64,000 bases of DNA, taken from the IMG/VR virus record IMGVR_UViG_3300044796_000662, positions 62,001-126,000 of that record; one strand, given 5' to 3'. Within the stretch, counting starts at the first letter, position 1; each line of letters starts with the position of its first letter. Positions 1-64,000 of the stretch are shown here, piece by piece. A program made the position numbers and the translations under genes. The notes below the pieces were generated by a model. The model did not search any database. It was not told where the DNA came from and saw nothing but the letters and a program-made list of their open reading frames with translations.

Positions 1-2
1 AG

Positions 3-647
3 ATCCTGCCCGACCCCGAGGTCAAGGCCAAGATCATGAACCGCAACGGCAAGTACGTCACCCGGCCCGACTCGGGCAATCCGGCCAGCATCCTGTGCGG
101 GATCCCGGGCTCGTACCGCAGCGACTACAACAAAACTCCCGCCGAGAAGGGCGTCATCGAGTTGCTGTGGGAGACCTTCGGCGGCACCGTGACTTCAACG
201 GGGCACCGCTTGCTCGACTCCCACGTGGGGGCCATCTACGGGGACTCGATCACCCGGGAGCGTGGACAGGAGATCACTAGCCGCCTCGATGAGCAGAGGT
301 TCGCTTCGGCCAACGTCGTCTACGGCATCGGCTCGTACACGTACCAGTACGTCACTCGCGATACCTACGGTTTCGCGATGAAGGCTACGTACGTCGAGAT
401 CAACGGCAAGGGCAAGGACATCTTCAAGAGCCCCAAGACCGACGACGGGGTGAAGCACTCCGCCCGCGGTCGCCTCGCTGTGCTCCGGGGCTCGGACGGC
501 GAGATGCACCTCGTCGAACAGGCGACGCCCGAGCAGGAGGCGATGTCCCTTCTGCGCCCCGTCTGGAAGGACGGCAAGCCGCTCCTGCACGAGACCTTCG
601 ACATGGTACGCGCAACCGCCAGGCTCGCCCTGGCAGAACCGGCCTGA
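3..647 (+). CDS. nadV: Nicotinamide phosphoribosyltransferase, C-terminal part (5' end outside window)
   Basis: Motifs GAIYGDSIT, NVVYGIGSYTYQYVTRDTYGFAMKAT and FKSPKTDDGVKHSARGRL are typical of NAMPT. The frame is open back to the window edge. Confidence 0.9.
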   Translation: MLPDPEVKAKIMNRNGKYVTRPDSGNPASILCGIPGSYRSDYNKTPAEKGVIELLWETFGGTVTSTGHRLLDSHVGAIYGDSITRERGQEITSRLDEQRFASANVVYGIGSYTYQYVTRDTYGFAMKATYVEINGKGKDIFKSPKTDDGVKHSARGRLAVLRGSDGEMHLVEQATPEQEAMSLLRPVWKDGKPLLHETFDMVRATARLALAEPA

Positions 648-648
648 C

Positions 649-1290
649 ATGCCCCACATTGTCCCTCACGAAGAGACGAACGAGCAGCGGTACAAGCGCC
701 AGAACAAAGAGCGCGAGGACCGCATCGCCGCCTGCCCCATCAAGGAGACCAACCTCCTGTCGATCAGCCGGGGCACGGACAAGTGCATCTCGTACGTCAC
801 CCTCGATTGGGGAGATAACGACGACCGCATCACCTGGCTCACGTTCGGTGAGGCGTCCCTTCGCACGAACGATCGCCGGGATGGTCGGTGGAACCTCGAA
901 GCCCGCATGGGCCTCGGCGCCACGGACCCTGAGCACGACACCGCGTTCGCACTTCGGTTGCCGCTCATCGGCGTCGAGTTCGAATGGGCTGATCACCACC
1001 AGTTCCGGTTCCACGGGTTCGTGGACCCTAGCGCTGGGGAAGGGCGCCACCCGACCTTTCACGTCCCGCTGCCCGGATACAACCCGACCAAGCATCCCAA
1101 GGCCGAGATGTGCGACGGGATCTACAACGAAAAGGCGGGGAAGTATTGCAAGTGGAACGACAAGAAGAAGCACGTCATCGTGCCGGAGGGCTTCTACGTC
1201 CCACCGTTCAACGCTGACCTGTTCAAGCTCGTGGCGGGCCTGCGGGTCTCGATCATCATGGGCAAGAACCACGACAAGGACGACGAGTAG
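649..1290 (+). CDS. Hypothetical protein
   Basis: 213 aa, starts 1 nt after the NAMPT stop, GC3-rich codons. Confidence 0.7.
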   Translation: MPHIVPHEETNEQRYKRQNKEREDRIAACPIKETNLLSISRGTDKCISYVTLDWGDNDDRITWLTFGEASLRTNDRRDGRWNLEARMGLGATDPEHDTAFALRLPLIGVEFEWADHHQFRFHGFVDPSAGEGRHPTFHVPLPGYNPTKHPKAEMCDGIYNEKAGKYCKWNDKKKHVIVPEGFYVPPFNADLFKLVAGLRVSIIMGKNHDKDDE

Positions 1291-1332
1291 GAAATTTGGC
1301 CCTCGAAACCTGAAGCCCGTACGCTCGGGGGC

Positions 1333-1572
1333 ATGAAGGTCACATTCGCTGTCGAACTAGACGTAGACGAAGAACTCCCGGCGTCCGAAGCCCACGACCG
1401 CATGACCGCCCTGCGTGTGCTCGTTCACGTGGCCGCCAAGTCTTGCTTCCAGGGCGTAACTGTGCGACCCATTCAAGCTCAACTGTCCGCTAGGGGAAAC
1501 CATGCTGAAGATCATCCGCGTCCTGCCTCTTGTCCTGTTCACCCTCCTCTTCTCCGGGCTCGGGCAGGCTGA
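1333..1572 (+). CDS. Small hypothetical protein
   Basis: 79 aa, preceded by GGGGG; the 3' end overlaps the next gene. Confidence 0.45.
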   Translation: MKVTFAVELDVDEELPASEAHDRMTALRVLVHVAAKSCFQGVTVRPIQAQLSARGNHAEDHPRPASCPVHPPLLRARAG

Positions 1573-1873
1573 CAACAGCTCCGCGATCCTCAAGGCCATC
1601 TCGGAGTGCTTCCACCCGCTCTCGGACTACGTGGACGGGTACATCGGGAGCCCCTACCCGGTGGGCGAGCACACGCGGGCCATGGACGGAAGCCTCCGCT
1701 ACCGTCAGCTCGACAACCACGTGAAGCGGATGCCCTTCCAGCTTCAAGTGCGTGACGTGGACGGAGAGCGCATGTGGCGCGTCGTGCCCGACGACGAGGG
1801 TGACAACGGCCAGTTCGGACCCAGCGCCTCATGCAACATGCGGCAGTGGCATAGCAGCGGATCGGGAAACTGA
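1502..1873 (+). CDS. Putative secreted/periplasmic protein
   Basis: Signal-peptide-like N-terminus MLKIIRVLPLVLFTLLFSGLGQA; GGGGA SD. Confidence 0.65.
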   Translation: MLKIIRVLPLVLFTLLFSGLGQADNSSAILKAISECFHPLSDYVDGYIGSPYPVGEHTRAMDGSLRYRQLDNHVKRMPFQLQVRDVDGERMWRVVPDDEGDNGQFGPSASCNMRQWHSSGSGN

Positions 1874-1885
1874 CTGACCTGCTCG

Positions 1886-2116
1886 ATGAACAACTACCTC
1901 GAACGCCGCGAGTTCCGCAGGTACGACCAGAGTACCGGGACTCTCAATCCGCCGCGCACCACAGCCCCGTGCTTCGTCGGACGGCATGACAGGTGTAAAG
2001 GGCGCTGCTTACCGCCTGTCGAATACTACCTCGCGAGTGAGATCGTTCCTGGCTCAGATGGGACCGTTGCGTGCGAATGTCCCTGCCATCCTGTGGTAGT
2101 GGTCCCGGAGGAGTGA
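1886..2116 (+). CDS. Small Cys-rich hypothetical protein
   Basis: 76 aa with CxxxxHxxC and CxCxCH; fills the gap before the next gene. Confidence 0.5.
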   Translation: MNNYLERREFRRYDQSTGTLNPPRTTAPCFVGRHDRCKGRCLPPVEYYLASEIVPGSDGTVACECPCHPVVVVPEE

Positions 2117-2117
2117 C

Positions 2118-2768
2118 ATGATCCGCGCCATCGGCTTTGAAGGTGTCCCTGGTCCGCAGCGTCAACCCGCACGTCTCGCGGGCATCTTCGTGGACGAGGA
2201 CAACTGCCGTGTGACCTGGAAGGGCAACGGTTTTCGTCGCATGTCCAACCGGACCGTAACTCATCTCCCGGCCAGCTCCACAACCCGCATCGAGCCGCCC
2301 ATCGAGGCGATCGTGGACTCCGCCTTCCTCGTGCTCGATAGCCGTGACCTGGAAGTGTGGCAGGCTGCCGCTTTCCAGAACGAGCCCCCGAACGCTCTGC
2401 CCGGCCCCGAGAAAGTCCGCGACCAAATGCGGGCCATCGGTGGGATGTGCCATGCGTGGCTCTGCACGCCACCGGCCGCCCTGCGTGTGCTTGGCGTGCT
2501 CCGCGACGCCGCCATTTGGGACCTATCCGCAGCGCTGGCGAAGAGCGACGACATCCGGGTCTACGAGCTGGCTTGGCGCGTCCACCGCTGCGCTGTCAAC
2601 GACGACGACATCTTCATCGTCGCCGCTGCCCTGGAGCAGTCCATCCACCCTGACCGCGCTACCGACTTGCTCAAGGGGCACTTCTACGAGATGCCGCCCA
2701 CTGCTCAGGAGTCCGCACTCAGCCTCGCCAGGACACGGCTTGACGCGCTCAAGAGCCTAGTCCCCTAG
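2118..2768 (+). CDS. Hypothetical protein
   Basis: 216 aa, GGAGGAG SD upstream. Confidence 0.7.
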   Translation: MIRAIGFEGVPGPQRQPARLAGIFVDEDNCRVTWKGNGFRRMSNRTVTHLPASSTTRIEPPIEAIVDSAFLVLDSRDLEVWQAAAFQNEPPNALPGPEKVRDQMRAIGGMCHAWLCTPPAALRVLGVLRDAAIWDLSAALAKSDDIRVYELAWRVHRCAVNDDDIFIVAAALEQSIHPDRATDLLKGHFYEMPPTAQESALSLARTRLDALKSLVP

Positions 2769-3098
2769 ATCATCTTCCTCAGGTCCGCGGTCTTCCAGGA
2801 CGATGTAACCCGGATGAAGACCATCATGAACCTCGCGATGGCATCGACAACAGAGCAGGACGCACTTGTCCAGCTCGCGTTGAACGCGAACCCATGAGGA
2901 CACGCCGGACGAGATTTCGAAGTCCTTCTCCTGCGGGTCGAGATGGTGGAAGTCGAAGGCGGCCGGCGACTTGTCGTAGCCGCAGATCGCACAGCGACCA
3001 CCCTTGTAAGCGACCGCTCGATCTCGTAGGTCCCGGCGACGACTAGCGGCCTTCTGTCGCCGCTGCCAGCGCTCCTCATCCGATTTCACCGAGGCCAT
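2757..3098 (-). CDS. HNH endonuclease
   Basis: YKGGRCAICGY, FDFHHLDPQEKDF and CVLLCCRCHREVH. Start moved to ATG 3098 because the upstream extension is the antisense of the next gene. Confidence 0.85.
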   Translation of the reverse strand: MASVKSDEERWQRRQKAASRRRDLRDRAVAYKGGRCAICGYDKSPAAFDFHHLDPQEKDFEISSGVSSWVRVQRELDKCVLLCCRCHREVHDGLHPGYIVLEDRGPEEDDLGD

Positions 3099-3128
3099 CG
3101 CCTGCCCCGGTGTACAAGTAGGAAGACG

Positions 3129-3746
3129 ATGTTCTTTCGAGACGAAGACGACGATCTGCGCCGCACACCGCCTCGCAACCTCGGCATCGAGGCAGGCTTG
3201 AACGATCGTGAACGAGCGCAGGCGGCGTACGACCGGATGATGCGGAGCCACCCCGGCCAGATGATGGACTCCGGGGTCACCGTGGACGATGTGCTGAAGA
3301 AGCCGTTGCCAACCCCGCCACCTCGTCCTGCCAAGCCTGAAGAACCCACGGGTGCGATGGCCCGCTACACCGCTCGCATCGAGAAGTTCGAGAAAGACGG
3401 GCGTCCCATGCCCCGTCTTCGGCATCATGCCCTCTGGCTCCTGCACAACTGCGTGGCGCACCCACTTCTGGCCGTGACAGGCAAGAACGTTCAGCCGCTC
3501 GCCGTCGAGTTCCACGAGTTGACGAGCCAGTGGCTCAATCACAAGAGGGCCGCCAATGTTCCAGGTGGCCCCGTGGAACGCCGTGACCGCTTCCTCCAGA
3601 TCATGATGCCCCAGGTCGAGAACGAAGGCTCCTGGTTCATCCACAATGTCCTCGCCCACGTGGCCATCGGCCTCGTGCCCTGCAAGACCACCTTCGACCT
3701 GCACGACTGGAGCGCCGAAGTGATGGGCGTTCCTGGATGGGTCTGA
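3129..3746 (+). CDS. Hypothetical protein with tandem WxxHNxxAH...H(D/E) repeats
   Basis: Two internal repeats (WLLHNCVAHP, WFIHNVLAHV); CGGTGTA motif and AGGA SD upstream. Confidence 0.7.
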   Translation: MFFRDEDDDLRRTPPRNLGIEAGLNDRERAQAAYDRMMRSHPGQMMDSGVTVDDVLKKPLPTPPPRPAKPEEPTGAMARYTARIEKFEKDGRPMPRLRHHALWLLHNCVAHPLLAVTGKNVQPLAVEFHELTSQWLNHKRAANVPGGPVERRDRFLQIMMPQVENEGSWFIHNVLAHVAIGLVPCKTTFDLHDWSAEVMGVPGWV

Positions 3747-4432
3747 GCGAGAAGGTCGCCGCTGCCATCGAGGCCGCCGACTTCGTGGTGGGGTCGGACG
3801 AGTGCGGATACGGTGCCTGGGCCGGTCCCCTGGTCGTCTGCGCGGCCGTTCTGCCCAAGGCGTGGCCCTACGTCCACCTGGTCCGAGACTCGAAGCAGGT
3901 GCGGACTGAGGAGCAGCGCGAGGCCATTGCCAGGCAGATCCTCCCGCACCTCACCTACGAGATCCTGAGCGTCCCTCCCGAGGACATCGACCGCATCGGC
4001 GTGTCCAAGGTGCTGCCTTGGGCGCACGGCAAGGTGCTCGACCTGGTCATCGCGAAGCACGAGGCGTCGGGTGCCAGGGGCCAGCGTATCGTCATCGTAG
4101 ACGGCTCGCTGAGCATCCTCTACGGCGAAGGCCAGAAGGCGATCTCGGTCGTCAAGGGCGACTCCCTCGTCACAGCGGTGTCCGCGGCCAGCATCCTCGG
4201 CAAGGTCGCCAGAGACACGACCATGATCGCCTTGGCGGCCAAGTTCCCCGGCTACGGCTTCGAGAGCCATAAGGGCTACGGTGGCGGAGACGACCACGCG
4301 CACACCCTCGCGCTAGAGAAGCTCGGCCCCTGCGAGATCCACCGCAAGAGCTACAGCCCGGTCCGGAACCGGATGCAAGGCCCGAGCACGAGCCTCTTCG
4401 ATCTGGCGATGAGCGGAGAGCTGGACGACTAA
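3737..4432 (+). CDS. rnhB: Ribonuclease HII
   Basis: GSDECGYGAWAGP, DSKQ, IVDG, GDSLVTAVSAASILGKVARD, HKGYG, HRKSY. Confidence 0.92.
   Translation: MGLSEKVAAAIEAADFVVGSDECGYGAWAGPLVVCAAVLPKAWPYVHLVRDSKQVRTEEQREAIARQILPHLTYEILSVPPEDIDRIGVSKVLPWAHGKVLDLVIAKHEASGARGQRIVIVDGSLSILYGEGQKAISVVKGDSLVTAVSAASILGKVARDTTMIALAAKFPGYGFESHKGYGGGDDHAHTLALEKLGPCEIHRKSYSPVRNRMQGPSTSLFDLAMSGELDD
4388..4429 (+). repeat. Coding repeat TSLFDLAMSGELDD, copy 1 (copy 2 at 5309..5350)
   Basis: 14 identical codon meanings; every nucleotide difference is synonymous. Confidence 0.9.
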
Positions 4433-4434
4433 CG

Positions 4435-4441
4435 CGGTGTA
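4435..4441 (+). promoter_or_regulatory. Class-2 motif CGGTGTA (dam)
   Basis: 9 nt before GTG; the same motif occurs at 3108 before the gene at 3129. Confidence 0.65.
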
Positions 4442-4450
4442 GGGGGTCGC

Positions 4451-5362
4451 GTGAAACACGCGCACCCGTTCATCAAGTGGGTTGGCGGCAAGACGCAGCT
4501 ATTGCCCAAGCTCCTGGGACTGATCCCGAAAGAGATCAAGACCTACTACGAGCCGTTCCTGGGAGGGGGTGCTGTCTTCTGGGCCCTCGCCAAAGAGGGG
4601 CGCTTCGAGCAGGCCATACTCAACGACTGGAACGAGGAGCTGACCAACACATACAAGGTCGTCCGCGACAAGCCGGAGTCCCTCATCGAGCAGCTCACTA
4701 TCTTCGCGGACGAGTACAAGGCCAACCCAGAGGAGACATTCAGTACCATCCGCGCGTACGACCGCGAGGACATCACGAAGTACAACCCCGTGGTCCGCGC
4801 AGCACGGATGATCTTCCTCAACAAGACCTGCTACAACGGCCTGTACCGGGTGAACAAGGCGGGCCAGTTCAACAGCCCGTTCGGCGAGTTCAAGACTCCG
4901 CCAACCGTCTGTGATGCGCAGAATATCCGGGACTGCTCTGCGGTACTCGAAAAGGTACCAACCATCCACACGGGGGACTTCGCCCTGATCGCAGAGATGG
5001 CGACCGAAGGGGATGTGGTCTACTTCGATCCCCCGTACGAGCCCGTCTCGGACACGGCCGACTTCACCTCATACACGGAGGTTGGCTTCGGACGAGAAGA
5101 CCAGCTCCGGCTGGCCTCCCTGTTCAAGAAGCTCGCCGAGCGTGGCGTCCGGGTGCTCATGTCCAACCACGACACGCCGAGCATCCGCGAGATGTACGCG
5201 GGCTTCGAGGTCATCCAAGTTCCGGCCCGACGCAACATCAACAGCAAGGGCTCGAAGCGCGGGCACGTCATGGAGGTTGTTGTTGTGAGCCACCCGGTGC
5301 CGAAGGACACCAGCTTGTTCGACCTCGCGATGAGCGGGGAGCTGGATGATGCAGCACCATGA
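4451..5362 (+). CDS. dam: Dam-family (D12 class) N6-adenine DNA methyltransferase
   Basis: PFIKWVGGK, YYEPFLGGGAV, YNGLYRVNKAGQFNSPFG, YFDPPY; GTG start. Confidence 0.92.
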   Translation: MKHAHPFIKWVGGKTQLLPKLLGLIPKEIKTYYEPFLGGGAVFWALAKEGRFEQAILNDWNEELTNTYKVVRDKPESLIEQLTIFADEYKANPEETFSTIRAYDREDITKYNPVVRAARMIFLNKTCYNGLYRVNKAGQFNSPFGEFKTPPTVCDAQNIRDCSAVLEKVPTIHTGDFALIAEMATEGDVVYFDPPYEPVSDTADFTSYTEVGFGREDQLRLASLFKKLAERGVRVLMSNHDTPSIREMYAGFEVIQVPARRNINSKGSKRGHVMEVVVVSHPVPKDTSLFDLAMSGELDDAAP

Positions 5363-5715
5363 GGCGGTTCTATCTACGGCGTGACGAAGATCTGAGCGGG
5401 GTCTCAGGGAGCGGAGTCGTCGCCGAGGGTGTGGTGTTCTGGAACGGCAAGTGCGTGCTCAACTGGCGCACGAAGTTCACGAGCACGGCGCACTACGACG
5501 ACCTGGAGACGCTCTTGAACGTGCACGGGCACGGCGGCAAGACCCGGCTCATCTGGTTCGACGACAAGCCTTCGGAGCCGAAGGCCAGCATGGGCGAAGC
5601 CGCTCAACCGGCTTGCTCATTCTGTAGCAAGCTCGCGAACGAGGTGAAGCTCCTCACCTCCGGGTTGCCTTCGTCGCACGCGTACATCTGCGACGAGTGC
5701 AAGGCCAAGCCTTAG
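5359..5715 (+). CDS. Phage hypothetical domain fused to a ClpX-type C4 zinc finger
   Basis: C-terminal CSFC...YICDEC matches the ClpX zinc-binding pattern; ATGA overlap with dam. Confidence 0.72.
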   Translation: MRRFYLRRDEDLSGVSGSGVVAEGVVFWNGKCVLNWRTKFTSTAHYDDLETLLNVHGHGGKTRLIWFDDKPSEPKASMGEAAQPACSFCSKLANEVKLLTSGLPSSHAYICDECKAKP

Positions 5716-6080
5716 CCGAGCTTCGGCGGCTTGGGGAAGTGCAGCCACTTGTTGCGGGCGAGCAGGTCGTAGAGCACCGGCTCCAAGAAGGACACGACCA
5801 TCTCCTCGCGGGCGATCCGGGAGTCCCGAGTTCGGCCGCCGAGGACCTTCTCCTTCATGTCCCCGCTGTGCGCGTGGAAGCACACGTGAAGAAGCTCGTG
5901 GAGGAGCTTCATCTTGAGGAACGCCTCGTCGGGACACCACGAGATCTCGATGGTGCTGGTTTCCTCGTCGTAGTACGCGTCGCAGGGGATCCCATCGAGG
6001 ATGATGGGCTTCTTCGTCAGGTAGACGCGAACCTCACTCCCGTGAGCTGCAACCTTGCACCAGAGGCGACGCCCCTTCAT
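5712..6080 (-). CDS. Small HExxH (zincin-like) protein
   Basis: LLHELLHVCFH plus a downstream REE; GAGAGG SD. Confidence 0.62.
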   Translation of the reverse strand: MKGRRLWCKVAAHGSEVRVYLTKKPIILDGIPCDAYYDEETSTIEISWCPDEAFLKMKLLHELLHVCFHAHSGDMKEKVLGGRTRDSRIAREEMVVSFLEPVLYDLLARNKWLHFPKPPKLG

Positions 6081-6089
6081 CGCGGCCTC

Positions 6090-7382
6090 TCACTTCCCAC
6101 CCCGAGAGACGGGGATCTCCTCCCGGTAGGCCGTGTCGTCCTCGATGATCTGCGGCTTCTCCATCTCGAAGTACGCGCGGTACTCGTGGATGAAGGACCG
6201 CAAGGTCCCGTGTGACGTCAGGTCCCAGGAAAGGATCATCCCTCCGATCGCCGGCGCGCCGCCAAGCGACTTGGAGAAGGCGCTACCGCCACCTTGGAAC
6301 GTCGGACACGCCACCGCGTGGACTCCGCGCTCGTAGACGTGGCAGTACACGTGCCAGTGACCTGCCAGGAGGATGTTCGGCTTCTCGCCCGAAGCGTACT
6401 TCTCGACGTGCTTCTGGAGGGCGTACGAGCGGGCGTACGACACACCCGAACGCGGGTGCCAAAGGTGGACGATGGCGCCCTTGACCTTGAGGAAGGCCCC
6501 GCGGTTGCCGTAGAAGTGCAGGTCGTTGCGGCCGCGCTTGCGGAAGTAGCCGGTCAGGAAGTGGCCGACGTCCACGCCCGAGTTCTCGGTGAACGTGAAG
6601 TCGTGGTTGCCGGTGATGGCCCGGTAGTTGAGCCCCGGCAGTTGCGGTAGGGTCTCGAAGAGATCCCGCGCTTGGTCGTCCAGACCCACGTGCGATACCT
6701 CGAAGACGCCGTGCCTGTACATACCGTCGAGAACGTCGCCCGGGTGCAGGATCTCCCTCACACCTTGCTCGTAGGCGTAGTGGACGAACTCCTTGAGCTG
6801 CTCCCGCATGCAGTATTTGGAGCCGAGGTGCGTGTCCGAGATGACACCGACCTTCTGGCGCTCTCCGATGACCGGAGCGATGCCCACCTGGCGCACGCGC
6901 TCTTCAGGCTGCGCGGAGCGGATACCGACGTGGTTGTTCTCCACGTGCAGCCGGATCCCCATCTCCTTCGCTTGCTCGATGAGCCCGCGCGTCTTGGACG
7001 GAGACAGGTCCAGCTTGTCGCACAGGTCGGCGAAGACCACTGGACCACGCCGGGAGACCTGCACGAGCTTGTGTAGGGGACTTCCTGGGTCGAACCCGTT
7101 GTCGTCCTCGCCCTCGTCGTCATCCTCTTCGTCAGCGGCATTGTTGGGGCCGCTAGCGTTGGGGGACATTCTGTCCTGTTCATCGGACTCATCGTCCTCT
7201 GCACAGTACGTAGAGGGAGGTCCCAGCTCGTGTCTCAGGAACACTGACCTGAGCGCGTGTGCTGTTACATCACGGCCGATGACTCGTTGAATCTCTTCAA
7301 CTGCATCGCGAAAGCGCCCGACTGAGTATTTACGCAGGATCTCTTTGGCTCGCCTGAGATCCGCCCCCGTCCATACAACCAT
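6090..7382 (-). CDS. Calcineurin-like metallophosphoesterase with N-terminal HTH-like region
   Basis: ISDTHLGS, GDVLDG, GNHD, HP and AGHWH motifs. Confidence 0.88.
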   Translation of the reverse strand: MVVWTGADLRRAKEILRKYSVGRFRDAVEEIQRVIGRDVTAHALRSVFLRHELGPPSTYCAEDDESDEQDRMSPNASGPNNAADEEDDDEGEDDNGFDPGSPLHKLVQVSRRGPVVFADLCDKLDLSPSKTRGLIEQAKEMGIRLHVENNHVGIRSAQPEERVRQVGIAPVIGERQKVGVISDTHLGSKYCMREQLKEFVHYAYEQGVREILHPGDVLDGMYRHGVFEVSHVGLDDQARDLFETLPQLPGLNYRAITGNHDFTFTENSGVDVGHFLTGYFRKRGRNDLHFYGNRGAFLKVKGAIVHLWHPRSGVSYARSYALQKHVEKYASGEKPNILLAGHWHVYCHVYERGVHAVACPTFQGGGSAFSKSLGGAPAIGGMILSWDLTSHGTLRSFIHEYRAYFEMEKPQIIEDDTAYREEIPVSRGGK

Positions 7383-7486
7383 CGGAGTCTCCGGTTGGGT
7401 AGCGCCGTCGAGATCCGGATGCGGATTCGATCTAGCAAGGCCCTGGATTTACCGAGCCTTGCTAGATGAACCCTATAGAGAGAACC

Positions 7487-8578
7487 TTACGTGGGGTTCG
7501 AGTTCAGATACCCAATCCACTCGCAGACCCCCATTTTGATGTAGCGTTCGAGGTGGTGCAGTCCCTCTTCCGCTCCATGTGTGTCCCACAAGAGATGGGA
7601 GCCCACGCGAGAGATCTCCTCGGCGGAGTCGGGGTTCGCGTGCCACGAGCTGGGGGTCCATTCGATGGCCGGTCCGACAACGCTCGGAACACCTTCCGTA
7701 GCAGCGTCGGCGGTCACGATGTTGAACGTTTCCGTGAACGAGACCTGGAGGCAGAGGTCCATGTGCCCTACCGTGTGGCGGAACGAGGACCACTCCTCCC
7801 ACGGAACCTCAACGATCTTCGCCCAGCGCAGGCCGGAGAACATGTTGCGGACCGTGTGCAGAACGCTGCCGCCCTGCGAGTTCTCCTTGCGGCCGACGTT
7901 CATGTAGAACTCCAGATCGGAGCCCCGACGTTCGGCCATCATGAGAGCGGCCGCCGCAGCGGTCGAGTGGTTCTTCAAGAGGCGCAGCGCGCCGAAGCTG
8001 CCGATGCGCAGATTGCGGTGGCTGTGGCTCTCATCGCGCTTGCGGTTCACCCGCTCGACGTCGTAGAGGTTCGGCAGGTAGAGGCAGCGCGACGAGTACG
8101 TCTTCTGGAGGAACTCCTGGAGACGGCGCGTGTTGCAGGCAACGCTCAGATTGAGCTGCACATCCTGCAACTGGAGCATCTCGCGCAGAAGCTTCACTGC
8201 CCCCGGCTCCACCTGAAGGAACCCGATCTGGGAGTGCGACCGCACGATGAAGTGAACGTGGGGGAACTCCGTGAGAAGCTCCGCCATCTCGTTCGTCTTG
8301 ACCCAGAACGCCTCGATGAGGAGGTGTGAGGGCGCGTACTGTTGAAGAACCTTGCGCAGACCATCGACGTCCCAGACCGGGGCGATGTCGCAGCGAATGT
8401 GGTGCTTACGGAGCACCTTCGCCGTCTGCAACGCGTTGATACCGAGGCCGCGGTGACAGAAGTAACCGCCTCCCTCGCTGCCGTAGTCGTCGCCGTAATC
8501 CCCATACGACTTGAAGTCGCGGTAGCAGATGACGACGTGTGCTCGCTCTTTCTTGTGATCCAGATAGTGCATGTTCAT
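7487..8578 (-). CDS. GT-B fold (GT4-like) glycosyltransferase
   Basis: GSFGALRLLKN and DLCLQVSFTETFNIVTADAATEGVPSV (E-x7-D signature). By SD spacing the start may be ATG 8572. Confidence 0.75.
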   Translation of the reverse strand: MNMHYLDHKKERAHVVICYRDFKSYGDYGDDYGSEGGGYFCHRGLGINALQTAKVLRKHHIRCDIAPVWDVDGLRKVLQQYAPSHLLIEAFWVKTNEMAELLTEFPHVHFIVRSHSQIGFLQVEPGAVKLLREMLQLQDVQLNLSVACNTRRLQEFLQKTYSSRCLYLPNLYDVERVNRKRDESHSHRNLRIGSFGALRLLKNHSTAAAAALMMAERRGSDLEFYMNVGRKENSQGGSVLHTVRNMFSGLRWAKIVEVPWEEWSSFRHTVGHMDLCLQVSFTETFNIVTADAATEGVPSVVGPAIEWTPSSWHANPDSAEEISRVGSHLLWDTHGAEEGLHHLERYIKMGVCEWIGYLNSNPT

Positions 8579-8656
8579 CCTGCCGCCGGCCTTTGCCCTT
8601 AGGTCCCAGCGGCAACCTCGCTAAGGCGGTGGCAAAAGGTGAACTATCGCCAACAG

Positions 8657-9388
8657 TCAGGTGAGGAAACGAGCAGCGACACGCTCGGCGAGCCCAAGCG
8701 AAGCCGTTTTCGTTACGGCAGTTGACCCCTCGGTCGTGTAGGTGGATTCGAGCCCAGGATCGAGATAGTTGAAGCGAATCAAGTCCGCTTCCAGACCGAC
8801 CTCATCGGCCACCTTGTCGAGAGTCTTGAGGAACTCAGCGCGAAGCACCTTGGTACGAGCCCGGCGCTGCGTGGGAAGCGATTGCCCGGCCGACCGTGTT
8901 TCGTTCAGAGCCGAATGCATCCTGACGTTGGCGTTGTAGCCTCGGATGTCCTTCATCGAGAGCTTGTGCCGGCTCAAATAATCCCCGACCATCTCGGCCG
9001 TGACCCTGCCTGTGTCGTGGGCGAACAGCTCGTCGTTGTCGTCTTCTGTGGTCTCGAACGCCGTCTGAAGAGCCTGGATGATGGTCCGGTTCGCTATCGG
9101 CCGACGCTTGCCAGCGCTTCGGTAGGTCGCGGACCACTCTTCCTCCCCCAACTCGACGTTCTTCTTACGCCAACCCACGGGGTCCTCGTTGGTCTCCACC
9201 ATGAGGCCAACCGCCAAAGCCGTGAGGAACCTGTTCGGGTCTCCAGAACTCAAGTCGCGGCGGATGCGTCCCTGCATCGACTCGACCGCCGAACGAATGC
9301 GGCTCAAGCGTCGCGAGGTCGAGCGTGCCTTGCGCTCCTCGCTCATCATACCCTTGGCTTTCGCGCGTGCGAGAACGTTGAAGTTCAC
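8657..9388 (-). CDS. Degenerate type IB topoisomerase-like protein with C-terminal RVAARF tag
   Basis: MKDIRGYNA and VADEVG...NYLDP resemble TopIB KDFRT and VAxxLGxTxxxxxxSY(I/L)DP; GTG 9388 with GGAGG SD and GTGA overlap. Confidence 0.65.
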   Translation of the reverse strand: MNFNVLARAKAKGMMSEERKARSTSRRLSRIRSAVESMQGRIRRDLSSGDPNRFLTALAVGLMVETNEDPVGWRKKNVELGEEEWSATYRSAGKRRPIANRTIIQALQTAFETTEDDNDELFAHDTGRVTAEMVGDYLSRHKLSMKDIRGYNANVRMHSALNETRSAGQSLPTQRRARTKVLRAEFLKTLDKVADEVGLEADLIRFNYLDPGLESTYTTEGSTAVTKTASLGLAERVAARFLT

Positions 9389-11637
9389 GCTGTGGCCTCC
9401 TCGTCGGCGGGCGGCAAGCCCTCGGGAGCCTTGCCGGTCTTGATGACACTCAGGAGCCACTTCGAGGGCTCTTCCTTGAGGTGGCCAAGCACGAACGTTG
9501 TCAGCAACTCGGCGAACCATTCCATGTGGTTCTTGCGCGAGTAGGTCGTGGGGACCCAATCGTGGAGCTGCACTTCGTAGCGGTCGTCGGGCTTGCTGAT
9601 CTCTCCCTTCAGAGTCTCATAGACCTCGTGCCGTTCCTTCTCGACCTCTTTCAGCTCCCGCTCCTTCGCCTCGTCCTTCCCCACGTAAGTCAACGTGGAG
9701 GCAGACTCCGGCACGACAAGCGGGCCTGGCCCACGACGATACATCGAGCTGCGGAGGAGGTACTTCTCCGGCGCTTCGATGATCTCGATGAGGACGTCCC
9801 GGCCCTTCTTGCCGACGATCTTCCCCTTGATGTGGTACTGAACACCGTTTGACCAGGTGTCGTACTCGACCACGGTTCCCTTGCGTGGGAGCGGCCGGTG
9901 GATGTACTGCGTCTCTTCCAGTTCCTTGTAGCGCTTGTTGAGTACGTCGAGGCGCCGCTTCAGCACGTCTCGCGATCCCCCAGCTTGCGTGCGCTTCTGG
10001 CGCATGGCCCACATGAAGCGGGTCATGACCTCGACGTTGTTCTGGCCGCCCGGCACCACCTTGTCGTGGTAGTAGTGCGCCAGCTCGTGGATCAACGTGT
10101 GGAGGAAGCTTGCGTCCTCGTACGCCTTGGGTGCCACCTGGATCGCGGGTGGGCTCGAACCCATGTGGTACACGGCGGCTGCGTGCGAGCCGATGCCGCC
10201 ACCGTAGAGCGCCACAAGGATGTTGTCCTGAAGCGGCACCCCGGCGGCCTGGTACTTCTGCTCGGACTCCAGGAGTAGCTTGCCAACTTCTTCGAGGTGC
10301 TCGGCGTGCTGCTTGATGTAGCGCACCTTGAACCGACCGAACTGCTCCTCGTTGAACTGCACTGCCGCGTGCCGGTTCTTGAGGGCGTCGCGAAGGCTCT
10401 GGTCCGGGCCGATGCCGAGGTTGTTCCGAAGCGTGTTCGCCATCGAGTGGGCCTCGTTGTACGAGATCCCCATCTCCTGCATGATCTGACGGTCGCTCAT
10501 CCCTGACATGAACAGGTGGGCGAAGTCGTGGAGCTTCTTGTCGAAGGCCCCGCCACCCGTGCACTTGCAGCCGCCAGCGGTCTTGCCGGCCGCCTCGGCT
10601 TCCGCCTGTGCCTTGAGCGCGTTCTCCTTCACGTCTGCACGCCAGACCTTGTAGAGCCCGAAGACCTTGTTCTGCTTGCGGCCCTTGGGAATCGGCTCGA
10701 CTTCGATCGTGGGGTTGCCCCACTTGTCCGTACTGAAACCAACGATCTTGCCGCGCTTGTTCTTGTACTTGCCGTACAGAACGATGTCGCCCGGCTTGAA
10801 GTAGTTCGCGTACTTGAGTGCGACGCTGGCGGCGAGTCGGTCCATTCCCCCTTGCTCGTCGAAAAGTAGCTTAGCCTGCTCCATCCGGTCGTAGACGCCC
10901 TTGAGGATGGTCGCCTTGTTCTTCGGCGTCAGATGGTCCTCGATGACCTTCCACGTCGTGGACAGAAGCAGCGCGTAGTGCAGGAGTTTCTGATTGGGGT
11001 GGGGGTCCTTCTCGGCGCGCTCCCGTAGCATCACATGCATCTGGTCGCTCTTGCCGACGTTGTGGATCACCTCGTCGGCGATCTGCTGCATGAAGGCCCG
11101 GACCTCCGAGGGATCGTTGATGTATGGACCCCAGGCCGCCTCCCCCTTCTCCATGACTTCCTTGGGGGAGTAGGTCAGCCCTTTCATGTGATCCATCTCG
11201 GCGGCGTGCGTCGCCTCGTGGATCAGGAGTGAGTACAGGCCGTAGTTCAGGCACGTCTCAGCCCGGCACGAGTGAATGGGCTGGATGCGAAGAGGAGCCG
11301 TGAGGGACCCTTCTGTGTTCAGGTACTCGGCCGGAGTGAGCGCCCCGTTGATCTCCAGCTCGATCACCCCGGGACGTGTCCGGCCTCCGAGCACGGCAGC
11401 GTACTTGCCCTTAGCCTCACGAGCCGACACGTAAACGTCGTACCGAAGAGGGTAGCCTTTGACGGACTCGATCCGAAGCGGCTCTCCGCGGACGATCCCG
11501 TCCACATGCCCGATCGGCTCGTCTTGCTTCTGCCGGCGCAACCAGCGCACGATCTCCGGCACAAGCTGGCCTTCGACGAACTGCGCAATCGCGCCCTTGT
11601 CGAGCCAGATCGGTCGGGTAGCAGAGCGGTCCATCAT
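9385..11637 (-). CDS. Multidomain (polyvalent) protein: zincin, SH3-like, HTH, second zincin
   Basis: LIHEATHAAE and LIHELAHYYH...EWFAE motifs; the N-terminal module is paralogous to 26026..26754. Confidence 0.8.
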   Translation of the reverse strand: MMDRSATRPIWLDKGAIAQFVEGQLVPEIVRWLRRQKQDEPIGHVDGIVRGEPLRIESVKGYPLRYDVYVSAREAKGKYAAVLGGRTRPGVIELEINGALTPAEYLNTEGSLTAPLRIQPIHSCRAETCLNYGLYSLLIHEATHAAEMDHMKGLTYSPKEVMEKGEAAWGPYINDPSEVRAFMQQIADEVIHNVGKSDQMHVMLRERAEKDPHPNQKLLHYALLLSTTWKVIEDHLTPKNKATILKGVYDRMEQAKLLFDEQGGMDRLAASVALKYANYFKPGDIVLYGKYKNKRGKIVGFSTDKWGNPTIEVEPIPKGRKQNKVFGLYKVWRADVKENALKAQAEAEAAGKTAGGCKCTGGGAFDKKLHDFAHLFMSGMSDRQIMQEMGISYNEAHSMANTLRNNLGIGPDQSLRDALKNRHAAVQFNEEQFGRFKVRYIKQHAEHLEEVGKLLLESEQKYQAAGVPLQDNILVALYGGGIGSHAAAVYHMGSSPPAIQVAPKAYEDASFLHTLIHELAHYYHDKVVPGGQNNVEVMTRFMWAMRQKRTQAGGSRDVLKRRLDVLNKRYKELEETQYIHRPLPRKGTVVEYDTWSNGVQYHIKGKIVGKKGRDVLIEIIEAPEKYLLRSSMYRRGPGPLVVPESASTLTYVGKDEAKERELKEVEKERHEVYETLKGEISKPDDRYEVQLHDWVPTTYSRKNHMEWFAELLTTFVLGHLKEEPSKWLLSVIKTGKAPEGLPPADEEATA

Positions 11638-12743
11638 CGTCTCCTGACCAGGATGCGGTCGCCCTGGCTGTTCATAAGGGCGATCTGATCGTCTGACAGA
11701 CGGTTGGGGTGCGTCGCGTAGAGCGTCACGGGTCCCTTTCGAAAGACGATCTTCACGCGAACCTCGCGGCCGCCCTTGTCCTGCCAGACATCGGCGACCG
11801 TGCCCTTCTCGCGCGCCCCGATGTCCAGGTCCCGGGAGCCTTTGAGCACTTCGATCGTGTCACGAGGCTTGAGTGCGAACTCGCCTCGGATCTTGTTCGG
11901 ATCGTCCTGGACCTCGAAGAGCTTCTCGTGCTTGCGCTTCTGTTGGAGGATCTGGAACGAGGTCGGGATGGGATTCGAGGGCCGAAGGTGGATCCCGATG
12001 CGTGCCGTCTCGATCGCATCGTCCTTGCTCGGAGCATCATCAACGATGACCTTACCGTCGTTCGTGAGCACCTTCCAGACGTTACCCTCCTCCGTGACCC
12101 GCACGTCCACGCCGAGGATAGAGCCCTGGAAGAGCTTGGGGTGCACCTCGCGCAAATCAATGTCCTTGACCGGACGTTTGGCGACGTACTCCTTGGCGTC
12201 CTCGATCGACATGGGCACCATCTTGTGATCCGGGTGCACCACAAAGAGGTCCACGTCATGTACCCCCACGGTCATCGAGCACCCAAGCCCGAAGTTGCAG
12301 ATGTTGGCGTCGATCACCGCAGGCTGCTTCTCGGGGCCGTTCGGGTCGAACTCCACCTTGGGGTCGAGATGGTGAAACGTGGTGCCGATCGCGTCGTACT
12401 TCGCGAGGAAGAGGTCGTCCCCGTAGCGGCCGCCCCGCAGCCGGTTGCCGACCTCGATGACCTCCGTAACGTTCTCGGCCCACGATGCTCCGTGAGCACG
12501 TTCAGCGGGAGTCGAGTAGGTGCCGCCCGTGATCTGGCCAGTCTTGAGGATGCGGACCAGCTCCTCCCCGTCGAAGATGCGGTAGAGGGTGAAGCTGGAA
12601 TCGAACTCGGCGACGATCTGGTTCGGCAGAGACGTGAACCGCTGGCGGATCTTGTTCGTCGCGTCACGGTCGATGAGGATGCGGACCGTGCGCGCGTAAC
12701 GCACTCGAAAGCGCGTCAGAACACGGGTAGTCAGCGCGTCCAT
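11634..12743 (-). CDS. Hypothetical protein with RV-x-x-R-F leader, possibly ADP-ribosyltransferase-like
   Basis: 369 aa; MDALTTRVLTRFRVRYA leader; LYR...E...I..TG...GASW pattern. The ORF is solid, the function is tentative. Confidence 0.6.
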   Translation of the reverse strand: MDALTTRVLTRFRVRYARTVRILIDRDATNKIRQRFTSLPNQIVAEFDSSFTLYRIFDGEELVRILKTGQITGGTYSTPAERAHGASWAENVTEVIEVGNRLRGGRYGDDLFLAKYDAIGTTFHHLDPKVEFDPNGPEKQPAVIDANICNFGLGCSMTVGVHDVDLFVVHPDHKMVPMSIEDAKEYVAKRPVKDIDLREVHPKLFQGSILGVDVRVTEEGNVWKVLTNDGKVIVDDAPSKDDAIETARIGIHLRPSNPIPTSFQILQQKRKHEKLFEVQDDPNKIRGEFALKPRDTIEVLKGSRDLDIGAREKGTVADVWQDKGGREVRVKIVFRKGPVTLYATHPNRLSDDQIALMNSQGDRILVRRR

Positions 12744-12746
12744 GCC

Positions 12747-13592
12747 CTACCGCCGGCATCGAAACAGAACCGCCCCAGGAGGGACGATGAGCTGTTCGAG
12801 CCAGCCGTAGAACCCGTTGATGTCCGCGAATTGAGGGAAGAATCTGGACGCGCCGCCGGCGTCGCCAGGGTCGGTCCCCCCGTCAGGCCCCACCCCCCAC
12901 CCCGTGATCCCGTCGCTCTGACGCCTCTTTGTAGGGGTCACGTTGCCCCGAGCCCGTAGTTCCCCGCTGAGGGCGTCCAGAGCGAGCCTGGGGCACCCTG
13001 GGACGCACGACCAGTCGTTGACGGTCTCCAACCCGTCCGCGTCGGCATAGCCCTCCCAGGCGCCTGTGCGGGTCGTCCGCGTGCCCTTCTGCGAGAACTG
13101 CGTCGAGCTACCCCCAGGACCGTTGGGGTAGCCCTTGTGGCCGGGGATGCGGGACTGTCCGGGGGTGCATTCGGGCGTGTGAACGATGGCTAGGTTGGTC
13201 GGCCATCGTCCTCCTGTATGGCTCTCCGTGTAATTCAAGTGCCCGTTTCCCCAAGCATCGTCACTATGGGGAAACGTTCCGCGAGGTCGCCCACGGTCCT
13301 CTGTGGTGGCAACTCGGCAGACGTCGATGTGGAGTCCCCCTGTACCCGTCGAGAGCACTTGCTCCGCCACCGTGGGAGCCTCCAGGGGCTTGCGAAAGAG
13401 CAACACAGGCTCAGCCCGCGGCCCAGGCAAGAGCACGAGCAGCGTGTCCCTCAGGTGCAGCCCCGCCTGCCTGGCATCCAGGGAGGCCATGGGGTTGTCA
13501 CCGAAGACGGCAACGAAGGCCCCAGGGGACAGCTCGTCGATGACCCCGAAAGCCGAGTCCCCGAAGAAGAGGAACGCAGCCCCGAAGGTCAC
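12747..13592 (-). CDS. Degenerate N4/N6 DNA methyltransferase-like protein
   Basis: EPVLLFRKPL...GTGGLHIDVCRV, GRWPTN and GASRFF match the phage MTase core; no DPPY or FxGxG visible. Confidence 0.62.
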   Translation of the reverse strand: MTFGAAFLFFGDSAFGVIDELSPGAFVAVFGDNPMASLDARQAGLHLRDTLLVLLPGPRAEPVLLFRKPLEAPTVAEQVLSTGTGGLHIDVCRVATTEDRGRPRGTFPHSDDAWGNGHLNYTESHTGGRWPTNLAIVHTPECTPGQSRIPGHKGYPNGPGGSSTQFSQKGTRTTRTGAWEGYADADGLETVNDWSCVPGCPRLALDALSGELRARGNVTPTKRRQSDGITGWGVGPDGGTDPGDAGGASRFFPQFADINGFYGWLEQLIVPPGAVLFRCRR

Positions 13593-14596
13593 TGCGCCGA
13601 CTCGTACCAGAGCACGAGCTGCTCGACCATCTTGTATGGGTTGAGGTCGTGCGGAACGACCGCACGATTGAACCCCGCGGCCCTCGTGTGGCCCCCACCA
13701 CCGTTGCTCTTCGCGAACGCGAGGCAGTCGAAGTCCGTGTGGCTGCGCGTCGAGAGGAGCATCTTGGGCGTGCCGTTCTCGACGATGTACGAGAAGCCGA
13801 TGATGAGGTCCGCCTCAGTGCCGAGCGCCTCAGCCGCGTCGCTCGTTGTCTTGAGGCCGTCGAACGTGACGACCTTCGTACCCTTGGCGCTCGTAAACCT
13901 GTAGGCGGACTCGATCGTCTTCTGGACCGACTTCTCCATGCGCTCGATGAGGAGTCGGCCGATAGCCCTGCGTTCCTCCCAGATGGGGACCATCGCCGAC
14001 GAGAAGGGGCTTCCGATGCTCAGCCAGTGCTCGACGGGGTAGAAGCGGAGCATCTCGGCCTGCGCACAGGCATCCCTCCACCACGGGTGTGTATTGAGCC
14101 AGGTGTCACGCACGCCCGCGAGGGTGGCAAACTCCTCGGCCCTCTTCTGCTCTTCGATGGCCACCGTGTCCGTGGCGTCCTCCACCGGATTTACCAGGCG
14201 CCACACGTGACGGAATGCGAGGACGGCGCCGCAGACACCCGGCTCGGTCTTCTCGTTGCCGAAGTGCCCTCGCTTGGGGCCGAAGGCTTCCACGACGTCC
14301 TGCACGCCCTTGTGGTGGTCGAGCACGAGGGTGCCGGCATCGATCCACGGCTTGAGGGCGTCGAGATCGTTCTTCAACACCCCATCGACGGTCTTGGTCG
14401 GCACGTACGGCACGAAGTCGCAGAAGAGGTAGCCGGGCTCTGGCACGAGAGCCTTGAGCGCGTCCGTGTTGTGCTGCATGAACCGGATCTCTGCCTGGGG
14501 CAGAGAGTCATGGAGCAGGATCGCGCTGGCCACCCCGTCCGGACAGTTGTCGTGGACAACGATGGTCTTGACCTGTGCAAGCTCGTGAACGTACAT
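13589..14596 (-). CDS. DHH/DHHA1 phosphoesterase (NrnB-like)
   Basis: HDNCPDG, LDHHK, GGGGHTRAAG. Confidence 0.87.
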   Translation of the reverse strand: MYVHELAQVKTIVVHDNCPDGVASAILLHDSLPQAEIRFMQHNTDALKALVPEPGYLFCDFVPYVPTKTVDGVLKNDLDALKPWIDAGTLVLDHHKGVQDVVEAFGPKRGHFGNEKTEPGVCGAVLAFRHVWRLVNPVEDATDTVAIEEQKRAEEFATLAGVRDTWLNTHPWWRDACAQAEMLRFYPVEHWLSIGSPFSSAMVPIWEERRAIGRLLIERMEKSVQKTIESAYRFTSAKGTKVVTFDGLKTTSDAAEALGTEADLIIGFSYIVENGTPKMLLSTRSHTDFDCLAFAKSNGGGGHTRAAGFNRAVVPHDLNPYKMVEQLVLWYESAQ

Positions 14597-14632
14597 GCCG
14601 CACCCCTACACCGGGGCGCTATGCATGAGTCG

Positions 14633-15010
14633 CTAGAAGAGGTGCCGGTTCGTCCCAGCCTTCTTGTTGGCGGCGATGAGGAGGTCGCAGAGGGTCTTGG
14701 CGATTTGCGAGTCGGCGGTGTGGACCGGCACGACCTTGTCCTCGTACTCGTCCTTCTCGCGGTGGATCGCGATAGCGCCGAGCGAGATCGTCCCGTCGCC
14801 ACCCACACTGACCGTGCACATGCAGTAGTCACTGGACGGTACGTCCTTGAACGAGAGATTCATCTGCGCTTCGAGGCGGTCGTCCCCGACGTCCTCCATG
14901 TTCCAATCCTTGACGTTGGGGAACGCCTGCTTGACGTGCGTGAAGGTGCCCTCGAAGAGCGACGAGGCCCATGTGTCGAACGCGGCGTGAAGGGAATTTG
15001 CCTTGGCCAT
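14633..15010 (-). CDS. Hypothetical protein
   Basis: MAKANSLH... 125 aa; start approximate. Confidence 0.6.
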   Translation of the reverse strand: MAKANSLHAAFDTWASSLFEGTFTHVKQAFPNVKDWNMEDVGDDRLEAQMNLSFKDVPSSDYCMCTVSVGGDGTISLGAIAIHREKDEYEDKVVPVHTADSQIAKTLCDLLIAANKKAGTNRHLF

Positions 15011-15015
15011 GTGGG

Positions 15016-15237
15016 TCACCCTGTAGCGAGGAGTCGAAGTCGGTTCGGGCAGGAATCGTGGTCGTGTGCCCGCATGGGGGAGCCGAAGCACGAGCAGGAC
15101 GCGTCCACGGTGGTGCCGCCGTTCCTGTGGTGCGTGACGATGACCCGTACGCCGTTGCGGCTCTGGTCTTCCTTCCACACGCCCGGGAGCTTGTGGCCGC
15201 ACTCCCTGCAATGCACGGCCTGCTTCTTGATCTTCAC
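15016..15237 (-). CDS. Small zinc-finger-like protein
   Basis: CRECG...CSC..H; GTGA overlap with the upstream gene. Confidence 0.55.
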   Translation of the reverse strand: MKIKKQAVHCRECGHKLPGVWKEDQSRNGVRVIVTHHRNGGTTVDASCSCFGSPMRAHDHDSCPNRLRLLATG

Positions 15238-16475
15238 TGTGCCTCCTGGGCGGCCTTCTTGGCGCGCGGCTTCGAGGTCTTGGGGGTCGGGGGCTCAGTT
15301 GAGAACTTGCAGCGCGTGAGGTTGGTCTGCGCCTCGCCCCTCCATTCCCCGTGCTTCGTGACGGTGCCCGTCACGTAGTAGGACGTTCCGGCTTTCAAGT
15401 CCTGTGCCCCCGAATTCCAGATGGCCTTGTTGCCCGTGACGTCCACGAACTGGTGGATGAACCGTGTACCGAAATCGTTGGTGTACGCGTTCGAGCCCGT
15501 GTACGTGAGCACGAAGGTCTCGCGCTTGTCGATCGTCCCGAAGTGCTGCGAGCGACCCCGGATGGCTGCCCGCGTCAGCTCGCGCCCATGGGCGGATGGG
15601 ATGGAGGCCGCAAGCCCGAGGGTGCGTCGGTCCACGAGACCGGAACACGCGATGGCCCGGATGTTGTGCAGGTAGTCATTGATGCCGGCCTGCTCCTCGG
15701 TAAGTCCTTCGGCCCATTCAAGAGCCGAGGCTGCGGTGACGAGATCGGCAGGACTCGGGTGCTCTTTCTTGAGGTCACGGTCGAGCAGACGTTCGAGAGC
15801 CCGATCAGCGGTCGCACGGCCGCCGATGTCGCGCACGGCACTCCGAGGGACCCAACCGTTGCGACGAACCTCCAGGGTGACGTAGCCGAGGTACTCCGCA
15901 AGGAGGATGGAGGACGCGCCGCCGCCCTTGTAGCCGCCGATGTCCTCGGCCGACTCCGCGAGGGCGCACGCGCTGGCGATGAGGCTCGCAGCCTGAGCGA
16001 CACGGACCACTTTGTCGCTGCCGACGAAGTCTTCCAGGCAGGTGGACCCGACCTGCGTGTGACGCCCGTCCTCGTGCTGAAGGATGTACGTGTCGTTGCG
16101 CTGGCGCTTGTGCTTGCAGTGATCGCAGACGGGGCCGCGAGACCAGTAGACCTTGGGGATGTCGATGGTCGAGACCTTGCGTACGATGGTCTCGTCGTCG
16201 ATGTGTTGAAGCGAGCCGATGAAGGCCCACCCGTTGAGGCGCGGGGTCTCGCCCAAGACGGTCAGCGGCACGCGCGTGACCATCGCGTAGAACTCGACCT
16301 GGTCACCGTACTCCGGATGCGGGACGCGTTCCTTCTTCTGGTACGCCTTGCCCCACTCCCAAGAGATGGGAGCGACGCCGAGCTTCTTGGCGCGCTTGAC
16401 CAGAGCGGCGAAGCCCTGCTCGACGGTTTCGCGGCGATCCGCGAGGATGCCGAAGACTCGGATGGCGGAGTTCAT
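15234..16475 (-). CDS. Phage protein with zinc ribbon and C-terminal OB-fold-like domain
   Basis: CDHCKHKRQRNDTY...VGSTCL; C-terminal beta-rich VTGTVTKHGEWRGEAQTNLTRC. Confidence 0.75.
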   Translation of the reverse strand: MNSAIRVFGILADRRETVEQGFAALVKRAKKLGVAPISWEWGKAYQKKERVPHPEYGDQVEFYAMVTRVPLTVLGETPRLNGWAFIGSLQHIDDETIVRKVSTIDIPKVYWSRGPVCDHCKHKRQRNDTYILQHEDGRHTQVGSTCLEDFVGSDKVVRVAQAASLIASACALAESAEDIGGYKGGGASSILLAEYLGYVTLEVRRNGWVPRSAVRDIGGRATADRALERLLDRDLKKEHPSPADLVTAASALEWAEGLTEEQAGINDYLHNIRAIACSGLVDRRTLGLAASIPSAHGRELTRAAIRGRSQHFGTIDKRETFVLTYTGSNAYTNDFGTRFIHQFVDVTGNKAIWNSGAQDLKAGTSYYVTGTVTKHGEWRGEAQTNLTRCKFSTEPPTPKTSKPRAKKAAQEAQ

Positions 16476-16705
16476 GACGGCACCTTCGGGGGGCGGATCA
16501 GGCCGTGCATCTGCGCAACTTCCAGAGCCAGGCGGGGGTTCTCACGAACATCGCGGAGCGCCTTGATGGCCTCGCGACGGAAAGTCTTCCTGTCCAGCGC
16601 ATCGAGCGTGCCGTAGATGGACCTCATGAAGCCCTCGACGAGCGGCGCCTCCTCGGGCTCGCACTTGGAAAGTTCGATGATGATGCGCTCGTACAGGGAA
16701 GCCAT
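16472..16705 (-). CDS. Small hypothetical (early) protein
   Basis: GGAGG SD 6 nt before ATG 16705; downstream of a class-1 promoter. Confidence 0.65.
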   Translation of the reverse strand: MASLYERIIIELSKCEPEEAPLVEGFMRSIYGTLDALDRKTFRREAIKALRDVRENPRLALEVAQMHGLIRPPKVPS

Positions 16706-16723
16706 GTGCATCCTCCAAACGGA

Positions 16724-16751
16724 ACTACAACCCCAAGCGAGCGGGAATCAA
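16724..16751 (-). promoter_or_regulatory. Class-1 promoter TTGATTC-N11-GGGTTGTAGT
   Basis: Exact copy, one of five. Confidence 0.8.
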
Positions 16752-16897
16752 CTCGACGCGAGGAAATCCAGAAGACCCCCGAACAACCACATGAGGAGCG
16801 GCACGACGACCTTGAAGAGCACCACCAGTTCCAGGCACAGCCTGAGGAAGTGCACCACCTTGTCGATAGCCGCGTCACTGACCAGTTCTCTTCCCAT
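16748..16897 (-). CDS. 49-aa putative membrane protein (not in ORF track)
   Basis: MGRELVSDAAIDKVVHFLRLCLELVVLFKVVVPLLMWLFGGLLDFLASS; GAGGGA SD; its stop overlaps the next -35 box. Confidence 0.5.
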   Translation of the reverse strand: MGRELVSDAAIDKVVHFLRLCLELVVLFKVVVPLLMWLFGGLLDFLASS

Positions 16898-16905
16898 GGC
16901 GTCCC

Positions 16906-17196
16906 TCATCCGTCCGAGTGGAAGTCCTCACGGTCGCTGTCGAAGTGCCCGTGCTGCACGTCTCCGTAGTCGAAGTATTCGTCCGAGGCGTCGTTCACCT
17001 CGAAGCCTTCCGTCGCCTTGTCATGGCACGACGTGCAGAGCCAGTTCGTCGAGGTGTCATGGACCTGCTTGCCCGTCAGGTTCTCGCCGCACTCCTCGCA
17101 TTCGGGAGTGGCGTCGTGCCCCGATTCCGCCCACTTCACGAGCAGGTGGTTGTACTCGGGGTTGAGGGTCGGGCCGCTCGGGAGGGGGCTAGACAT
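16906..17196 (-). CDS. Small zinc-ribbon protein with acidic tail
   Basis: CEECG...LCTSCH; start ATG 17196 overlaps the upstream gene end. Confidence 0.6.
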   Translation of the reverse strand: MSSPLPSGPTLNPEYNHLLVKWAESGHDATPECEECGENLTGKQVHDTSTNWLCTSCHDKATEGFEVNDASDEYFDYGDVQHGHFDSDREDFHSDG

Positions 17197-17431
17197 AGGA
17201 GACCTCGATCCAGCGCAGGGTGTTGGTGTCCGTCTCCCGGATGACCCGCGCCTTCTTGAGCAGGGCCACCGCGCGCTGGAAGGCATCACGGCTCATGCCG
17301 CCCTTCGCCGCGAACCCGAACAGTTGCTCGCTCGGGATCTCGCCCTCCGAGCGCACGATGTCCGCCAGCACCTTGAGGAAGTCGAGCGCCTGCCCGATCT
17401 GCTCACGCGTGAATCCGTGGGGATTGCTCAT
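17189..17431 (-). CDS. Small winged-helix-like protein, probably leaderless
   Basis: 80 aa helical pattern; ATG 6 nt after a class-1 -10 box. Confidence 0.62.
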   Translation of the reverse strand: MSNPHGFTREQIGQALDFLKVLADIVRSEGEIPSEQLFGFAAKGGMSRDAFQRAVALLKKARVIRETDTNTLRWIEVSYV

Positions 17432-17437
17432 GTAGCT

Positions 17438-17465
17438 ACTACAACCCAACCACGGGCAGAATCAA
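17438..17465 (-). promoter_or_regulatory. Class-1 promoter TTGATTC-N11-GGGTTGTAGT
   Basis: Exact copy; back-to-back with 17477. Confidence 0.8.
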
Positions 17466-17476
17466 CCGGACCAGGG

Positions 17477-17504
17477 TTGATTCCTGCGGCGCTCGGGTTG
17501 TAGT
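17477..17504 (+). promoter_or_regulatory. Class-1 promoter TTGATTC-N11-GGGTTGTAGT
   Basis: Exact copy; ATG 6 nt downstream. Confidence 0.8.
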
Positions 17505-17510
17505 ACCTTC

Positions 17511-18074
17511 ATGGCGACCCCCAAATACTGGATGCCCACACGGCCCTACAGTGTCATCGACGCCGTCAACAGGATGGCTGCGGCCACGGGCTCGACCGCC
17601 TACGCGATGCGGGCGGCCCACGCGGACTACAACGGCCACGCCGTGAGGGTTTACTGGAACGACTACCGCGGCTACTGGCTCGCCGAGTACCAGTGGGGCG
17701 AACGGGTCGTGCTGGCCCGAGGACAGCTCGCAGAGGCTCTGTACGCCGCTTGCCGGGAGTACAAGCGGGGCGCTCTGGGGGCGTCCGTACGGGCCGCCTA
17801 TCCGGAATCAGTCCGGGAAGGAAACGTGCCCAGCGAATCGATCCCCTACTTCGAGCAGATGTGCGTCGAGCACGGCCTCACGAGCGAGGCGGTGCTCTCC
17901 GAGGAGGCCCACCGTGACACGTGGTGGACTCCCCTGCACGCCAAGGTCAACGAGGCGCTGGACTACGAGCGGCGCGGCTTCGCGCCCGCTGTGGGCTTCC
18001 TGTGCAACTCTGCCACTCTGGACGAGTACGAGGCCAAGCTGAACGCACACTTTGCCGCAAGGCGTCGAGGTTGA
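17511..18074 (+). CDS. Hypothetical early protein, probably leaderless
   Basis: 187 aa; ATG 6 nt after GGGTTGTAGT. Confidence 0.72.
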   Translation: MATPKYWMPTRPYSVIDAVNRMAAATGSTAYAMRAAHADYNGHAVRVYWNDYRGYWLAEYQWGERVVLARGQLAEALYAACREYKRGALGASVRAAYPESVREGNVPSESIPYFEQMCVEHGLTSEAVLSEEAHRDTWWTPLHAKVNEALDYERRGFAPAVGFLCNSATLDEYEAKLNAHFAARRRG

Positions 18075-18098
18075 TTCCGGGCGGGCTTGGGTTGTAGT
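18071..18098 (+). promoter_or_regulatory. Class-1 promoter TTGATTC-N11-GGGTTGTAGT
   Basis: Exact copy; ATG 6 nt downstream. Confidence 0.8.
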
Positions 18099-18104
18099 CC
18101 AGGT

Positions 18105-18269
18105 ATGGACACGAACCTCTACAGCGCGATCGAGACGGGCCGCCTTTCGCTGGTCCTCTCGCTCGCAGCTAACCCGCCCGAGACCTACGAGAGCCACGAG
18201 AGCCAACCGGGGCCAGAGGCGGAGACTGTACGTCCCGCCTCCCGTTCCACGGAGGATGTGGCGGCCTAG
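18105..18269 (+). CDS. Small early protein, probably leaderless
   Basis: 54 aa; ATG 6 nt after GGGTTGTAGT. Confidence 0.5.
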   Translation: MDTNLYSAIETGRLSLVLSLAANPPETYESHESQPGPEAETVRPASRSTEDVAA

Positions 18270-18478
18270 TTGTCGAACGGGCGCCAGGCCAGGTGCGGCG
18301 CCTGTGCGAGGATGCTCGACCGAACGAGGTGCTCCTCGCGCTCTGCCAGCGTGCGATCGATCTCGATCTTCACCAGCGCCAGTTCTTGGAGAAGAGGGCG
18401 ATCCTGGACACGGACGAACGGGTGCGCGTCCTGCTCCTCGGTGATCTCTTGGACCTCAGGGTTGTCGCGGTAGTACAT
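18266..18478 (-). CDS. Small hypothetical protein
   Basis: 70 aa; GGAGG SD. Confidence 0.6.
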   Translation of the reverse strand: MYYRDNPEVQEITEEQDAHPFVRVQDRPLLQELALVKIEIDRTLAEREEHLVRSSILAQAPHLAWRPFDN

Positions 18479-18511
18479 GCCACCCTCCCCCTAAGGGGTC
18501 CGATAGAAGGA

Positions 18512-19006
18512 CTAGCCTCCGACGACCTTGATCTTGTGGACCTGGAGTCCGTCCTTCTCCGCCATGCGCACGGTCTTACCCGTGCCGGTCTTGTAGTTGT
18601 CGTTGAAGAACGCCACGAGGTACGTCGCCACGTCCACGAGGTAACGGTCCCGGATCGTGAAGGACTGGAAGTAGTCGGCCTTGGTGATCTCGTTGCGCAG
18701 CTCGATGACCTCGTCAGCCTTGCGCGTCCAAAAGTGTGTCTCCACCGGCTGCTTCTCGACGCGGTCAGGCACGACTACCGTGAGCCATGGCCGCTGCCCC
18801 TGCCGGAAGTAGAGCGCCGCCTGTAGCGCGATCGTGTCTCCCCCACGAGCGCCACCGAAGTAGATCGCGTCCACGCTCGGGTGCGCCACGAGGGTCTGCA
18901 TGGCGCCCTGGATGACCGCAGCATCCGAGGGCGCCAAGTCTCTGTGGGCCGTGATGCTCGCGATCTCCCAATCGAGGCGATCGGCAGGTCGCGGCCCCGT
19001 GCTCAT
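18512..19006 (-). CDS. SLOG/YspA (DprA-like) nucleotide-binding protein
   Basis: ITAHRD, FGGARGGDTIA, RDRYLVD...LVAF..GTGKTVRMA. Confidence 0.75.
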   Translation of the reverse strand: MSTGPRPADRLDWEIASITAHRDLAPSDAAVIQGAMQTLVAHPSVDAIYFGGARGGDTIALQAALYFRQGQRPWLTVVVPDRVEKQPVETHFWTRKADEVIELRNEITKADYFQSFTIRDRYLVDVATYLVAFFNDNYKTGTGKTVRMAEKDGLQVHKIKVVGG

Positions 19007-19692
19007 GCGTCAGCGGTGGGTGTGGTGAAAGACGCCTTCTTCGCCCGGATCGCGTCGAAGAGCGGGTTGCGGTAGTGGGCGCTCACCACCTGGTCGATGC
19101 GACCTCGGTTGGCGATGTACCACTGCTCGAACTGCTCGGAGGTCGTGATCATGATCAGCTCCGTGAGCAGTCCCTTCTGGACATCGTACTCCTGGAACTG
19201 CAACGGCGGCTGCTTGTAGTCCTCGGCAGCCTTGCTCGTCGCGGCCTCGGGGACCTCGCTGAGCTTCTCGGAAAGTTCGGTCACCTTGCTCGCGGCATCG
19301 AGCGCCTGATTGAGCGCCTCTCGCGCCTTGTCGGCCGCTTCCTTCTGGTTGAGGAAGGTCGAGTTCAGGAAGAGGCGCAGCGCATCGAAAGCCGTCATGA
19401 AGAGGTTGAACTGCGCCTGCGTCTGGATGCCCGGCATCTGCTGGCGCAGCGCCTCGACCATCATCTGGTCAGGGGGCAGACCGCCTGTCTTGGGAAGCGC
19501 GGGCTCTTTGTCGAGTGCCTCGAAGTCCACGATGTCCTTGAGCACCTCTCGTGCGACCTTCTCCATCTCGCCGCCTTGGCGAATGAGGAGCTTCGCGGCC
19601 TGGTTGGCGGCCTTCTGATAGGCCGTCTCCCCGTAGCGCTCCTTGATGGTGGAGAGCTGCGTCAACATCTGTTCGATCGCCGGGTGTGTCAT
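19003..19692 (-). CDS. Helical hypothetical protein
   Basis: GAGGAAG SD before MTHPAIEQ. Confidence 0.7.
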   Translation of the reverse strand: MTHPAIEQMLTQLSTIKERYGETAYQKAANQAAKLLIRQGGEMEKVAREVLKDIVDFEALDKEPALPKTGGLPPDQMMVEALRQQMPGIQTQAQFNLFMTAFDALRLFLNSTFLNQKEAADKAREALNQALDAASKVTELSEKLSEVPEAATSKAAEDYKQPPLQFQEYDVQKGLLTELIMITTSEQFEQWYIANRGRIDQVVSAHYRNPLFDAIRAKKASFTTPTADA

Positions 19693-19699
19693 CGCTTCC

Positions 19700-19993
19700 T
19701 CACGATACGGGCTTGTTCGATGCCTTCTGGAGCATCCGCTGGCGGATCTTCTCGGCCAGCGCTTCACTACCCCGTACACCGCCGCGGGCGAACTGTAGCT
19801 GGAGAAGTCCCTTCATGAGCTGCGGCCCCTGTGCCTTGTCCACGGACAGCTCCCAGCAAGCCTTGCAGTACACGTACTTGTCGAGGGGTTCCTTGCCCGT
19901 GAGCTGCGTGACGGCCTCTCGTTCACTCCCGCTGAGGACGACTTCCTTGAAGACCTCGCGGTCCCGTTTGCAGACGCAACACATGCTGCTCAT
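19700..19993 (-). CDS. Zinc-ribbon protein
   Basis: CCVC...CKACW; ATGA overlap. Confidence 0.62.
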   Translation of the reverse strand: MSSMCCVCKRDREVFKEVVLSGSEREAVTQLTGKEPLDKYVYCKACWELSVDKAQGPQLMKGLLQLQFARGGVRGSEALAEKIRQRMLQKASNKPVS

Positions 19994-20628
19994 AGGCTGC
20001 TCCCGAAGTATTGCTTGAGGACTTCGACATCGGCAGCCTCGATGTCGATCTCACCCGTGACGATCTTCTCGCCGATGAGCAAAGCAACGCTCAAGGGCAT
20101 GATGATCATGGTGATGCCGTGACGCTTGATGCTAGCGCGCACCCGTGCATGGAAGGTCTCGACTGGCTCCCGTTTGCTCACAAGCCCCGAGTCCGTGATC
20201 CGGTGGGGGTGACAGTTGTAGGGGTCTCCCGTCGAGAACGTCGTGCGACAGACCAAGGGGCGGGCATCGTAGGCCGTGCACATGGCCGTCTTCTCGTCGA
20301 GAAGGGGGCAAGGCATCATGCTGAGCAGCCAAAGCTCGTAGGGCAGATCGTAGGTGCGCGCCGCGTGCACCCTGATCGTCTCCTGGAAGGACGGTGTCCA
20401 GCGACCCCTCGCCACGAGCTGGCGGTACAGAACCGCGCCTTCCAAGGCCGTGATGTGGATCGGGTGGTAGCAACAGTGAGCGCAGCCGGACTCGCAGGAG
20501 ACAGGCTTGCCGGTCTTGGATGCCTCGTCTCGGAGCTTGCGCTCGAAGTCCGTGGAAACCTCGACTCGGGCCGAAACCACTGTGGCCAGGCTGTGCTCGA
20601 CGAGGAGGGGGAGCTTACGTCGGGCCAT
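19990..20628 (-). CDS. YkgJ-family CxxxCxxCC (Fe-S/Zn) protein
   Basis: CESGCAHCC...CPLL...CTAYDARPLVCR. Confidence 0.82.
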   Translation of the reverse strand: MARRKLPLLVEHSLATVVSARVEVSTDFERKLRDEASKTGKPVSCESGCAHCCYHPIHITALEGAVLYRQLVARGRWTPSFQETIRVHAARTYDLPYELWLLSMMPCPLLDEKTAMCTAYDARPLVCRTTFSTGDPYNCHPHRITDSGLVSKREPVETFHARVRASIKRHGITMIIMPLSVALLIGEKIVTGEIDIEAADVEVLKQYFGSSL

Positions 20629-20652
20629 GGGTGGGAGCTTTGCGTACGATCT

Positions 20653-21189
20653 TCATTCGTCTTCTCCCAGAGTATCGCCCAGAAGATGATCATACGCTGT
20701 CAGGTGCTTGGGTTCCCGTTTCACCCGACTGAACTGAGCGTCCGTCCCCTTACGGGCGATGGTGGTGAAGCGCTTCGGGATGACAACGCTGGTCTGACCC
20801 TTCTCGAACTTCACGACCACCCTTTGCGGGTGCACGAGCCTCAGCGAAGGCCGCAAGAGCAGTGCGCCCCCTGCACGCAGAGGCTCTCCCACCACCCAGC
20901 TCTGGAACTGTCGTAGCCAGAACAGGTCCCCCACTCTGTTGGGGAGCGCCACGCCCGTGACTCGGCCCGGGTTTCTAGTGCCTGGGGTCCGCACCGGCAA
21001 AAGAACGTGCGGCCAGTCCCGATACGGGTTGCACCGGACCTTGCAGTTGTCGGGGTCCGTCGTGTTGAGTGTGTCCGAGACACGACGAGTCGTGCCCTCG
21101 GCTGTTGCGACGTACGCGTTCCCGGCCTCATCCAGCCGGACCACGAGCCAGACCTTGCCCTGCATGTCAATGAGATCGCCCAGGTCCAT
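20653..21189 (-). CDS. Hypothetical protein
   Basis: 178 aa; CGGTGTTA variant motif 10 nt upstream. Confidence 0.65.
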   Translation of the reverse strand: MDLGDLIDMQGKVWLVVRLDEAGNAYVATAEGTTRRVSDTLNTTDPDNCKVRCNPYRDWPHVLLPVRTPGTRNPGRVTGVALPNRVGDLFWLRQFQSWVVGEPLRAGGALLLRPSLRLVHPQRVVVKFEKGQTSVVIPKRFTTIARKGTDAQFSRVKREPKHLTAYDHLLGDTLGEDE

Positions 21190-21211
21190 GCAGGCCCCCT
21201 AACACCGAAAG

Positions 21212-21247
21212 CAAAAGGGCTGAAGCGTTTCCGCCTCAGCCCTTTTG
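21212..21247 (-). terminator. Intrinsic terminator (possibly bidirectional)
   Basis: 12-bp inverted repeat CAAAAGGGCTGA/TCAGCCCTTTTG; on the minus strand a GAAA tetraloop and U tract; directly after the histone-like gene. Confidence 0.85.
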
Positions 21248-21260
21248 ACCTACCGTCCGC

Positions 21261-22004
21261 TCAGTTGGCGGGCGATGCTGAGGGGATCACTCCAGCTTCC
21301 TTGAGGACGTCGTCCACGTCGTCGGCCGTCGTGGTCGTGGTGACCTCGGTGGCGGCTGTCGTGGTCGTCGTCTCGGCCTTGGCCGCCTTCTTCTCGGTCT
21401 TCGCGGTGGTCGTCGCCACGTCGCGCTGGCGGTAGTAGCCCCGGCCCTTGCCCTCGACCCGCTCGAAGCTCTCCTTGAGCGACGAGAACAGGTACGAGAT
21501 GTACGCGCGGGGATCGGACGAGTCGGGCAGCCAGTTCTTGGCCTTGAGCGCCTCGTACATCTCGGAGGCGTTCATCGTCTTCTTGCCCATGACCTCGATC
21601 ATGGCCTTCTTGATCGGTGGACGGAGCCCCTGCGCGACCGCCCGGCGGCCCTGCGTTGCCCGGTTGTTGCCCTTGACCTTCGTGGCCTTGGTCGTCGTCT
21701 TGGCCGCTGCCTTCACCTTGACGGCCTTCGGCTTCGGACCCGGCTTGCGCCGTGTGGTGGTCTTGATGCCGTCCGTCTTCGCCGTGACCGTGGTCTTCGG
21801 CTTCGGACCCGGCTTGCGACGGGTCTTGGTCGGCACGCCGCCGACTGCGAAGACCTCGTCGAACTTGGCGATCCGCGCCCGGAGGGTCGCGATCTCTGCC
21901 GTGAGCTGCTTCTCGGCGCTCTGAAGCTTCGCCAGTCCGGCGGTCTTCTCGTTGAGCTGCTTCGTGAACTGTGATCTGAGTTGGTTTTCGACGCTGTCTG
22001 CCAT
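21261..22004 (-). CDS. Basic histone-like/nucleoid protein: coiled coil, K/T/A-rich linker, winged helix
   Basis: Two TRRKPGPKPK repeats and a HARE-HTH-like C-terminal domain; GAGGAG SD before ATG 22004. Confidence 0.75.
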   Translation of the reverse strand: MADSVENQLRSQFTKQLNEKTAGLAKLQSAEKQLTAEIATLRARIAKFDEVFAVGGVPTKTRRKPGPKPKTTVTAKTDGIKTTTRRKPGPKPKAVKVKAAAKTTTKATKVKGNNRATQGRRAVAQGLRPPIKKAMIEVMGKKTMNASEMYEALKAKNWLPDSSDPRAYISYLFSSLKESFERVEGKGRGYYRQRDVATTTAKTEKKAAKAETTTTTAATEVTTTTTADDVDDVLKEAGVIPSASPAN

Positions 22005-22102
22005 GACGTGTGTCTCCTCTACATCCGTTTCGGGCCGGGCCTCTGCTTCTCGATGAACACCCTTCTGGCGTCCATCAAGGCTTCGTAGGTTGGCTATCCC
22101 CC

Positions 22103-22129
22103 ACTCTACTCTTCTGGTATGGGTGTCAA
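22103..22129 (-). promoter_or_regulatory. Candidate sigma70-like promoter of the histone-like gene
   Basis: TTGACA-N15-TAGAGT in the intergenic gap; the spacer is short. Confidence 0.45.
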
Positions 22130-22430
22130 GGCTTTTCGTTGGGCCCAACGAGGTTTTGGAGAACCCTCAGATGCCTGGGGTTCTGATTCTCCTCCTTGAC
22201 GTTCGAGTAATTGCAGACGTGCACTTGAAAGCACGTGGCAATCACTCCGGGCCCAGCTTTCAGACCATCGCAGTTGTTGCAGATGTCCGTGCCGAAGTTG
22301 ACTTGGAAGCGCAGCTTGGCGGCCTCGTACTGCACGCGTTCGAACGCGCGCACCATGACGCGAGCGGCTTCATAGACCTTCTTCGGATCTCCGGTCTCGA
22401 AAGAGCCCAGAAGCTCGGCCGCGGGGTCTA
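22126..22430 (-). CDS. Cys-containing reading frame lacking an obvious start; possible frameshift continuation of 22428..22661
   Basis: Coding-like from VDPAAELL to PNEKP, with no start codon at SD distance. Confidence 0.5.
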
Positions 22431-22661
22431 CCCCTCCTGGAATTCCCTCTGGATGTCGGCGAGACAGATGATGTGGTGCTTGCGCAGGAACGCCTCTGCC
22501 TGCCCCGCCGACGCCGCCGCCTGCATTCCCTTGATGCGCGGGTCCTGGACCTTCATGGCCTTTTCCAGGGCCTTGATCATGAGGGAGTGCCACTCGTCGT
22601 GGCTCTTCGGAACCTTGACGCTGGACTTCGGGGGCTTGTTGAGTCGGCGGGCGGCTGCCAT
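22428..22661 (-). CDS. Small basic hypothetical protein
   Basis: 77 aa, starts directly after the stop of the upstream gene; GGAGGA SD. Confidence 0.6.
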   Translation of the reverse strand: MAAARRLNKPPKSSVKVPKSHDEWHSLMIKALEKAMKVQDPRIKGMQAAASAGQAEAFLRKHHIICLADIQREFQEG

Positions 22662-23090
22662 TCACGTTTCCTCCGGTTGCTTTGGCTCATCCTTCGAGAC
22701 GAAAGCGGAGACCAGTGCGAAGACGGCGTCGTACTCCCCACGGAGCTGGTCCTCGTACTCCAACATCGCTTGCATGAACTCTTCGTCCGATGCCTTGATC
22801 CGCTCCCCGTCACCTTCAATCCAGGCGACAGGAGCGCGACCGTTGCCGGCGTCGATCTGCATGCGCAGAGAGACCGCCCTCTGACGGCGCTGTTCGAAGT
22901 CGAGCACGTCCAGCTCACCGAGAACCTGGACGACCGCCTTCTGGGCATCTTCCAGGTTCTTGTGGAGATCCTTGATCAGGCTGAGCGCCTGCGGAAGAGT
23001 CTCGACCTGCTTCGCCAGCGCCTTCGTGTCGTGCTCTTTGGCCAGTCGCAGCGCTTGCTTCCTGGCGATCTTCCTACCGAACCCGCTCAT
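22662..23090 (-). CDS. Coiled-coil hypothetical protein
   Basis: 142 aa; GGAGA SD. Confidence 0.68.
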   Translation of the reverse strand: MSGFGRKIARKQALRLAKEHDTKALAKQVETLPQALSLIKDLHKNLEDAQKAVVQVLGELDVLDFEQRRQRAVSLRMQIDAGNGRAPVAWIEGDGERIKASDEEFMQAMLEYEDQLRGEYDAVFALVSAFVSKDEPKQPEET

Positions 23091-23111
23091 TTGTCTGCAT
23101 CTCCATCTGAT

Positions 23112-23558
23112 TCATTCGTCGTCTACGTTGTCGTTGAGGCCGTGCGGCTGCGCTGTTGGGGGCTGACCCGCGAACAAGTCGTAGAACGGGTACGTCCCAG
23201 GCTTGCCCTCCTGGTTCTGCGCATCCTGCTCCATGTCCACCAGCTCTTCGGTAGGCAGAAGAGTCACGTTGGTGGCGAGGTAGCGCAGATACGGATCGCT
23301 TGTGATGGCGAGGAGCTGCCGAGCCGCCATGGGATTGTGCTCCAGTGTGTATACGATCTGCGACGGCTTCATCGTGTCGAGGAGACAGATCCCAGGGCGC
23401 AGCTCATCCCCGGGGTTCGGCCCACGCTCCAACCACATGTTGTTCGTCCGGTCGAGGTCGCACATCGTGCACCACACCGGAGGGTCGCAACCGCACGGCT
23501 TCGGGTTCTCGCATCCGCATCGACGGCGGTACTTGAGGTCTCGGATGTCGTCGGGCAT
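23112..23558 (-). CDS. Cys-rich hypothetical protein
   Basis: CGCENPKPCGC...CTMC; ATG 1 nt after the upstream stop. Confidence 0.62.
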   Translation of the reverse strand: MPDDIRDLKYRRRCGCENPKPCGCDPPVWCTMCDLDRTNNMWLERGPNPGDELRPGICLLDTMKPSQIVYTLEHNPMAARQLLAITSDPYLRYLATNVTLLPTEELVDMEQDAQNQEGKPGTYPFYDLFAGQPPTAQPHGLNDNVDDE

Positions 23559-23559
23559 G

Positions 23560-23844
23560 TCAGTTCTTCTTGCCGAGCCAGTCGATCTGGAAGGTCTTCC
23601 TCCACGTGTGCCCATTCGCGCAGGTCAAGTCGGTCCGTGAGAAGACGTGCGGCTTGCGGCGCTTGAGCGAGGAGTGGAACTTCGTGGCTGGGCCTCCACA
23701 TGACCCACAGGACAAGTGGATCAAGGCGTCATGCAGCTTGTCCCGGAAGTCGGGAGGATTGAGGGTCTCCGTAGCGCCCGCGATCTCCTCGTCCGTGAGG
23801 TCCAGGGAGTTCTCTTCGGGGTATGTCTTGTAATCGAGCGGCAT
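23560..23844 (-). CDS. Small zinc-ribbon protein
   Basis: CGSCGG...TCANGH; GAGG SD. Confidence 0.62.
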   Translation of the reverse strand: MPLDYKTYPEENSLDLTDEEIAGATETLNPPDFRDKLHDALIHLSCGSCGGPATKFHSSLKRRKPHVFSRTDLTCANGHTWRKTFQIDWLGKKN

Positions 23845-23847
23845 GTA

Positions 23848-24669
23848 CTACCTCACCACCGGCAAACCCTTGGTAGAATTGCGCTTCTTGTCGGCCAGGG
23901 TCTTGTCGGCCGCGTAGCAGTAGGTGCAGCCCATCGTGCAGGTCTCGTTGATCGTGAACGGGTCCACCATGATCGCGCACCCGCACTTCTCGGCAGCCGG
24001 CTTCGGGTCCCCCTCGCATGGGACACAGACACCCTTCGTGATGCTGTGAGCCTTCAAGTCGAACCAGTTCAAGGCTGAGTCGTCGTTGCAGAGTCGGACC
24101 AGCAACCCGCTGTCGTTGCCGATCTCAGTCAACAGTCCAGCAAGGCAAGCGCGGTCCGTGGTGCTCCGAGTCTCCGGCACCATGTCGTTCGGCTGGAGGA
24201 ACGACAGGAAGACGGTCTTGATCTTGGCGGCACCGGCCACGAGGGCGATGCGAGAGAACCGCTCGACGACGTTCTCCACGACTGGAACAGGAGAGAATCG
24301 CCAAGTCACGTTCTCGGCTCCGAAGACCATCACCGCGTCTTCGAGCATCCAGAGGGCGTCCTTGAGCAGCGGTGCCCCCTTCTCGACCTCTTCCCAGCCC
24401 GTGATGGTCATGTGAACCTTGACCTGGTAGGGCTTGAGCAGGTGGCGATCGAGAAGCAGGTTGCGGGGGTCCTTGGTCCAGAAGACAAGCGAGTGGGTGT
24501 CCTCCGGCTTCAGCGACCAACGCTCGGGAACCGCCGTCCGGGGGTCGAACGCTTCCATCTGGCCCGCGTTGAGGGACGCCTTGAACCACTCCCATTTGGC
24601 CGCGGGCAGGTCTGTCCAGCGCGACAGACTGTAAGGTACCGCTTCCAAACGTCCGGATCGAATGAGCAT
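23848..24669 (-). CDS. DUF1848-like (spore photoproduct lyase-related radical SAM) protein
   Basis: SLSRWTDLP, VFWTKDP, WRFSP, C-terminal CTMGCTYCYA. Confidence 0.8.
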   Translation of the reverse strand: MLIRSGRLEAVPYSLSRWTDLPAAKWEWFKASLNAGQMEAFDPRTAVPERWSLKPEDTHSLVFWTKDPRNLLLDRHLLKPYQVKVHMTITGWEEVEKGAPLLKDALWMLEDAVMVFGAENVTWRFSPVPVVENVVERFSRIALVAGAAKIKTVFLSFLQPNDMVPETRSTTDRACLAGLLTEIGNDSGLLVRLCNDDSALNWFDLKAHSITKGVCVPCEGDPKPAAEKCGCAIMVDPFTINETCTMGCTYCYAADKTLADKKRNSTKGLPVVR

Positions 24670-24698
24670 CCTGGCGACCCCTTACACCGGGTCGGGGG

Positions 24699-25607
24699 TC
24701 ATTCAGCCTCGGCAGCGGCCTCCAAAGCCTCCTGGACCGTCTCGGGCTCCAGTTCCTTCAGCTCCTTGGCGACAGCGGCCGCGATCAACATCTGGAAGAC
24801 CTCATCCGGATCCACGTGATCCGACTTCTGGTCCTGCGTCGCGATTCGCTCCATCAGCTCGGAGAACAGCTCAATCGAGTGGTGCCCGATGTGAGCGATC
24901 TCCTCGAACGTCGGTAGGTGCTCCAGACGCTTGACCACGGCTTTGATGGCGATCTTCTTGGCCGTGCTCGAAATGAACGAGCCCATGACGCCCTTGGCCA
25001 GGAGACCCGCTCCGGCGCCGATCCCCGCCCCGAGCGCCCCTGCGGCCGTAGCGATGGCAACGTGAGTCGCCACCTTGCGGAACGCCGCCTTCTGGTGCTT
25101 GGACATCGGCTTGCCCTTCATCCAAGCGCTGACACCCTGCCCGGCCTCCTTGAACTCGTGGACCTCTTCCTTGGCGGCGTCCCAGGCGTTCTTGACGAAC
25201 TTGGTGGGCGCTTCCGTGATGGACTTGTGCGCCGACATGAGGGTCTTGAAGCGGAACTCCTCGTCGTGGACGAACTTCTGGACCTTCTCGGGGGCCGACG
25301 CCAAGAAGGACTTGGCCTTCGAGGACAGGCCCTTCATGACGTCCTTCCAAGACGACTTGGGCTTCTTGTCCTTGTGCTCGTCCTTGTGCTCGTGCTCGTG
25401 CTCGTGCTCGTCCTTGGCCTCACCCTCCGGCTTCTTCTCGTGCTCGCCCGGCTTCTTGACCGTGTGCTTGCTCTTGTCCGCGTCGGGGTGGTCGTGGAGG
25501 TACTTCTTCAGCGCCTCAGGCGAAGAGAACTCGAACGCTCGCTGGTATCGCGCGGCCACCCGCAGCGACAACCCCAGCTCGATTGCCCAACGCCCCGACG
25601 CGTTCAT
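24699..25607 (-). CDS. Putative virion/ejected protein with RVAARY leader, His/Glu tract and hydrophobic segment
   Basis: LSLRVAARYQRA, KDEHEHEHEHKD, AVAIATAAGALGAGIGAG; ATGA overlap. Confidence 0.7.
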   Translation of the reverse strand: MNASGRWAIELGLSLRVAARYQRAFEFSSPEALKKYLHDHPDADKSKHTVKKPGEHEKKPEGEAKDEHEHEHEHKDEHKDKKPKSSWKDVMKGLSSKAKSFLASAPEKVQKFVHDEEFRFKTLMSAHKSITEAPTKFVKNAWDAAKEEVHEFKEAGQGVSAWMKGKPMSKHQKAAFRKVATHVAIATAAGALGAGIGAGAGLLAKGVMGSFISSTAKKIAIKAVVKRLEHLPTFEEIAHIGHHSIELFSELMERIATQDQKSDHVDPDEVFQMLIAAAVAKELKELEPETVQEALEAAAEAE

Positions 25608-25996
25608 CGGCGGTAGGTCTTGGCGAAGTGGCTGGACATCGGCTTCCCGTTCTCTTCCGCCGGCATGGGCGTGTCCGTGGGGATGATGTTGTCCATTCCT
25701 TCCTTCTTGCCGCCGGGCGTGTCGCCCTTGTTCTTCATGGACCAGGCCAGAGCCCAAGGGTTGTCGATCTCGTCATGCTTCTTCATCTTCTTGACGGTGT
25801 TCTCCCAACCGGGGGGCGCCACCGCGACCTGATCCATCTCGCCAGCCATGGGGGTCGGCCGAGAGATCGAAGCCTCTTCGTCGGCCTCCATCTCGGCATC
25901 GACGTACTCCGCCAGGTGCTCTTCGAGCAGGGGATTCTGCGCCTTCTTTTCCAGGAAACGCGCTGCTACACGTGCCGAAAGGGCCAGCTTGCTCAT
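25604..25996 (-). CDS. Putative virion protein with RVAARF leader
   Basis: MSKLALSARVAARFLEKKA; NPWALAWSM motif. Confidence 0.7.
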   Translation of the reverse strand: MSKLALSARVAARFLEKKAQNPLLEEHLAEYVDAEMEADEEASISRPTPMAGEMDQVAVAPPGWENTVKKMKKHDEIDNPWALAWSMKNKGDTPGGKKEGMDNIIPTDTPMPAEENGKPMSSHFAKTYRR

Positions 25997-26025
25997 GGGG
26001 CTACCACTCCTCGGGCATAGAAGGA

Positions 26026-26754
26026 CTAGACAAGCCCGTCCTCATCCAGCGCGCGGTAAACGGCCTTGAGGATGAGTGCCTTGTTCTGGGGCGTCAGGTG
26101 GTCCCGGATCTGGCGCCACTTGGGGAGCATGTCCAACACCTTGTTGACGAACTCCTGGGGAGAGGCGTGCGGCATCACGCGCTTGCGGTAGCCGGGGGCG
26201 ATGTTCCGCAGGTTGTCCACGATTTGCTGCATGTACGCGCGGACCTCGTGGGGCGAGTTGTAGTACCTGTCCGCGCTCTCCGGATCGGAGAGCACTGCAC
26301 TCTCCTGGACCAGGTCCTTGTGCGAGTGGTACCACCACTCGGCAGCATGCGTGAGTTCGTGGATCAGGTCGTTGAAGATGAGGTTCGACAGCGTGTGCGT
26401 GTCCACGTAATCGCCGTAGGTCTTGCTTCCGTTCAGACGGATCACAAGGTGTAGGTCCCCATCTTCGAGCAGGTCTGCCCTACGGATGTACGCGCCCGTG
26501 ATGAGCTGGTCGCTTTGGGAAGGCTCCGACGAGAAGGCGCCGTCGATGCGCATATCGTCCCCCCGCACGGACTTGATCTTCCAGGACCATGCGAGAACCT
26601 GAGAGTCGTGCCCAAGCTGCATGTCCTGCGGCTGGCGGCGGCAGTGGTCCTCAACCTTCTTGCCCAGCTCCTCGGCGAGCTGACGGATCTCACCCTTGTC
26701 CAGGGGGATCGGCCGGGTCGCGTACCGTGCGGCTACACGTAGGGTGAGCGTCAC
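26026..26754 (-). CDS. HExxH metallopeptidase-like protein with RVAARY leader
   Basis: LIHELTHAAE...YYNSPHEVRAY; paralog of the N-terminal module of 9385..11637. Confidence 0.75.
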   Translation of the reverse strand: MTLTLRVAARYATRPIPLDKGEIRQLAEELGKKVEDHCRRQPQDMQLGHDSQVLAWSWKIKSVRGDDMRIDGAFSSEPSQSDQLITGAYIRRADLLEDGDLHLVIRLNGSKTYGDYVDTHTLSNLIFNDLIHELTHAAEWWYHSHKDLVQESAVLSDPESADRYYNSPHEVRAYMQQIVDNLRNIAPGYRKRVMPHASPQEFVNKVLDMLPKWRQIRDHLTPQNKALILKAVYRALDEDGLV

Positions 26755-26777
26755 AAGGAAGAGGCGAGATAGGAAGA

Positions 26778-28061
26778 CTACGCGCGGGCCTTCAGAGTCC
26801 GACGCCCATCGACGATGATCGGCACTCCCTTACCCGTGATCACGTCGGCCGTGATGCGGATGCTCGCGATGTCCATGCTTGGACCATCGTAGGCGTAGGG
26901 TGCGAGAGTCTCCTCCAGGATCGAACGGAGCCCACGCGCTCCCGTGGGTCGGCGCTTCGCCTCCTGGCCGATGGCCAGGAGAGCATCCGTGTCGAACTGC
27001 AAGTCGATGTCGTCCATGGCGAAGAGCGCCTGGTACTGCTTCACGAGGGCGTTCTTCGGCTCCGTGAGCACCTTGACCATGTCCTCGTCAGACAGCTCCA
27101 GCGTGCTCGTAACGATGGGCAGACGGCCGAGCATCTCGGGGATGATCCCGAACTCCAAGATGTCCTCGCCCTTGACCTCCGTGTAGACCTCGTTGAGCGT
27201 GAGCTTGCGCCGCTTCGTGTCCTCCGAGCCGAAGCCGAGCCGCGAGGACTTGTTCACCCGCTGCTCTACCACCTCGTCGATGCCCGCGAAGCTGCCCGCA
27301 GCAACGAACAGGATGTTGGTCGTATCGAGCACGTCCACGTTCGAGCGCACCTCGCCGTTGGGGCCTACAGACGTCACGGACACGTTCTTGCCCATCCCAC
27401 GCGTGACGGGCACAGAGCAGCCTTCCAAGGTCCGCAGCATGCCTTGCTGGACGCCTTCGCCCGTGATGTCGCGGTAACCGGAGGCGGAACGTCCGCTCTT
27501 GCGGGCGATCTTGTCGAATTCGTCGAGCAAGATGATGCCCCACTCGGCGCGCTGGATGTCCCCGCCGGCGTTCTGGACGAGCCCGCGAAGCATGTCGTCC
27601 GCGTCGTCGCCCACGTAGCCTTGCTGCGTCAGCCGGGTGCAGTCCTGCGTGTAGAACGGGACCTTCAGAAGCTCGCTGATCGCCCTGAACGTCTCGGTCT
27701 TGCCCGAGCCAGTGGGGCCGAGGATCAGCATGTTGGACTTCTGGACCTTGATCGAGCCCGCCTTCTTGGCCCGAGCCGCGTCCCTACGCTTGAAGTGGTG
27801 GTAGACCGCGGTGGAGACCGCCCTCTTCAGCCTTTCCTGCGCGATGATGTGCTCGTCGAGGTACGCCTTGATCTGATGGGGCGTCCCAAGGACGGGCTCC
27901 CGCTTCTTGTCGCCCTTGGGGGCCGACTGCTCGATGAGGTTCGAGGCTCCTTCCACGCACGTCTCGCAGATGTAGACGCCGTTGCCCTTGATCAGGCGGT
28001 TGTTGGGGACCTCGTTCTTCTCGGACCCACAGAAAGAGCACACCTCGTGGTCGGTCGGCAT
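26778..28061 (-). CDS. clpX: ATP-dependent Clp protease ATPase subunit ClpX
   Basis: CSFC..C..C zinc domain, GPTGSGKT, GYVG pore loop, DEFDK, GEGVQQ, LGF loop, TGARGLR. Confidence 0.93.
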   Translation of the reverse strand: MPTDHEVCSFCGSEKNEVPNNRLIKGNGVYICETCVEGASNLIEQSAPKGDKKREPVLGTPHQIKAYLDEHIIAQERLKRAVSTAVYHHFKRRDAARAKKAGSIKVQKSNMLILGPTGSGKTETFRAISELLKVPFYTQDCTRLTQQGYVGDDADDMLRGLVQNAGGDIQRAEWGIILLDEFDKIARKSGRSASGYRDITGEGVQQGMLRTLEGCSVPVTRGMGKNVSVTSVGPNGEVRSNVDVLDTTNILFVAAGSFAGIDEVVEQRVNKSSRLGFGSEDTKRRKLTLNEVYTEVKGEDILEFGIIPEMLGRLPIVTSTLELSDEDMVKVLTEPKNALVKQYQALFAMDDIDLQFDTDALLAIGQEAKRRPTGARGLRSILEETLAPYAYDGPSMDIASIRITADVITGKGVPIIVDGRRTLKARA

Positions 28062-28071
28062 CAGCCGCCCT

Positions 28072-28078
28072 TACACCG
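28072..28078 (-). promoter_or_regulatory. Class-2 motif CGGTGTA (clpX)
   Basis: 10 nt before ATG; equivalent copies at 14607, 24683, 33602, 36991, 37699, 44699 and 46504. Confidence 0.65.
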
Positions 28079-28080
28079 GG

Positions 28081-28665
28081 CTAGCAGTCTACCAGCACCC
28101 CATCCGTCAGAAACGCGTGGTAGCCGGGGTACTTACCGCGAGCGGGGATGAGGATGCTCGGCCGTACGGTGATCTTGGGGATCGTGCCGGTACGCGTCCA
28201 AGGCGTGCCATCCGAGGAGGACAGGTCCGGCATCCACTGACCGCCTGGGGTCATGATGCATAGGCACTTGCCATCCGGACCTCGATGGTCCATCGGGAAC
28301 CAAGGACAGTCCCACATTGCGCCCACGGGAGCGTCACGCAAGGTGATCTCCTCTTCGACGCCAGGGCGGTGATAGAGCACTTCCGGGAAGACCTGCCAGT
28401 GGTCCTCTTCCACGAAGACGTAGTCGCAGTCGTCGCACTTCTGCGGCCAGCGCGGATCGTCATGGGCGGGCATGGCATCTTCAGGGAACGGGGCCAAGGT
28501 ACCGTGCTCCGAGAAGACTGCTTGAACGGTGCCAAAGGGCGCATGTCCGTTGTGGTAGCCGAATCGACCGGGGCACTTGTCCTTGTCGTCAGAGCCTCTG
28601 TATCGCCGAAGCTGCTCACGGACGAAGCCCGTTTGCTCGATGAGAAAGCACTCGATCTGACTCAC
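28081..28665 (-). CDS. Cys/His-rich protein with DUF6527-like C-terminus
   Basis: WTRTG...ITVRPSIL...YHAFLTDG pattern. Confidence 0.6.
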   Translation of the reverse strand: MSQIECFLIEQTGFVREQLRRYRGSDDKDKCPGRFGYHNGHAPFGTVQAVFSEHGTLAPFPEDAMPAHDDPRWPQKCDDCDYVFVEEDHWQVFPEVLYHRPGVEEEITLRDAPVGAMWDCPWFPMDHRGPDGKCLCIMTPGGQWMPDLSSSDGTPWTRTGTIPKITVRPSILIPARGKYPGYHAFLTDGVLVDC

Positions 28666-28961
28666 GACTCTTCTCCCCCCTCAGGGACCATCCCACGAAC
28701 CTTGATCTCGGCGGCGAGTTGCTTCTTCACCGCTTCGACCTGCTCGGGAACCATCACCGTCTTCGCGAGGTGACGTGCCCTGTAGTCTTCGCCGTCAGCA
28801 AGCGCACGAAAGTACGCCTTGGCGATGATGCTCTCGAAGGAGTTGTCAGGGAGCTTCGCTACGAGCCTTGCCGCCGCATCGCGCACCTCTGGCCCGCTCA
28901 AGATGACGAGCTTCTCGGCGATCCTGTTGAGGACGCGCTCTGCGGTGCTGGACGTCTTCAC
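28662..28961 (-). CDS. Small helical hypothetical protein
   Basis: GTGA overlaps on both sides. Confidence 0.6.
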   Translation of the reverse strand: MKTSSTAERVLNRIAEKLVILSGPEVRDAAARLVAKLPDNSFESIIAKAYFRALADGEDYRARHLAKTVMVPEQVEAVKKQLAAEIKVRGMVPEGGEES

Positions 28962-29779
28962 GACTCGCTCTTGCCCTTCGTGATCTCGCCGTAGACGATG
29001 CAGTCCTCGTTCCAGACGACACCCTGGCAGTGGACCTTGCCGCCCGGCTCGACGATGCAGATGCCGCCCTCACCGAAGTCGTTGCAGGTCTCCTTGCCGT
29101 AGCGGTTGGAGACTACCAGCGTGGCCCTGTTGTCCTTAGCGAACTCCATCCAGGACACGGCCGGAAAGCCACCGTCACCCCAGTTCGCGCTGAAGCAGAC
29201 CACGTCTGCGTCCCCTGGCTCGTAGAAGGACTTCCACTCAGAGTCTTTCTTGTCCCGGATGTCCCGGCAGATGAGGAGCCCGATCTTCCACTCTTCGCCG
29301 CCGATGGTCGTTCGCACGACCGGGGGGTTACTCTGCCCTCCGGTCGCCCAGATGAAGTCGTTACCCCACAGGTTGATCTTGCGTACGGTCTCGTAGTAGA
29401 TGCCCGCGATGCTGGGGTCTTCGGGGTTCTGCTCTATGAACATCTGCGAGTTGTAGAGCTTGCCCGTACCCTCGTCCTTCTCGACGAACCCCCAAACGAT
29501 CTTGACCCCCAGGCGCATCGCCATCTGCGCCATGAAGCCGATTGACCAGCCACGCTGCGCGAGTGCCATGGGCTCTTCTTGCTTCAAGAGCGAGGGCACC
29601 TCCGCAAAGGGCTCGGCCTCTTCGGTGCTCATGAACGAGTAGCCGGTCGTGACCAGCTCGGGCAGCACAATGAGCTGCGCGCCGTTCTCGGCCGCTTCGA
29701 TGATGAGGCGTCCAACCCGCTGGAGATTCTCCTTGGGCTTCTTGAACGCAGGGGCGAACTGTACCGCAGCTACCTTCAC
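28958..29779 (-). CDS. Carbon-nitrogen hydrolase (nitrilase superfamily)
   Basis: VAAVQF, LPEL (E), RKINL (K), LICRD (C): complete E-K-C triad. Confidence 0.88.
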   Translation of the reverse strand: MKVAAVQFAPAFKKPKENLQRVGRLIIEAAENGAQLIVLPELVTTGYSFMSTEEAEPFAEVPSLLKQEEPMALAQRGWSIGFMAQMAMRLGVKIVWGFVEKDEGTGKLYNSQMFIEQNPEDPSIAGIYYETVRKINLWGNDFIWATGGQSNPPVVRTTIGGEEWKIGLLICRDIRDKKDSEWKSFYEPGDADVVCFSANWGDGGFPAVSWMEFAKDNRATLVVSNRYGKETCNDFGEGGICIVEPGGKVHCQGVVWNEDCIVYGEITKGKSES

Positions 29780-29809
29780 GTAGTCTGCGAACTATCGAAG
29801 GAAATGTAG

Positions 29810-30202
29810 CTAAGCCGCCTCGAACTGTGCCGCCCACGACTCCGTGCGAGTGCCCCGATACTCGCGGAAATGCCCGGGTATTGGGGTGAGGTGCATCGGC
29901 GTCCCAGGCACCCTTCCACCCCGGTTGATGCTCGGCTGCCAGAGCAGGTACGACCCCAGGCCAGGCCCTACAACTCGACGACCAGCACGGAGCAAACGGT
30001 TCAGGATCGGGAAGGGATTGATCAGGTCAGCCCGGAACCTCACGTAGTCCCGACCGCCGACGTCGATGATGTCAAGGGTGTCGAGTCTGCGGAACAGAAC
30101 CCTCGCCTCAGAAGCGGTTCTGAGTACCTCAGCAGCTAGCTGATGTGGCGTCTCATGCCGTCGAAGTTGGACGGCGAAGAACGATTCTGTATGCGGCTCC
30201 AT
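29810..30202 (-). CDS. Hypothetical protein
   Basis: 130 aa filling the intergenic space on the dominant strand. Confidence 0.5.
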   Translation of the reverse strand: MEPHTESFFAVQLRRHETPHQLAAEVLRTASEARVLFRRLDTLDIIDVGGRDYVRFRADLINPFPILNRLLRAGRRVVGPGLGSYLLWQPSINRGGRVPGTPMHLTPIPGHFREYRGTRTESWAAQFEAA

Positions 30203-30284
30203 GGCTCACGAGACTCGGCGTCTCCCTTTGCGTGTATCGTAACTGGGTTCACCAACGTGGGCCATGAAGAAGACTAGCGAGCTG

Positions 30285-30536
30285 TCACTTTGGTGTTCTG
30301 TTTCTACACGGCGCAGCAGGACCCATGATGTTGCGGAAACAGGAGCAGCAGACGTAGGCGGTCAGGTTGTGTCGCGGAAACGGCGTAGGGTCGTCGTACG
30401 GGATCTCCTCGCCGACCTTGTGCGTAGCATCTCGCAAGGTGCCAGAAGCTATCGCGCACACGTTGCACTTCTCCCCTCGGCACGAAGCCGAAACGAAGTG
30501 ATCGCACGAGCACGGGGGCACGAGGTGGTGCGTCAT
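30285..30536 (-). CDS. Small zinc-finger protein
   Basis: CSCDH, CNVC, CCSCF. Confidence 0.6.
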   Translation of the reverse strand: MTHHLVPPCSCDHFVSASCRGEKCNVCAIASGTLRDATHKVGEEIPYDDPTPFPRHNLTAYVCCSCFRNIMGPAAPCRNRTPK

Positions 30537-30538
30537 AG

Positions 30539-31897
30539 TCAGCCCTTGGCGGTGATGGTCTGGTCTCCGCGCCGCACCGTCCAGTCGTCTGGATCGGTGT
30601 CAACGTGAAGAGAGACGACGGGAAACATCTCGCGGAACGGTCGAATGAAGCTCTCATGCACCGCTCGCCGAAGCGTCGGGTGCACGGTCTTGCCGGACCT
30701 CAGCTCCATGACGTAGACCGCCGCAGACAACCCATAGGTCACGTGACAGGGGACGCGGAAGCCGAGCGGCGTGTAATACTGGCGCACCACCGGGTCATCG
30801 GAGAGGCCAGCGATTTGAACCGAAAGCTCCACGATGAGGTCTTTCGCAGCATGCGCGAGATCATCATCGAGCTGGTCTAGGTACCAGGGCTCGAAGCCGT
30901 GGGTAGTTGAGAGCAGTGGCATCCGGCAGACACCGTTGCGGTGACGCTGAAGGTCCCGGAAGGATCCGAAGTCGAGCAAGAACGAGAAGCTGAACTGCCC
31001 CAGGTCGTTCAAGAAGTGCGGAAGCACACAGCCACGAGGCCGTGTCTTGAGCACGTCCCGATACTGGAGTAGGTCGAACCGATTGATGCTCGCGTCGAAC
31101 TTCGAGCCGGACATGATGTCCGTGAAGTACGTGTACCTGTCGGCGACGAGCTGTTCCCACGAGGCCCGTGCTTCTCGCGCCTCGTCACCCCCTGTCGTGC
31201 CGACGCCGCTCACGGAGGCTAGCCCAAGACCCACACCGCTTGAGCGGTAGGTGTCTTGTAGCAAGCCCTGAAGACCAGTACCGATTCGCCGAATCTCCTC
31301 GGACGGGTGCTTCGAGAGCAGTAGCAGGTGATCTCCTGCCTGGCGAAGGTTCGTGTGCCAGGAGAGCTGAGTGCAGATGCCAGCGGGCAGGAAGCCGCGC
31401 AAGATGTCGAAGGCCCGTGCCTTGACCGCACGTTCGTAGGAGTCTTCCTTCTCCCCATCGCGCCGCGGGTAACGTTGACGAACCGTGTTCGCGACTCGGT
31501 CCATGTTGGACGTGTAGAAGGCCATCCAGCGCCGGAGCACCTCCTTGGACTTGTCAGTCCCCACGGGATCCTCGATGCGCTGCTTGCTCATGTCGATGTA
31601 GCGCGTGCTCGTCTCCTGCCCGCTGTAGAGAGGCCAGTCCTGAATGGCCTTTGCCGCGAGGGTGCTCACGCCTTCGATGAAAAGGGTCGTGGACCCGCAG
31701 TCCGCGATCGACTTGTGGCCGTAGCCGACATAGTAGCTCGACATGAACTTGCCCGAGCCGGACTTGGCGACCTTCTCCAAGTGCACCTCGGCACTCTCCG
31801 CACTGCGCGAGTAGAGAGCCTGCACCATCGCGATGTCCTCGGGCGAGAGGTCATCGACCACGATCAGCTTGACACCTTCGGTCTGTTGAACCTTCAT
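30539..31897 (-). CDS. thyX: Flavin-dependent thymidylate synthase (two Thy1-type domains)
   Basis: YYVGYGHKSIAD, GQETSTRY, FRDLQRHR; ATGA overlap sets the start at 31897. Confidence 0.88.
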   Translation of the reverse strand: MKVQQTEGVKLIVVDDLSPEDIAMVQALYSRSAESAEVHLEKVAKSGSGKFMSSYYVGYGHKSIADCGSTTLFIEGVSTLAAKAIQDWPLYSGQETSTRYIDMSKQRIEDPVGTDKSKEVLRRWMAFYTSNMDRVANTVRQRYPRRDGEKEDSYERAVKARAFDILRGFLPAGICTQLSWHTNLRQAGDHLLLLSKHPSEEIRRIGTGLQGLLQDTYRSSGVGLGLASVSGVGTTGGDEAREARASWEQLVADRYTYFTDIMSGSKFDASINRFDLLQYRDVLKTRPRGCVLPHFLNDLGQFSFSFLLDFGSFRDLQRHRNGVCRMPLLSTTHGFEPWYLDQLDDDLAHAAKDLIVELSVQIAGLSDDPVVRQYYTPLGFRVPCHVTYGLSAAVYVMELRSGKTVHPTLRRAVHESFIRPFREMFPVVSLHVDTDPDDWTVRRGDQTITAKG

Positions 31898-32631
31898 GCC
31901 CGACTCCGGTAGTTCTTGAGAATCTCGTGCAGCCGGCAATCCGGCTTGTGCTTGGGGATCTTGGCGCCGCTTTCCTCAGCACTGCACACGCGGCAGTAGT
32001 TGCCCTCGTGGCTGTACGACCACGAGTCCCACTCGGCCTCGTCGAGCAACTCGATTGCGCTGGCCTTGCGTTGGAAGTGGATCACACGGTCGATGACGTC
32101 GGGCCAGTCCTTCACACGCCACTTGTCCATGGGCATGTTGCGCACGTTGGCGATGGGCCAGAGCATGGCGAGGCCGTCCGGATGCTCTGCCTGCCACGCC
32201 AGCACGTGGTCCGGCTTGTCATCCAGGCAGATGTCTGCCGAAATGAGGTACTTCGCCGCCGTGTGCACGATCTCGGACTTCGCGAAGTTGAAGTGCTCCA
32301 TGAGCCACCTGTCCCGCTCGTAGACCCACGTCATCGAGTGGAAATGCGAGGTCACGGCGAAGAGCTTGACGTGCTTGCGCAGCTCCCCGACAGCATGCTG
32401 AGCACCGGGCAGCGGCTTGAGCCCCGCGCACCACCCAGGCTTTTCGCATTCGGCGAGGAGTACCTTGGTCTCCTCGTTAGTGAAGATCGTGAACAGGTCC
32501 CAGACGGTGCCGTCAAAGGATTGAGGGCTCACATCCTTGCCAAACAGTCGCTTGGCGGCCTCGAAGACTGGGCCCTGGAAGTCGGCCAAGACCTCGTCCA
32601 CGTCGATCCACATACGCTTTTGGGTCGGCAT
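31894..32631 (-). CDS. HAD-family 5'(3')-deoxyribonucleotidase with C-terminal Cys/His extension
   Basis: IDVDEVLADF, PLPGA, VTS, R..WL..HF, CLDDK. Confidence 0.85.
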   Translation of the reverse strand: MPTQKRMWIDVDEVLADFQGPVFEAAKRLFGKDVSPQSFDGTVWDLFTIFTNEETKVLLAECEKPGWCAGLKPLPGAQHAVGELRKHVKLFAVTSHFHSMTWVYERDRWLMEHFNFAKSEIVHTAAKYLISADICLDDKPDHVLAWQAEHPDGLAMLWPIANVRNMPMDKWRVKDWPDVIDRVIHFQRKASAIELLDEAEWDSWSYSHEGNYCRVCSAEESGAKIPKHKPDCRLHEILKNYRSRA

Positions 32632-32641
32632 GAGGCGCCCC

Positions 32642-32659
32642 TACACCACAAGCGGTGTA
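32642..32659. promoter_or_regulatory. Divergent pair of GGTGTA class-2 motifs
   Basis: TACACC-N6-GGTGTA, each copy 9-10 nt before the start of divergent genes (32631 minus, 32669 plus). Confidence 0.7.
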
Positions 32660-32668
32660 GAAACAGGC

Positions 32669-33085
32669 ATGCGCCGCACGTTCACCTCTTCGATCTACGT
32701 CCGCCACAACGACACTGTCCTGCTCGTGCTCCACAAGCGCTTCAACATGTGGGTGCCCGTTGGGGGCGAGCTACTGGACAACGAACGTCCCCTCGACGGG
32801 GCAATGCGCGAACTGTTCGAGGAGACGAAGATCAAGGACGCGATCTTCCCTCACATCGACAGCTCCATCCTGCCGAACACGCCTTGGGGCCTCATGGCCT
32901 ACGAAGAGCACGATGCCGGAAGCAAGGGCTGGCACATGAATTTCGCCTTTCTCGCAAAGGTCGGCAGCCCGGACATCACCCCGAACAACGAGTTCACGGA
33001 GCACCGATGGTGGACCCGTGGAACCCTGCCCGCCATGATGCCGTCCAACGTTCGGCGGCTCGCGGAGATGGCGCTCTCGATCTAG
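32669..33085 (+). CDS. Nudix hydrolase
   Basis: GGELLDNERPLDGAMRELFEETKI Nudix box. Confidence 0.88.
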   Translation: MRRTFTSSIYVRHNDTVLLVLHKRFNMWVPVGGELLDNERPLDGAMRELFEETKIKDAIFPHIDSSILPNTPWGLMAYEEHDAGSKGWHMNFAFLAKVGSPDITPNNEFTEHRWWTRGTLPAMMPSNVRRLAEMALSI

Positions 33086-33591
33086 TAGTCCGTGTCGCCC
33101 TGAACGAGGAACCCACGGCAGGCGCGCCGGGCCAAGAGCTTCTTGGTCCCGGTCTCGTCCATGAACTTCATGAAGCGGGAGAGGCCGTCCGCGAACTCCG
33201 CGTCCGAATGCACGAGACCGTGCGGTTCCTCCCGATAGTCCTCCAACTGGAAGAGGGCGTGGTCCCCCTCTTGTGGCACGACTTCGAGAGCGAGCCCAAG
33301 GGGGTGCAGCACCCGCCTGTTCAACTCGAACAAGAGCCCGGTATCGACCAAGTAGCCCGCCGGATCGTCCACGAACGGTGGGGGCGGGGGCGGACGGGTC
33401 GAGGGGTCCCGTGTGAAGCTGAACTCCAAGTCCTCGGGAGGCTCGGCACGCAGCTCCTCTGACACATGCTGGATACCCTCGGAGGCGTCCGTGGGAATGC
33501 GCAGAGGGTAGAGGTCTACCTCGCCATGACCCTCAAGATTGAATCGGGGGTCTGTCTTTGACTCGACGCGCCATCGGCCGCTCTTCGGCAT
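33082..33591 (-). CDS. Hypothetical protein
   Basis: LLFELNRRVLHPLGLAL phage motif; CGGTGTA 10 nt upstream of ATG 33591. Confidence 0.68.
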   Translation of the reverse strand: MPKSGRWRVESKTDPRFNLEGHGEVDLYPLRIPTDASEGIQHVSEELRAEPPEDLEFSFTRDPSTRPPPPPPFVDDPAGYLVDTGLLFELNRRVLHPLGLALEVVPQEGDHALFQLEDYREEPHGLVHSDAEFADGLSRFMKFMDETGTKKLLARRACRGFLVQGDTDY

Positions 33592-33628
33592 ACTTGATCT
33601 GTACACCGACTACACGCCGGAGTGAACC

Positions 33629-33940
33629 CTAGACCAACCCCTCGGGGATCGAGTCCACATCCCCCATGGGGATGAGCGCTGGATTTGACAGGACGAACGC
33701 GAAGCCCTTGTGCGCCTTGAAGGTGCGCAGCTCCTCGTCCGTCAGCTCACGAACCAGCTCCCTCTCGACCAGCTCCTCCAGAAGCTTCTTCGTCTGCTTC
33801 AGGTTCAGCCCGATCCAGAGCGAGATCTCCCCGACCAGGAGCGGCCTGTTCTGGTTGCGCAAATAGGAGAGCACCCGCCTCTTGACGGTCCCCCAAAATT
33901 GTGCGGTCGATGTCTGCGGAGTGGACGAACGTGTCGCCAT
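33629..33940 (-). CDS. Small winged-helix protein
   Basis: RVLSYL...GEIS..I......KLLEELV; GGGGG SD. Confidence 0.6.
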   Translation of the reverse strand: MATRSSTPQTSTAQFWGTVKRRVLSYLRNQNRPLLVGEISLWIGLNLKQTKKLLEELVERELVRELTDEELRTFKAHKGFAFVLSNPALIPMGDVDSIPEGLV

Positions 33941-34196
33941 TACCCCCTGCGAGTTCATGAGTAGGAAGTTCACGCGTTTCCTCGGCTGAGAGTTGGGGGA
34001 GTGGCACCACTTCGTACTCGTCCAACCTGTACTGCGCGACGACACGTACACCGTTGGTCGTGAGCTTCGCTACAAACTCGCCCACGTCTTCGAGCACGAG
34101 GTTGAACGTGTTCGGGCCGCGTTCGAGCAGGAGACTGTGATCCGGAAGTGGGACCTCAGAGGTTGCGAAGACCGTGAAACTGTAAAAGCCCATCAC
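33747..34196 (-). CDS. Hypothetical protein (3' part overlaps the next gene)
   Basis: GTGA-coupled to the upstream gene; the first ~80 aa look coding. Confidence 0.5.
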   Translation of the reverse strand: MMGFYSFTVFATSEVPLPDHSLLLERGPNTFNLVLEDVGEFVAKLTTNGVRVVAQYRLDEYEVVPLPQLSAEETRELPTHELAGGNGDTFVHSADIDRTILGDRQEAGALLFAQPEQAAPGRGDLALDRAEPEADEEASGGAGREGAGS

Positions 34197-35374
34197 ACCA
34201 CCTCGGCCCGGTACTCGATGTCCGGCATGTCCGTGAGCTGGACAGCGTGCAACCGAGGCAGGTTGATGTCGAGGTCGTAGTCGATGGTCGCCACGACCTC
34301 CCAGCGGTCGTGGATCTCGCGCGATGCGATCTGCGTCTGCCCGCAGTGCAGGCGGCCGATGGGGAAGGCCAGGTCCCGAACGAGGATCGTAGGGCAGTCC
34401 TCGATGGGAATGCAGAACTCGTGAGCCACGTGCTGCTTGCGCAGCGCCATCGCTTCAGTCGGCGTGGTCAGCCAGAGGCCCCCGCTGTAGCGAAAGTCCA
34501 GAAGGGACACGATCGCGGGCGTCGTGTTCGCGTGCGCGAGCTTGCCGATCGTGAGAGCGATCTCCCGACCCCATTGCGTGGCGATGGTGGCCCGGTGCGA
34601 CGAGAGCACGTCGAAGAGCAGGTTCCGGGCCTTGTGGTCCATGAGCGGCATGGTCATCCGCGCGTACGCCTTGAACCCCCTGAAGCTCGTGAGCGCCTCG
34701 GGGCGTACCACAGGTTCACGACCCTCTTCGCGAACGCCATCCAGGAGTCGGATGAAGCGCCCGAGCGAGCCCCCGAGGGCGTCATGCAGCAAGGTGGGCA
34801 GAGCGTCCTTGAGATCCTGGACGATGACCTCGCGTCCACGCCTCGTGGTCGGCAGAAGGCGCCGGTCTTCGTCGCGGGTGATAGAGGGCACCTGCGGGAA
34901 GTTGAGCGCCAACTCATCAACGAGCTTTTCCTCGCGCTCCCGCTCGAACTCCCACCGGATGAGGAAGCCTTGCAGCTCTGGACGGATGCGCGCCGCCGGC
35001 AGCACCATGTCGCCACCGAACCGGGGCACCGCGTCTGGCTGCCACATGTCCTTGTCCGTGATGCGTGCGATGGCCTTGCCAGTCTGCCGCGAGATGATGA
35101 GCACCGCGTCGCCGACCTGGAGATACTCGTCCGCCAGGTATCGGCAGACCTCCTGAAGCGACTCGGGTGAGCAGGATAGGCGCTCCGAGAGCTGCCCGGA
35201 GATCTCGTCCGCAAGTTGCGCCGGCGCCTCGGCGTCCTTGCGCCCCTTGTACTTCTCGAAGGTCGCACGGACCTCGGCGTTGCGTTGCACCTCGAAGCGG
35301 GCGTCCAGGAGCGGGCGCCCGTCAGGCTTCGCCAGCGTGGTGACTTGAGGTACCCGAGCAAGATCGTCCGACAC
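34193..35374 (-). CDS. Hypothetical protein, possibly a divergent capsid (HK97-like) fold
   Basis: GGAGG SD and GTG 1 nt after the AAA stop; the fold call rests only on recalled resemblance. Confidence 0.65.
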   Translation of the reverse strand: MSDDLARVPQVTTLAKPDGRPLLDARFEVQRNAEVRATFEKYKGRKDAEAPAQLADEISGQLSERLSCSPESLQEVCRYLADEYLQVGDAVLIISRQTGKAIARITDKDMWQPDAVPRFGGDMVLPAARIRPELQGFLIRWEFEREREEKLVDELALNFPQVPSITRDEDRRLLPTTRRGREVIVQDLKDALPTLLHDALGGSLGRFIRLLDGVREEGREPVVRPEALTSFRGFKAYARMTMPLMDHKARNLLFDVLSSHRATIATQWGREIALTIGKLAHANTTPAIVSLLDFRYSGGLWLTTPTEAMALRKQHVAHEFCIPIEDCPTILVRDLAFPIGRLHCGQTQIASREIHDRWEVVATIDYDLDINLPRLHAVQLTDMPDIEYRAEVV

Positions 35375-35375
35375 G

Positions 35376-36977
35376 TCAGCCCTCCACGAGTGAGAGACCG
35401 CTTGCGTTCTTGCCGACAATCGGAGGCGCCGCGAAGCGCGCACGGATGCCGTCGTCGGACTCCTTGTCGTAGCCGACCCACTCTTTGAGCGACGCAACCT
35501 CGTCAACCATGGTCTTGAAGATGCGCGGCTTCTTGATGAGCTGCGTCTTGAGGATGTCGTAGTCGAGCGCGGGCTTCTTCGCATGGAAGCTGTCGGTCAG
35601 AGCGGCTTTGATCGCCTGCTCGATCTCGCGCCCCACCATGTTCTCCGCCCTGTCGGACAGCGCGTCGAGGTCGAACCGACGCCAGTCCTGCTTGATCTTC
35701 GACAGGTGGATCTTGAGGATGTCGATCCGGTCCTTCTTGGACGGCAGGTCGAAGAAGAACCGCTCGTCCATGCGGTTGATGAACTCGATCGGCATCGTAC
35801 CGAGGCTGTTGGCGGTGAGCGCCAGGCAGACCGGCGCATCGGTTTCCTGAAGCCAGGTGCTCAGGATGCCGATCATGCGGCTGGTCGTGCCGTTGTCCGT
35901 CTGCGCGCTCGACTGCCCACCAGAGAGGCTCTTCTCGGCCTCGTCGATCCAGACGATGCAGGGAGCGACTCGCTCGATGAGGTTGATGGCGGCGTAGACG
36001 TTGTTCTCGGAGGCGCCGGACAGGGACCCTCGCAGCTTGCCCATCTCCAAGCTCACGACAGGGAGCTTCCAGGTGCTCCCCATGGCCTTGACGCTGAGGG
36101 ACTTGCCGCAGCCCCAGATACCGACCGCGAGAACGCCCTTGGGCGGAACGAGACCGTACTCCCGGCCCTTCTCTGTCCAGGTGGCGGCTGTCTTGACGAC
36201 CCAATCCTTGAACCTGGAGGCACCGCCCACCTGGTCGAACGTGAACTTGCTCGTGTCCACGTACTGAATGAGATCGGTCTTCTTGAGCGCCCTACGTCGG
36301 TAAGCGGTGATGATCTCCGGGTCGATGCGGAACCTCTTGGCAGGGTCCGCATCCTTCTTCGTGACGGAGATGCTGTGGGCAATCGCCATCTCGATTTCCC
36401 AGCTCGTGAGCCCGCGGAAGATCTGCGCTGCGTCGGGGGGCGCTGAAACGACCATCTCCTCGTTGCTGAGCGAGGAGCACGTCGTCTCAACGAGGCCCTT
36501 GATCTGGTCATTGGAGAGCCCCTTGTCGTAGACGACCTCCATGTACCGCGAGAGCTTCTCGGGGATCGCACGGCGCGGCCCGACGAAGATCAAGATCTTG
36601 ATCGTCTTCACGTCGTTGTGGAGCGAGTGTATGATGTTCAGGATGCGACGGCAGACGTTCTCGTCCTTGAACACACGCTCGGGGTCCAGGATGACGTAGA
36701 AGTTCTGCTCGTTGCGCGGGTCGTCCGTGTAGATCTTCTGGAAGACCTTGTTGACCTCGAACTGTTCCTTGTTCTCCGGGTGCTTGTGTTGGGTCCAGTC
36801 GCCGATGACGTCCTGAATCGGCAGGAGCCCCATCGTATAGTTGAAGACCCACATCCGGTGCTTGTACTTCTTGACGCTCTCCGGCAGGTCAATGAGGAAG
36901 CGGTCTTCCTCGTCCGTCACGTAGTAGACGAGACGGTTCAAGGCACGCAGGTGTTGCATGAGTTCTTCGGGCAGCAT
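35376..36977 (-). CDS. Ycf46-like AAA+ ATPase
   Basis: Degenerate N-terminal AAA domain, then GIWGCGKS, VWIDEAEK, LTANS, RMDERFF. Confidence 0.88.
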   Translation of the reverse strand: MLPEELMQHLRALNRLVYYVTDEEDRFLIDLPESVKKYKHRMWVFNYTMGLLPIQDVIGDWTQHKHPENKEQFEVNKVFQKIYTDDPRNEQNFYVILDPERVFKDENVCRRILNIIHSLHNDVKTIKILIFVGPRRAIPEKLSRYMEVVYDKGLSNDQIKGLVETTCSSLSNEEMVVSAPPDAAQIFRGLTSWEIEMAIAHSISVTKKDADPAKRFRIDPEIITAYRRRALKKTDLIQYVDTSKFTFDQVGGASRFKDWVVKTAATWTEKGREYGLVPPKGVLAVGIWGCGKSLSVKAMGSTWKLPVVSLEMGKLRGSLSGASENNVYAAINLIERVAPCIVWIDEAEKSLSGGQSSAQTDNGTTSRMIGILSTWLQETDAPVCLALTANSLGTMPIEFINRMDERFFFDLPSKKDRIDILKIHLSKIKQDWRRFDLDALSDRAENMVGREIEQAIKAALTDSFHAKKPALDYDILKTQLIKKPRIFKTMVDEVASLKEWVGYDKESDDGIRARFAAPPIVGKNASGLSLVEG

Positions 36978-37079
36978 CTTGAGGGTCCCTTACACCGGAA
37001 ATGATTGAAGGCTTGTCCCCTTGTCGAGAACAAGCCTTCGAGGAGCCGAACGGAGGGCCGACGTTCGGCCCAGCGGAGA

Positions 37080-37403
37080 TCAGCCGGTCTGGTACGTGAG
37101 GATGATGTTGCCGTCGCGATCGACTTCGCGGCTGTGGATCGAAGCGCCGATGCGGCGCAGCTCCGTCATGTACTTCTGCTCGCCGTAGTGCTGCACGAGA
37201 TTCGTGAAGTCGTCCTTGCGGAAGCTCATGTCGTCGCCCTCGATCTGCCCAGTACGCAGGTCGAGCACGCCGTGTGAGTGGCCCGCGCGAACCTCGAAGG
37301 TGTCGCCGGTGATCTCGCGGAAGTTCGTGCCCGACGCCTTGAAGGCATCGAGAGCGATTGCGCGGTCCTTGATTTCGGTCTGAGTCGTTACCCTCTTCGA
37401 CAT
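37080..37403 (-). CDS. DUF1257 (Ycf35)-like protein
   Basis: MSKRVTTQTEIKD...AL...Y.......  G..I...E...G.I.L pattern; next to the Ycf46-like ATPase. Confidence 0.65.
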   Translation of the reverse strand: MSKRVTTQTEIKDRAIALDAFKASGTNFREITGDTFEVRAGHSHGVLDLRTGQIEGDDMSFRKDDFTNLVQHYGEQKYMTELRRIGASIHSREVDRDGNIILTYQTG

Positions 37404-37490
37404 GTGCGTATCCTCTCAGTCTCTCGTTGTCTCGGCGTACCGAGCAATAGCATTCTTGAAAAAACTGGCCTGGGGCGTTTGGAACCGCGG

Positions 37491-37676
37491 TCAGTTGCCG
37501 TCAACCGTGGTCTCGGTCTGCGGATCGCATTCCGGCCCGGTGTCCTCGTCGCTGACCTGGCGACCGACGCTGTTGGTGATGTTGTACACCGACGAGCAGA
37601 GGTGCTCCTGGCGGTCGATGACCTCGGTGACGATCTGCCCTGCGGGCTTCCTCATGATGGTGGCTTTGACGAGCAT
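37491..37676 (-). CDS. DUF2997-like small protein
   Basis: 61 aa: GQI..EV......C...T..+G; AAGGAGA SD. Confidence 0.62.
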   Translation of the reverse strand: MLVKATIMRKPAGQIVTEVIDRQEHLCSSVYNITNSVGRQVSDEDTGPECDPQTETTVDGN

Positions 37677-37695
37677 GGTCTATCTCCTTGCGTCC

Positions 37696-38298
37696 CTATA
37701 CACCGCTGCCGCTACCGCCCAGCTTCACCGTCGCACCTGCGGTGACAACCGTGTCTTTAGAGTCGGCAGGTTGCGCAGGCGAGGGATTGGGGGCTCCCCA
37801 CGGATCAGGTGCGGGAGCAGCTTTCGGCGGTGGCGCGCCCCCAAGCATCCTCGGACCACGGTTCGGCGTGTTCACGGGGGCCGTCATTACAGGACGGATC
37901 AGAGCCGAAGGCGCGATGATTCGAGGCTCAACCTCGACTGGAACTGGGGGTGCTGAAGCGGTCACGGGCGGGGTTGAGACTGAAGACGGCCCCTTCTCGG
38001 TCAGATCACGGGGATCCAACCATGACGACCGGATCTCGGGGGTTGGTCCCGCATCGATCGCGATGAACCCCTGCGCGGCGATCTTGCCGTACCTTGGGTC
38101 TGAAGGGTCGAGCCGAGGGACGTTCGCGTAGTAGTCGTCGTACCAGCGAGCGACGCGCTGCTCGAAGCTGGACTGACCGACCTTGCTCCGCGTGCATTCC
38201 GGCTGCATGCAACGATCGCAGAACATCGCCTTGAAGTCGTCCAAGGGGACCTTCTGGTCGTTGCACACAGAGAGCCAATCTTTGCGGGCGGGGTTCAT
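37696..38298 (-). CDS. Cys-motif protein with Pro-rich C-terminus
   Basis: VCN...FCDRCMQPECTR; start MNPARK after a GGAAAGG SD. Confidence 0.65.
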   Translation of the reverse strand: MNPARKDWLSVCNDQKVPLDDFKAMFCDRCMQPECTRSKVGQSSFEQRVARWYDDYYANVPRLDPSDPRYGKIAAQGFIAIDAGPTPEIRSSWLDPRDLTEKGPSSVSTPPVTASAPPVPVEVEPRIIAPSALIRPVMTAPVNTPNRGPRMLGGAPPPKAAPAPDPWGAPNPSPAQPADSKDTVVTAGATVKLGGSGSGV

Positions 38299-38330
38299 GC
38301 CTTTCCATAGGCTTTTGATAAGTGGAACCC

Positions 38331-41270
38331 TCAAGCGCGGGGGTACGGATAGATCGCCCCATCGCTCAGGTTGAGGTCCCTCAAGAGGCTTGCGAGCCGC
38401 TCTGGCATGACCTTCACCTGAAGACCCGGGTCGATGAGGATGTTGCCCACTGCATCCGTGAGGAAGAGGATCTTCCCCATGTCCGGGTCGCTCGCATCGG
38501 AGCACGCGGAGCGCACTTGCCTGACGGTCTGCCTCGTGAGCACGCTGACCTTCATCCAGACGATAGACGTGGAGGCCACGTCATCGCGTTTGATGGTCGT
38601 CTTGGGGGTCTCCATCCGGGGGGAGGGCGGCGGCCGCGGGGCCTCCGGAGTCGGCGCTACCTGAATCGAGACGTCCTCTACTGTGCTCACGGGGGCAGAG
38701 ACCGCGTGTCCAGCGGCCCCGTTCGTGTCCCCTCCGTTCTTGGGCGGTTCATGGCCGCCACCCTGCCATCCGGGGATGAAGAGCCCTTCAAGCCATGCGG
38801 GAACCCGGTGGTAGATCCGATCTCCCACCACAATCTCGATGTCCTTCGAGATGCCGCAGTCGCAGTTGGCCGCCCCCTCGCAGCCCTCGAAGTGCAGCCA
38901 GGCTCCTTCAGACCACTGCGTTGTCTTGTTCTCGTACTTCTTGTTCTTGCCGGCGTAGTTCTTCTTGCCCGAGTACGGCTTGCCGTGCATGAGCATCCCG
39001 TAGTCGTACTCACCGGCCCACGTCGTTCCGATGAGCGGCTCGACGATGAGGGGCACGCGCCAGACGGGCGAGTACGGGGGACGTGCCAAGCCTGACGGCG
39101 AGGCCATGACCCGGACGATGACCGCAAGGGCCTCCTGCACGCGAGCGTGCTTGATCTCGAACACGATTTCGTCGTGCACCGTGAGCAGCATGCGAACCGA
39201 GTCGTCTCCGCCGCCCTGCTTGAGCCAGCCGTGCTTGTAGAACTCCTTGCAGAGCAGCACGAGGCTGATCTTCATGATGTCCGCGCCGGTTCCCTGGATG
39301 GGGAAGTTCGTGCTCTTGCGCTCGCACGCCGCTTGGACGGCCTTATCCGGGTTGTCGATGTCCGGGATGGCCACCCAGCGCTGGAGAGCCGTGTACACGC
39401 CCTTGTCCTTGCGGACCTTGACGTGCTGACCCTTGATCCAGTTGGCGAAGGTCGGGACCGCCTTGTCGAACGCGCCTTTGCGGCGGGAGGCTTCCAGCTT
39501 GTCGCAGCCGGTCGCCCGCATGATCGCAGCCGGCCCGCCTCCGTACAAGAGCGCGAAGTTGGCGATCTTGCCCATCTTGCGCAGCTCCTTCTGCCGGTCC
39601 TTCGACTCCTTGTCGAACTCCGGGAAGAACGCGCGAGCCGTGATGGTGTGCAGGTCCCCGTCGCCTTCGAGGAACTCCTTGATCCAGACCATCTCGTTCG
39701 AGACGTTGGCTGCGATACGAAGCTCCTGACCGGCGTAGTCGGCCTTGAGCATCGTGTAGCCCTCGCGGGCCTCGAAGCACTTGCGCAGCTCCGAGGTCGA
39801 GGGGATGCCGTGGATGGGGATGCCCGACATCCCCTGATCTGCCTCTCCTGCGGGCGCAGAGAAGCGTCCCGTAGCGGCTCCAGTCTGCTTGAACTGGAAG
39901 CGCATCTCCGAGCGCTCGTCCACGTTGTTGTACATGTTCTGGAGGTACGTGGAGTCGAGCTTCTCGAACTCGCGCCACTTCACGATCCACTTGAGCACCT
40001 CGGGGACTCCCGGGTTCTCTTTGACGAGCGTCTCCAGCGTCTCGGCGTCCGTCTTGAACTGCTTGCTCGCCTCGTTGATGGGCGGCTTGGGGCTGATGTT
40101 GAGCCCCTTGTCCGAGAAGAGGAACTCGGAGAGCACCTTCGTACTGGCCGGGTCGAAGTTGAAGTAGCCCTTCGCTTCCGCAAGGTTCTTGATCTTGGCG
40201 AGGATCTCGTCGCGCTTCTTCGCGTTCTCGTCCATCGCGGCCTTGATGCGGTCGCGGTTGACCCGCACGCGAGGGCGTTCCATCCAACGGCCAGCGCACG
40301 CTGTCTGCTTCTCGACGCGATAGGTGAAGAGGTGCTTGTCGCGCACCTGCGCAAGCGTGAACGAACGCTTCTCATGTGAACGTGGCTGCGTGCAAAGCAG
40401 GTACGTGCAGATGGCATCCGAGCACGCGTACTTGAGGCAGCCGGGTTCATCCGGGGACAGGCGACCGAACTCGATCTTCGTCCCCTTGATGGGGAAGAGA
40501 TCTTTCAGCTCGATCATCTCGTACGGGTTGTTATCGGGGTCCCGCAGAAGCTCGAACGCCTTCCACTTGAGGCCAAGCTTCTTGTCGTCCGAGAAATGCG
40601 TGTAGTGGAAGAGGTTGCCGTCCTCAAAGCTCTCCGGATGCCACCAGTCGATGCCCGTGACCGGGTAGAGGAACTCGTGATCGAACTTGGCGTTCCAGAA
40701 GTACAGGAGCACCTTGGGGGGCTCCAACCACTCCTTGGCGGAGAGCGGGTCCTTCTCCATCGCCTCCGGCTTCATCACCGGCTGCGCGGCTCGACAGAGA
40801 CGTGTGATGGACGCCTCGGCACGCTCGACGGGCAGGTTCAAGCTCGGGCCGCCGTCATTCGGATTGTGACGCACGGGCGCGTAGAACCCGGACTTGCCGT
40901 CGTAGGAGAGGCAGAACCCCACGATCTTGTGCTTCGTGTATGGCTTGCCGCTCTCGTCGTAGAAGATGCGGTTGTCGAGACCCTCGGTTTCCAGGTCGAG
41001 AGCGCACTCCTTGGCGGCGATGGCCGCGTCCACGATCTGGTCAAGCTCGTCAGCCGTCCGGACGAGCTTGAACGTGTGGTGCTTCATCCAGGGCCGGGTG
41101 ATGTCCGGGACCGCACGCTCATTCTGGAGGCCCGCTGCCGCCATGAAGTCCTCCGGGGACTCCTCGGGCTCCGTCGAGATGATGGACGTAGCCGGCTTCA
41201 CCACCGGCCCTGGGCTCACTTCCGTAGAGAGCCCGAGCATCTCGTCAATGTCGTCGATCTCGTTGGGCAT
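38331..41270 (-). CDS. polA: Family A DNA polymerase with 3'-5' exonuclease
   Basis: LDLET, WNAKFD, YACSD; motif A ADYAGQELR, motif B RKMGKIANFALLYG, motif C TVHDEIV. Confidence 0.95.
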   Translation of the reverse strand: MPNEIDDIDEMLGLSTEVSPGPVVKPATSIISTEPEESPEDFMAAAGLQNERAVPDITRPWMKHHTFKLVRTADELDQIVDAAIAAKECALDLETEGLDNRIFYDESGKPYTKHKIVGFCLSYDGKSGFYAPVRHNPNDGGPSLNLPVERAEASITRLCRAAQPVMKPEAMEKDPLSAKEWLEPPKVLLYFWNAKFDHEFLYPVTGIDWWHPESFEDGNLFHYTHFSDDKKLGLKWKAFELLRDPDNNPYEMIELKDLFPIKGTKIEFGRLSPDEPGCLKYACSDAICTYLLCTQPRSHEKRSFTLAQVRDKHLFTYRVEKQTACAGRWMERPRVRVNRDRIKAAMDENAKKRDEILAKIKNLAEAKGYFNFDPASTKVLSEFLFSDKGLNISPKPPINEASKQFKTDAETLETLVKENPGVPEVLKWIVKWREFEKLDSTYLQNMYNNVDERSEMRFQFKQTGAATGRFSAPAGEADQGMSGIPIHGIPSTSELRKCFEAREGYTMLKADYAGQELRIAANVSNEMVWIKEFLEGDGDLHTITARAFFPEFDKESKDRQKELRKMGKIANFALLYGGGPAAIMRATGCDKLEASRRKGAFDKAVPTFANWIKGQHVKVRKDKGVYTALQRWVAIPDIDNPDKAVQAACERKSTNFPIQGTGADIMKISLVLLCKEFYKHGWLKQGGGDDSVRMLLTVHDEIVFEIKHARVQEALAVIVRVMASPSGLARPPYSPVWRVPLIVEPLIGTTWAGEYDYGMLMHGKPYSGKKNYAGKNKKYENKTTQWSEGAWLHFEGCEGAANCDCGISKDIEIVVGDRIYHRVPAWLEGLFIPGWQGGGHEPPKNGGDTNGAAGHAVSAPVSTVEDVSIQVAPTPEAPRPPPSPRMETPKTTIKRDDVASTSIVWMKVSVLTRQTVRQVRSACSDASDPDMGKILFLTDAVGNILIDPGLQVKVMPERLASLLRDLNLSDGAIYPYPRA

Positions 41271-41700
41271 CGTGCTCCTCCTGAACCAGGACCACGTACA
41301 CCCCTTCGCGCCAGCTCTTAACGATCTCTGACATCAATCGTCGCACTTCTGGGTCTTCCGACCCATCCGGCTCGTAGCACCACGGCATACGCTTGGCCGT
41401 TGGGAAACACCGGGCCTTATCGTAGAAAGGGCAGCGGTCGCGCAGTGTACATACACGCGCACTCTCAGGCAGCTTGATGAGGGCGCCCTGAGGTGGGAGC
41501 CCCAGCGACTTGACGAGTGGGCTCGTCCAACCGCGCAGAGCATGCTCGATCGTGTCCTTGGGAACGGTGGTGAGCAGGCTTGCGATCTCGTTACCCTGAA
41601 GAGGGCGCCAGTTCTGCTCCCAGACGCCCCCCTCATCGTAGATGAGGTACAGCTCCAGGAACCCCATCTCGGTTGTCGAGACCCTCAGTCGCCTGGACAC
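41245..41700 (-). CDS. Hypothetical protein with C-x5-C-x7-C-x9-C cluster
   Basis: Lies between the primase domain and polA and overlaps both; start uncertain. Confidence 0.62.
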   Translation of the reverse strand: MSRRLRVSTTEMGFLELYLIYDEGGVWEQNWRPLQGNEIASLLTTVPKDTIEHALRGWTSPLVKSLGLPPQGALIKLPESARVCTLRDRCPFYDKARCFPTAKRMPWCYEPDGSEDPEVRRLMSEIVKSWREGVYVVLVQEEHDAQRDRRH

Positions 41701-42329
41701 GACCGCACTACCTCGCCGATCTTGTCGAGCACCTGGCGAAGCACGACCTTCGCCTTCTCGTAGTCGATTTTGCGCTCATCGAGTCGATGACGTAGCCGGT
41801 CGAGAATGACCCCGAGCTTGAGGAATGGCACCATCTCGAAGTTGTGCTTCGCGCTCCGTAGCCGTTTCTCGCACGCCTCGAACAGAGTGGCGACTTCCAG
41901 AACGAGCGGGTCCTCCTCCGGCTCGTAGTCCCCGGACACGCCTTCCGGCATGGGAGGAGGCACGATGCCGTAGGCAGACTCGATGTCACGCAAGACCGCG
42001 GCGAACTTGAGGTCTTCGCGGCCATCGAACTTCTTCCAAAGTCCGATGGCGTCCCAGTTCTTCTGACAGACGAAGCACCAGACGTGACTCGGGCTGCGCG
42101 CCGATGCCTCGTAGACGCGAGCGGACGGCTTCGTGTCCCGACCATGGAAGGGGCAGGAGATCTGCTCCTCACGGCCGCCGTACTTGAGCCGGATGCCGTT
42201 GCGTGTGAGCACGTCGTGCGCCGTGACCGTCTGGTGGATGGTCGCCACCCGCTCGGCAATCCACTGACGCCAGACGTCATGACGCTCGTTACGCCGGATG
42301 TTCTGATCGAAGACGTTAGCCACGGTCAC
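41685..42329 (-). CDS. Stand-alone primase CHC2 zinc-binding domain protein
   Basis: SCPFHGRDTKPS...WCFVC...DAI; no TOPRIM domain. Confidence 0.82.
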   Translation of the reverse strand: MTVANVFDQNIRRNERHDVWRQWIAERVATIHQTVTAHDVLTRNGIRLKYGGREEQISCPFHGRDTKPSARVYEASARSPSHVWCFVCQKNWDAIGLWKKFDGREDLKFAAVLRDIESAYGIVPPPMPEGVSGDYEPEEDPLVLEVATLFEACEKRLRSAKHNFEMVPFLKLGVILDRLRHRLDERKIDYEKAKVVLRQVLDKIGEVVRSCPGD

Positions 42330-43798
42330 ACGTTGTTGAGAAGGTCGGTTTCGTCCTGCACGCCCATGCCCGGAGCCGAGTTGTAGAGGTCGAGGTTACG
42401 CATGCGCCGGCAGGTGAAGTCCACCTCGGCGAGGAACGGCTCGAAGAGCGGGTTGTCCCGGTTCTTGAGGCACGAGAACTTCGTCTGCCCCTGTGCACGC
42501 AGTTCCTGGCTGAGATAGGTAGCCGTGACCACGTCTGCGGAGCGCTCGGCCTCGTTCGAGTACGAGAGCGCTTGCAAGTTCTTGTAGATGCCGTCGTTCT
42601 TCTCCGCCTCGGTCTTGCCGGTACGGTTGATCTGGAAGAGCAGGAGCGTCGGCATCCCCTCGCCGTGGTTGAAGTGCAAGGCGAACTTCTTGGCGTCGCG
42701 GAGGATGGTGTTCAGCTCGATCGTGTAGTCCTTCTTGCTGCGGTTCTTCTTGCGGGCTTCCATGAGGCCACCGTGGTCCAGAACCGTGAACCCGATCTCG
42801 GATTGCTTGTGAAGCAGCTCCACTTCGATCCGCGCTTCGTCGAAGTCCACGTCGTGGTCGGGAGCCCACGTGTGGAACTCGCAGTAGTCCGGGTTGTGCG
42901 TGAAGTCGTCGATGACCTTCTGGTAGAAGATCTCTTCCTCGGGCGTGAGGTCCCCGTCGCGCACCTTGCGGTAATCGAGTGCCTTGTAGCCCTCCAACGC
43001 CCAACGAGGGTGCGAGGAGTGCATGACGTAGATGAGCCGGCGGATGTGCTCGTAGCCCATCTCGAACGTCGCATACATGACGTTCGTGCGGTAGCGAGTG
43101 ACCAGGTTGTAGCACCAGTTGGTTGCGAAGGTGCTCTTCAACTCCCCGGCGAACGCCGCGTGGATGTGCAGCTCCTTCTTCTTCAAGCCGTGACAGATGG
43201 TGTCGATCCGGTCGATGCCCGTGAAGCGGCCCCAGACCTTGTCCTTGTTCAGCTTCGCTGTCAGGTACTCGTCCCAGACCTCTTGACCATCCTTGCGGAT
43301 GTCACCCCTTTGGCGTGACCCGCCTTCGAGGACGATCAGGTCGTTGGCCTTGCTGACGAAGTGCATGATGCCGTCTTGCACTCCGCGGCGCTGGATCTCC
43401 TCCCGACCCTCCTTGATGGTCAGGCCCTTCGTGACAATCTGATGGGCCTCCTTGAGAAGCTCCGTCACCTTGCGCTGATTCTGCTGCTCGATGAGAGTCT
43501 TGAGCAGGTGCGCGAAGTTGGTACGGATGTAGAACTGCGCTGCCTCGATGTCCTTGAGGCGCTCGGTAACTTCCGTGTCCTTCTCGAAGTAGTCCCGGAC
43601 CGTCTCGATGGACGGCATCTCCATGTTCGGCTGGAAGTACGACCCGAGGAACTTGTAGATCGCCGTGTCCTCTGGCAGCTCCCACTCCAGGGGTGACTCC
43701 CGGATGCGCTGGAAGTTGAGCAGGAGGTTGTCCTGCGTGAGACCACGTTCTTGCGAGGTCGCGCCGAAGTCGATAACGGAGCGGAGCAGGCGCTTCAT
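42326..43798 (-). CDS. dnaB: DnaB-like (SF4) replicative helicase
   Basis: FTGIDRID, ELKST, FEM, VLDH, FQINR, AERSADVV, KNRD. Confidence 0.85.
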   Translation of the reverse strand: MKRLLRSVIDFGATSQERGLTQDNLLLNFQRIRESPLEWELPEDTAIYKFLGSYFQPNMEMPSIETVRDYFEKDTEVTERLKDIEAAQFYIRTNFAHLLKTLIEQQNQRKVTELLKEAHQIVTKGLTIKEGREEIQRRGVQDGIMHFVSKANDLIVLEGGSRQRGDIRKDGQEVWDEYLTAKLNKDKVWGRFTGIDRIDTICHGLKKKELHIHAAFAGELKSTFATNWCYNLVTRYRTNVMYATFEMGYEHIRRLIYVMHSSHPRWALEGYKALDYRKVRDGDLTPEEEIFYQKVIDDFTHNPDYCEFHTWAPDHDVDFDEARIEVELLHKQSEIGFTVLDHGGLMEARKKNRSKKDYTIELNTILRDAKKFALHFNHGEGMPTLLLFQINRTGKTEAEKNDGIYKNLQALSYSNEAERSADVVTATYLSQELRAQGQTKFSCLKNRDNPLFEPFLAEVDFTCRRMRNLDLYNSAPGMGVQDETDLLNNV

Positions 43799-44688
43799 CG
43801 TGAACCCCTCTTGCTCTTGAACTTGAACTTCTTGGGCGCTTTGGGCGCATCCAGGTCCGCGAGGTCAGGTCGGCCGAGGTCATCTCCCCCGGACGCTGGC
43901 TCCGGATCTGGATCGGACGATGGTTCCCACTCCTCGACGCTCAGAGCCGCATCCGGGGGTGCAGAGACAAGGACGTTCTGCGGTCCAGAGTAGACGTACG
44001 GCGCAGGCCGGTCATCTTGCTCCTCGGAGGGCGTCGAGGTGCTGGGCACATCGAGCACTTCGAAGTGCGAGAAGATGTAGTCGGCGACATCCTCGCTGTA
44101 CGAGTGATGGCCGACAACGAATGGGTAGTCTGCCTTGTCCACGATCCACGTCGCCTTGTGGGCGACTTCGCGAAGCATGAGTGCTTCCTTCAACGCGCCG
44201 GCCATCGCGACGTTCTTGTGGCCCAGATACCCGAGAAGAAGAATCACGAGGTCGTGGTCGCAGACCAGATCTGAGAGCGAGTTGTACGACTTGGTCGTCT
44301 CACGCTCTTCCTTCGGCTTGACCCGTGCCGACTCGTTGCCGACGAACACATTCTTGATCCTCTCGTCGGTGACGATGAGAAAGCGGAACATCAACCCCTT
44401 GCAGATGAGCGCGTAACGGAAGTGAGCGATCATGTCGCTCCACCGGCCGCGCAAGAAGAGGTTGTCCGCAGTCTTGTCATCGAGCGGCGGATCATCTGGG
44501 ACTGGCCCACGCACGAACAGCGGCGAGGACTGGATCTTCCTGGCGCGAGCGATCTCCGGCCCCAAGTGCTGCCGCATCATCCGGCGCCGTGCGCAACTGC
44601 ACAGGCGACTGTGCATGTCGTCCACACGGATCTTCCCTCGCCCGTTGCAAATCTCGCAGACTGTCTCTCGCTCGATAGGGGGCGCCAT
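43795..44688 (-). CDS. DnaC/helicase-loader-like protein with Zn finger and degenerate P-loop
   Basis: CEICNGRG...CSC, DLVIL, position next to the helicase; no GKT. Confidence 0.55.
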   Translation of the reverse strand: MAPPIERETVCEICNGRGKIRVDDMHSRLCSCARRRMMRQHLGPEIARARKIQSSPLFVRGPVPDDPPLDDKTADNLFLRGRWSDMIAHFRYALICKGLMFRFLIVTDERIKNVFVGNESARVKPKEERETTKSYNSLSDLVCDHDLVILLLGYLGHKNVAMAGALKEALMLREVAHKATWIVDKADYPFVVGHHSYSEDVADYIFSHFEVLDVPSTSTPSEEQDDRPAPYVYSGPQNVLVSAPPDAALSVEEWEPSSDPDPEPASGGDDLGRPDLADLDAPKAPKKFKFKSKRGSR

Positions 44689-44713
44689 CGGGAACCCCTA
44701 CACCGAACGGACG

Positions 44714-46492
44714 TCAGGTAGCGCGCATTCGGCCGAGCAAATCCTTCGCCGAAGACTTCTCCTTCTCGAACGAAAGTGCCCCCAGCGCGGCCTCTCCGAG
44801 CACTGTATCTACGAGGTTCTTCTTGCCATGGAGAAGCTCAAGCACATGGTGATCGATGGTCTTCTTCTCCTTGGCGGTCTTGCCGGGACGCACTGCCACG
44901 ATGTGGTAGACCATGACCGTCGAGTGGATTGACCCGATGCGTACGGGCCTGCCGAGAAGCTGCACATAGTTGCCGTAGGACCAGGGCGCGTCCATGAAGA
45001 CCATGGCGCTCGCTGCCTGAAGGTTGATCGCTTCCGAGCCGGCGTCCGTGATGAAGACCACCTTCGTGTCGGAGGCCAGGTCTTGAAAGCGCTTCTGCGC
45101 CTCCTGGCGGGCCTTGTCGTTCTCCTTGCCCGTGATTCGAACGCTCTTGATCTTCAGCTTGTTGAGTACCTCGACGAGCCGGGTCACGTACTTCTCGAAG
45201 CGCGTGTAGATGATGACCTTCTCGTCCTCCAGCTCCGTCGTCAGAAGCTCGACCAGGGCCTCTTCCTTGGCGCTCTGCTCGTTGACCTTGTCAGGGTTCT
45301 CGTCGAGAGCGAACTCGGACACCTCGTCGCCCGCCTTGAACTTGAGCAGGGCGAGCGAGTTGACGATCTCCTGGCAGTAGATGAGCGAGGCCATCGCCTT
45401 CGCCTCGGAGTAGTCCTTGACCTCCCCGTCGCCGAGCATGAGCACGCCCGAGAGAGCCTCACCGTACTTCGTGTCCTCCGCAGGAGACAGCTCGCAGACG
45501 ATCTCTTTCGTGATGAGCTTCGGCAGCTCGTTGGAGACCATGTGCTTGGCCCGGCCGATGAAGAACGGGTCGATCTTGTTCCGGAACTCCGCCAGGCGGC
45601 GATAGCCAACGACGATGGGGATCTTTCGACCCCCTGGGACGGACTGAAGCTTGACGACGCAGTATTCGTCCATGAACGCCGACTTCGTACCGAAGAGCGG
45701 CGGCTGGATGACCTTGAAGATGGAGAACCCCTCCATGAGGTTGTTCTTCAACAGCGTCGCGGTCAGGCCGTAACAACGACTCGCCCTGTCGGACAGGTAG
45801 CGGCACACCTGCCAGCGCTTGGTCCCCGTGTTCTTGAAAGCCGTGGCCTCGTCGTAAATGATGCAAAGACCCTTCATGTCCGCCGTGATGCGGTCGAAGA
45901 GCCCCGCCGCGACCGGGGCCTTGGGGTCCGGCTTGCCGTTCGGCAGCGTGGGCTTGAACGATCCGGAGTCCCAATCGCGCACGAGGATCGAGTAATTGAC
46001 GAGCAGGACCACCTTCTCGGCGTCCGGGCCAGTGGGAGCGTTGCGGAACTCCTCGTAGGCGCGGATCCTCTCCTCGGGCTTGCCGGCGGCAACGATGGGT
46101 CGGATGCCTGTCGTGAACCGCTTGATCTCCCCGGCCCACTGCCACAGGGCGCTCTTCGGGGTCACAACGATGACCTTGTTGTCCGGCTCCTTGGGCCAGA
46201 GGTAGGCCAGAGCCGCGAGCACCTGGATGGTCTTGCCGAGCCCAGTACCATCTCCCAGGATCAGCCGCTTCATCGCGAGCAGGTGGTAGATGCCGATGTA
46301 CTGGTAGTAGCGGAGCTTGAACGGGATGATGGCCCCGTCCTTCTCGATCTCCGTCCGCAGAAGCGGTGTAGGCTTCAACGTGAGGGTCGTGGACTTGCGG
46401 ACCTCAAGCAAGTGCTCATAGGTCTTCCGAAGCTTCTCCAGCCCCGCCCTCTCTTCGGCAGTCGGTTCCCGGGTCTTCTTCTTGGCTGCCAT
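44714..46492 (-). CDS. SNF2-family helicase/translocase
   Basis: LGDGTGLGKT, IYDEAT, LTATLLKNNL, GSEAINLQ, QLLGRPVRIG. Confidence 0.92.
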   Translation of the reverse strand: MAAKKKTREPTAEERAGLEKLRKTYEHLLEVRKSTTLTLKPTPLLRTEIEKDGAIIPFKLRYYQYIGIYHLLAMKRLILGDGTGLGKTIQVLAALAYLWPKEPDNKVIVVTPKSALWQWAGEIKRFTTGIRPIVAAGKPEERIRAYEEFRNAPTGPDAEKVVLLVNYSILVRDWDSGSFKPTLPNGKPDPKAPVAAGLFDRITADMKGLCIIYDEATAFKNTGTKRWQVCRYLSDRASRCYGLTATLLKNNLMEGFSIFKVIQPPLFGTKSAFMDEYCVVKLQSVPGGRKIPIVVGYRRLAEFRNKIDPFFIGRAKHMVSNELPKLITKEIVCELSPAEDTKYGEALSGVLMLGDGEVKDYSEAKAMASLIYCQEIVNSLALLKFKAGDEVSEFALDENPDKVNEQSAKEEALVELLTTELEDEKVIIYTRFEKYVTRLVEVLNKLKIKSVRITGKENDKARQEAQKRFQDLASDTKVVFITDAGSEAINLQAASAMVFMDAPWSYGNYVQLLGRPVRIGSIHSTVMVYHIVAVRPGKTAKEKKTIDHHVLELLHGKKNLVDTVLGEAALGALSFEKEKSSAKDLLGRMRAT

Positions 46493-46531
46493 CGCCCCGC
46501 CCCTACACCGGGCGCTGGGGCTCCTGGGCGC

Positions 46532-47890
46532 TTAGCTCAGGATGGGCAGAAGCAGATCTAGCTGTTCCTTCGGGAGCTTACCGATGGCGTAGAACGAGAC
46601 CATCTCGGCGAAGTTCTCGCCGGGGCCGCCCTTCTTGGCGTAGCCCGTGATGAAGTCCAGCGGGTCCACCTTCTGCTCAACACCGTTGAGCTTGAAGAAC
46701 ATGGCCGCCGGCATGACGATCGTCTCCCTGCGGGCGATGGGGAACTTGTGCTCCTCATCGGGCTCGTGCTCAGCCCGGCCCTTCTCTGCGCAGACGAAGC
46801 ACCGCAGAGGGTTGGCCGGGGCGAGCTTCACGGAGCGGCGACGGGTATCGCGCTCGATGACCTTCCAAGGCTCCCCCTTATAGGGGACTGACGCGCCAAA
46901 CGCGGGCAGCTCGGTTTCCGACATGAAGCCCGTGTGCGTGTTGATCGTGGAGTAGAGCTGCGAGATCTCGTGCTCTTTGCCTTGCAGGAACTTGTGCTCC
47001 AGCCGGTGCGTCAGCTCGTGACAGAGAACCCGGACGGTGTCCATGTTCACCTTCGAGTCGGCACGAATGAACATCTCGTCCTTGGCGACGACGTAGAACG
47101 CCGCCCAGTTGGGCCGCTCGATGCGGTTGGACAGGATGATGTCCCCGTAGTTGACCTTCCCCAAGCCGATGCCTGCCATCTTTTGAGCGGCCTCTTCGGC
47201 GAGCTTGGCGATGTTCTGCATCTGCTCCGTGCTGAAGCCGCCCGAGTTGACGAGCGTGAAAGGCCCGGCCTTGAACCGCGTTGCGCCCTCTCCCTCGCCT
47301 GCGTGCTGCTTGCCCTGGCTGATCGCGATCTCGAAGACCTTCTCCTGCTTGCGGAAGTCTTCGAGGAAGTCGAGGTAGATCTGGACAGCCTTGGCTCGCG
47401 CCTCTTCGTAGGTGCGGCCCCGTGTGCTGAAGCGCGGCGTACGGGCGTAGAACTTCGCGATAGCCTCAATCGCTTTGCGAGGCTTCGGCGGCAGCACAAG
47501 CTGTTGCAGGATGGCCCAGCACAGGTTCTGCGCGACGTCCTGGATCTTGCCCCATCCGTGCTGCATCGAGTGAGTGGTGATCTCGTACGACAGGTCGCGC
47601 TCTTTGCGACGCTTGCCGTCCTGGGACTCTTCGATGGTCTGGACCAGCGCGTTCTCACGGACGGCCTTGATCTTCTCGGCGGGGGCGCCTTCGGCCTGTA
47701 GCTTCGTGACCTCGGCGAATGCCTCCACGTACTTCTTGGCCATCGCCTCCTTCTCGGCGTACTTGGCCACGGCCCTCTTGAACTGCGCAAGCAGATCCCC
47801 GGGGTCGCCGAAAGAGTCGGCCCGCTTCGAACGTTCGGCGACCCGCGAGGCGAGGACGACGCGCTCTACAACTCGATCCAAGGACTTCAT
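46532..47890 (-). CDS. Zincin-like metallopeptidase protein with RVA-type leader
   Basis: LCHELTHRLEH...GENFAEMVSFY; leader SRVAERSKRA. Confidence 0.75.
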   Translation of the reverse strand: MKSLDRVVERVVLASRVAERSKRADSFGDPGDLLAQFKRAVAKYAEKEAMAKKYVEAFAEVTKLQAEGAPAEKIKAVRENALVQTIEESQDGKRRKERDLSYEITTHSMQHGWGKIQDVAQNLCWAILQQLVLPPKPRKAIEAIAKFYARTPRFSTRGRTYEEARAKAVQIYLDFLEDFRKQEKVFEIAISQGKQHAGEGEGATRFKAGPFTLVNSGGFSTEQMQNIAKLAEEAAQKMAGIGLGKVNYGDIILSNRIERPNWAAFYVVAKDEMFIRADSKVNMDTVRVLCHELTHRLEHKFLQGKEHEISQLYSTINTHTGFMSETELPAFGASVPYKGEPWKVIERDTRRRSVKLAPANPLRCFVCAEKGRAEHEPDEEHKFPIARRETIVMPAAMFFKLNGVEQKVDPLDFITGYAKKGGPGENFAEMVSFYAIGKLPKEQLDLLLPILS

Positions 47891-49146
47891 GGTGTGGCCT
47901 TACCACCCTTGATCTGCTCTGCGGCCTTCACGAGAACGGCCATCGCAGGCGCAGGCAGATCCTTGAAACGCTCCACGAACGCCTCCAGGATGAGCGCGGC
48001 CTTGGCCTTGGGCATCCGGGTGATGTTCTTCTTGGTCCCCGAGTAATAGCGGTCGCCGAAGATCGCGTCGATGAGCTTCTTGCCCCCGAGCTTGAGCCGA
48101 CAGAAGGTGTTCCAGTCGGTCTCCGACAGGTCGTGATCCTTACCGTTGAGCACGAGGCTGATCTTGTAGTAGTCGCCGTGGTACCCGCCATCCCAGTACA
48201 TGTGTGAAGGCGGTGGCACCGGGAAGTAGCCCGGCTTGCGCTCCTCCCCGCCGAAACGGTGGTCAAGGTCCACCTTCATCTCGACGACATGCTTGCGATT
48301 CGCCACGGAGGGATCGTCATCGGAGACCATCCCAAGTTCGACCATCATGTGCTTGGTGGACAGCGAGGGAGTGCCTGTTGCGGGCATCGTTTCGGTGAAC
48401 TGCTTGCCGCGGGCGTCGCGCACCTTGTGATTGAAGTGAACGGTGATGTCCATGCCCTGGAGGGCCTTGACGATGTTACCCACGAGCCAAGACGGCGTCA
48501 CGTTCGCGGGCTTGGGGTGCTCGTAGACGCGGATCTTGTAGATGTCCTCCCCGCGACCGCCACCGATGTAGTACGCCTTGTACGCCTGGTTCTCCACGCC
48601 AACGAAGACGTAGTTCGAGCCCGTCTGGCCCACGGCCACCCACCCGCGCTTGCGGCTGGTGGACTCGTCTCCGGAGTAGTCGCCCTCGCCCTTCTGCATC
48701 TCCGTGACGAAGAGCCACTCGACACCAGCAGGGACGCCCGCCTTGGCCTTGGCCTCGTCGAACGTAACCTTCAGGTCCGGTGGAGGAGGCTGAGGCGGCG
48801 TGTAGTCCCGAGGGGTGCTGTAGTTGTGCGGCGAGTGCGACGGTCCGGCGTCCCGATCAGCATCCATGCGGCCGCGCAGGATTTCCGCAGCAACGTTGAT
48901 CTCCGTTGCTTCCTTGGGGTCGGCTGCGCCGCCCAAGCCCTTGTAGTTGATCGCGATGAGCTTGTCGCGCTGACGCTTGCGTACTTCGTCTTCGCTCGGG
49001 GTTGCCCCGGACGGGAAGCCGAGCGTTTCGAGGGCCTGGCTCCAGCTCATCGCCTTCACGAGGCGTCCGTAGAACTTGCGGTAGTGCGCCGAGCCACGAC
49101 GGTCGTAATCGTAGCCCTGACCCTGTCTGTCTTGCAACGACCTCAT
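47887..49146 (-). CDS. J-domain-like protein lacking HPD, with YDYDRR leader
   Basis: ALETLG...SEDEVRK...GG....EINVAAEIL. Confidence 0.65.
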   Translation of the reverse strand: MRSLQDRQGQGYDYDRRGSAHYRKFYGRLVKAMSWSQALETLGFPSGATPSEDEVRKRQRDKLIAINYKGLGGAADPKEATEINVAAEILRGRMDADRDAGPSHSPHNYSTPRDYTPPQPPPPDLKVTFDEAKAKAGVPAGVEWLFVTEMQKGEGDYSGDESTSRKRGWVAVGQTGSNYVFVGVENQAYKAYYIGGGRGEDIYKIRVYEHPKPANVTPSWLVGNIVKALQGMDITVHFNHKVRDARGKQFTETMPATGTPSLSTKHMMVELGMVSDDDPSVANRKHVVEMKVDLDHRFGGEERKPGYFPVPPPSHMYWDGGYHGDYYKISLVLNGKDHDLSETDWNTFCRLKLGGKKLIDAIFGDRYYSGTKKNITRMPKAKAALILEAFVERFKDLPAPAMAVLVKAAEQIKGGKATP

Positions 49147-49150
49147 GATC

Positions 49151-49558
49151 TCACCTCAGGGTCGGCTTGAGCCGATTGAGCACCGTGATGTTCGCGTCCA
49201 GGACCCCGAGCTTGTGGCGCATGATGTCGAGCGCCTTCACGTGGTCGAACTCCTTGCACGAGAAGATGTCGAGGCTGAAGAAGCGCTGGAGCGGCCAGCA
49301 ATGCACGCTCAGATGGCTCGTCGAGATGATGCAGGTGCCGGTGATGCCGCCCTCATCCTCGAACTTGCCCGTCTCCTCGACGCGCTTGAGCACTTCGGGA
49401 TCCACGGGAACCTCGATGAAGTCGGGTCCCTTGAGGATCGCCATGTCGAGTGCCTTCACCACGTCGCGGAAGAGCCCCGTCAGGTTCTCCGCCGTGAAGA
49501 CCTTCGCGTCCTTGACGTACCCGTCCACCACCACGTGGCGGCCTGCCGATGCGTTCAT
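49151..49558 (-). CDS. speD: Pyruvoyl-dependent S-adenosylmethionine decarboxylase family protein
   Basis: GRHVVVDG, GGITG..IISTSHLSVHCWP, LDIFSC. Confidence 0.85.
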   Translation of the reverse strand: MNASAGRHVVVDGYVKDAKVFTAENLTGLFRDVVKALDMAILKGPDFIEVPVDPEVLKRVEETGKFEDEGGITGTCIISTSHLSVHCWPLQRFFSLDIFSCKEFDHVKALDIMRHKLGVLDANITVLNRLKPTLR

Positions 49559-49573
49559 CTCTCTTGGGGCCCT

Positions 49574-50032
49574 TCATGCACGCTTGGACGTTGGAATGAA
49601 CAGACTACCAGCCGAGCGCATCTCGACTTCGGGCCTTGCGGCCACCCCCTGATACTGCTCCAGTGCCGCGTTCACGATCTGCGTGATGAAGTGTCCAGGT
49701 GACGCCTTGGGCGACAGATCGAAGGCCAGCTCGTGCTTCCGACCACCGCCACCGTGCGCTCCCATAGACTGGTAGTCCAGGACGGCGATGACCTGCAAAC
49801 CCTCATCGAACGAGAGAGTCACGCGGAACTGGTGCATGAGGTCCCCCGCGCGTGCGAGCACCTCGACTTCGGCCCGCATGTGGCCCTCGTTGAACTTCGC
49901 ACCGGACACATGCGCGTGCGTGCCGCTCGCGATACCTGCCCCGATCTTCTCGGCGATCGAGGTGAGGTAGTTCGCGACCAGGCTTTCCAGCCCCGCATCC
50001 GCGACCTTGCGACGATCGTAGGTGTAGCTCAC
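49574..50032 (-). CDS. Hypothetical protein with YTYDRR leader
   Basis: GAGGAG SD, GTGA overlap. Confidence 0.65.
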   Translation of the reverse strand: MSYTYDRRKVADAGLESLVANYLTSIAEKIGAGIASGTHAHVSGAKFNEGHMRAEVEVLARAGDLMHQFRVTLSFDEGLQVIAVLDYQSMGAHGGGGRKHELAFDLSPKASPGHFITQIVNAALEQYQGVAARPEVEMRSAGSLFIPTSKRA

Positions 50033-50313
50033 GGCTCGCTCTCCTCGCGTCGTGTCTCTTGCCGCTCTTCGCGACGAAAACGATGACTGCCTCCGGGCTT
50101 GTGAGCCCAAACGCCAGCCTCAATGTACCCGATGTTGAACCTGGCCAAGATCGTCTCGATCTCGGCGGCAACGGGCAGCTCCGCAGGGTCTTCAACCCAA
50201 CCACGGCTACGCCCCTTGCGAACTACCTCACTGGCGATGAAGGCAGCATCCTCCAGCGCGCCGTCGTAGTGAAGGTTCGCCCGACGTTCGAAGGAAGAGC
50301 GACGGTCGTACAT
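50029..50313 (-). CDS. Small protein with MYDRR leader
   Basis: ATG 50313, 5 nt after the lipoprotein stop. Confidence 0.6.
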   Translation of the reverse strand: MYDRRSSFERRANLHYDGALEDAAFIASEVVRKGRSRGWVEDPAELPVAAEIETILARFNIGYIEAGVWAHKPGGSHRFRREERQETRREESEP

Positions 50314-50318
50314 CTCCG

Positions 50319-50645
50319 TCAGTTCTTGCACGCCCAGCCGCACGCGCGAATCGCTGCTTGCGACTTCGCTGCGGAGAGGCAAAGAGTGTTGGGGTGCGGC
50401 ATCCCGGGATCAGCCAGCATGTTGGAACATGTCGAGGCGCAATCCGCGAAGGCACCCTCAGGGCACCCGACTGCGGCCGCTGCTGCACACGCCGCAGCGC
50501 ACGGGCTCGAAGCCGGTGCGGGAGTGGGCACAGGAACGGGCACGGAAGAGTCCGTGGCGTCGGGGGGAGGCGTGACGTTCGACGGCGTGCAACCTGGCAT
50601 CGCCATGAAAGCCGACAGGCATGCGAGAAAAGCGAGGGTCTTCAT
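50319..50645 (-). CDS. Cys-rich Pro-linker lipoprotein
   Basis: Signal peptide MKTLAFLACLSAFMAMPGC, PVPVPTP linker, 8 further Cys; ATGA overlap. Confidence 0.72.
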   Translation of the reverse strand: MKTLAFLACLSAFMAMPGCTPSNVTPPPDATDSSVPVPVPTPAPASSPCAAACAAAAAVGCPEGAFADCASTCSNMLADPGMPHPNTLCLSAAKSQAAIRACGWACKN

Positions 50646-51520
50646 GTGCTGCTCCTGACGGTCCATCCGTAGAGGTCCGTGGCGCTCTGGATCCAGGACT
50701 GTTGTGCCCAGAAGTGGCCAGCGTCACCGTAGCCGGCACCCCACGAGTTGCAGATCTCCCAATCGACCGTACCCGGATTCACGGTCGAGGGTCGGTAGCC
50801 CACGATGCAGATCCAGTGGCCGCCGCCGTTGGGGTCGCTCGTGTTCGGAGAGCCGACAGGAGCGCTCGTGGAGGTGAAGTTCATCACCTGGCTGTCCACG
50901 AAGATGCCGATGCCGACCGGAGCCTTCGCAACCGCGAGGCACTGTTGAACGAGAGACACGACATCCGAGGAGGACTCGTCGATGCGGTACTCGCCGACGA
51001 TGAGCTTCTGCCCGGCCTGTTCGAGGGACAGAAAGTCCACCTCGGAGTTGACGTTCGGCGCCGGCGCGTTGGGGATTCCAGCGACGTCCACTGCGGACCA
51101 GATGTCCGAGTTGCGTCCGTCTGGCGTGGGGCCTTGCATCGCACGGATGCCGTAACGCCCAACCGCGATCATGACGTCCGAGGGCATGGCGCCCGAGTCG
51201 GTCAGCGGCACGGTGTTGACCGCGCGCTCCATCGACCGGGTCACGCCGTAGGTCGTGAGGGGAGAGGGAACGAAGCTGAGAGGCACGCCTTGCAAGGCAC
51301 TGCCAATCACGATGCCTTGAGCCGTGCCGTGCCCCGTGCAGGAGCCGGTCTGACCCTGGTCCAGAATCGGAGCTTCGTTGGAACGGTAGCTCACTGCGCT
51401 GGGAAGGGCCGTAGAGCCCATCTTCGCGAGCAGAGCGCGAACGTCCTTCTGAGTCCGCTTCTCGGGAGCGTCGGGGGTGTAGCCGAAGAAACGGCCGCCG
51501 GATTGCTGAACGCCAGGCAT
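50642..51520 (-). CDS. Papain-like (C1) cysteine peptidase
   Basis: DQGQTGSCTGHG, GGHWICIVGY, CNSWG: Q/C/H/N catalytic set intact. Confidence 0.9.
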   Translation of the reverse strand: MPGVQQSGGRFFGYTPDAPEKRTQKDVRALLAKMGSTALPSAVSYRSNEAPILDQGQTGSCTGHGTAQGIVIGSALQGVPLSFVPSPLTTYGVTRSMERAVNTVPLTDSGAMPSDVMIAVGRYGIRAMQGPTPDGRNSDIWSAVDVAGIPNAPAPNVNSEVDFLSLEQAGQKLIVGEYRIDESSSDVVSLVQQCLAVAKAPVGIGIFVDSQVMNFTSTSAPVGSPNTSDPNGGGHWICIVGYRPSTVNPGTVDWEICNSWGAGYGDAGHFWAQQSWIQSATDLYGWTVRSST

Positions 51521-51537
51521 CGGAACCTCTGGGGGTG

Positions 51538-51574
51538 AAAAAGCCGACTGCGAGGGTCGTCCCCGCAGTCGGCT
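51538..51574 (-). terminator. Intrinsic terminator
   Basis: 11-bp stem AGCCGACTGCG/CGCAGTCGGCT followed by a U tract on the minus strand, just after the holin-like gene. Confidence 0.85.
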
Positions 51575-51580
51575 AGATCG

Positions 51581-51925
51581 TCACTTCGCGGCGGGAGGAG
51601 CCGGGACGGGCGCCGGGGCCGGCTTCGGCGGGGCGACGTTGCCGGTCAGAGACTCCAGGTGTAGCGATGCGGCACCGCCCGTGATCATGCCCATGAAGGC
51701 TTGAGCGATCGAGTAGCCGATGGTGTCTCCCTGCTGGAGACCTGCGACGAAACCGGCACCGAGACCGAGCACGAGGCCGAGGTACGGCGCTGCCTTCGGG
51801 GGAAGGCTCGGGATCGAATACGTGGCGAGCCACGCATTGAGGGTGTTGCTCTGGAGCGCTCCCAGAAGCACGTGGATTGCCGCTGCGATGCTAGCAAGCC
51901 AGATGGCGGTGGTCGTGAGGTTCAT
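51581..51925 (-). CDS. Holin-like small multi-pass membrane protein
   Basis: 114 aa, about 3 hydrophobic segments, Pro-rich C-tail; GAGGA SD. Confidence 0.62.
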   Translation of the reverse strand: MNLTTTAIWLASIAAAIHVLLGALQSNTLNAWLATYSIPSLPPKAAPYLGLVLGLGAGFVAGLQQGDTIGYSIAQAFMGMITGGAASLHLESLTGNVAPPKPAPAPVPAPPAAK

Positions 51926-52001
51926 AGGGGTTTCCTCTGTGGGTTCGAGCCACAAGCGCTCGACTTCTCACAGACGCCCGCTATGAGAGGAAAACCGCCG
52001 A

Positions 52002-52295
52002 CTACTTGCTGTGGTCGTGAACCTCAGCGTTGTCGCTGACTTCCACCACGTGATGTTCTGGGGTGCGCTCAGGCAACTGAGCCGGGACCTTGTGAGGAGC
52101 CGGATGAGCCGGGTGCTCCGGCATCTTGCCATGCTCCCAGAGGTCCAGATCTGCCAGCCTCTTGTTCACCATGGCAGCGCTCTCGGGCGTCATCACGGTG
52201 TTCGTAAGGACCGCCCGCAGTTGGGTCCTGGCCCGCTCAGCGGCCTGCGCACGCACGCGGGGATTGAGCTGCAAGTAGGAGATGTGCTTGATCAT
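52002..52295 (-). CDS. Hypothetical protein
   Basis: TGATG overlap with the large tail gene. Confidence 0.65.
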   Translation of the reverse strand: MIKHISYLQLNPRVRAQAAERARTQLRAVLTNTVMTPESAAMVNKRLADLDLWEHGKMPEHPAHPAPHKVPAQLPERTPEHHVVEVSDNAEVHDHSK

Positions 52296-55200
52296 CAGAC
52301 CGCCCTCTGAGAGAGCGTGATGGTCGCCGGGTTCGTGTCGAGACGAACGTTGTCGTTCGTGATTGGGTGTCCGTCGAGGCGGTACAGGTCCGCCGCGGAG
52401 TACCCTTCGAGGGACCCGTTGGTGCTGATCTGCACGATACCTGCATGGGGGTTCGAATCCGTGAGCCTCTGCACGGTCGTCACGACCAGCATCATCAGCT
52501 CGTTGCCCGCACTGACCTCTTGCGCGCCGACGCTCGTTGGCATGTTGCGCACGAGGTAAGCACGGCCTTGCAGAACGTTGGTCGTTCCCGAAGGCGAGAT
52601 CACCACGGGATGCAACGTCCCCACTTCGCCGCCCGGGTTGGGGCCGCTCACGGTGAAGGCCGACCCACCACGGTTGACACGGTAGTTGACGAGGAGGGAG
52701 TAGTTCGTAGGCTCACCGTCAACCTGAGCGATGACTGCGCCTGCGTTGCCGGTCGCGGACGTCGCGGTGTCCAAGACAGCAGCCGTCTGCTCGTAGACCG
52801 TGGACGACGTCAGGTTCGAGAAGAGAACACCCTCCCCGATGTCGGGGAAGACGTTGAGCGCCGACAGATTCGTGAGGGGCTCACCTCGGAAGTCCTTGTC
52901 CCGGAAGAGCGCGCCGAGCGGCAGCCGCTCCGTCGCCCCGAGGTAGTCGGTAGCGACTTCCGGCGGGCTGGGGATGAAGCCCGTCAGAACGTTCGGCCTC
53001 GGCTGCGTCGAGGACGTCGGCGGGTACTGCAAGAAGTTCTCGATGCCGACGTTGCGGAAGTCCATGGGCAGCGAGCCCGTCTGAAGCCGCTGGTTGGCAC
53101 CAATCGGGCTGTCACCTGCGTAGCGCCCCGTCCCAAGGGTCGTCGCAAAGCCGACCGAGGCGAGGACTTGAAGGGCCTTCTGGTTCGGCCGCGTGAGCGC
53201 ACTCTGCGTCAGCTCCGTCGAATCGAGCTGGTAGGCAGTCGCCGTCTGAAGAGGCCCGAGAGCCTGCTGGACGTCGATGTAGTTCGTCTGGCTGCCCCAC
53301 GGGTCACCCTGGTACGGCGTGCGGCTGTAGTTGACCAGCATCGAGTCCGTGGCCGTTGCCGGGCCAGGGAGAACGCTCGTCGGACCTGCGATGGGCAGGT
53401 TGATGTTCGCCGAGTTGTCCGAGCCTGCATTGATCGCCTGCGTACGGTTACGCGACAGAACGATGCGGCACTCTTGCGAGATGTCGAAGGCGCTGCGGTC
53501 GAACCCGAAGACGCTCGCTTCGATGATGTAGTTGCCCGCCGCGAAGTTCGCGATCGGGTTCACAGTCGAGCGGGTGATGTCGATCGAGTTCGCGTTCAAG
53601 ATGAACGTCGAGTCGCCGTCCTGGTCGATCTCGATCCAGAAGGTGGCGGTCGAGTTGTCCTGACGGAGCAGGTTGGTCGCCCCTGCGCCACGAGCCGTAC
53701 GGTCCGGACCGTTGTAGGCCGAGCCGTTGAGCTTGTAGTCGCCAGCCTCGTACACGGCGAAGAGCCGTGCGATGCCGTAGAAGGGCGGCAGTTGCAGACC
53801 TTGGCGTCCAAGGTTGCGCGTGTCCGAGAAGAACTGCATACCGGCGAACTCAAGGCCGCCGACGAGGTACTTCGTGTTGTACGTCGCCGGTCCAGGGGTC
53901 GGGGTTGCGTAGTTCGTCGTGCTGAACACAGCCCACGTCAGGCCACCCAGGGAGGCGTAGGAGACGTAGTTGCTGCTCCCGACAGGGGGCGTGGCGCCCT
54001 TGTTCGAGAGCAACATGAAGTTGATGCCCTCGTTGAAGGTCGAGTTGTCCCCGTGGAGGATGGGCACGTCCACCTCGCCCCAGTTCGGGACGAAGCTACG
54101 CGGCAGCGTGATGTACACGTTGCGCGTGTTGGGGTTGTCCGTGTTGCCCGAGAAGATCTGGAGCGGGTCGGTGGTGGTCCACTTGGGGGTCACACCGTCC
54201 TGCGCCTTCAGAGGCATGAGCCCTTGCGCGACGTTGACCGTGTAGATGAGACCCGAGCCTGTAGCGACAGGACGGTCAAGCGTGACGCTCGTAGAGCTGG
54301 AGTACGCCTTGATCGTGTAGCGTCCAGGCTGCGGCCCTGAGCCTAGCTGAAGAGCGTAGCCCACCATGCCGGACGTAAAAGGTGCCGACGAATCCGTGAA
54401 GGTCGTGCCGCCAGAGGTCGCACCTGTGGAGCTAGTCACCACAGCCGCCTGCGTGGACACGTTGGCTGCCGTGCCGTCGATCGTGGTCGCCGTTGCCGGC
54501 CAGATGATCTGGCGGAACGGTTGGATGACCACGGACTTGGAGCCAAGGTCCGCGTAGGTCGAGGTCGTGACCGGAAGATTCATCCGGTAGGGGGTGTTGC
54601 GGTACTTGCTCCAGAGCAGAACCCAGCTCGTGTTCACCGGAATGTTCGACGCAGGCGCGCCCACCGGGTTGAGCAGAAGCTCCGTGCTCGGAGTCGTGAA
54701 GGTGATGTTCTGAACCGACGTGGGACGACGAGCGAGGCCGCGTCCCGCACCGTACATCACGTTCAACGTGACGTAGATGTTGTTGGAGGTCGCCGGGAAC
54801 CCAGCCGCGAAAATAACCCAAAGGTCATCGTTGGGCGTCAGGTTCGGACCTTGGATGTAGCCGCCGCTCGTGTAGGCGCCCGAGAAGGACGAGCCGTTGA
54901 GCGTGAAGTGCGTGGGGTCGATGACCGTGACGGTCCAGATGGCGTTCGCAGCCGAGACGCCCACAACACCCGTGATCTTGACGATCTGGTTGGTCACCAG
55001 CCCGTGCGGGAACGAGGTGGTGATCTCGATCAGACCGCTGTTATTCGTGACGTTGGACACACCCGGAGAAGAGGGTGTCGCACCGCCCACCGAGCTGGAG
55101 CCGACCACCGTGTACAGCGTGTTCGGGATCGGTGCCGTCTGCCCGTCGATGCGAAGTGTGACCGCGGTGTGGAGGCTGTCGAAGACCCACCGGATCTGGT

Positions 55201-56857
55201 CCGCGTCACCGCCAGAAACGCCTGTCTTGAGGGACGAGACCGGGAAGACGATGATGTCGTTGGGACCGAAAGTGCTTGCGGTGTTGCCGACGCCACGGAA
55301 GGTCTGGTTCGCAGCAATCGTCAGCGAGTAGGTGGCATCTGCCACCGAGGCCGGCGGCGTAGCGCTGGTCGGGTCGATCACCATCTCGACCTTCTGCATC
55401 GTCGCAGCGTCCGAGAAGATCATCCGGATGTTGTCCGGAGCGTCCAGCTTGTTGATGCCGAGGGAGGCCGACGAAGACGAGATCTTGTCCTGGTAGTTGA
55501 CGAAGGGTCCCTGAGGTCCCGCGCCCGAGCGCTTCCAGGTCCCTTGCAGGTTGCCGCGAAGCAGCCTGTCGAGCCCCTGCGCCAGAACCGACTCGTAGTC
55601 GAACCCGTTGGGGTTCACGACGTGACGGAGATCGAGCAGGTCGGTCCGAGCGATCTGGTCCGAGAAGAGCCCATCCGGACGACCCGAGATGACCGTGATC
55701 GTGGAGTTGGCCACGTGCTGTTCCGCACGCGAACCGTTCACACCACGGGTCAGGCCGCCGAGCGTTGTGCCCGTGATGGCCGAGTACGTCATGTACTCGT
55801 CGCCGATCTTGATGAGGACAGGCGTCGAGGGCGTTGCCGGCAGCGGGATGTTCGTGGCCGAGACAAGCGTTGCGCTCGTAGACGTAGCCGAGAGGGTGCT
55901 CGCGATCTGCGGCACCGTGGAGAACGTCTTGAACCCCGTCGCATCGACCGCAAGCGGGTTGCGGTTGAAGCCGCCGTTGAGGTTCTGGGACGGATCTCCG
56001 TTCCAGGCGCTTGCGTTGCGACGGAAGACCGCAGAGAGCGGGATGGCGTACGTGTACCCATCCACCGTTGCGAGGGTGTTGGAAGTGTTCCCATCGCCCG
56101 CACGCCAGAGACCAGGGTCTCCGAGTGCCGAGCGCATGTTCGAGAACGTGTACGTGGTCGGAGAAGCCGAGGTGCCCTGACCGAAGACGGTCGTGGGGTC
56201 GAAGCCGTCAGGGTTCGTTGAAAGACCGACGATGCCCGGAACGACTCGAATGCGGTACTGGAGCTGAACACGCTCGGTCGTTTCGAATCCGATGGACGGA
56301 TCCTGGATGTCGTCCGCCAGGTAGCTCATGCCACCGAGGACGTTGCCGTACGTGTAGATGGCCGAAACCGAGGGCTTGTTCAGTGACGACGGGTTCGGTG
56401 GGACGCGCGCAAGCCACGCTTCGAGGAAGACGAAGTCGATGCGCGTGTCGCCCGCGTTGTTCGGCGGCGGGTTCATCGCGACGACGTTGTACGTGTCCAC
56501 GTTGTCCGGAGAGCCCGGAGGCGTGCCGGTGAGCGTGCCCGTGACAGGGATGAGCCAGCCGTTGACGACGGCCCACTCGACCGCCTGGGACTCACCCGTG
56601 CGCTGACGACCAAACCTCCACCAGTTCGACCACGTGGGGTTCGTGATGAGCGCAGCGGAGTTGTTGGTCTCGTTGCCGAGCCATCCCGAAGGCGTACCGC
56701 GAGAAACGAGGATCTGTTGCCAGTTGCTCGCGAGGTCCTGGAGGAGATTCAGCTCCGCATCGAGCGGGGGCTTGCCTTGCTGCCAGATGACATCAAGGAA
56801 CTGCCTCGCAATCGGGCTGAGAACCCTGCTGGTCCCGGGACCATAGTTGTTGCCCAT
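52295..56857 (-). CDS. Large baseplate/tail structural protein (1520 aa)
   Basis: N-terminal WQQGKPPLDAELN (DUF6519-like); S/T/G/N-rich beta repeats. Confidence 0.8.
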   Translation of the reverse strand: MGNNYGPGTSRVLSPIARQFLDVIWQQGKPPLDAELNLLQDLASNWQQILVSRGTPSGWLGNETNNSAALITNPTWSNWWRFGRQRTGESQAVEWAVVNGWLIPVTGTLTGTPPGSPDNVDTYNVVAMNPPPNNAGDTRIDFVFLEAWLARVPPNPSSLNKPSVSAIYTYGNVLGGMSYLADDIQDPSIGFETTERVQLQYRIRVVPGIVGLSTNPDGFDPTTVFGQGTSASPTTYTFSNMRSALGDPGLWRAGDGNTSNTLATVDGYTYAIPLSAVFRRNASAWNGDPSQNLNGGFNRNPLAVDATGFKTFSTVPQIASTLSATSTSATLVSATNIPLPATPSTPVLIKIGDEYMTYSAITGTTLGGLTRGVNGSRAEQHVANSTITVISGRPDGLFSDQIARTDLLDLRHVVNPNGFDYESVLAQGLDRLLRGNLQGTWKRSGAGPQGPFVNYQDKISSSSASLGINKLDAPDNIRMIFSDAATMQKVEMVIDPTSATPPASVADATYSLTIAANQTFRGVGNTASTFGPNDIIVFPVSSLKTGVSGGDADQIRWVFDSLHTAVTLRIDGQTAPIPNTLYTVVGSSSVGGATPSSPGVSNVTNNSGLIEITTSFPHGLVTNQIVKITGVVGVSAANAIWTVTVIDPTHFTLNGSSFSGAYTSGGYIQGPNLTPNDDLWVIFAAGFPATSNNIYVTLNVMYGAGRGLARRPTSVQNITFTTPSTELLLNPVGAPASNIPVNTSWVLLWSKYRNTPYRMNLPVTTSTYADLGSKSVVIQPFRQIIWPATATTIDGTAANVSTQAAVVTSSTGATSGGTTFTDSSAPFTSGMVGYALQLGSGPQPGRYTIKAYSSSTSVTLDRPVATGSGLIYTVNVAQGLMPLKAQDGVTPKWTTTDPLQIFSGNTDNPNTRNVYITLPRSFVPNWGEVDVPILHGDNSTFNEGINFMLLSNKGATPPVGSSNYVSYASLGGLTWAVFSTTNYATPTPGPATYNTKYLVGGLEFAGMQFFSDTRNLGRQGLQLPPFYGIARLFAVYEAGDYKLNGSAYNGPDRTARGAGATNLLRQDNSTATFWIEIDQDGDSTFILNANSIDITRSTVNPIANFAAGNYIIEASVFGFDRSAFDISQECRIVLSRNRTQAINAGSDNSANINLPIAGPTSVLPGPATATDSMLVNYSRTPYQGDPWGSQTNYIDVQQALGPLQTATAYQLDSTELTQSALTRPNQKALQVLASVGFATTLGTGRYAGDSPIGANQRLQTGSLPMDFRNVGIENFLQYPPTSSTQPRPNVLTGFIPSPPEVATDYLGATERLPLGALFRDKDFRGEPLTNLSALNVFPDIGEGVLFSNLTSSTVYEQTAAVLDTATSATGNAGAVIAQVDGEPTNYSLLVNYRVNRGGSAFTVSGPNPGGEVGTLHPVVISPSGTTNVLQGRAYLVRNMPTSVGAQEVSAGNELMMLVVTTVQRLTDSNPHAGIVQISTNGSLEGYSAADLYRLDGHPITNDNVRLDTNPATITLSQRAV

Positions 56858-56910
56858 CTACATTCCCTCTCGCACTCGCCGTCTATCAGTAAGTTAGTGG
56901 GCGAAAACCC

Positions 56911-57564
56911 TTAGTACAGAAGCGCCCAGCTACCGACCCAGAGCGTGCTCGCACTCGCGTTCGTGATCTGAACGATGAGCTGATTGCTCTGATCGGGGGC
57001 AGGAACGTTCCCAGGGGCACTGTCCACCGCAGCCACGTAATTGGCGCCGTTGTTGAAGCTCACCTGAGCAGTCGTGTACGCGCCCGTCGTCGGCAGCTCG
57101 TTGTAGTTGCGCATGAAGCGGCTGTTACTGGGGTCCGTCGTCACGAAGTTGAAGACCTCCCAGGTGAAGAGGAAGGCCGAGGGCGTCGAAGCGAGGGTCT
57201 GCACGTTGCTCGTGAGCGTTGCCCCAGGCGCCAGAGAGATCGTGCTGCGCTGCCCGAACGTCCCCTTCGTGTTCGAGGCGCTCAGGTTGACACCGCTCGT
57301 ATCGAGCAGGTCGTCGTAGATGACGTGCGTGAAGCCCGCGTAGATCGAGAGAAGCCCCTCGTACTTCTTCGTGAGAAGGTCCCCACAGTTCGTCGGGATC
57401 GCTGGGTTGCCCGTTGATGGGTCGATCAGCGGGATGTTCTTGGGGAGCCGGACAACGAAACCGCCGTTGAGAAGCGTCTGGTTGTTCTCGGGCGTGTCCA
57501 CGCCGATGATCGGGGACGAGGCCACGGGGCTCGTGAAGGCATCGATCAGGTAGTGCTCGCTCAT
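56911..57564 (-). CDS. Virion structural protein (beta-rich)
   Basis: S/T/N-rich, within the tail cluster; GAGGA SD. Confidence 0.7.
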   Translation of the reverse strand: MSEHYLIDAFTSPVASSPIIGVDTPENNQTLLNGGFVVRLPKNIPLIDPSTGNPAIPTNCGDLLTKKYEGLLSIYAGFTHVIYDDLLDTSGVNLSASNTKGTFGQRSTISLAPGATLTSNVQTLASTPSAFLFTWEVFNFVTTDPSNSRFMRNYNELPTTGAYTTAQVSFNNGANYVAAVDSAPGNVPAPDQSNQLIVQITNASASTLWVGSWALLY

Positions 57565-57639
57565 CTACATCCTCGCGATCCCTCCCCTATCAGTGGAATC
57601 GTGATGTAGGATAGCTACCCACCCTAAAGAGGGGTCAGG

Positions 57640-57667
57640 TTGATTCGGGACCGTCTTGGGTTGTAGT
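57640..57667 (+). promoter_or_regulatory. Class-1 promoter TTGATTC-N11-GGGTTGTAGT
   Basis: Exact copy upstream of the lipoprotein gene. Confidence 0.8.
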
Positions 57668-57688
57668 TCCTGTGGAAGGAGCCCGATC

Positions 57689-59077
57689 ATGTGGTGCAAT
57701 TTTTTGGGGGTCTCGGCGGCGGTTGTTTTCTCGGCGGTTCTCGCGGGATGCGGAGGCGCACCGTTCACGGCGGGTGACGCTGTCGGTGACCCCCCGGACT
57801 CTGGCGCTGGCACGGTCGATTCCGGATGCTGCGGCGACGTTCTGAGCCCCGAGGCGGGCCAGGACTCGCAGCCGACCCCCGAGGCCGGACAGGACTCGAA
57901 CCCCGGCCAGGGCCAGGACAGCGGCTCCTGCGTGACCTGCCAGGACGCGGCTCCCGAAGCGGCTCCTCAAGACAGCGGTCACGTCGAGACGGACTCCGGC
58001 TCCTCGAACCATGACAGCGGAACGGACCAGGACTCTGGCACGCCGGATTCCGGCACCGTTCTCTCGGACTCGGGCACGACCTCGCAGGACTCGGGCACGA
58101 CGACCCTTGACAGTGGGACTGGATGCTCGACCGGCGAGACCCTCTGCAACGGTTCCTGCCAGCCTGGCGTCTGCGTCCTCGCGACCGGCACGGTGGGCTC
58201 CTACAACTCCGGGATCGCGGTGGCCTCCGGCTCTGTGTTCTGGTCTTCGTCAACGGCGGTCCTGGACGAGCCGACTTCGGGCGGTTCGCCTTCTACCTTC
58301 GTCCCGAGCGCCAGCGAGTACGTCGCTGTGGACGCCACGAACGTCTACTGGACGACCTCGGACTCCGTCCTCAAGTCTCCGCTGATTGGCGGAAGCGTCA
58401 CCACGCTCGCTACAGGGTTGAAGACTCCCATGGGCATCACCGTGGACGCCGCGAACGTCTACTGGACCAACCAGGGCACCCTGAACAATGACGGCACGGT
58501 GGTGAAGTGCGCGAAGAGCGGGTGCAATCTGCTTCCCACGGTGCTCGCGGCCGGACAGAGTGACCCTGAGGGTATCGCCGTAGACGCCACGAACGTCTAC
58601 TGGACCAACATCAACCCCTCGGATGCCACCAGCGGTTCTATTGCGAGCGTGTCGATTGGCGGCAGCATTCCGACCACGATCGCCACGAACCAGTTCAACC
58701 CTGTCGCTGTTGTCTCGGATGGAACGAACCTGTACTGGACCAACACCGGGGACAACTCCGCCGCCAACGGTCAGATTGTGGAGTGTGTGATCGGGTCTTG
58801 TGCCGGCACGCAGGTCGCTCTCGCAATCTCGCAGCATCGCCCGTACGGTCTCGTCGTGGATGCAACGAACGTGTATTGGACCAACGTCGGCACGACCACC
58901 GCGAACTCCGGCTCCGTCCTGAGCGTTCCGATCTCCGGCCAGGGTCAGGTGGCCCCCAAGGTTCTTGCTTCTGGTCAGGGTGAGCCCACGAGCCTCACCA
59001 TGGATGCATCGAACCTCTACTGGATCGACATCTACCAGAGCGCTGTCGGTCCCACGGTGAACAAGGTCGCGAAGTAG
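57689..59077 (+). CDS. Host-like lipoprotein: DSG-rich linker and 7-repeat beta-propeller
   Basis: GGAAGGAG SD, lipobox LAGC, more than 10 DSG repeats, seven (V/S/M)DA(T/A/S)N(V/L)YW-type repeats. Confidence 0.85.
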   Translation: MWCNFLGVSAAVVFSAVLAGCGGAPFTAGDAVGDPPDSGAGTVDSGCCGDVLSPEAGQDSQPTPEAGQDSNPGQGQDSGSCVTCQDAAPEAAPQDSGHVETDSGSSNHDSGTDQDSGTPDSGTVLSDSGTTSQDSGTTTLDSGTGCSTGETLCNGSCQPGVCVLATGTVGSYNSGIAVASGSVFWSSSTAVLDEPTSGGSPSTFVPSASEYVAVDATNVYWTTSDSVLKSPLIGGSVTTLATGLKTPMGITVDAANVYWTNQGTLNNDGTVVKCAKSGCNLLPTVLAAGQSDPEGIAVDATNVYWTNINPSDATSGSIASVSIGGSIPTTIATNQFNPVAVVSDGTNLYWTNTGDNSAANGQIVECVIGSCAGTQVALAISQHRPYGLVVDATNVYWTNVGTTTANSGSVLSVPISGQGQVAPKVLASGQGEPTSLTMDASNLYWIDIYQSAVGPTVNKVAK

Positions 59078-60166
59078 TTACTGCGTCCAATCGACGCGCA
59101 GGTACCCAGGCCCACCGACACCACCTGCGCGTCCAACTCGGCTTGCAGTCGCATCGTCTTGGATGCCACCACCGCCACCACCACCGCCACCGACAAGCCC
59201 GGGAGAACCGTTAGCCGAACTGGCGTACACGCCGCCCGCACCACCGTTGCCACCGGCCGTACCTGGAACGTTACCAGCCCCACCGCCACCACCGCCCATA
59301 GCAGTGCCGAAAGTGTAGCTCGTCGAACCGCCACTTCCGAAAGCAGTGCTACCACCGATGACCGCAGGCTGACCTGTGGTGCCTATCGCGAAGTTGGTAA
59401 GGTCGTTCGATCCGAGACCGCCGGCCGAGGCAACCGTTGGGAGGAAAGGCGGCACGGTGGTGTTGTATCCCGGTGCCCCGTTGGAAGTCGCGGGACTGCC
59501 ACCCGGCGAGTAGGCTGTACCGCTGTTGCTTCCGATCCCTCCCGAGCCTCCTTGGCCACCCGTTGCGAGAATGTTACCGCCCCAAGTGGTGCTGCCACCA
59601 TTACCCCCGCTCTGACCGTTACCGTCCGGAGCAGTGCCACCGTTGCCGCTCGTCCCACCAGCCCCAACGATGATGATGTACGAGGAACCGGGTGCGATGG
59701 CCGGGGTCGTGGTCGAGTCCAAGATCAGGCGGGTTGCCAAAGCTCCGGCCCCACCCCCACCACTTCCGCTCTTGTTGGTACCCGACAAGAGCGTTCCGCC
59801 CGACCCACCGCCGCCACCGCCGCCACCGCACGCTGTCACAACAACGCTCGTCACACCCGCAGGGACGTAGAATGCGAAGCGCCAGGTGATGGTGCCGGGG
59901 TCCTCGATCACCGCGCTCGGGTTGTAGACGATGGCCTCGTAGATGGACGAGACAGCGATGATGGGGAAGGTACCGTTGTTGACCGAGTTGGCTGCCCCCG
60001 AAAGAATGAGGGACTGTCCAATCATCGTGTTGTTCATGGTCCCAGAACCATCCGGGTTCTGAAGACCGCCAACGGCCATACCGATGCCGCCGAACTGGCC
60101 AACGGCCGGAACGTAGCCCGTAGAGGCAAAGCGAGAGGTGAAAATAGCGTAGTGCGAGCGTGCCAT
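59078..60166 (-). CDS. Glycine-rich tail fibre/virion protein
   Basis: ACGGGGGGG and GGGGGGAG repeats; start MARSHY after GAGG. Confidence 0.75.
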   Translation of the reverse strand: MARSHYAIFTSRFASTGYVPAVGQFGGIGMAVGGLQNPDGSGTMNNTMIGQSLILSGAANSVNNGTFPIIAVSSIYEAIVYNPSAVIEDPGTITWRFAFYVPAGVTSVVVTACGGGGGGGGSGGTLLSGTNKSGSGGGGAGALATRLILDSTTTPAIAPGSSYIIIVGAGGTSGNGGTAPDGNGQSGGNGGSTTWGGNILATGGQGGSGGIGSNSGTAYSPGGSPATSNGAPGYNTTVPPFLPTVASAGGLGSNDLTNFAIGTTGQPAVIGGSTAFGSGGSTSYTFGTAMGGGGGGAGNVPGTAGGNGGAGGVYASSANGSPGLVGGGGGGGGGIQDDATASRVGRAGGVGGPGYLRVDWTQ

Positions 60167-60173
60167 GTTTACC

Positions 60174-62759
60174 TCAGCTCGATGAAACGAACCAGTTGGT
60201 CCCATCCGACGTGAGCTGCCAGGTACCCCAGGCAGAATCCAACAGGTACGGACCCGTAGTACCGTTGATGGTCTGAGACCCCGTGGGCAGAAGCAAAAAC
60301 GGGTAAGTCCCAAGGTTGCCGGTCTGGTCGATGAAGGCCACGCGGCGACCGGCGTACTTCCCAGCGGTCAAATCTGGCAGAGTGAACGTGATCGCGGCAA
60401 CGCCCGTTTGCAGGAAGACAGTGGCGTCGTCGTACCCCGCAGAGTCCAACGAGTACGGGCCGGTGGACGGACCGCAAACACGTGTGTTGCTGTAGGGCGT
60501 CCGACCTTGAAGGACGTACCAAGAGGTTCCGTCGCACTCCAGGATGTACTGAGCGTTGGGGCTTGTGAGCGGGTAGGTAGTGTGACCCTGAATGAGTTCT
60601 GCGCTCTTCGCCGTGCCGCCGCTCACGTACGCGTTGACGAACGTGGTCCCGTCGAGCAGGAAAGTGAACGAGTCAATCACAGTGACGAAGAAGGTACCGT
60701 TCGCTTCTGTCGTGCCGGTGACCCCAGAGATGGTCACCTGTCCGTGCGTGACGAAGGTGTGCGAAGCCGTGAAGACTTCGATCTGACCACCTGCACCCGA
60801 GACGATGTTGCTGACTGCGACCGCACCGCCCGTACCGTTGAAAGGCTGCAACGTGACTGCGGAAGACGTGCTCACGGAGCTGTCCGTCATCAGGTAGATG
60901 CGCTGACCCGACCTCGTGTAGGGGTCCTGAAGATTGAAGTTGGAGCTACCTGATCCCGTGAGCGTGACCGTCGAGTCACCCTGCTGGAGGTTCGTGCCGC
61001 CAGAAGCCTTGCGGACAGCGAAACGGTCGTTGATGTACCCCAGGAGGAACGAGAGCTGCACGCCGAGCGCGTACTCGGGCAGGTTGTAGGGCGGGCTCAA
61101 GCCCGTGCCGCTGTTCGCAATCGCCCCCGAGCCGACACGATCGCTACCCGAAGTGGAGAAGTACGACGCCGTTGCCGACTGCGCCGTATACGAACCCGTG
61201 TAGGTCGAGCTGAAGAGCGTGTAGTGAGTCGAATCGATCCGCGTCGCTGCCCAACCGCCGTTGAGCACCATGCCGCCGGACGTCACCGCGCCCGAGATGA
61301 CGAGGTACAACACAGACGAGAAGGGGAACGCCGGCAAGAGAGGCTCTTGCGTGTGGATCTGGATGAGACCACCGTTGTTGGAGACGTCGAGGACAGTGGT
61401 CCCCACGAGGGTCCCGTACTGGAACGTGCCCCCGCCGATGTAGTTTTTGTTGAACGTCGAGCTTTGCAGGTCGTAGGTGTACGCGTTGATCTGCGTGACG
61501 ACCCACAACCCGTTGGCTTCCCCGGCACCAGAAACGTTCTGGATGATGACGTGACTACCCGTGGGGACGCTGACACTGGAGGCCAGCGTCACACGAATGA
61601 GCCCAGACCCATTGTTTGCAACGTTGACGATCTGAGCGTTACCACCCGTCTGGCTGCCCATCGCAGAGACGAAGCTCTCGATGAGGCTCTGCACCGAGCC
61701 CGCGGTCGGAGCCCCTGGACCCTGAGAAACGGTGGGTGTGGTGCCGTCTGCAAGAGTCGCGAGCGTCTGGCGAGCGCCGATACGGTCGCTACCCGTGGCC
61801 AATGCCCAGGAGATTTGCGGAAGGGAGCCCGTTGCGGTGAAGGTGGTCGGGCCAGGGAAGTTGGCCGTCAGCACGATAGCCGTACCCGTAACACTGAGCA
61901 CCGTGGCCGAGTAGTACGTGCCGCTGCAATCGAACAGGATGATGTCGCCCGGGATGATGACACCCGTCTGACTGGTGGTAGCCGTGACGTTCGGGCTCAA
62001 GCCCACGACACTGAACGTACCGGAGAGCGGGACACCGATGTCCGTGACAGCGCTGGCCCAAGACCCGCCCGGAACTGACGCGGAGAACTGGCTCGTTGGC
62101 GTCAACGGGAACGTCCCATTGTTGCCCGCGTGCACTGAATCGTAGACGGTGATGTTCCAGCCGTAGTAGTTCAGCCAGTTCGAACCGAGGTTGATGCCCT
62201 GGATCAGGACGTTCGGACCACCGGCCACGATGGACATGGCGGTGCCGCTCGTCTCCTGAGCCAGCATCCGGATCACCTGATCGAGCAGGTTTTGGAGCGT
62301 ACCGGCGCCCGTGTTCAAGCTCGGGGCGAGACCGTCCACGAACGCCACGTCGAGAGACGACGCACCGATCGCGCTCATGCCCTGTGTACCAGTCGGGGAA
62401 CCGAGCTGCGTGATCAAGTTCTCAAGCAGCGCTTGGAGTGTGCCACCCGTGACCGTGTTGCTGTTTGCGAGAGTTGCGGTCGTCGGGCTCGTACCGCTGA
62501 TCCTGTCCGCAGCGGAGTGCAGACGGGTCAGGTTGGTCAGGTCCGTGATGAACTTCGTGAGCTGCGCCCCGACGTTCGTTGCGGGGTTCGTGGTCCCGTC
62601 CAACCAAGGGCCGTCACCGACCCAAGAGACCTGGCTCGCAAGAGCAGCTCCACCACCGCCGCCGCTGGGGGCGAGGAGTGCCGAAGCCGGAACCGTGCCG
62701 ACCGAGAGCTTGCCCGGCCCCGGGTTGACCGAGGAAAGGGGGTCAGAAGTGGACGGCAT
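60174..62759 (-). CDS. Tail fibre/receptor-binding-like protein with repeated beta modules
   Basis: Repeated I....G...NG.(W/F).VT.I...(Y/F).L modules; C-terminal pair of ~60-aa repeats. Confidence 0.78.
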   Translation of the reverse strand: MPSTSDPLSSVNPGPGKLSVGTVPASALLAPSGGGGGAALASQVSWVGDGPWLDGTTNPATNVGAQLTKFITDLTNLTRLHSAADRISGTSPTTATLANSNTVTGGTLQALLENLITQLGSPTGTQGMSAIGASSLDVAFVDGLAPSLNTGAGTLQNLLDQVIRMLAQETSGTAMSIVAGGPNVLIQGINLGSNWLNYYGWNITVYDSVHAGNNGTFPLTPTSQFSASVPGGSWASAVTDIGVPLSGTFSVVGLSPNVTATTSQTGVIIPGDIILFDCSGTYYSATVLSVTGTAIVLTANFPGPTTFTATGSLPQISWALATGSDRIGARQTLATLADGTTPTVSQGPGAPTAGSVQSLIESFVSAMGSQTGGNAQIVNVANNGSGLIRVTLASSVSVPTGSHVIIQNVSGAGEANGLWVVTQINAYTYDLQSSTFNKNYIGGGTFQYGTLVGTTVLDVSNNGGLIQIHTQEPLLPAFPFSSVLYLVISGAVTSGGMVLNGGWAATRIDSTHYTLFSSTYTGSYTAQSATASYFSTSGSDRVGSGAIANSGTGLSPPYNLPEYALGVQLSFLLGYINDRFAVRKASGGTNLQQGDSTVTLTGSGSSNFNLQDPYTRSGQRIYLMTDSSVSTSSAVTLQPFNGTGGAVAVSNIVSGAGGQIEVFTASHTFVTHGQVTISGVTGTTEANGTFFVTVIDSFTFLLDGTTFVNAYVSGGTAKSAELIQGHTTYPLTSPNAQYILECDGTSWYVLQGRTPYSNTRVCGPSTGPYSLDSAGYDDATVFLQTGVAAITFTLPDLTAGKYAGRRVAFIDQTGNLGTYPFLLLPTGSQTINGTTGPYLLDSAWGTWQLTSDGTNWFVSSS

Positions 62760-64000
62760 TACGTATTCCTCTTGGTGAGCAAGTTGCCCTTGATTCGGAA
62801 GATGCTCGCGGTAGTCGTGTTCAAGGCAAGGTTGCTCTCGAAGTAGACCCCGTTGTCCTCGTCGAACACAGCCCAGCGGATGAGAAGAATCAGCACGAGC
62901 TGACCCTTGTGTCCGTACGCCGATGCCGTGGGCAGCTCAGCGAGGATCGGCTGGATGACCTTGTGCTTGATCGGGTCCGACAGATCTTGAGCGAAGGCGT
63001 TCGGAACGTACCCAGATGGCACGCTCTTGAAGAACGTGCGCCCCTCTGCGTCGATGTCCGAGCCAGACGCGCGGTTGAACGTGACCGCTTCAGGGTCAGG
63101 CGTGAAGGGGACGAACACGGGCAGCCTGAGCATGCCGGTCGTCGCGTTGAAGTCCGCGATCGAGATAGCCGACCTGGAGTTCAACTCGTGCTCGCCCGTG
63201 TACGAGCCGCCCGAGGTGTTGTAGATGCCGCCCGTTTGCACGTAGGCCGTGGGGAACGGGTAGCCCACATCTTCCGAGGCAGGTCCCTGCGTCAGCGTGT
63301 AGAGCGACGGAGAGATGTACCGGGGAATGACCGTCTGCGTCGTCCCGATGATCGAATCGCGCCCTGTCTGCGGAGCCCGGGTCTCGTACCAGACGATCAG
63401 CTCGACTGCGGTAGGCGCAGCCGGTACCGGGCGAAGCGCCGAGTAGGAGTAGCTGAGGGTGTCCCCCGAAACCGTCCAGTCAGCCGTGTTCGTGAAGGTG
63501 GCGATGCGCCCCGTGGCGTCGAGCGTCACGGAACCTGCGATGGGCGTACCGTTCTTCTGGATCGACGTAGGAATGGCCGAAGCGCGTTCCGGGATACGGA
63601 AGGAGATCCCGTTCATCGTCCAGGAGATCGATCCGCTGTTCGCGTCAGGGAAGACGCCTCCAGAGTTCGTGATCTGAACCGACGTAGGCGACAACCATGC
63701 CGCGATCGGGAAGGAGCCGTTGTTGCCACCGTTCGCTGCCCCCGAGAAGAGAATGCGCTGGCCCACCATCTCGGGCACCATCGCCGTCAGACCTGTGATG
63801 GTCACGAGGGGCGAAGAGAACGCTGAGATCGTGGCCGCAGCGCCAGAACCCGTCAGGGCGTTCTGCGTCGCAATCGCGATCGAAGAGGTCGTGTACTGGA
63901 TCTGCGCTTCACGGTGCGTGTTGTCGATCGACTCGTTCGCGTAGGCGCTGAAGTTGTACGGCGTCCCCGAGGGGATCGCCTGCACGACCTGGAAGCTCGA
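62759..64000 (-). CDS. Baseplate/tail structural protein, C-terminal part (5' end outside window)
   Basis: Frame open to the window edge; TAATG overlap with the next gene; shares the SGAAN..NNG.FPI module. Confidence 0.75.
   Translation of the reverse strand, partial: SSFQVVQAIPSGTPYNFSAYANESIDNTHREAQIQYTTSSIAIATQNALTGSGAAATISAFSSPLVTITGLTAMVPEMVGQRILFSGAANGGNNGSFPIAAWLSPTSVQITNSGGVFPDANSGSISWTMNGISFRIPERASAIPTSIQKNGTPIAGSVTLDATGRIATFTNTADWTVSGDTLSYSYSALRPVPAAPTAVELIVWYETRAPQTGRDSIIGTTQTVIPRYISPSLYTLTQGPASEDVGYPFPTAYVQTGGIYNTSGGSYTGEHELNSRSAISIADFNATTGMLRLPVFVPFTPDPEAVTFNRASGSDIDAEGRTFFKSVPSGYVPNAFAQDLSDPIKHKVIQPILAELPTASAYGHKGQLVLILLIRWAVFDEDNGVYFESNLALNTTTASIFRIKGNLLTKRNT

Follow-up and report, generated by a model that had tools for sequence, protein, structure and literature searches.

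A C-terminal peptide shared by RNase HII and a Dam-type methylase of an uncultured huge phage, and its predicted docking to a phage-encoded sliding clamp

We analysed a window of 64,000 nucleotides (positions 62,001 to 126,000 of the 362,937-bp record IMGVR_UViG_3300044796_000662) from an uncultured huge phage. Unless stated otherwise, coordinates are those of the window. A tightly packed string of genes on the plus strand includes rnhB (3737-4432, 231 aa), which encodes RNase HII (PF01351, E 3.9e-23), and dam (4451-5362, 303 aa, GTG start), which encodes a D12-class N6-adenine DNA methylase (PF02086, E 1.3e-65 over the whole profile) with a DPPY motif, the target-site specificity of which was not examined. 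The acidic residues D21, E22, D122 and D142 of RNase HII are invariant in 55 homologues. The catalytic domain runs to about residue 210 and is followed by a variable linker and a C-terminal tail. The upstream gene (3129-3746, plus strand, 205 aa) is of unknown function, its end overlaps the rnhB start, and its homologues stand upstream of rnhB in the related huge-phage contigs L082 and L178. The downstream gene (5359-5715, plus strand, 118 aa) has an ATG that overlaps the dam stop codon (ATGA), and encodes an N-terminal domain of phrog_7499 and a C-terminal ClpX-type C4 zinc finger. Its homologues follow dam in L178 (Pfam Acb5 and zf-C4_ClpX) and in the related contig L102 (Acb5).

The last 14 codons of rnhB (4388-4429, plus strand) encode TSLFDLAMSGELDD, and the same 14 residues are encoded in dam (5309-5350, plus strand). 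The original prediction, that two unrelated enzymes carry an identical peptide maintained at the protein level, was confirmed by the sequence, with two small corrections. RNase HII ends with the peptide, but the Dam ORF runs three codons further (AAP, 5351-5359, then the stop at 5360-5362), and the two 42-nt copies, which had been described as differing at 7 of 14 codons, differ at 8 nucleotides in these 7 codons. All 8 differences are synonymous (8.67 synonymous and 33.3 non-synonymous sites, pS 0.92, pN 0). The chance that 8 random differences are all synonymous is about 3e-6, and none of 200,000 random 8-base mutants kept the peptide. The 60 nt upstream of the two copies are unrelated (30% identity), so this is not a recent DNA duplication.

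A search of the full genome for similar tails had been proposed beforehand as a check. A six-frame fuzzy search of the whole record, allowing up to 6 substitutions in 14, detected only the two copies, and regular-expression and charge screens of all C-termini detected only the two known carriers. A looser search added only a dNMP kinase with SLFDY 30 residues from its end, a motif that is not conserved in the complete 411-kb genome of a relative (G002). No third carrier was found in a scan of the whole of G002, and no similar motif was found in the polymerase, the ligase or the clamp loader of the phage, which should also use a clamp. A degenerate DNA pattern for FDLA..GELDD searched in JGI metagenomes returned only the already known contig. 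Close relatives were absent from IMG/VR when searched with the single protein, and from GenBank phages.

Related huge-phage contigs keep the rnhB-dam neighbourhood and the two tails change together, for instance LFDLATSGELDD with SLFDLAMELD, and FDFSTLGGDDE with FDFSTLGV. In the genome studied here, RnhB ends in TSLFDLAMSGELDD and Dam in TSLFDLAMSGELDDAAP; the corresponding RnhB and Dam tails are NGLFDLATSGELDD and ESLFDLAMELD in L082, HFDFSTLGGDED and KFDYSQLGE in L083, SFDFSTLGGDDE and KFDFSTLGV in L084, and SFDYSALGGDDD.. and RFDCSTLGE in L102. In a permutation test, same-genome tail pairs score higher than shuffled pairs (p = 2e-4 for 10 genomes, and 57 of 5040 permutations, p = 0.011, with one genome per tail type). 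Most of the 120 listed RNase HII homologues end in a hydrophobic-acidic tail behind the conserved HRKSYxPI, while more distant phage RNase HII proteins lack it. Free variation of the tail among homologues had been named as an outcome that would count against the proposal: the tails do differ strongly between sub-clades (W-x-x-L, DPLFII and D-I-M-E-L-L types), although the paired tails change in step. One close relative (L178) has lost the Dam tail (its Dam ends in QATEVLLAAATP), and in more distant relatives only RNase HII carries such a tail. An AlphaFold2 model of RNase HII (mean pLDDT 94) shows a confident catalytic domain, followed by 21 residues (211-231) over which pLDDT falls from 76 to 52, with a short helix at 220-224 and no confident packing on the domain.

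The window encodes a T7-like replisome. It includes a family A (T7/Pol I-like) DNA polymerase (38331-41270, minus strand, 979 aa), which is the only polymerase family detected, a DnaG-type CHC2 zinc-ribbon protein, the primase part (41685-42329, minus strand, PF01807), a DnaB-like replicative helicase (42326-43798, minus strand, 490 aa, PF03796), and a DnaC/IstB-like AAA+ protein that is a likely helicase loader (43795-44688, minus strand; its Atlas structure and feature neighbours are IstB_IS21 and Bac_DnaA families). A complete ClpX homologue (26778-28061, minus strand, 427 aa; PF06689, PF07724 and PF10431) has a zinc-binding domain, a GYVG pore loop and an LGF loop. The helicase ends in ...QDETDLLNNV and belongs to a second shared-tail family, ..D(F/T)x(D/E)L(L/F)(D/N)N(V/L), also found at the ends of two unrelated proteins of this genome, g252 and g253. 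These tails are conserved and change in step in G002.

Searches for a recognisable clamp or for another polymerase in the 363-kb record were negative. These comprised PF00712, PF02768, TIGR00663, PCNA_N (PF00705), the gp45 C-terminal domain (PF09116), Pol III alpha, family B polymerase, the single-strand-binding protein family PF00436, and phmmer with RB69 gp45, gp44 and gp62. Pfam, PHROGs and Atlas searches of unknown ORFs near the polymerase detected no clamp or SSB either. Elsewhere the same genome encodes clamp-loader subunits (PF13177 at 5e-37, phrog_5846 'clamp loader', and the delta C-terminal domain PF21694). A clamp candidate was found only through a 13.6-bit TIGR00663 hit in another relative (G013), which led to a 432-aa protein in the phage genome (P0242, at 244949-246259 on the minus strand of the genome record, G000) that Pfam and TIGR00663 do not recognise. 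Its 23-member family profile hits only beta clamps in the PDB (1vpk at 2.8e-9 and 8dt6 at 1e-4). Its model (pLDDT 92) has the three-domain clamp fold and matches bacterial beta clamps (Foldseek 2e-17, TM 0.67/0.77, all top 50 hits are clamps). This clamp was detected in 12 of 16 records searched, including every clade record at least 58% complete, and is absent from the two non-clade phages, whose RNase HII has no such tail. We could not link clamp sequences to the FDFSTLG clade, as they lay on other short contigs.

Co-folding of the tail with candidate phage clamps had also been suggested in advance as a test. Two copies of the clamp were co-folded with RnhB residues 208-231, and the peptide was placed in the cleft between domains II and III, with a score of 0.57 (median of three runs) against a best control of 0.01. 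The three runs share 90-95% of their contacts. On the clamp these are residues 190-203, 268-276, 377-389 and 427-432 (domain II, the connector, domain III and the C-terminus), and on RnhB residues 219-222, 224-227 and 229-231. In the calibration of the method, its mark was reached by 58 of 80 solved complexes and 2 of 110 mismatched pairs, but at 0.60 or under it was reached by only 7 of those 80 and by both mismatches that passed, and the result is therefore classed as 'weak support'. The peptide is also shorter than anything in the calibration, and the model may simply reproduce solved complexes of beta clamps with peptides. The contacts lie at the expected cleft, but whether the tail occupies this pocket is left undecided, and no binding has been measured for the tail peptide (GPSTSLFDLAMSGELDD) or for either enzyme. 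The Dam tail, the second tail family and swapped tail-clamp pairs were not co-folded with the clamp. The contact columns K190, G200, A203, K268, Y271, Y272, F427, P429 and S430 are highly conserved in the clamp family. The one clade genome without tails on either enzyme (G009) deviates at Y272V, P429M and S430A and has a gap at 387. However, the clamp of L178 (P0244), the relative that has lost the Dam motif, has contact residues identical to those of the phage studied here.

Taken together, we propose with moderate confidence that the tail is a lineage-specific short linear docking motif, placed at the end of a flexible, poorly conserved linker on two otherwise unrelated enzymes. Its most likely role is to tether both to the hydrophobic cleft between domains II and III of a divergent, previously unrecognised beta sliding clamp that the phage itself encodes and loads with its own clamp-loader subunits. 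Clamps on phage DNA would then concentrate RNase HII (ribonucleotide and primer-junction incision) and the Dam-type methylase on that DNA. The analysis establishes that the peptide is identical in the two enzymes and kept by selection, that the two tails change together in relatives, that the tail is modelled with low confidence, and that the phage encodes a clamp and a clamp loader, whereas the contact between tail and clamp is a prediction only, and the biological purpose, post-replicative processing and methylation of phage DNA, is inferred. The original interpretation, a new clamp- or replisome-docking peptide coupling ribonucleotide removal and protective methylation to the phage fork, is thus partly supported: a selected peptide behind a variable linker on two DNA enzymes is well supported, and the clamp idea gained concrete support from the phage clamp and its loader and, weakly, from the co-folding, but 'protective methylation' and 'fork' remain inference.

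Other partners are not excluded. The tail could dock to another part of the T7-like replisome, such as the family A polymerase, the DnaB-like helicase or an unrecognised single-strand-binding protein, in the way that the acidic C-terminal tails of T7 gp4 and gp2.5 bind T7 DNA polymerase. Hydrophobic-acidic C-terminal tails are clearly used in this genome, and RNase HII works with Pol I-type polymerases in ribonucleotide excision repair (PMC11253446). We consider this unlikely, given that the RnhB/Dam tail is a different motif from the helicase/g252/g253 tail, which suggests a different receptor, and that co-folding placed it in the clamp cleft with controls near zero, although neither tail was co-folded with the polymerase. 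On the other hand, the second tail family (..DFTDLFDNL) contains a DLF core and could be the real clamp motif. The host beta clamp was ranked low as a partner, without being tested, because the tails differ strongly between sub-clades while the phages carry their own clamp; the host was not identified. A further and less likely possibility is recognition by the phage ClpX, giving timed unfolding or degradation of both enzymes and resembling the C-terminal ClpX-binding peptide of the adaptor SspB, which also sits behind a flexible linker. ClpX is present in 15 of 15 clade records and in 0 of 21 other RNase HII-bearing phages, whose enzyme lacks the tail; it keeps the GYVG and LGF loops, so it could use a host ClpP, and the small protein with a ClpX-type zinc finger is translationally coupled to dam, a gene order conserved in L178. 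However, this correlation is confounded by phylogeny, as the clamp and the long polymerase show the same clade-wide pattern, and G009 has an intact ClpX zinc-binding domain but no tails. ClpP is encoded in only 2 of 15 records. The very end of the tail is variable and acidic (DD, DE, AAP, LD, GV), unlike the ClpX C-terminal degrons LAA or RRKKAI; binding to the zinc-binding domain was not assayed, and neither this domain nor the 118-aa zinc-finger protein was co-folded with the tails.

It is also doubtful that the tail acts within its own protein, as an acidic DNA-mimicking autoinhibitory segment that folds back on the DNA-binding surface of each enzyme, or as a sorting signal for a compartment or for the virion. 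The tails are acidic and sit on DNA-binding enzymes, acidic tails of phage single-strand-binding proteins act in this way, and no experiment excludes either form of this reading. However, an identical 14-mer on two unrelated folds argues for one shared partner acting in trans, the model shows no confident packing of the tail on RNase HII, and only two proteins in 363 kb carry the tail, which is few for a sorting signal. A neutral relic of duplication or gene conversion is very unlikely. The two copies are only 921 bp apart in adjacent genes, but synonymous sites are saturated while no amino acid differs, the flanks are unrelated, and matching tail pairs persist in relatives whose RNase HII and Dam are only about 52-74% identical to those studied here.

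The tail resembles bacterial beta-clamp-binding motifs, such as the C-terminal tail of E. coli Pol IV, in being a short peptide at the end of a flexible segment of a DNA enzyme, with a DnaN-type clamp and a loader encoded in the same genome; the contact at the cleft between domains II and III plus the clamp C-terminus is predicted only, with weak support from co-folding. It does not fit the consensus QL[SD]LF or QLxLxL, as there is no glutamine; LFDLAM and FDFSTL share only the hydrophobic spacing, LFDLAM fitting the alternating pattern of QLVLGL. It also differs in that an acidic run follows the motif, that the clamp is of a phage-specific family, and that the carriers are RNase HII and a Dam-type methylase. 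The consensus is often poorly conserved (PMC2705854). The closest known peptide is the clamp-binding C-terminus of RB69 DNA polymerase gp43 (...KKASLFDMFDF), which was solved bound to a hydrophobic crevice of its clamp (PMC2705854). SLFDM matches SLFDL over five residues, and the tail is likewise a C-terminal hydrophobic-acidic peptide of the SLFDMFDF or SLDFLF type. However, the T4/RB69 clamp gp45 is a trimeric PCNA-like ring, no gp45, gp44, gp62 or PCNA homologue was detected here, and the carrier there is the polymerase, not repair or modification enzymes. In archaea and eukaryotes, PIP boxes recruit RNase HII/H2 and DNMT1 to PCNA, following the same logic of tethering ribonucleotide removal and DNA methylation to the sliding clamp by short terminal motifs, and acidic residues next to the box can contribute to binding (PMC2705854, on Pfu RFC-L). 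The tail does not fit the PIP box (Qxx[LIM]xx[FY][FY]), the clamp family is different and the origin is independent. The T7 gp4 and gp2.5 system also has a T7-like replisome in which unrelated proteins share interchangeable hydrophobic-acidic tails, but T7 has no clamp, and in this genome that description fits the second tail family better.

Clamp-docking peptides are a known principle, but tethering of RNase HII and a Dam-type methylase to a bacterial-type clamp is not known. E. coli RNase HII does not bind the beta clamp (PMC11253446), which also counts against the proposed role, and our literature searches found no report of a clamp-binding Dam. If confirmed, this would be a phage parallel to PCNA-bound RNase H2 and DNMT1. 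A more tentative possibility, which we consider less likely than not, is that this clade of huge phages runs a private, two-channel 'tail code' for its replisome, in which one class of C-terminal peptide (on RNase HII and Dam) addresses the cryptic phage-specific beta clamp and a second class (on the DnaB-like helicase and two unrelated proteins) addresses another hub, probably the T7-like polymerase. Both codes would co-evolve with their receptors, which would keep the phage machinery separate from host clamp clients. Following the tail also exposed a beta-clamp family that sequence models miss, with 154 representatives among 1.84 billion proteins. A comparative study reported that jumbo phages with a T7-like polymerase have a clamp loader but no detectable clamp (PMC7824862), and this family may fill that gap.

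The + strand ORF at 3737-4432 of the window encodes a 231-aa RNase HII (PF01351, E 3.9e-23) and the + strand ORF at 4451-5362 encodes a 303-aa D12-class N6-adenine methylase (PF02086, E 1.3e-65). The observation that these two enzymes share a 14-residue C-terminal peptide is confirmed, as RNase HII ends with ...GPSTSLFDLAMSGELDD and the methylase with ...KDTSLFDLAMSGELDDAAP. The 14-mer is identical in both proteins, although, contrary to the original prediction, it is not the very end of the methylase. The two 42-nt stretches (4388-4429 and 5309-5350) differ at 8 bases in 7 codons, and all differences are synonymous. With 8.67 synonymous sites, pS is 0.92, which is saturated, while pN is 0, and the chance of this pattern is about 3e-6. 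The 60 nt before each copy are unrelated. The synonymous divergence exceeds what random codon choice would give, and selection against a 42-bp direct repeat flanking dam, which could delete the gene by recombination, is a possible cause. A search of the full genome for further tails of this kind had been proposed as a test, and no third copy was detected in the 362,937-bp record (G000), even allowing 6 substitutions. The record is an IMG/VR virus record with 62.6% G+C and an estimated completeness of 76%. A dNMP kinase (PF21448; G000 50189-50917, minus strand, outside the window, locus L177:2192-2917) carries PDSLFDYHLL about 30 residues before its C-terminus and is a possible weak third carrier, but the motif is not conserved in the homologue from the IMG/VR relative G002.

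A tail that proved freely variable in homologues had been named in advance as evidence against a docking function. We examined the 120 best RNase HII homologues, which mostly come from metagenomic contigs, many of them 200-620 kb long. Nearly all continue past the conserved HRKSYxPI with a variable linker and a short hydrophobic-acidic tail, for example FDFSTLGGDDE, LFDLATSGELDD, DLFDMAMSGDLD, W-x-x-L-acidic, D-I-M-E-L-L-D-S-L-E and DPLFIIS. More distant phage RNase HII proteins stop right after the domain. Seven related contigs that carry both genes keep rnhB and dam within about 2 kb of each other, sometimes with a CYTH gene or small ORFs between them. In an eighth related contig (L101), no dam is found nearby and rnhB is followed by CRISPR-Cas genes (Cas3-like, Cas_GSU0053, Cas_GSU0054; 6733-12696, + strand). 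In another relative (L104), a 184-aa ORF between rnhB and dam (6956-7510, + strand) ends with ..LKSRATFEFPSE, which matches the RNase HII tail of a further relative (L103, ..LLKTSETATFEFPSE). A GIY-YIG gene lies nearby, so an inserted mobile gene may have captured the old rnhB 3' end.

The tail is old, and the tails of the two enzymes change together. In our genome the RNase HII tail TSLFDLAMSGELDD is paired with the Dam tail TSLFDLAMSGELDDAAP, whereas in the related contigs the pairs are GLFDLATSGELDD with SLFDLAMELD (L082), HFDFSTLGGDED with KFDYSQLGE (L083), SFDFSTLGGDDE with KFDFSTLGV (L084) and SFDYSALGGDDD.. with RFDCSTLGE (L102). A permutation test of same-genome against shuffled tail pairs gives p = 2e-4 for 10 genomes and, with one genome per tail type, 57 of 5040 permutations, although this test is not corrected for shared ancestry within a type. 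Dam homologues from other sub-clades carry related ends, such as QDAFNLAMELG.., ..YEML.. and ..MFEGLPEE... The picture is not uniform. In L178, the next closest relative after L082, RNase HII keeps SDLFDMAMSGDLD but Dam ends with QATEVLLAAATP, and in the IMG/VR relatives G001, G002, G004 and G005, Dam ends in a zinc ribbon instead. An AlphaFold2 model of RNase HII built on 55 homologues is confident for the catalytic domain (mean pLDDT 94), but confidence drops from 76 to 52 over residues 211-231. A short helix is modelled at 220-224 and does not pack confidently on the domain, which is the usual picture of a linker with a short linear motif.

We examined the replication genes of the phage. 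The window encodes a 979-aa family A polymerase, a DnaG zinc ribbon, a DnaB-like helicase, a DnaC/IstB-like protein and an SNF2 helicase. No DnaN, PCNA, gp45, Pol III alpha, family B polymerase or canonical SSB is detectable by family models. A second replication block lies outside the window, at 238-263 kb of the record. It includes a clamp-loader pair (260317-262276, minus strand, locus L163) that comprises a clamp-loader AAA+ subunit (PF13177, 5e-37; phrog_5846, 'clamp loader of DNA polymerase') and a delta-like subunit (PF21694), next to an NAD-dependent ligase, a RecD2-like helicase and a class II ribonucleotide reductase. An RtcB ligase, confirmed by Pfam, and a GroEL-like gene, judged from its N-terminus only, both lie a few kb away.

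A 13.6-bit TIGR00663 hit in the relative G013 led to a strong homologue in our genome (phmmer 5.5e-67) at 244949-246259 on the minus strand, outside the window (locus L164:6952-8247). The protein is 432 aa counted from MIKFSV, Pfam finds nothing in it, and TIGR00663 misses it. It is flanked by SbcD-like, PD-(D/E)XK, SMC-like and Toprim genes. A profile of 23 family members hits only beta sliding clamps in the PDB (1vpk, 2.8e-9; 8dt6, 1e-4; 7rzm, 2.5e-3), and the AlphaFold2 model (pLDDT 92, pTM 0.89) matches bacterial beta clamps in all top 50 Foldseek hits (E 2e-17, TM 0.67/0.77), which is the evidence that it is a divergent beta clamp. The family is small, with 154 representatives at E <= 1e-3 among 1.84 billion proteins, and has no tblastn match in GenBank phages. 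It is conserved across the clade, being present in 12 of 16 records searched, including every clade record at least 58% complete. It is missing from the two fragments (43-44% complete) and from the two non-clade phages, whose RNase HII lacks a tail. A comparative study reported that jumbo phages with a T7-like polymerase have a clamp loader but no detectable clamp (PMC7824862), and this family is a candidate for that 'missing' clamp.

Co-folding the tail with candidate phage clamps had also been suggested beforehand, and we co-folded two copies of this clamp with RNase HII residues 208-231. Scores were 0.58, 0.53 and 0.57 (median 0.57), and the best control scored 0.01. The mark of the method was reached by 58 of 80 solved complexes and by 2 of 110 mismatched pairs, but at 0.60 or under it was reached by only 7 of those 80 and by both mismatches that passed, and the result is thus classed as weak support. 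In addition, the peptide is shorter than anything in the calibration, and a pass may reflect memory of solved clamp-peptide complexes. The three runs share 90-95% of their contacts. These involve peptide residues 219-222, 224-227 and 229-231, and clamp residues 190, 198, 200-201, 203, 268, 270-273, 276, 377, 387, 389, 427, 429-430 and 432, which lie in domain II, the II-III connector, domain III and the C-terminus, where clients bind beta clamps. Whether the tail occupies this pocket is left undecided by these scores. The contact columns K190, G200, A203, K268, Y271, Y272, F427, P429 and S430 are highly conserved in the family. G009, the one clade genome with no tail on either enzyme, deviates at Y272V, P429M and S430A and has a gap at 387, although this is a single case.

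The closest known match to the tail is the end of the RB69 DNA polymerase, ...KKASLFDMFDF, an 11-residue peptide that was solved bound to its clamp (PMC2705854). SLFDM aligns with SLFDL, but the RB69 clamp is a gp45-type trimer, which is absent here. Compared with the bacterial consensus QL[SD]LF or QLxLxL, the tail lacks the Q and fits only the hydrophobic spacing, and the same review notes that this consensus is often poorly conserved. The E. coli RNase HII is reported not to bind the beta clamp and instead to ride with RNA polymerase (PMC11253446). Our literature searches found no paper linking a Dam-type methylase to a clamp-binding motif.

Other receptors were considered. The DnaB-like helicase (window 42326-43798, minus strand; ..QDETDLLNNV) and two proteins unrelated to each other apart from the tail, g252 (..GDFTELLDNV) and g253 (..NDFTDLFDNL), encoded outside the window (G000 251754-252620 and 252761-253603, both minus strand), share a second C-terminal tail that resembles the T7 gp4 and gp2.5 tails. 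It is conserved and changes in step in G002, where the homologues end with ..EYLEAMNLPI, ..NYTDMLEQV and ..ALSFLENL. Tail-based addressing is thus general in this genome, the RNase HII and Dam tail may address another replisome hub, and the second tail, which contains DLF, could be the true clamp motif. The phage ClpX (window 26778-28061, minus strand) is another possible partner. It is a full homologue with zinc-binding domain, GYVG and LGF loops, but without the RKH loop sequence of E. coli ClpX, and is present in 15 of 15 clade records and in 0 of 21 others, while ClpP is encoded in only 2 of the 15. A small protein whose start overlaps the dam stop (window 5359-5715, + strand) combines an N-terminal domain (phrog_7499; homologues carry the precomputed Pfam label Acb5) with a ClpX-type zinc finger, and the order of dam followed by this gene recurs in L178 and L102. 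However, G009 keeps ClpX without tails, and the tail ends do not resemble known degrons. Autoinhibition within the protein, or sorting, is supported neither by the model nor by the small number of carriers, and a neutral duplication is excluded by the comparison of the two 42-nt stretches.

Taken together, the interpretation in the original prediction, a new clamp- or replisome-docking peptide, is partly supported. It is very likely that the tail is a selected docking peptide acting in trans. That its receptor is the phage's own beta clamp is the best single explanation, but only somewhat more likely than not; while the shared peptide itself is read directly from the sequence, its binding is predicted and was not measured. 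Across the whole record, GATC is twice as frequent as expected from base composition (2493 sites, O/E 2.0), so potential Dam sites are abundant if the enzyme is GATC-specific, whereas CTAG is strongly avoided (O/E 0.16).

What the first reader, a model, noticed from the sequence alone, without database searches (positions are those of the whole stretch)
9385..47890. Expanded family of zincin (HExxH) modules, including a four-domain polyprotein
Seen: five HExxH motifs in four genes (5712, 9385 twice, 26026, 46532). Module 1 of 9385 aligns with 26026 (HExTHAAE; Y.N.P.EVRA(F/Y)MQQI.D; W..I.DHLTP.NKA.ILK.VY). Module 4 of 9385 aligns with 46532 (HELxH...E.FAE), and each has a different SH3-like insert between HExxH and the third ligand. 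Known: metallopeptidase domains are common in phage polyvalent proteins delivered with the DNA. Inference: an ejected protease arsenal against host defence or regulatory proteins, with variable inserts setting substrate specificity.
Basis: partly seen in the sequence, partly recalled or inferred. Interest (0 to 1): 0.6.

Follow-up and report, generated by a model that had tools for sequence, protein, structure and literature searches.

The report
Zinc-protease modules in a huge phage
A very large uncultured phage encodes several intact zinc-protease domains of the kind known from phage "polyvalent" effector proteins, so the motifs are real, but they are new members of a known kind and nothing yet shows that they are injected with the DNA.

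Summary
All five HExxH motifs sit where stated, in real genes of a 363-kb huge-phage record. HExxH is four-fold over-represented genome-wide (20 seen, 5.0±2.3 in shuffles).

- **One family or several:** at least three lineages are distinct by sequence.
  - An unnamed gluzincin clade holds gene 26026 and module 1 of gene 9385. It has over 1000 representatives, many inside 1000-2000-aa proteins with topoisomerase IB, 2H, GNAT, ART-PolyVal, InPase and LPD1 domains.
  - A Peptidase_Mx1-like clade holds gene 46532 and module 4 of 9385 (profile-profile probability 98.9%).
  - The small protein 5712 is only weakly zincin-like.
- **Gene 9385:** its order is zincin, KOW/Tudor-like barrel, LuxR-type HTH, zincin.
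- **Active sites:** the catalytic residues are invariant in each clade, so these are probably active proteases.
- **Delivery:** the link to polyvalent proteins is supported. Ejection with the DNA is untested, and the neighbours are replication and metabolism genes, not virion genes.
- **New:** a short RVAAR(F/Y) peptide marks module boundaries across these proteins.

The parts
9385..11637 (-). Gene for the 750-aa four-module protein P0001: zincin, KOW/Tudor-like barrel, LuxR-type HTH, zincin
   Evidence: Translation. AF2 model has mean pLDDT 84.9 with four well-folded blocks separated by low-confidence linkers. The modules occur separately and in other orders in relatives.
10852..11637 (-). 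Module 1 (residues 1-262): gluzincin-like domain of the 26026 clade, with H140-E141-x-x-H144 and E178
   Evidence: Homology to P0002 at E 8e-26. The invariant family columns are H, E, H, Y, N, E, R, A. Model topology is N-terminal helix, five strands, HExxH helix, Glu helix. The fold was not searched on its own.
11206..11220 (-). HEATH motif of module 1
10594..10851 (-). Module 2 (residues 263-348): small KOW/Tudor/SH3-like beta-barrel preceded by a degenerate RVAAR(F/Y)-type helix
   Evidence: 60-90% identical copies at N-terminal, central and C-terminal positions in proteins with topoisomerase IB, GNAT, poly(A)/CCA polymerase and 2H domains. Foldseek probability 0.99-1.00 to Tudor, PWWP and SAWADEE domains. 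Atlas TM 0.5-0.6 to PcrA/UvrD Tudor, SH3_HelY and DUF2158. KOW matches are weak only: Pfam E 0.12, uL24 E 0.17.
10360..10575 (-). Module 3 (residues 355-426): LuxR/GerE-type helix-turn-helix
9388..10359 (-). Module 4 (residues 427-750): Peptidase_Mx1-like zincin with H517-E518-x-x-H521, a beta-rich insert flanked by a helical hairpin (about 555-680), and E706-W-F-A-E710
10075..10089 (-). HELAH motif of module 4
26026..26754 (-). Gene for P0002 (242 aa): solo zincin of the module-1 clade, with H132-E133-x-x-H136, E170 and an N-terminal LRVAARY leader
   Evidence: The profile search finds 1065 representatives at E<=1e-3.
26778..28061 (-). ClpX-like AAA+ unfoldase (P0148) 23 nt upstream of P0002
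   Evidence: Pfam zf-C4_ClpX E 4e-11, AAA_2 E 2e-20, ClpB_D2-small. GYVG pore loop and an LGF loop are present. The same adjacency and 23-nt spacing occur in L003 and L005 but not in L004, L006 or L007.
46532..47890 (-). Gene for P0003 (452 aa): N-terminal helical bundle (25-195) plus Peptidase_Mx1-like zincin (199-452), with H291-E292-x-x-H295-R296 and E425-N-F-A-E429
5712..6080 (-). Gene for P0004 (122 aa): small HELLH protein, a possible minimal zincin
   Evidence: Weak matches only: PF18818 MPTase-PolyVal E 0.06 (below cut-off), phrog_1233 E 9e-6, and phmmer E 0.003 to another HExxH protein of the genome. Not folded.
8657..9388 (-). Gene directly downstream of P0001 whose product ends in ...LAERVAARFLT
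   Evidence: It shows the boundary motif at a C-terminus. No PHROG match.

Best explanation
The five motifs are the catalytic cores of real zincin-type zinc metallopeptidase domains. They are the kind that Iyer et al. (2017) call MPTases and found to be the commonest domain of phage and plasmid polyvalent proteins. In this huge phage they are encoded as solo or few-domain proteins rather than as one giant protein.

There are at least three lineages:
1. A gluzincin clade with no Pfam model (HExxH, then Y-x-N-x-P-x-E-V-R-A about 34 residues later). It is present as gene 26026 and as module 1 of gene 9385.
2. A Peptidase_Mx1-like clade with a long beta-rich insert before the E-x-F-A-E helix. It is present as the C-terminal half of gene 46532 and as module 4 of 9385.
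3. The 122-aa protein of gene 5712, which is only weakly supported.

The two His, the catalytic Glu and the downstream Glu are invariant across each clade. I therefore infer that these are active Zn-dependent endopeptidases that work inside the infected cell on particular protein targets. The targets could be host proteins, the phage's own multi-module proteins, or both.

Protein 9385 joins two such peptidases to a KOW/Tudor-like barrel and a LuxR-type HTH. I infer that it works tethered to DNA, RNA polymerase or another nucleic-acid machine.

Shown here: the motifs, the homologies, the folds of module 4, module 3 and 46532, the conservation, and the fusion partners. Inferred: catalysis, the targets, the timing and the tethering.
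For: - **Motifs and enrichment:**
- **Homology:** module 1 to 26026; module 4 to 46532.
- **Sequence link to a named family:** 45 of 80 relatives of 46532 match PF15890 Peptidase_Mx1, best E 4e-8.
- **Purifying selection on the active site:** invariant H, E, H and E in 18, 41, 80 and 12 sequences.
- **Polyvalent context:** the 26026-type domain sits in 700-2068-aa proteins with Topoisom_I, 2_5_RNA_ligase2, GNAT, InPase, ART-PolyVal, LPD1, PARP, Peptidase_C39 and SprT-like domains.
- **Rest of the genome:** zincin-like domains are fused to a 2H/Acb1-like phosphoesterase, to LPD1 and to a GHKL ATPase.
- **Literature:** MPTases with variable inserts between the two catalytic helices, and 1-5 copies per protein (PMC5512222). 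Copy-number-variable zincins in jumbo phages, proposed to cut host proteins (PMC7824862).
Against: - None of the four proteins reaches any Pfam peptidase threshold itself.
- Module 1 and 26026 were never fold-searched as isolated domains. Their only structural neighbours are weak (ESM Atlas TM 0.38-0.41 to M61 and M1). Profile links to the other clade cover only the strand plus the HExxH helix (probability 52% and 30%).
- Gene 5712 rests on E-values of 0.003-0.06.
- No substrate, activity, expression or timing data exist. All relatives are metagenomic, and no cultured phage carries them.
- Zincin folds with intact motifs sometimes have non-proteolytic roles.
Confidence: 0.6

Rival explanations
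1. One reading: the proteases are packed into the virion and ejected with the DNA as an arsenal against host defence or regulatory proteins.
For: - The domain families are those of polyvalent proteins, which are predicted to be injected and in a few cases shown to be (PMC5512222).
- A shared RVAAR(F/Y) leader sits on 26026, on 46532 and on a SAM lyase elsewhere in the genome. It could be a packaging handle.
- Genes near 9385 look conflict-related: a DHH phosphoesterase, a metallophosphoesterase and a GT4 'conflict' glycosyltransferase.
Against: - No virion gene was recognised in the 64-kb window. The neighbours that could be named are replication, nucleotide-metabolism and chaperone genes. In PMC5512222, a position next to virion genes is the usual argument for packaging.
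- There are no proteomic data and no cultured relative.
- The leader also occurs internally and at C-termini, which an N-terminal capsid-targeting signal would not explain.
Confidence: 0.25
2. Self-processing: the zincins cut the phage's own multi-module proteins at the RVAAR(F/Y) junctions. This would release modules such as the four of 9385, or remove leaders.
For: - The motif sits exactly at module boundaries. It precedes module 2 in all 13 copies, precedes module 4 in P0023, P0027 and P0029, and occurs two or three times in multi-domain relatives.
- It is strongly enriched: 15 against 1.1 expected, and 51 against 5.2.
- Autoproteolytic processing is one role proposed for MPTases, for example in P1 DdrB (PMC5512222).
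Against: - In 9385 itself the junction motifs are degenerate (LAASVALKY, NRHAAVQF).
- Many large relatives carry no copy at all.
- In the models the motif is part of a helix (H3-21 of 46532, H265-277 of 9385). A helix is a poorer protease site than a loop.
- No cleavage data exist.
Confidence: 0.2
3. Gene 26026 works with the phage's ClpX-like unfoldase. It would be either the proteolytic partner of a split FtsH-like machine, or a substrate or adaptor recognised through its LRVAARY leader.
For: - The ClpX-like gene lies 23 nt upstream of the zincin in the window and in two relatives that share only 37-39% identity.
- No ClpP was found in the 363-kb record.
- The leader resembles the SspB tail that binds the ClpX zinc domain. 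This is my recollection and was not tested.
Against: - Three other relatives lack the adjacency, so it may be inherited gene order.
- The ClpX-like protein keeps an LGF loop, which fits docking on host ClpP.
- The record is only 76% complete, so a ClpP gene could lie elsewhere.
Confidence: 0.1
4. Gene 46532 is a replication-linked protease of the SprT/Wss1 kind that removes proteins stuck on DNA. It would not be an anti-host weapon.
For: - In the window and in a 40%-identical relative it lies directly beside the SNF2 helicase, a 280-297-aa gene and the DnaB-like helicase, in the same order.
- The family is broadly conserved (108 or more clusters), more like a core gene than a variable weapon.
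Against: - More distant members sit in unrelated neighbourhoods.
- The best matches are lethal-factor, PPEP and Mx-type domains, not SprT or Wss1.
- No DNA-binding domain was identified in it.
Confidence: 0.1
5. The motifs are chance or relict. The proteins are not enzymes.
For: No protein reaches a Pfam threshold. Gene 5712 is supported only weakly.
Against: - Four-fold enrichment over shuffles.
- Invariant catalytic residues across hundreds of relatives.
Confidence: 0.03

Closest known systems
Zincin-like MPTase domains of phage and plasmid polyvalent proteins (Iyer et al. 2017, PMC5512222; Pfam PF18818 MPTase-PolyVal; ArdC C-terminal domain)
   Same: - HExxH helix followed by a Glu-bearing helix, with variable inserts between them, and up to several copies per protein.
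- The same fusion partners: ART-PolyVal, InPase, LPD1, GNAT, 2H and topoisomerase.
   Different: - Here they occur as solo or four-module proteins of 122-750 aa in a huge phage, not in giants of 1000 aa or more.
- No Pfam MPTase model matches them above threshold.
- The neighbours are replication genes, not virion or T4SS genes.
Pfam PF15890 Peptidase_Mx1 / PF15887 Peptidase_Mx (putative zinc-binding metallopeptidases; structure 4l7a)
   Different: - Gene 46532 and module 4 do not match the model themselves.
- They carry an extra beta-rich insert.
- In 46532 there is also an N-terminal helical bundle and an RVAAR-type leader.
M34 family: anthrax lethal factor catalytic domain and Pro-Pro endopeptidases PPEP-2/3
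   Different: Sequence identity is only 11-16% and there is no sequence-level match. This is a fold resemblance only and says nothing about targets.
SprT-like and ArdC-like zincins of jumbo phages (Iyer et al. 2021, PMC7824862)
   Same: Several zincin genes per jumbo-phage genome, varying in number, and proposed to cut host proteins.
   Different: These are different clades. SprT-like matches appear only as weak leads. This genome carries about 13 candidate zincin motifs, not 1-3.
CarD / TRCF-RID / PcrA-UvrD Tudor domains, and KOW domains of NusG and uL24
   Same: Module 2 is a small beta-barrel of this general fold. Like them, it is joined to enzymes and DNA-binding modules that act on nucleic-acid machines.
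   Different: There is no significant sequence match. Binding to RNA polymerase, the ribosome or nucleic acid is untested.

Membership tests
Zincin / gluzincin superfamily (Peptidase MA clan) | HExxH on an alpha-helix, invariant in the family | tested here: met
   The motifs lie in predicted helices: 126-146 and 511-527 of 9385, and 283-301 of 46532. H, E and H are invariant in alignments of 18, 41, 80 and 12 sequences.
Zincin / gluzincin superfamily (Peptidase MA clan) | Third metal ligand (Glu) on the next conserved helix | tested here: met
   The invariant residues are E170 in 26026 (E178 in module 1), E425/E429 in 46532 and E706/E710 in module 4. Each lies at or in a predicted helix. Which of the paired Glu binds the metal is not resolved.
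Zincin / gluzincin superfamily (Peptidase MA clan) | Fold: mixed beta-sheet packed against a backing helix, an active-site helix and a Glu helix | tested here: met
Zincin / gluzincin superfamily (Peptidase MA clan) | The same fold in module 1 / 26026 and in 5712 | tested here: inconclusive
   Module 1 has the right order of elements in the model and weak Atlas neighbours (M61 and M1, TM 0.38-0.41). The whole-protein searches were filled by module 4, so it was never tested alone. Gene 5712 was not folded.
Zincin / gluzincin superfamily (Peptidase MA clan) | Zinc binding and peptide-bond hydrolysis | not testable with these tools
   This needs purified protein.
Pfam PF15890 Peptidase_Mx1 | Score above the curated threshold | tested here: not met
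   Gene 46532 and 9385 give no hit even at E<=1. 45 of 80 relatives match at E<=0.01, best 4e-8. They are therefore divergent relatives, not members by the model.
Pfam PF18818 MPTase-PolyVal | Score above the curated threshold (27.5 bits) | tested here: not met
   Only 5712 matches, at 13.8 bits and E 0.06.
Polyvalent proteins (Iyer et al. 2017) | Several unrelated effector domains in one large polypeptide, with the MPTase as hub | tested here: inconclusive
   Gene 9385 has four modules, two of them MPTases, but is only 750 aa and has no other enzyme domain. Relatives of its modules do sit in classic polyvalent architectures.
Polyvalent proteins (Iyer et al. 2017) | Gene context with virion or DNA-transfer genes; packaging and injection | tested here: not met
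   Context: no virion family was found in the window by Pfam or PHROGs, and the named neighbours are replication and metabolism genes. Packaging itself cannot be tested here.
LuxR/GerE helix-turn-helix (module 3) | Four-helix HTH fold of the GerE type | tested here: met
KOW / Tudor / SH3-like barrels (module 2) | Five-stranded small barrel; KOW sequence motif | tested here: inconclusive
   Fold-level matches: probability 0.99-1.0 to Tudor and SAWADEE domains and TM 0.5-0.6 in the Atlas. The KOW motif is only E 0.12 in Pfam and E 0.17 to uL24.

The most novel reading that the evidence does not exclude
The solo zincins, the SAM lyase, the 2H/Acb1-like fusion and other proteins of this phage clade may form a distributed polyvalent system. 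They would be held together, processed or routed by one short amphipathic peptide, phi-x-x-R-V-A-A-R-(F/Y). This peptide marks N-termini, C-termini and inter-module junctions in otherwise unrelated domains.

On this reading the peptide is a common address. It could be a cleavage site for the zincins, a docking helix for a shared hub such as the KOW-like barrel or the phage ClpX zinc domain, or a packaging handle. Protein 9385 would deliver two proteases to RNA polymerase or DNA through its KOW-like and LuxR-type modules.
Probability: 0.3. Interest if true: 0.7.

Novelty: new member of a known kind. Interest (0 to 1): 0.42.

Why it matters
Zincin-type peptidases are the commonest domain of phage and plasmid polyvalent proteins, yet almost none has a known substrate.

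This window offers small, cleanly bounded versions of two such clades. One of them has more than 1000 representative sequences and no Pfam model. Their active sites look intact and two of the predicted structures are confident, so they are convenient proteins for finding out what these peptidases cut.

The di-zincin protein with nucleic-acid-type tethering modules, and the recurrent RVAAR(F/Y) boundary peptide, give concrete hypotheses. These concern how huge phages aim, process or assemble their effector modules.

If the peptide proves to be a processing or routing signal, it would let effector proteins be picked out by sequence in uncultured huge phages.

Tried and rejected
- **Direct family scans** of the four proteins gave nothing above threshold in Pfam or PHROGs. 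Single-sequence and profile searches of PDB sequences gave nothing significant.
- **Megablast** of 25 kb against the phage and plasmid collections found no match. Searches were a one-base length slip.
- **tblastn against cultured and deposited phages** found only two uncultured records for 9385, 26026 and 46532, and nothing for 5712.
- **Foldseek with whole multi-domain models** gave only weak E-values (0.01 or worse), although the lists were dominated by zincins. VIA-align was needed.
- **Searches with the 750-residue model** (pdb_via_wide, pdb_via, atlas) were filled by module 4, or aligned the model only as a whole at low TM. They never tested module 1 alone.
- **One family for all modules:** rejected. 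The module-1 clade aligns with the Mx1-like clade only at the strand plus the HExxH helix (probability 52% and 30%). Gene 5712 against the 46532 family gives probability 7%.
- **The insert of module 4 as a copy of module 2:** rejected (hhalign probability 0.2%).
- **The RVAAR motif as a DNA-level recombination site:** rejected. The codons differ freely at synonymous positions. A Tat signal was also considered and dropped: there is no twin arginine in most copies and no hydrophobic stretch after the motif.
- **Complex prediction** of the ClpX-like protein with 26026 returned no verdict (score 0.00, controls not run). It counts neither for nor against binding.

Full report
**Setting.** The window is bases 62,001-126,000 of a 362,937-bp IMG/VR virus record (classed as a provirus, estimated 76% complete). 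Proteins identical to those of the window also occur on a 569,965-bp contig. G+C is 61-64% throughout.

Nearly all genes from 5.7 kb to 64 kb lie on the minus strand. Recognisable genes are:
- family A DNA polymerase, a DnaB-like helicase, a primase-like protein and an SNF2 helicase;
- ThyX and a SAM decarboxylase;
- a ClpX-like unfoldase and another AAA+ ATPase;
- a DHH and a calcineurin-like phosphoesterase.

No virion protein family was recognised in the window. The nearest deposited sequence is an unannotated 485-kb uncultured phage. This is therefore a huge phage known only from metagenomes.

**The observation.** They are not chance. My 382 ORF calls for the whole record hold 20 HExxH, against 5.0 +/- 2.3 in shuffles. 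About 13 of them follow a hydrophobic run, as zincin active-site helices do.

Module 1 of the 750-aa protein (P0001, 9385-11637) is homologous to P0002 (26026-26754), with E about 1e-25.

Module 4 against P0003 (46532-47890) is marginal pairwise (E 0.01). Between family profiles it is decisive: probability 98.9%, E 3.9e-17, 221 columns. The aligned region runs from the sheet, through the HExxH helix and the core of the insert, to the T-x-Y...E-x-F-A-E-M...L-G-x-L helix.

**What the proteins are.** The AF2 model of P0001 (pLDDT 84.9) has four folded blocks.
- Residues 263-348 are a small beta-barrel. Its neighbours are Tudor, PWWP, SAWADEE, PcrA/UvrD-Tudor and HelY-SH3 domains, with only weak KOW sequence signals.
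- Residues 1-262 have the order helix, five strands, HExxH helix, Glu helix. Module 4 filled every hit list, so this block was never searched alone. Its zincin assignment rests on the invariant H-E-x-x-H...Y-x-N-x-P-x-E-V-R-A signature, on this topology, and on weak Atlas neighbours.

**Families.** The picture is several lineages, not one expanded family.
- The P0002/module-1 clade has no Pfam model but is large. The exhaustive profile search returned 1065 representatives at E<=1e-3 and 595 at E<=1e-10.
More than 40 are 700-2068 aa long.
- 41 of these long proteins were scanned against Pfam. They carry Topoisom_I (6), DUF5661, 2_5_RNA_ligase2, Peptidase_M91, PolyA_pol, GNAT, InPase, ART-PolyVal, LPD1, PARP, Peptidase_C39 and SprT-like domains. 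This is the repertoire of polyvalent proteins (PMC5512222).
- The P0003/module-4 clade is a divergent branch of Peptidase_Mx1: 45 of 80 members match PF15890. All 108 relatives found keep HExxH.
- Module 4 occurs at the N- or C-terminus of other proteins, next to HAD_SAK_1 or topoisomerase IB domains.
- The two clades align with each other only at the last strand and the HExxH helix.
- P0004 (5712-6080) is a 122-aa protein with only weak links.

Outside the window the genome holds further zincin-like proteins. They are fused to a 2H/Acb1-like phosphoesterase, to LPD1 and to a GHKL ATPase.

**Mechanism.** The metal ligands and the catalytic Glu are invariant in every alignment, so the domains are under selection as enzymes. 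I take them to be active Zn endopeptidases.

Their partners in relatives act on nucleic acids or modify proteins. In P0001 two peptidases flank a KOW/Tudor-like barrel and a LuxR-type HTH. The simplest reading is a protease pair tethered to DNA, RNA polymerase or a related machine, cutting proteins found there.

Whether the targets are host proteins, as proposed for jumbo-phage zincins (PMC7824862), or the phage's own modular proteins, as proposed for some MPTases (PMC5512222), cannot be decided here.

Ejection with the DNA is possible but has no support in this window. The context is replication and metabolism, and no proteomic data exist.

**Gene order.**
- P0003 lies beside the SNF2 and DnaB-like helicase genes, both here and in a 40%-identical relative. 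It does not in two more distant ones.
- P0002 lies 23 nt downstream of the ClpX-like gene, here and in two relatives of 37-39% identity. It does not in three others.
- The ClpX-like protein keeps its zinc finger, its GYVG pore loop and an LGF loop. No ClpP was found in the record.
- A complex prediction for this pair gave no verdict.

**An unexpected feature.** A short peptide, phi-x-x-R-V-A-A-R-(F/Y), recurs at module boundaries.
- In this genome the core RV[AV][AES]R occurs 15 times against 1.1 +/- 1.1 expected, and nine of these are in the first 30 residues.
- It heads P0002, P0003, a SAM lyase and several unknown proteins.
- It precedes the KOW-like barrel in all 13 copies examined, and precedes module 4 in three relatives.
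- It stands between the 2H and zincin halves of a fusion protein.
- It ends the protein encoded just downstream of P0001.
- A looser form of the core, with a hydrophobic residue required after it, is found in the first 30 residues of 69 of 107 P0003 relatives, sometimes twice in tandem. A similar loose pattern occurs 51 times against 5.2 +/- 2.0 expected in the 141 module-1-clade representatives.
- Synonymous sites vary, so selection acts on the peptide and not on the DNA.

I cannot say what the peptide does. A processing site, a docking helix and a routing signal are all open.

**Verdict.** The zincin identity is well supported for four of the five motifs, with direct fold matches for two of them. 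The link to polyvalent proteins is supported by domain co-occurrence. The idea of an ejected arsenal remains an untested inference.

The finding is a new member of a known kind. Its value lies in giving tractable small versions of widespread but unstudied peptidase clades, and in the boundary peptide.

Noticed in passing
window 26722-26742 and 47828-47875 (N-termini of 26026 and 46532); window 8657-8700 (C-terminus of the gene downstream of 9385); window 10800-10851; many sites in G000: A short peptide, phi-x-x-R-V-A-A-R-(F/Y), marks N-termini, C-termini and inter-module junctions of unrelated domains. These include zincins, the KOW-like barrel, a SAM lyase and a 2H fusion, in this phage and its metagenomic relatives. 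The core occurs 15 times against 1.1 expected in the genome, and a looser form 51 times against 5.2 in relatives. Codons vary at synonymous sites.
   Followed up: partly
window 26778-28061 (-): A phage ClpX-like unfoldase with a zinc finger, a GYVG pore loop and an LGF loop. No ClpP was found in the 363-kb record. It is conserved 23 nt upstream of the 26026-type zincin in three of the six loci examined.
   Followed up: partly
window 10594-10851 (-): The roughly 80-aa KOW/Tudor-like module is unusually well conserved (45-80% identity). It moves between N-terminal, central and C-terminal positions in proteins with topoisomerase IB, GNAT, poly(A)/CCA polymerase, 2H and HAD_SAK_1 domains.
   Followed up: partly
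G000:C1:40405-41904, 56501-58756, 359767-361275, 313489-314184 (outside the window; loci L009, L011, L015, L019): Further conflict-type proteins elsewhere in the genome: a 2H/Acb1-like phosphoesterase fused to a HELGH zincin; a 751-aa HELSH protein with LPD1; a GHKL ATPase fused to a YgjP/WLM-like HELAH domain; and a SAM lyase with the RVAAR leader.
   Followed up: partly
window 24699-25757 (-): A 352-aa protein with a His/Glu/Lys-rich low-complexity run (HEHEHEHKDEHKDKK). It shares a 46-aa block at 63% identity with the product of G000 47596-49134, and that block begins with the RVAARY motif. Its HExxH is not a zincin motif.
   Followed up: no
window 52295-56857 (-) and 60174-62759 (-): Two very large proteins (1520 and 861 aa), each with a match to the E1_FCCH beta-barrel domain and no PHROG match. 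Their role is unknown and could be structural.
   Followed up: no
window 6090-8578 and 12747-14596 (-): Gene 9385 is flanked by a calcineurin-like phosphoesterase, a weak GT4 'conflict-system' glycosyltransferase, a weak methyltransferase-like protein and a DHH phosphoesterase. These look like a counter-defence or nucleotide-signal neighbourhood.
   Followed up: no
whole record G000: IMG/VR classes the 363-kb record as a provirus. Identical proteins lie on a 570-kb contig, and relatives lie on contigs of 283-490 kb. The provirus trimming may be an artefact for a huge phage.
   Followed up: no

What the first reader, a model, noticed from the sequence alone, without database searches (positions are those of the whole stretch)
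8657..47890. Dispersed RVAAR(F/Y) tag ending in basic-x-Ala on unrelated proteins: candidate virion-cargo addressing and processing system
Seen: the same short motif sits at the termini of otherwise unrelated ORFs: MSKLALSARVAARFLEKKA (25996), LSLRVAARYQRA (25607), MTLTLRVAARYA (26754), MDALTTRVLTRFRVRYA (12743), LASRVAERSKRA (47890), and C-terminal KTASLGLAERVAARFLT (8657). An internal variant, DRLAASVALKYA, lies between modules of 9385..11637. The homologous domains of 26754 and 11637 both begin TRPI(P/W)LDKG immediately after R-Y-A or R-S-A, which marks a domain boundary at R-x-A. Module linkers in 9385..11637 also end in KYA, KTA and RHA. Known: T4 and phiKZ internal head proteins carry capsid-targeting propeptides removed by the prohead protease. 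Inference: a phage-wide address tag routes peptidases, a TopIB-like protein and a possible ART into the head for ejection, with cleavage after a basic-x-Ala site.
Basis: partly seen in the sequence, partly recalled or inferred. Interest (0 to 1): 0.82.

Follow-up and report, generated by a model that had tools for sequence, protein, structure and literature searches.

The report
Shared terminal address tag, huge phages
Six unrelated proteins of this huge phage, and about a hundred in its relatives, carry the same short end-tag (L-x-L-R-V-A-A-R-F/Y), most likely a docking peptide that brings accessory enzymes to one common site, probably the assembling phage head.

Summary
The motif is real and far beyond chance. 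Exact RVAAR[F/Y] occurs 4 times against 0.003 expected. A profile finds exactly six tags in the window, all within 16 residues of a protein end. Codons differ synonymously, so selection acts on the peptide. Orthologues only 30-50% identical keep the tag. It also sits on other families (TopoIB, two HExxH families, J-domain proteins, a 130-aa core protein) across a large clade of huge phages: 95 non-redundant tags, no reversed-sequence decoy at the same score. It is portable: N-terminal, C-terminal, tandem, or at junctions of fused modules. AlphaFold leaves it unpacked.

The receptor is not shown. Tagged genes recur inside the head and packaging operon, including this phage's own operon about 90 kb beyond the window. 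That favours head targeting (about 0.4). Tagged genes also flank a phage ClpX in at least 11 of 14 lineages, but a 485-kb relative has tags and no ClpX (ClpX docking, about 0.2).

The proposed cleavage after basic-x-Ala is not supported. [KR]-x-A occurs at chance frequency, and no position after the tag is conserved beyond Ala at +3 (34%). The ART call is unsupported. The peptidase calls rest only on HExxH motifs.

The parts
26719..26754 (-). N-terminal tag VTLTLRVAARYA of the 242-aa HExxH protein (gene 26026-26754), 24 nt downstream of ClpX
   Evidence: Conserved in 15 homologues down to 28% identity. AlphaFold gives residues 1-11 pLDDT below 50, not packed on the domain.
25940..25987 (-). 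N-terminal tag LALSARVAARFLEKKA of the 130-aa protein (gene 25604-25996)
   Evidence: Positional counterparts in L006 and L003 carry MDKLALKVAERF and MDKLALRVAQRI.
25536..25580 (-). N-terminal tag ELGLSLRVAARYQRA of the 302-aa protein (gene 24699-25607, ATGA overlap with the upstream stop). It is followed by a second motif, FEFSSPEALKKYLHDHPDADKSKHTVKK.
   Evidence: Orthologues in L003, L004 and L006 keep the tag.
8660..8701 (-). C-terminal tag SLGLAERVAARFLT on the TopoIB-like protein (gene 8657-9388)
   Evidence: Relative L033 has tags at both ends. Fusion proteins P0032 and P0036 keep a C-terminal tag.
12693..12743 (-). N-terminal variant tag MDALTTRVLTRFRVRYA on the 369-aa protein (gene 11634-12743; unknown N-terminal domain plus SH3-like C-terminus)
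   Evidence: score 29.7. Nearly all of the inspected homologues carry an N-terminal tag. Helix 3-16 has pLDDT about 60.
47819..47860 (-). N-terminal variant tag VVLASRVAERSKRA on the 452-aa HExxH protein (gene 46532-47890). LDRVVERV just upstream may be a second, tandem copy.
   Evidence: score 25.9. Orthologues carry RVATRY (L134), NVVARF (L135), NIIARF (L143) and RVAARF (L091).
10807..10844 (-). Degenerate internal tag DRLAASVALKYA between module 1 (HExxH) and the SH3-like module of the 750-aa two-peptidase protein (gene 9385-11637)
   Evidence: Not significant by matrix. Homologous in position to the tandem tags preceding the same module in P0040.
26778..28061 (-). Phage ClpX with C4 zinc finger, Walker A, GYVG pore loop and LGF ClpP-docking loop. 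It is itself untagged.
   Evidence: A tagged gene is adjacent in at least 11 of 14 ClpX lineages.
47887..49146 (-). Relative of the tagged J-domain proteins. Here the HPD motif is lost and the N-terminal tag is degenerate.

Best explanation
The motif is a self-contained docking peptide of about 14-17 residues. Its consensus is hydrophobic-x-[L/R]-[R/K]-V-[A/V]-A-R-[F/Y]-x-x-(A), often starting M-D-x-L, and it is followed by a flexible linker. A large clade of huge phages attaches it to many otherwise unrelated accessory proteins.

Shown: selection acts on the peptide, the tag is portable between families and between protein ends, it prefers termini, and it is not part of the folded domains.

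Inferred: all tags bind one slowly evolving receptor. The most likely receptor is a component of the assembling head (portal, scaffold or core, or inner capsid surface). Tagged enzymes (TopoIB, zincin-like proteins, J-domain proteins, small basic proteins) would then be loaded into the procapsid and delivered with the DNA. This works like the T4 capsid-targeting sequence, but each cargo carries its own tag rather than being fused into a single polyvalent protein.

Removal of the tag by a protease is neither required nor indicated by the sequences.
For: Peptide-level conservation and statistics.

Conservation in orthologues at 28-50% identity, with one 60-residue insertion between tag and domain.

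Breadth: 95 non-redundant tags at 8 bits or more, against no reversed-sequence decoy at 8 bits in the locus sets (one at 8.4 in LR745208). 74 are N-terminal, 4 C-terminal, and 12 more have a Met just upstream.

Tags at fusion junctions: P0022, P0026, P0028, L158, and the LR745208 HAD+TopoIB protein.

AlphaFold leaves the tag at low confidence and detached.

Head context, from 80 portal loci of the clade:
- The operon runs X665, tagged 130-aa protein, TerS-like, TerL, (tagged TopoIB in 25 loci), portal, variable stretch, prohead protease, MCP.
- In LR745208 the tagged TopoIB lies between portal and prohead protease/MCP.
- This phage's own head operon (L183, about 90 kb beyond the window) has the tagged 126-aa protein upstream of TerS, and a tagged 205-aa protein just before the protease.
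- In the 529-kb relative, ClpX and two tagged genes lie between portal and protease.

Cargo-like payloads: fold relatives of the HExxH domain include a protein annotated as structural in Serratia phage BF (weak, E=0.023) and, below significance, polyvalent-protein domains.

Precedent: the T4 CTS.
Against: - There is no virion proteomics, and no receptor has been identified.
- In the window itself the six tagged genes lie among replication and nucleotide-metabolism genes, three of them right after ClpX.
- The tag density near ClpX (about 1 per 5 kb) exceeds that around the portal (1 per 23 kb).
- J-domain proteins are unusual cargo.
- The T4 CTS is strictly N-terminal and is cleaved. This tag is not restricted to the N-terminus and shows no cleavage motif.
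- Gene position in a head operon is circumstantial.
Confidence: 0.4

Rival explanations
1. The tag is a docking or degradation signal for ClpX. It would bind the N-terminal zinc-binding domain of the phage (or host) ClpX, as the C-terminal tail of SspB does. Tagged proteins would then be tethered to ClpXP as substrates for timed removal, or as cofactors. This would be a phage-private proteolysis code.
For: - The phage ClpX is complete, with zinc finger, GYVG and LGF loop.
- The gene next to ClpX is tagged in at least 11 of 14 lineages, although the family differs (HExxH-242, HExxH-452, J-domain, 89 aa, 225 aa). That is about 6-7 independent arrangements against a 10-13% base rate.
- ClpX itself is untagged.
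- The neighbours have a proteostasis flavour: J-domain proteins and zincins.
- The tag sits on flexible linkers at either end and in tandem, as suits a hexamer carrying three N-domain dimers.
- The E. coli SspB tail is RGGRPALRVVK, which resembles LALRVA and RRVVTR.
Against: - LR745208 (485 kb, read whole) has about 10 tags and no ClpX homologue by tblastn.
- The most conserved tag residues (R at -1, F/Y at 0) have no counterpart in the SspB tail, and the Leu that matches SspB L161 is variable.
- The most conserved tagged genes sit in the packaging operon, not beside ClpX.
- Substrates encoded in the same operon, downstream of their protease, would be odd.
Confidence: 0.2
2. The tag binds some other common partner. 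Candidates are a conserved host factor (for example DnaK, a membrane surface or the replisome) or the other tags themselves, assembling tagged proteins into a complex or viral factory unrelated to the head or to ClpX.
For: - Near-invariance of the core across phages with 48-65% G+C fits a very conserved receptor.
- The pattern is amphipathic and basic-hydrophobic.
- J-domain proteins carry it.
- Neither the head nor the ClpX context is universal.
Against: - Generic membrane or chaperone binding does not usually demand an almost invariant R-V-A-A-R-F/Y core.
- No candidate partner emerges from the data.
- The clustering with the head operon and with ClpX would be left unexplained.
Confidence: 0.2
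3. The tag has no shared function. It would be a mobile N-terminal sequence module spread by recombination among genes, or a DNA- or RNA-level signal near gene starts that happens to be translated.
For: Most copies are at gene starts. Tandem and junction copies could arise through recombination.
Against: - Synonymous codon variation accompanies an invariant peptide.
- The tag is conserved over orthologues at 28-50% identity.
- C-terminal copies exist.
- The hits lie in the predicted coding frames.
Confidence: 0.05

Closest known systems
T4 capsid-targeting sequence (CTS) of internal proteins IPI-IPIII (Mullaney and Black 1996; reviewed in PMC9026906)
   Same: A short peptide shared by otherwise unrelated, non-conserved proteins of one phage. 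It is portable, lies at a protein end, and its carriers are accessory or anti-host proteins. Alt even has propeptides at both ends.
   Different: The CTS is 10 residues, strictly N-terminal, has an unrelated sequence and ends at a gp21 site (L/I-x-E) that is cleaved. Here the tag can be C-terminal, tandem or internal. No cleavage motif is conserved, and packaging is unproven.
Polyvalent proteins and MuF-type head-targeting of injected effectors (Iyer et al. 2017, as cited in PMC7824862)
   Same: The payload repertoire is similar (zincin-like peptidases, a ParB-like sequence motif in one case, nucleic-acid enzymes). Genes lie next to the portal. Multi-module fusions exist (the 750-aa protein, P0022, P0032, L158).
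   Different: Here most effectors are separate genes, each with its own short tag rather than one MuF domain. No MuF domain was seen.
SspB C-terminal ClpX-binding tail (RGGRPALRVVK)
   Same: A short basic-hydrophobic peptide at the end of a flexible linker. It shares a partial A-L-R-V-V/A string. Here the genes are adjacent to ClpX.
   Different: The tag is longer, and its best-conserved R-F/Y has no SspB counterpart. It is found on roughly 10% of genes in the window. It is also present in a genome without a phage ClpX.
Encapsulin cargo-loading peptides and microcompartment encapsulation peptides
   Same: Short terminal peptides, at either end and joined by linkers, that load diverse enzymes into an HK97-fold or protein shell.
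   Different: The sequences are unrelated, and those systems are cellular compartments, not virions.

Membership tests
T4-type capsid-targeting sequence | The same short peptide on otherwise unrelated proteins of one phage | tested here: met
   Six tagged proteins in the window share no detected family apart from the two HExxH-motif proteins; 95 non-redundant tags across the clade.
T4-type capsid-targeting sequence | Strictly N-terminal propeptide ending at a prohead-protease cleavage site | tested here: not met
   C-terminal, tandem and junction copies exist. No conserved residue follows the tag except Ala at +3 in 34%. [KR]-x-A is at chance frequency.
T4-type capsid-targeting sequence | Carriers are found inside virions, and the tag suffices to package a foreign protein | not testable with these tools
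   No cultured member exists: the only phage-database hits are an uncultured phage genome (LR745208) and an enrichment-culture virus. Only gene position in head operons is available.
ClpX N-domain-binding tail (SspB type) | L-R-V-V-K-like peptide on a flexible linker | tested here: inconclusive
   Partial resemblance to RGGRPALRVVK. The matching Leu is variable, and the conserved R-F/Y is absent from SspB.
ClpX N-domain-binding tail (SspB type) | Co-occurrence with its ClpX | tested here: inconclusive
   Adjacent to ClpX in at least 11 of 14 lineages. LR745208 has tags and no phage ClpX. Host ClpX could not be examined.
ClpX (gene 26778-28061) | C4 zinc finger, Walker A, GYVG pore loop, IGF/LGF ClpP-docking loop | tested here: met
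   Pfam zf-C4_ClpX, AAA_2 and ClpB_D2-small. All motifs are conserved in five phage ClpX sequences.
Type IB topoisomerase (gene 8657-9388) | Topoisom_I catalytic core with the C-terminal tyrosine | tested here: met
   Pfam PF01028 at 23.7 bits, exactly the cut-off. 37-39% identity to L033, which scores 1e-28. The FNYLDPG tyrosine region is present. The full catalytic pentad was not checked.
Zincin-like metallopeptidase (26026-26754, 46532-47890, 9385-11637) | HExxH plus a third ligand, and a zincin fold | tested here: inconclusive
   H132, E133, H136 and E170 are invariant. No Pfam or PHROG hit. No PDB fold match at E<0.5. BFVD matches are to uncharacterised phage proteins plus a few peptidase-annotated ones, which are below significance.
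ADP-ribosyltransferase (gene 11634-12743) | ART fold and R-S-E or H-Y-E triad | tested here: not met
   Model pLDDT 89.5. No ART among the PDB matches; only the C-terminal SH3-like part matches, to the Pif1 SH3 domain.

The most novel reading that the evidence does not exclude
The two contexts are one pathway. The phage ClpX recognises the tag, unfolds the tagged enzymes and helps load them into the procapsid (for example at the portal vertex), or hands them to the head-maturation machinery. The tag would then be the address code of an ATP-driven protein-packaging system in huge phages. Relatives without ClpX would use direct binding or the host ClpX.
Probability: 0.08. Interest if true: 0.92.

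Novelty: new variant of a known kind. Interest (0 to 1): 0.7.

Why it matters
If the tag is an address code, one short peptide defines the set of proteins that a whole clade of uncultured huge phages sends to one place. The clade has more than 300 portal relatives in IMG/VR.

This would turn dozens of hypothetical genes into a predictable cargo or client list. It would point to TopoIB, zincin-like enzymes and J-domain co-chaperones as delivered or co-regulated host-takeover factors. It would also offer a compact handle for loading foreign proteins into phage heads, or for controlling their stability.

It makes a long-standing question directly testable with a single peptide: how large phages choose the proteins they package.

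Tried and rejected
- DNA-level repeat: rejected, because the codons differ synonymously.
- Close cultured relatives: none. blastn and tblastn against GenBank phages found only LR745208 and Rctr197k.
- Pfam and PHROGs on the tagged proteins: nothing beyond TopoIB.
- Tat or Sec signal peptide: rejected, since no hydrophobic core follows the tag.
- Basic-x-Ala cleavage site: at chance frequency and not position-conserved.
- ART fold for 11634-12743: not found.
- PDB fold match for the HExxH domain: none.
- ESM Atlas on the Cys-rich 675-aa neighbour: uninformative.
- PDB sequence search for the prohead protease and TopoIB: nothing.
- Tag-like strings in this phage's 1347-aa post-portal protein: below significance, 2.7 bits or less.
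- Helix versus strand from hydrophobic moments: ambiguous.
- Literature search for the motif: no prior description.
- Genome-wide ClpX presence or absence across the clade: could not be settled, because only 6-10 kb flanks of each contig are readable.


Full report
WHAT THE WINDOW IS

The window has 63% G+C. Genes run mostly on the minus strand from 5.7 kb onward. It corresponds to positions 62,001-126,000 of a 363-kb IMG/VR contig. A 570-kb assembly also exists.

It encodes the following:
- a replication and nucleotide-metabolism block: family A DNA polymerase, DnaB, primase, SNF2 helicase, ThyX and NT5C;
- tail-fibre-like proteins;
- a complete ClpX at 26778-28061.

No cultured relative exists in GenBank phages.

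THE OBSERVATION

- Exact RVAAR[F/Y] occurs four times in the whole six-frame translation, always in a coding frame of the minus strand. The expectation is 0.0027, and 400 shuffles gave none.
- A position matrix gives exactly six hits in the 68-gene set, with scores 25.9-41.3. Nothing else scores above 8, and the shuffle maximum is 15.2.
- All six lie within 16 residues of a terminus.
- The four exact copies use different synonymous codons, so the conserved object is the peptide, not DNA.

The six carriers are:
- the 242-aa HExxH protein (26026-26754);
- a 130-aa protein (25604-25996);
- a 302-aa protein (24699-25607);
- the TopoIB-like protein (8657-9388, tag at the C-terminus);
- a 369-aa protein (11634-12743);
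- a 452-aa HExxH protein (46532-47890).

IT IS A CONSERVED, PORTABLE MODULE

Homologues of the 242-aa protein at 28-53% identity keep LxLRVAARF immediately before the RPIPLDKG domain. One homologue has a 60-residue insert between tag and domain. Orthologues of the 302-aa, 369-aa and 452-aa proteins in related contigs also keep it.

A pattern scan of IMG/VR for LRVAARF recovered further families among the chance hits:
- a family of about 130 aa;
- a bona fide TopoIB with tags at both ends (Pfam 1e-28);
- a protein with a weak, below-threshold match to the DUF4258 toxin-like family;
- a 436-aa HExxH protein.

A second lineage uses the variant [I/V]-R-[N/Q/H]-V-V-A-R-F. In that lineage the tag appears on J-domain proteins (Pfam DnaJ above threshold), in tandem copies, at a C-terminus, and at the junction of a 743-aa fusion.

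Fusions of the 369-aa family with a downstream module or with TopoIB retain a tag at the junction or at the C-terminus. In P0040, tandem tags precede the same SH3-like module that follows DRLAASVALKYA in the window's 750-aa protein.

A profile HMM built from 49 tags finds 60 hits at 8 bits or more in the first set of loci and 67 in 80 portal loci. No reversed-sequence decoy reaches 8 bits in either set. The single best decoy, in LR745208, scores 8.4 bits.

The 95 non-redundant tags give this consensus, numbered relative to the aromatic residue:
- -8: L/I/M;
- -5: R/K (93%);
- -4: V (96%);
- -3: A/V;
- -2: A (77%);
- -1: R (98%);
- 0: F/Y (95%);
- +3: A (34%);
- then a Pro/Gly-rich linker.

By position, 74 are within 25 residues of the first start, 12 more have a Met just upstream, 4 are C-terminal and 5 are internal.

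AlphaFold models of two carriers are confident for the domains (pLDDT 87.6 and 89.5). They leave the tag as a low-confidence helix that does not pack on the domain.

THE CLEAVAGE IDEA

[KR]-x-A occurs 9 times in the 750-aa protein against 8.5 expected. A loose basic/Ala site is found in 12.5% of random 8-residue windows. After the tag, no position is conserved apart from Ala at +3 in a third of cases, and this is as easily a small residue on the binding face.

Tags at C-termini, in tandem and at junctions do not fit a removable N-terminal propeptide. Known large-phage prohead proteases cut after Glu: T4 at L/I-x-E and SPN3US at A-x-E. Cleavage is therefore unsupported, though not excluded.

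WHERE THE TAG MIGHT LEAD: TWO CONTEXTS

First context, ClpX. The phage ClpX has the zinc finger, the GYVG pore loop and the LGF ClpP-docking loop. In at least 11 of 14 ClpX lineages the neighbouring gene is tagged, although its family differs. The E. coli SspB ClpX-binding tail, RGGRPALRVVK, partly resembles the tag.

Against this, the 485-kb genome LR745208, read in full, has about ten diverged tags and no ClpX homologue. In addition, the best-conserved R-F/Y has no SspB counterpart.

Second context, the head operon. The 130-aa tagged family lies two genes upstream of TerL. Eighty portal loci of the clade show a conserved order:
1. p498
2. Cys-rich X665
3. the tagged 130-aa protein (48 loci)
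4. TerS-like
5. TerL
6. tagged TopoIB (25 loci)
7. p174 paralogues
8. portal
9. a variable stretch
10. prohead protease
11. scaffold-like protein
12. MCP

Tagged genes recur in the portal-to-protease stretch. In LR745208 the tagged HAD+TopoIB protein lies between portal and protease/MCP. In the 529-kb relative, ClpX and two tagged genes occupy that stretch. This phage's own head operon (L183, about 90 kb beyond the window) has the tagged 126-aa protein before TerS and a tagged 205-aa protein just before the protease.

The payload repertoire resembles injected polyvalent-protein domains. The HExxH fold has a weak match (E=0.023) to a protein annotated as structural in Serratia phage BF, and non-significant matches to polyvalent-protein domains.

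VERDICT

The tag itself is solid and, as far as the searchable literature shows, undescribed. I take it to be a docking peptide for one common receptor. My estimates are:
- head targeting of cargo, the best-supported destination: about 0.4;
- ClpX docking or a degradation signal, the main rival: about 0.2;
- another hub: about 0.2;
- a combined ClpX-assisted loading pathway, the most novel reading not excluded: about 0.08.

The protease-site and ART elements are not.

Noticed in passing
L139 4696-7023 and L143 4552-6894 (IMG/VR 3300010429_000387, 3300013121_000005): The ClpX genes are about 775-780 aa because an intein-like insert interrupts the Walker A motif (GPSG|CHRKGQLV...).
   Followed up: partly
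window 25430-25535 (residues about 25-59 of gene 24699-25607); also L143 and L158: A second recurrent motif follows the tag in several proteins: (F/H)x(S/T)PEALKxYLxxHPxADxSKHTVKK. It is duplicated in tandem in L158 7283-8644. Its function is unknown.
   Followed up: partly
window 47887-49146: This is a homologue of tagged J-domain proteins (Pfam DnaJ in relatives). Here HPDRGG is replaced by INYKGLGG and the N-terminal tag has decayed, so it may be an inactivated co-chaperone.
   Followed up: partly
L183 (same phage, contig 214.9-236.8 kb): 11897-15940: A 1347-aa Lys/Glu/Pro-rich low-complexity protein lies directly after the portal gene. It is followed by the prohead protease (18062-19573), a Gln-rich scaffold-like protein (19593-20981) and the MCP. 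Its tag-like strings are below significance.
   Followed up: partly
LR745208 392525-396214 (L178 42525-46214, minus strand): A 1229-aa ORF beside the major head gene has LAGLIDADG homing-endonuclease hits and looks like a mobile insertion in the head module. Two IS-like ORFs (427 and 433 aa) flank TerL.
   Followed up: no
window 50642-51520 and 51581-51955: A papain-family (C1) peptidase-like protein lies next to a small membrane protein. This may be a lysis cassette.
   Followed up: no
window 9385-11637: A 750-aa multi-module protein with two HExxH modules, two SH3/KOW-like modules and an apparent HTH segment (by eye only). It resembles a small polyvalent protein. Its N-terminus lacks the tag that its orthologues carry (L158 3189, LR745208 21.7 kb).
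   Followed up: partly
L158 4798-5973, L143 3550-4542, L137 4968-5963: An HExxH family immediately upstream of ClpX in the second lineage carries a DUF5661 domain followed by an internal tag (FFYQDRMARRVAARF).
   Followed up: partly
window 52295-56857 and 60174-62759: Large tail-fibre-like proteins have E1_FCCH-like domains (Pfam E=1e-6 to 6e-10), with homologues in LR745208.
   Followed up: no
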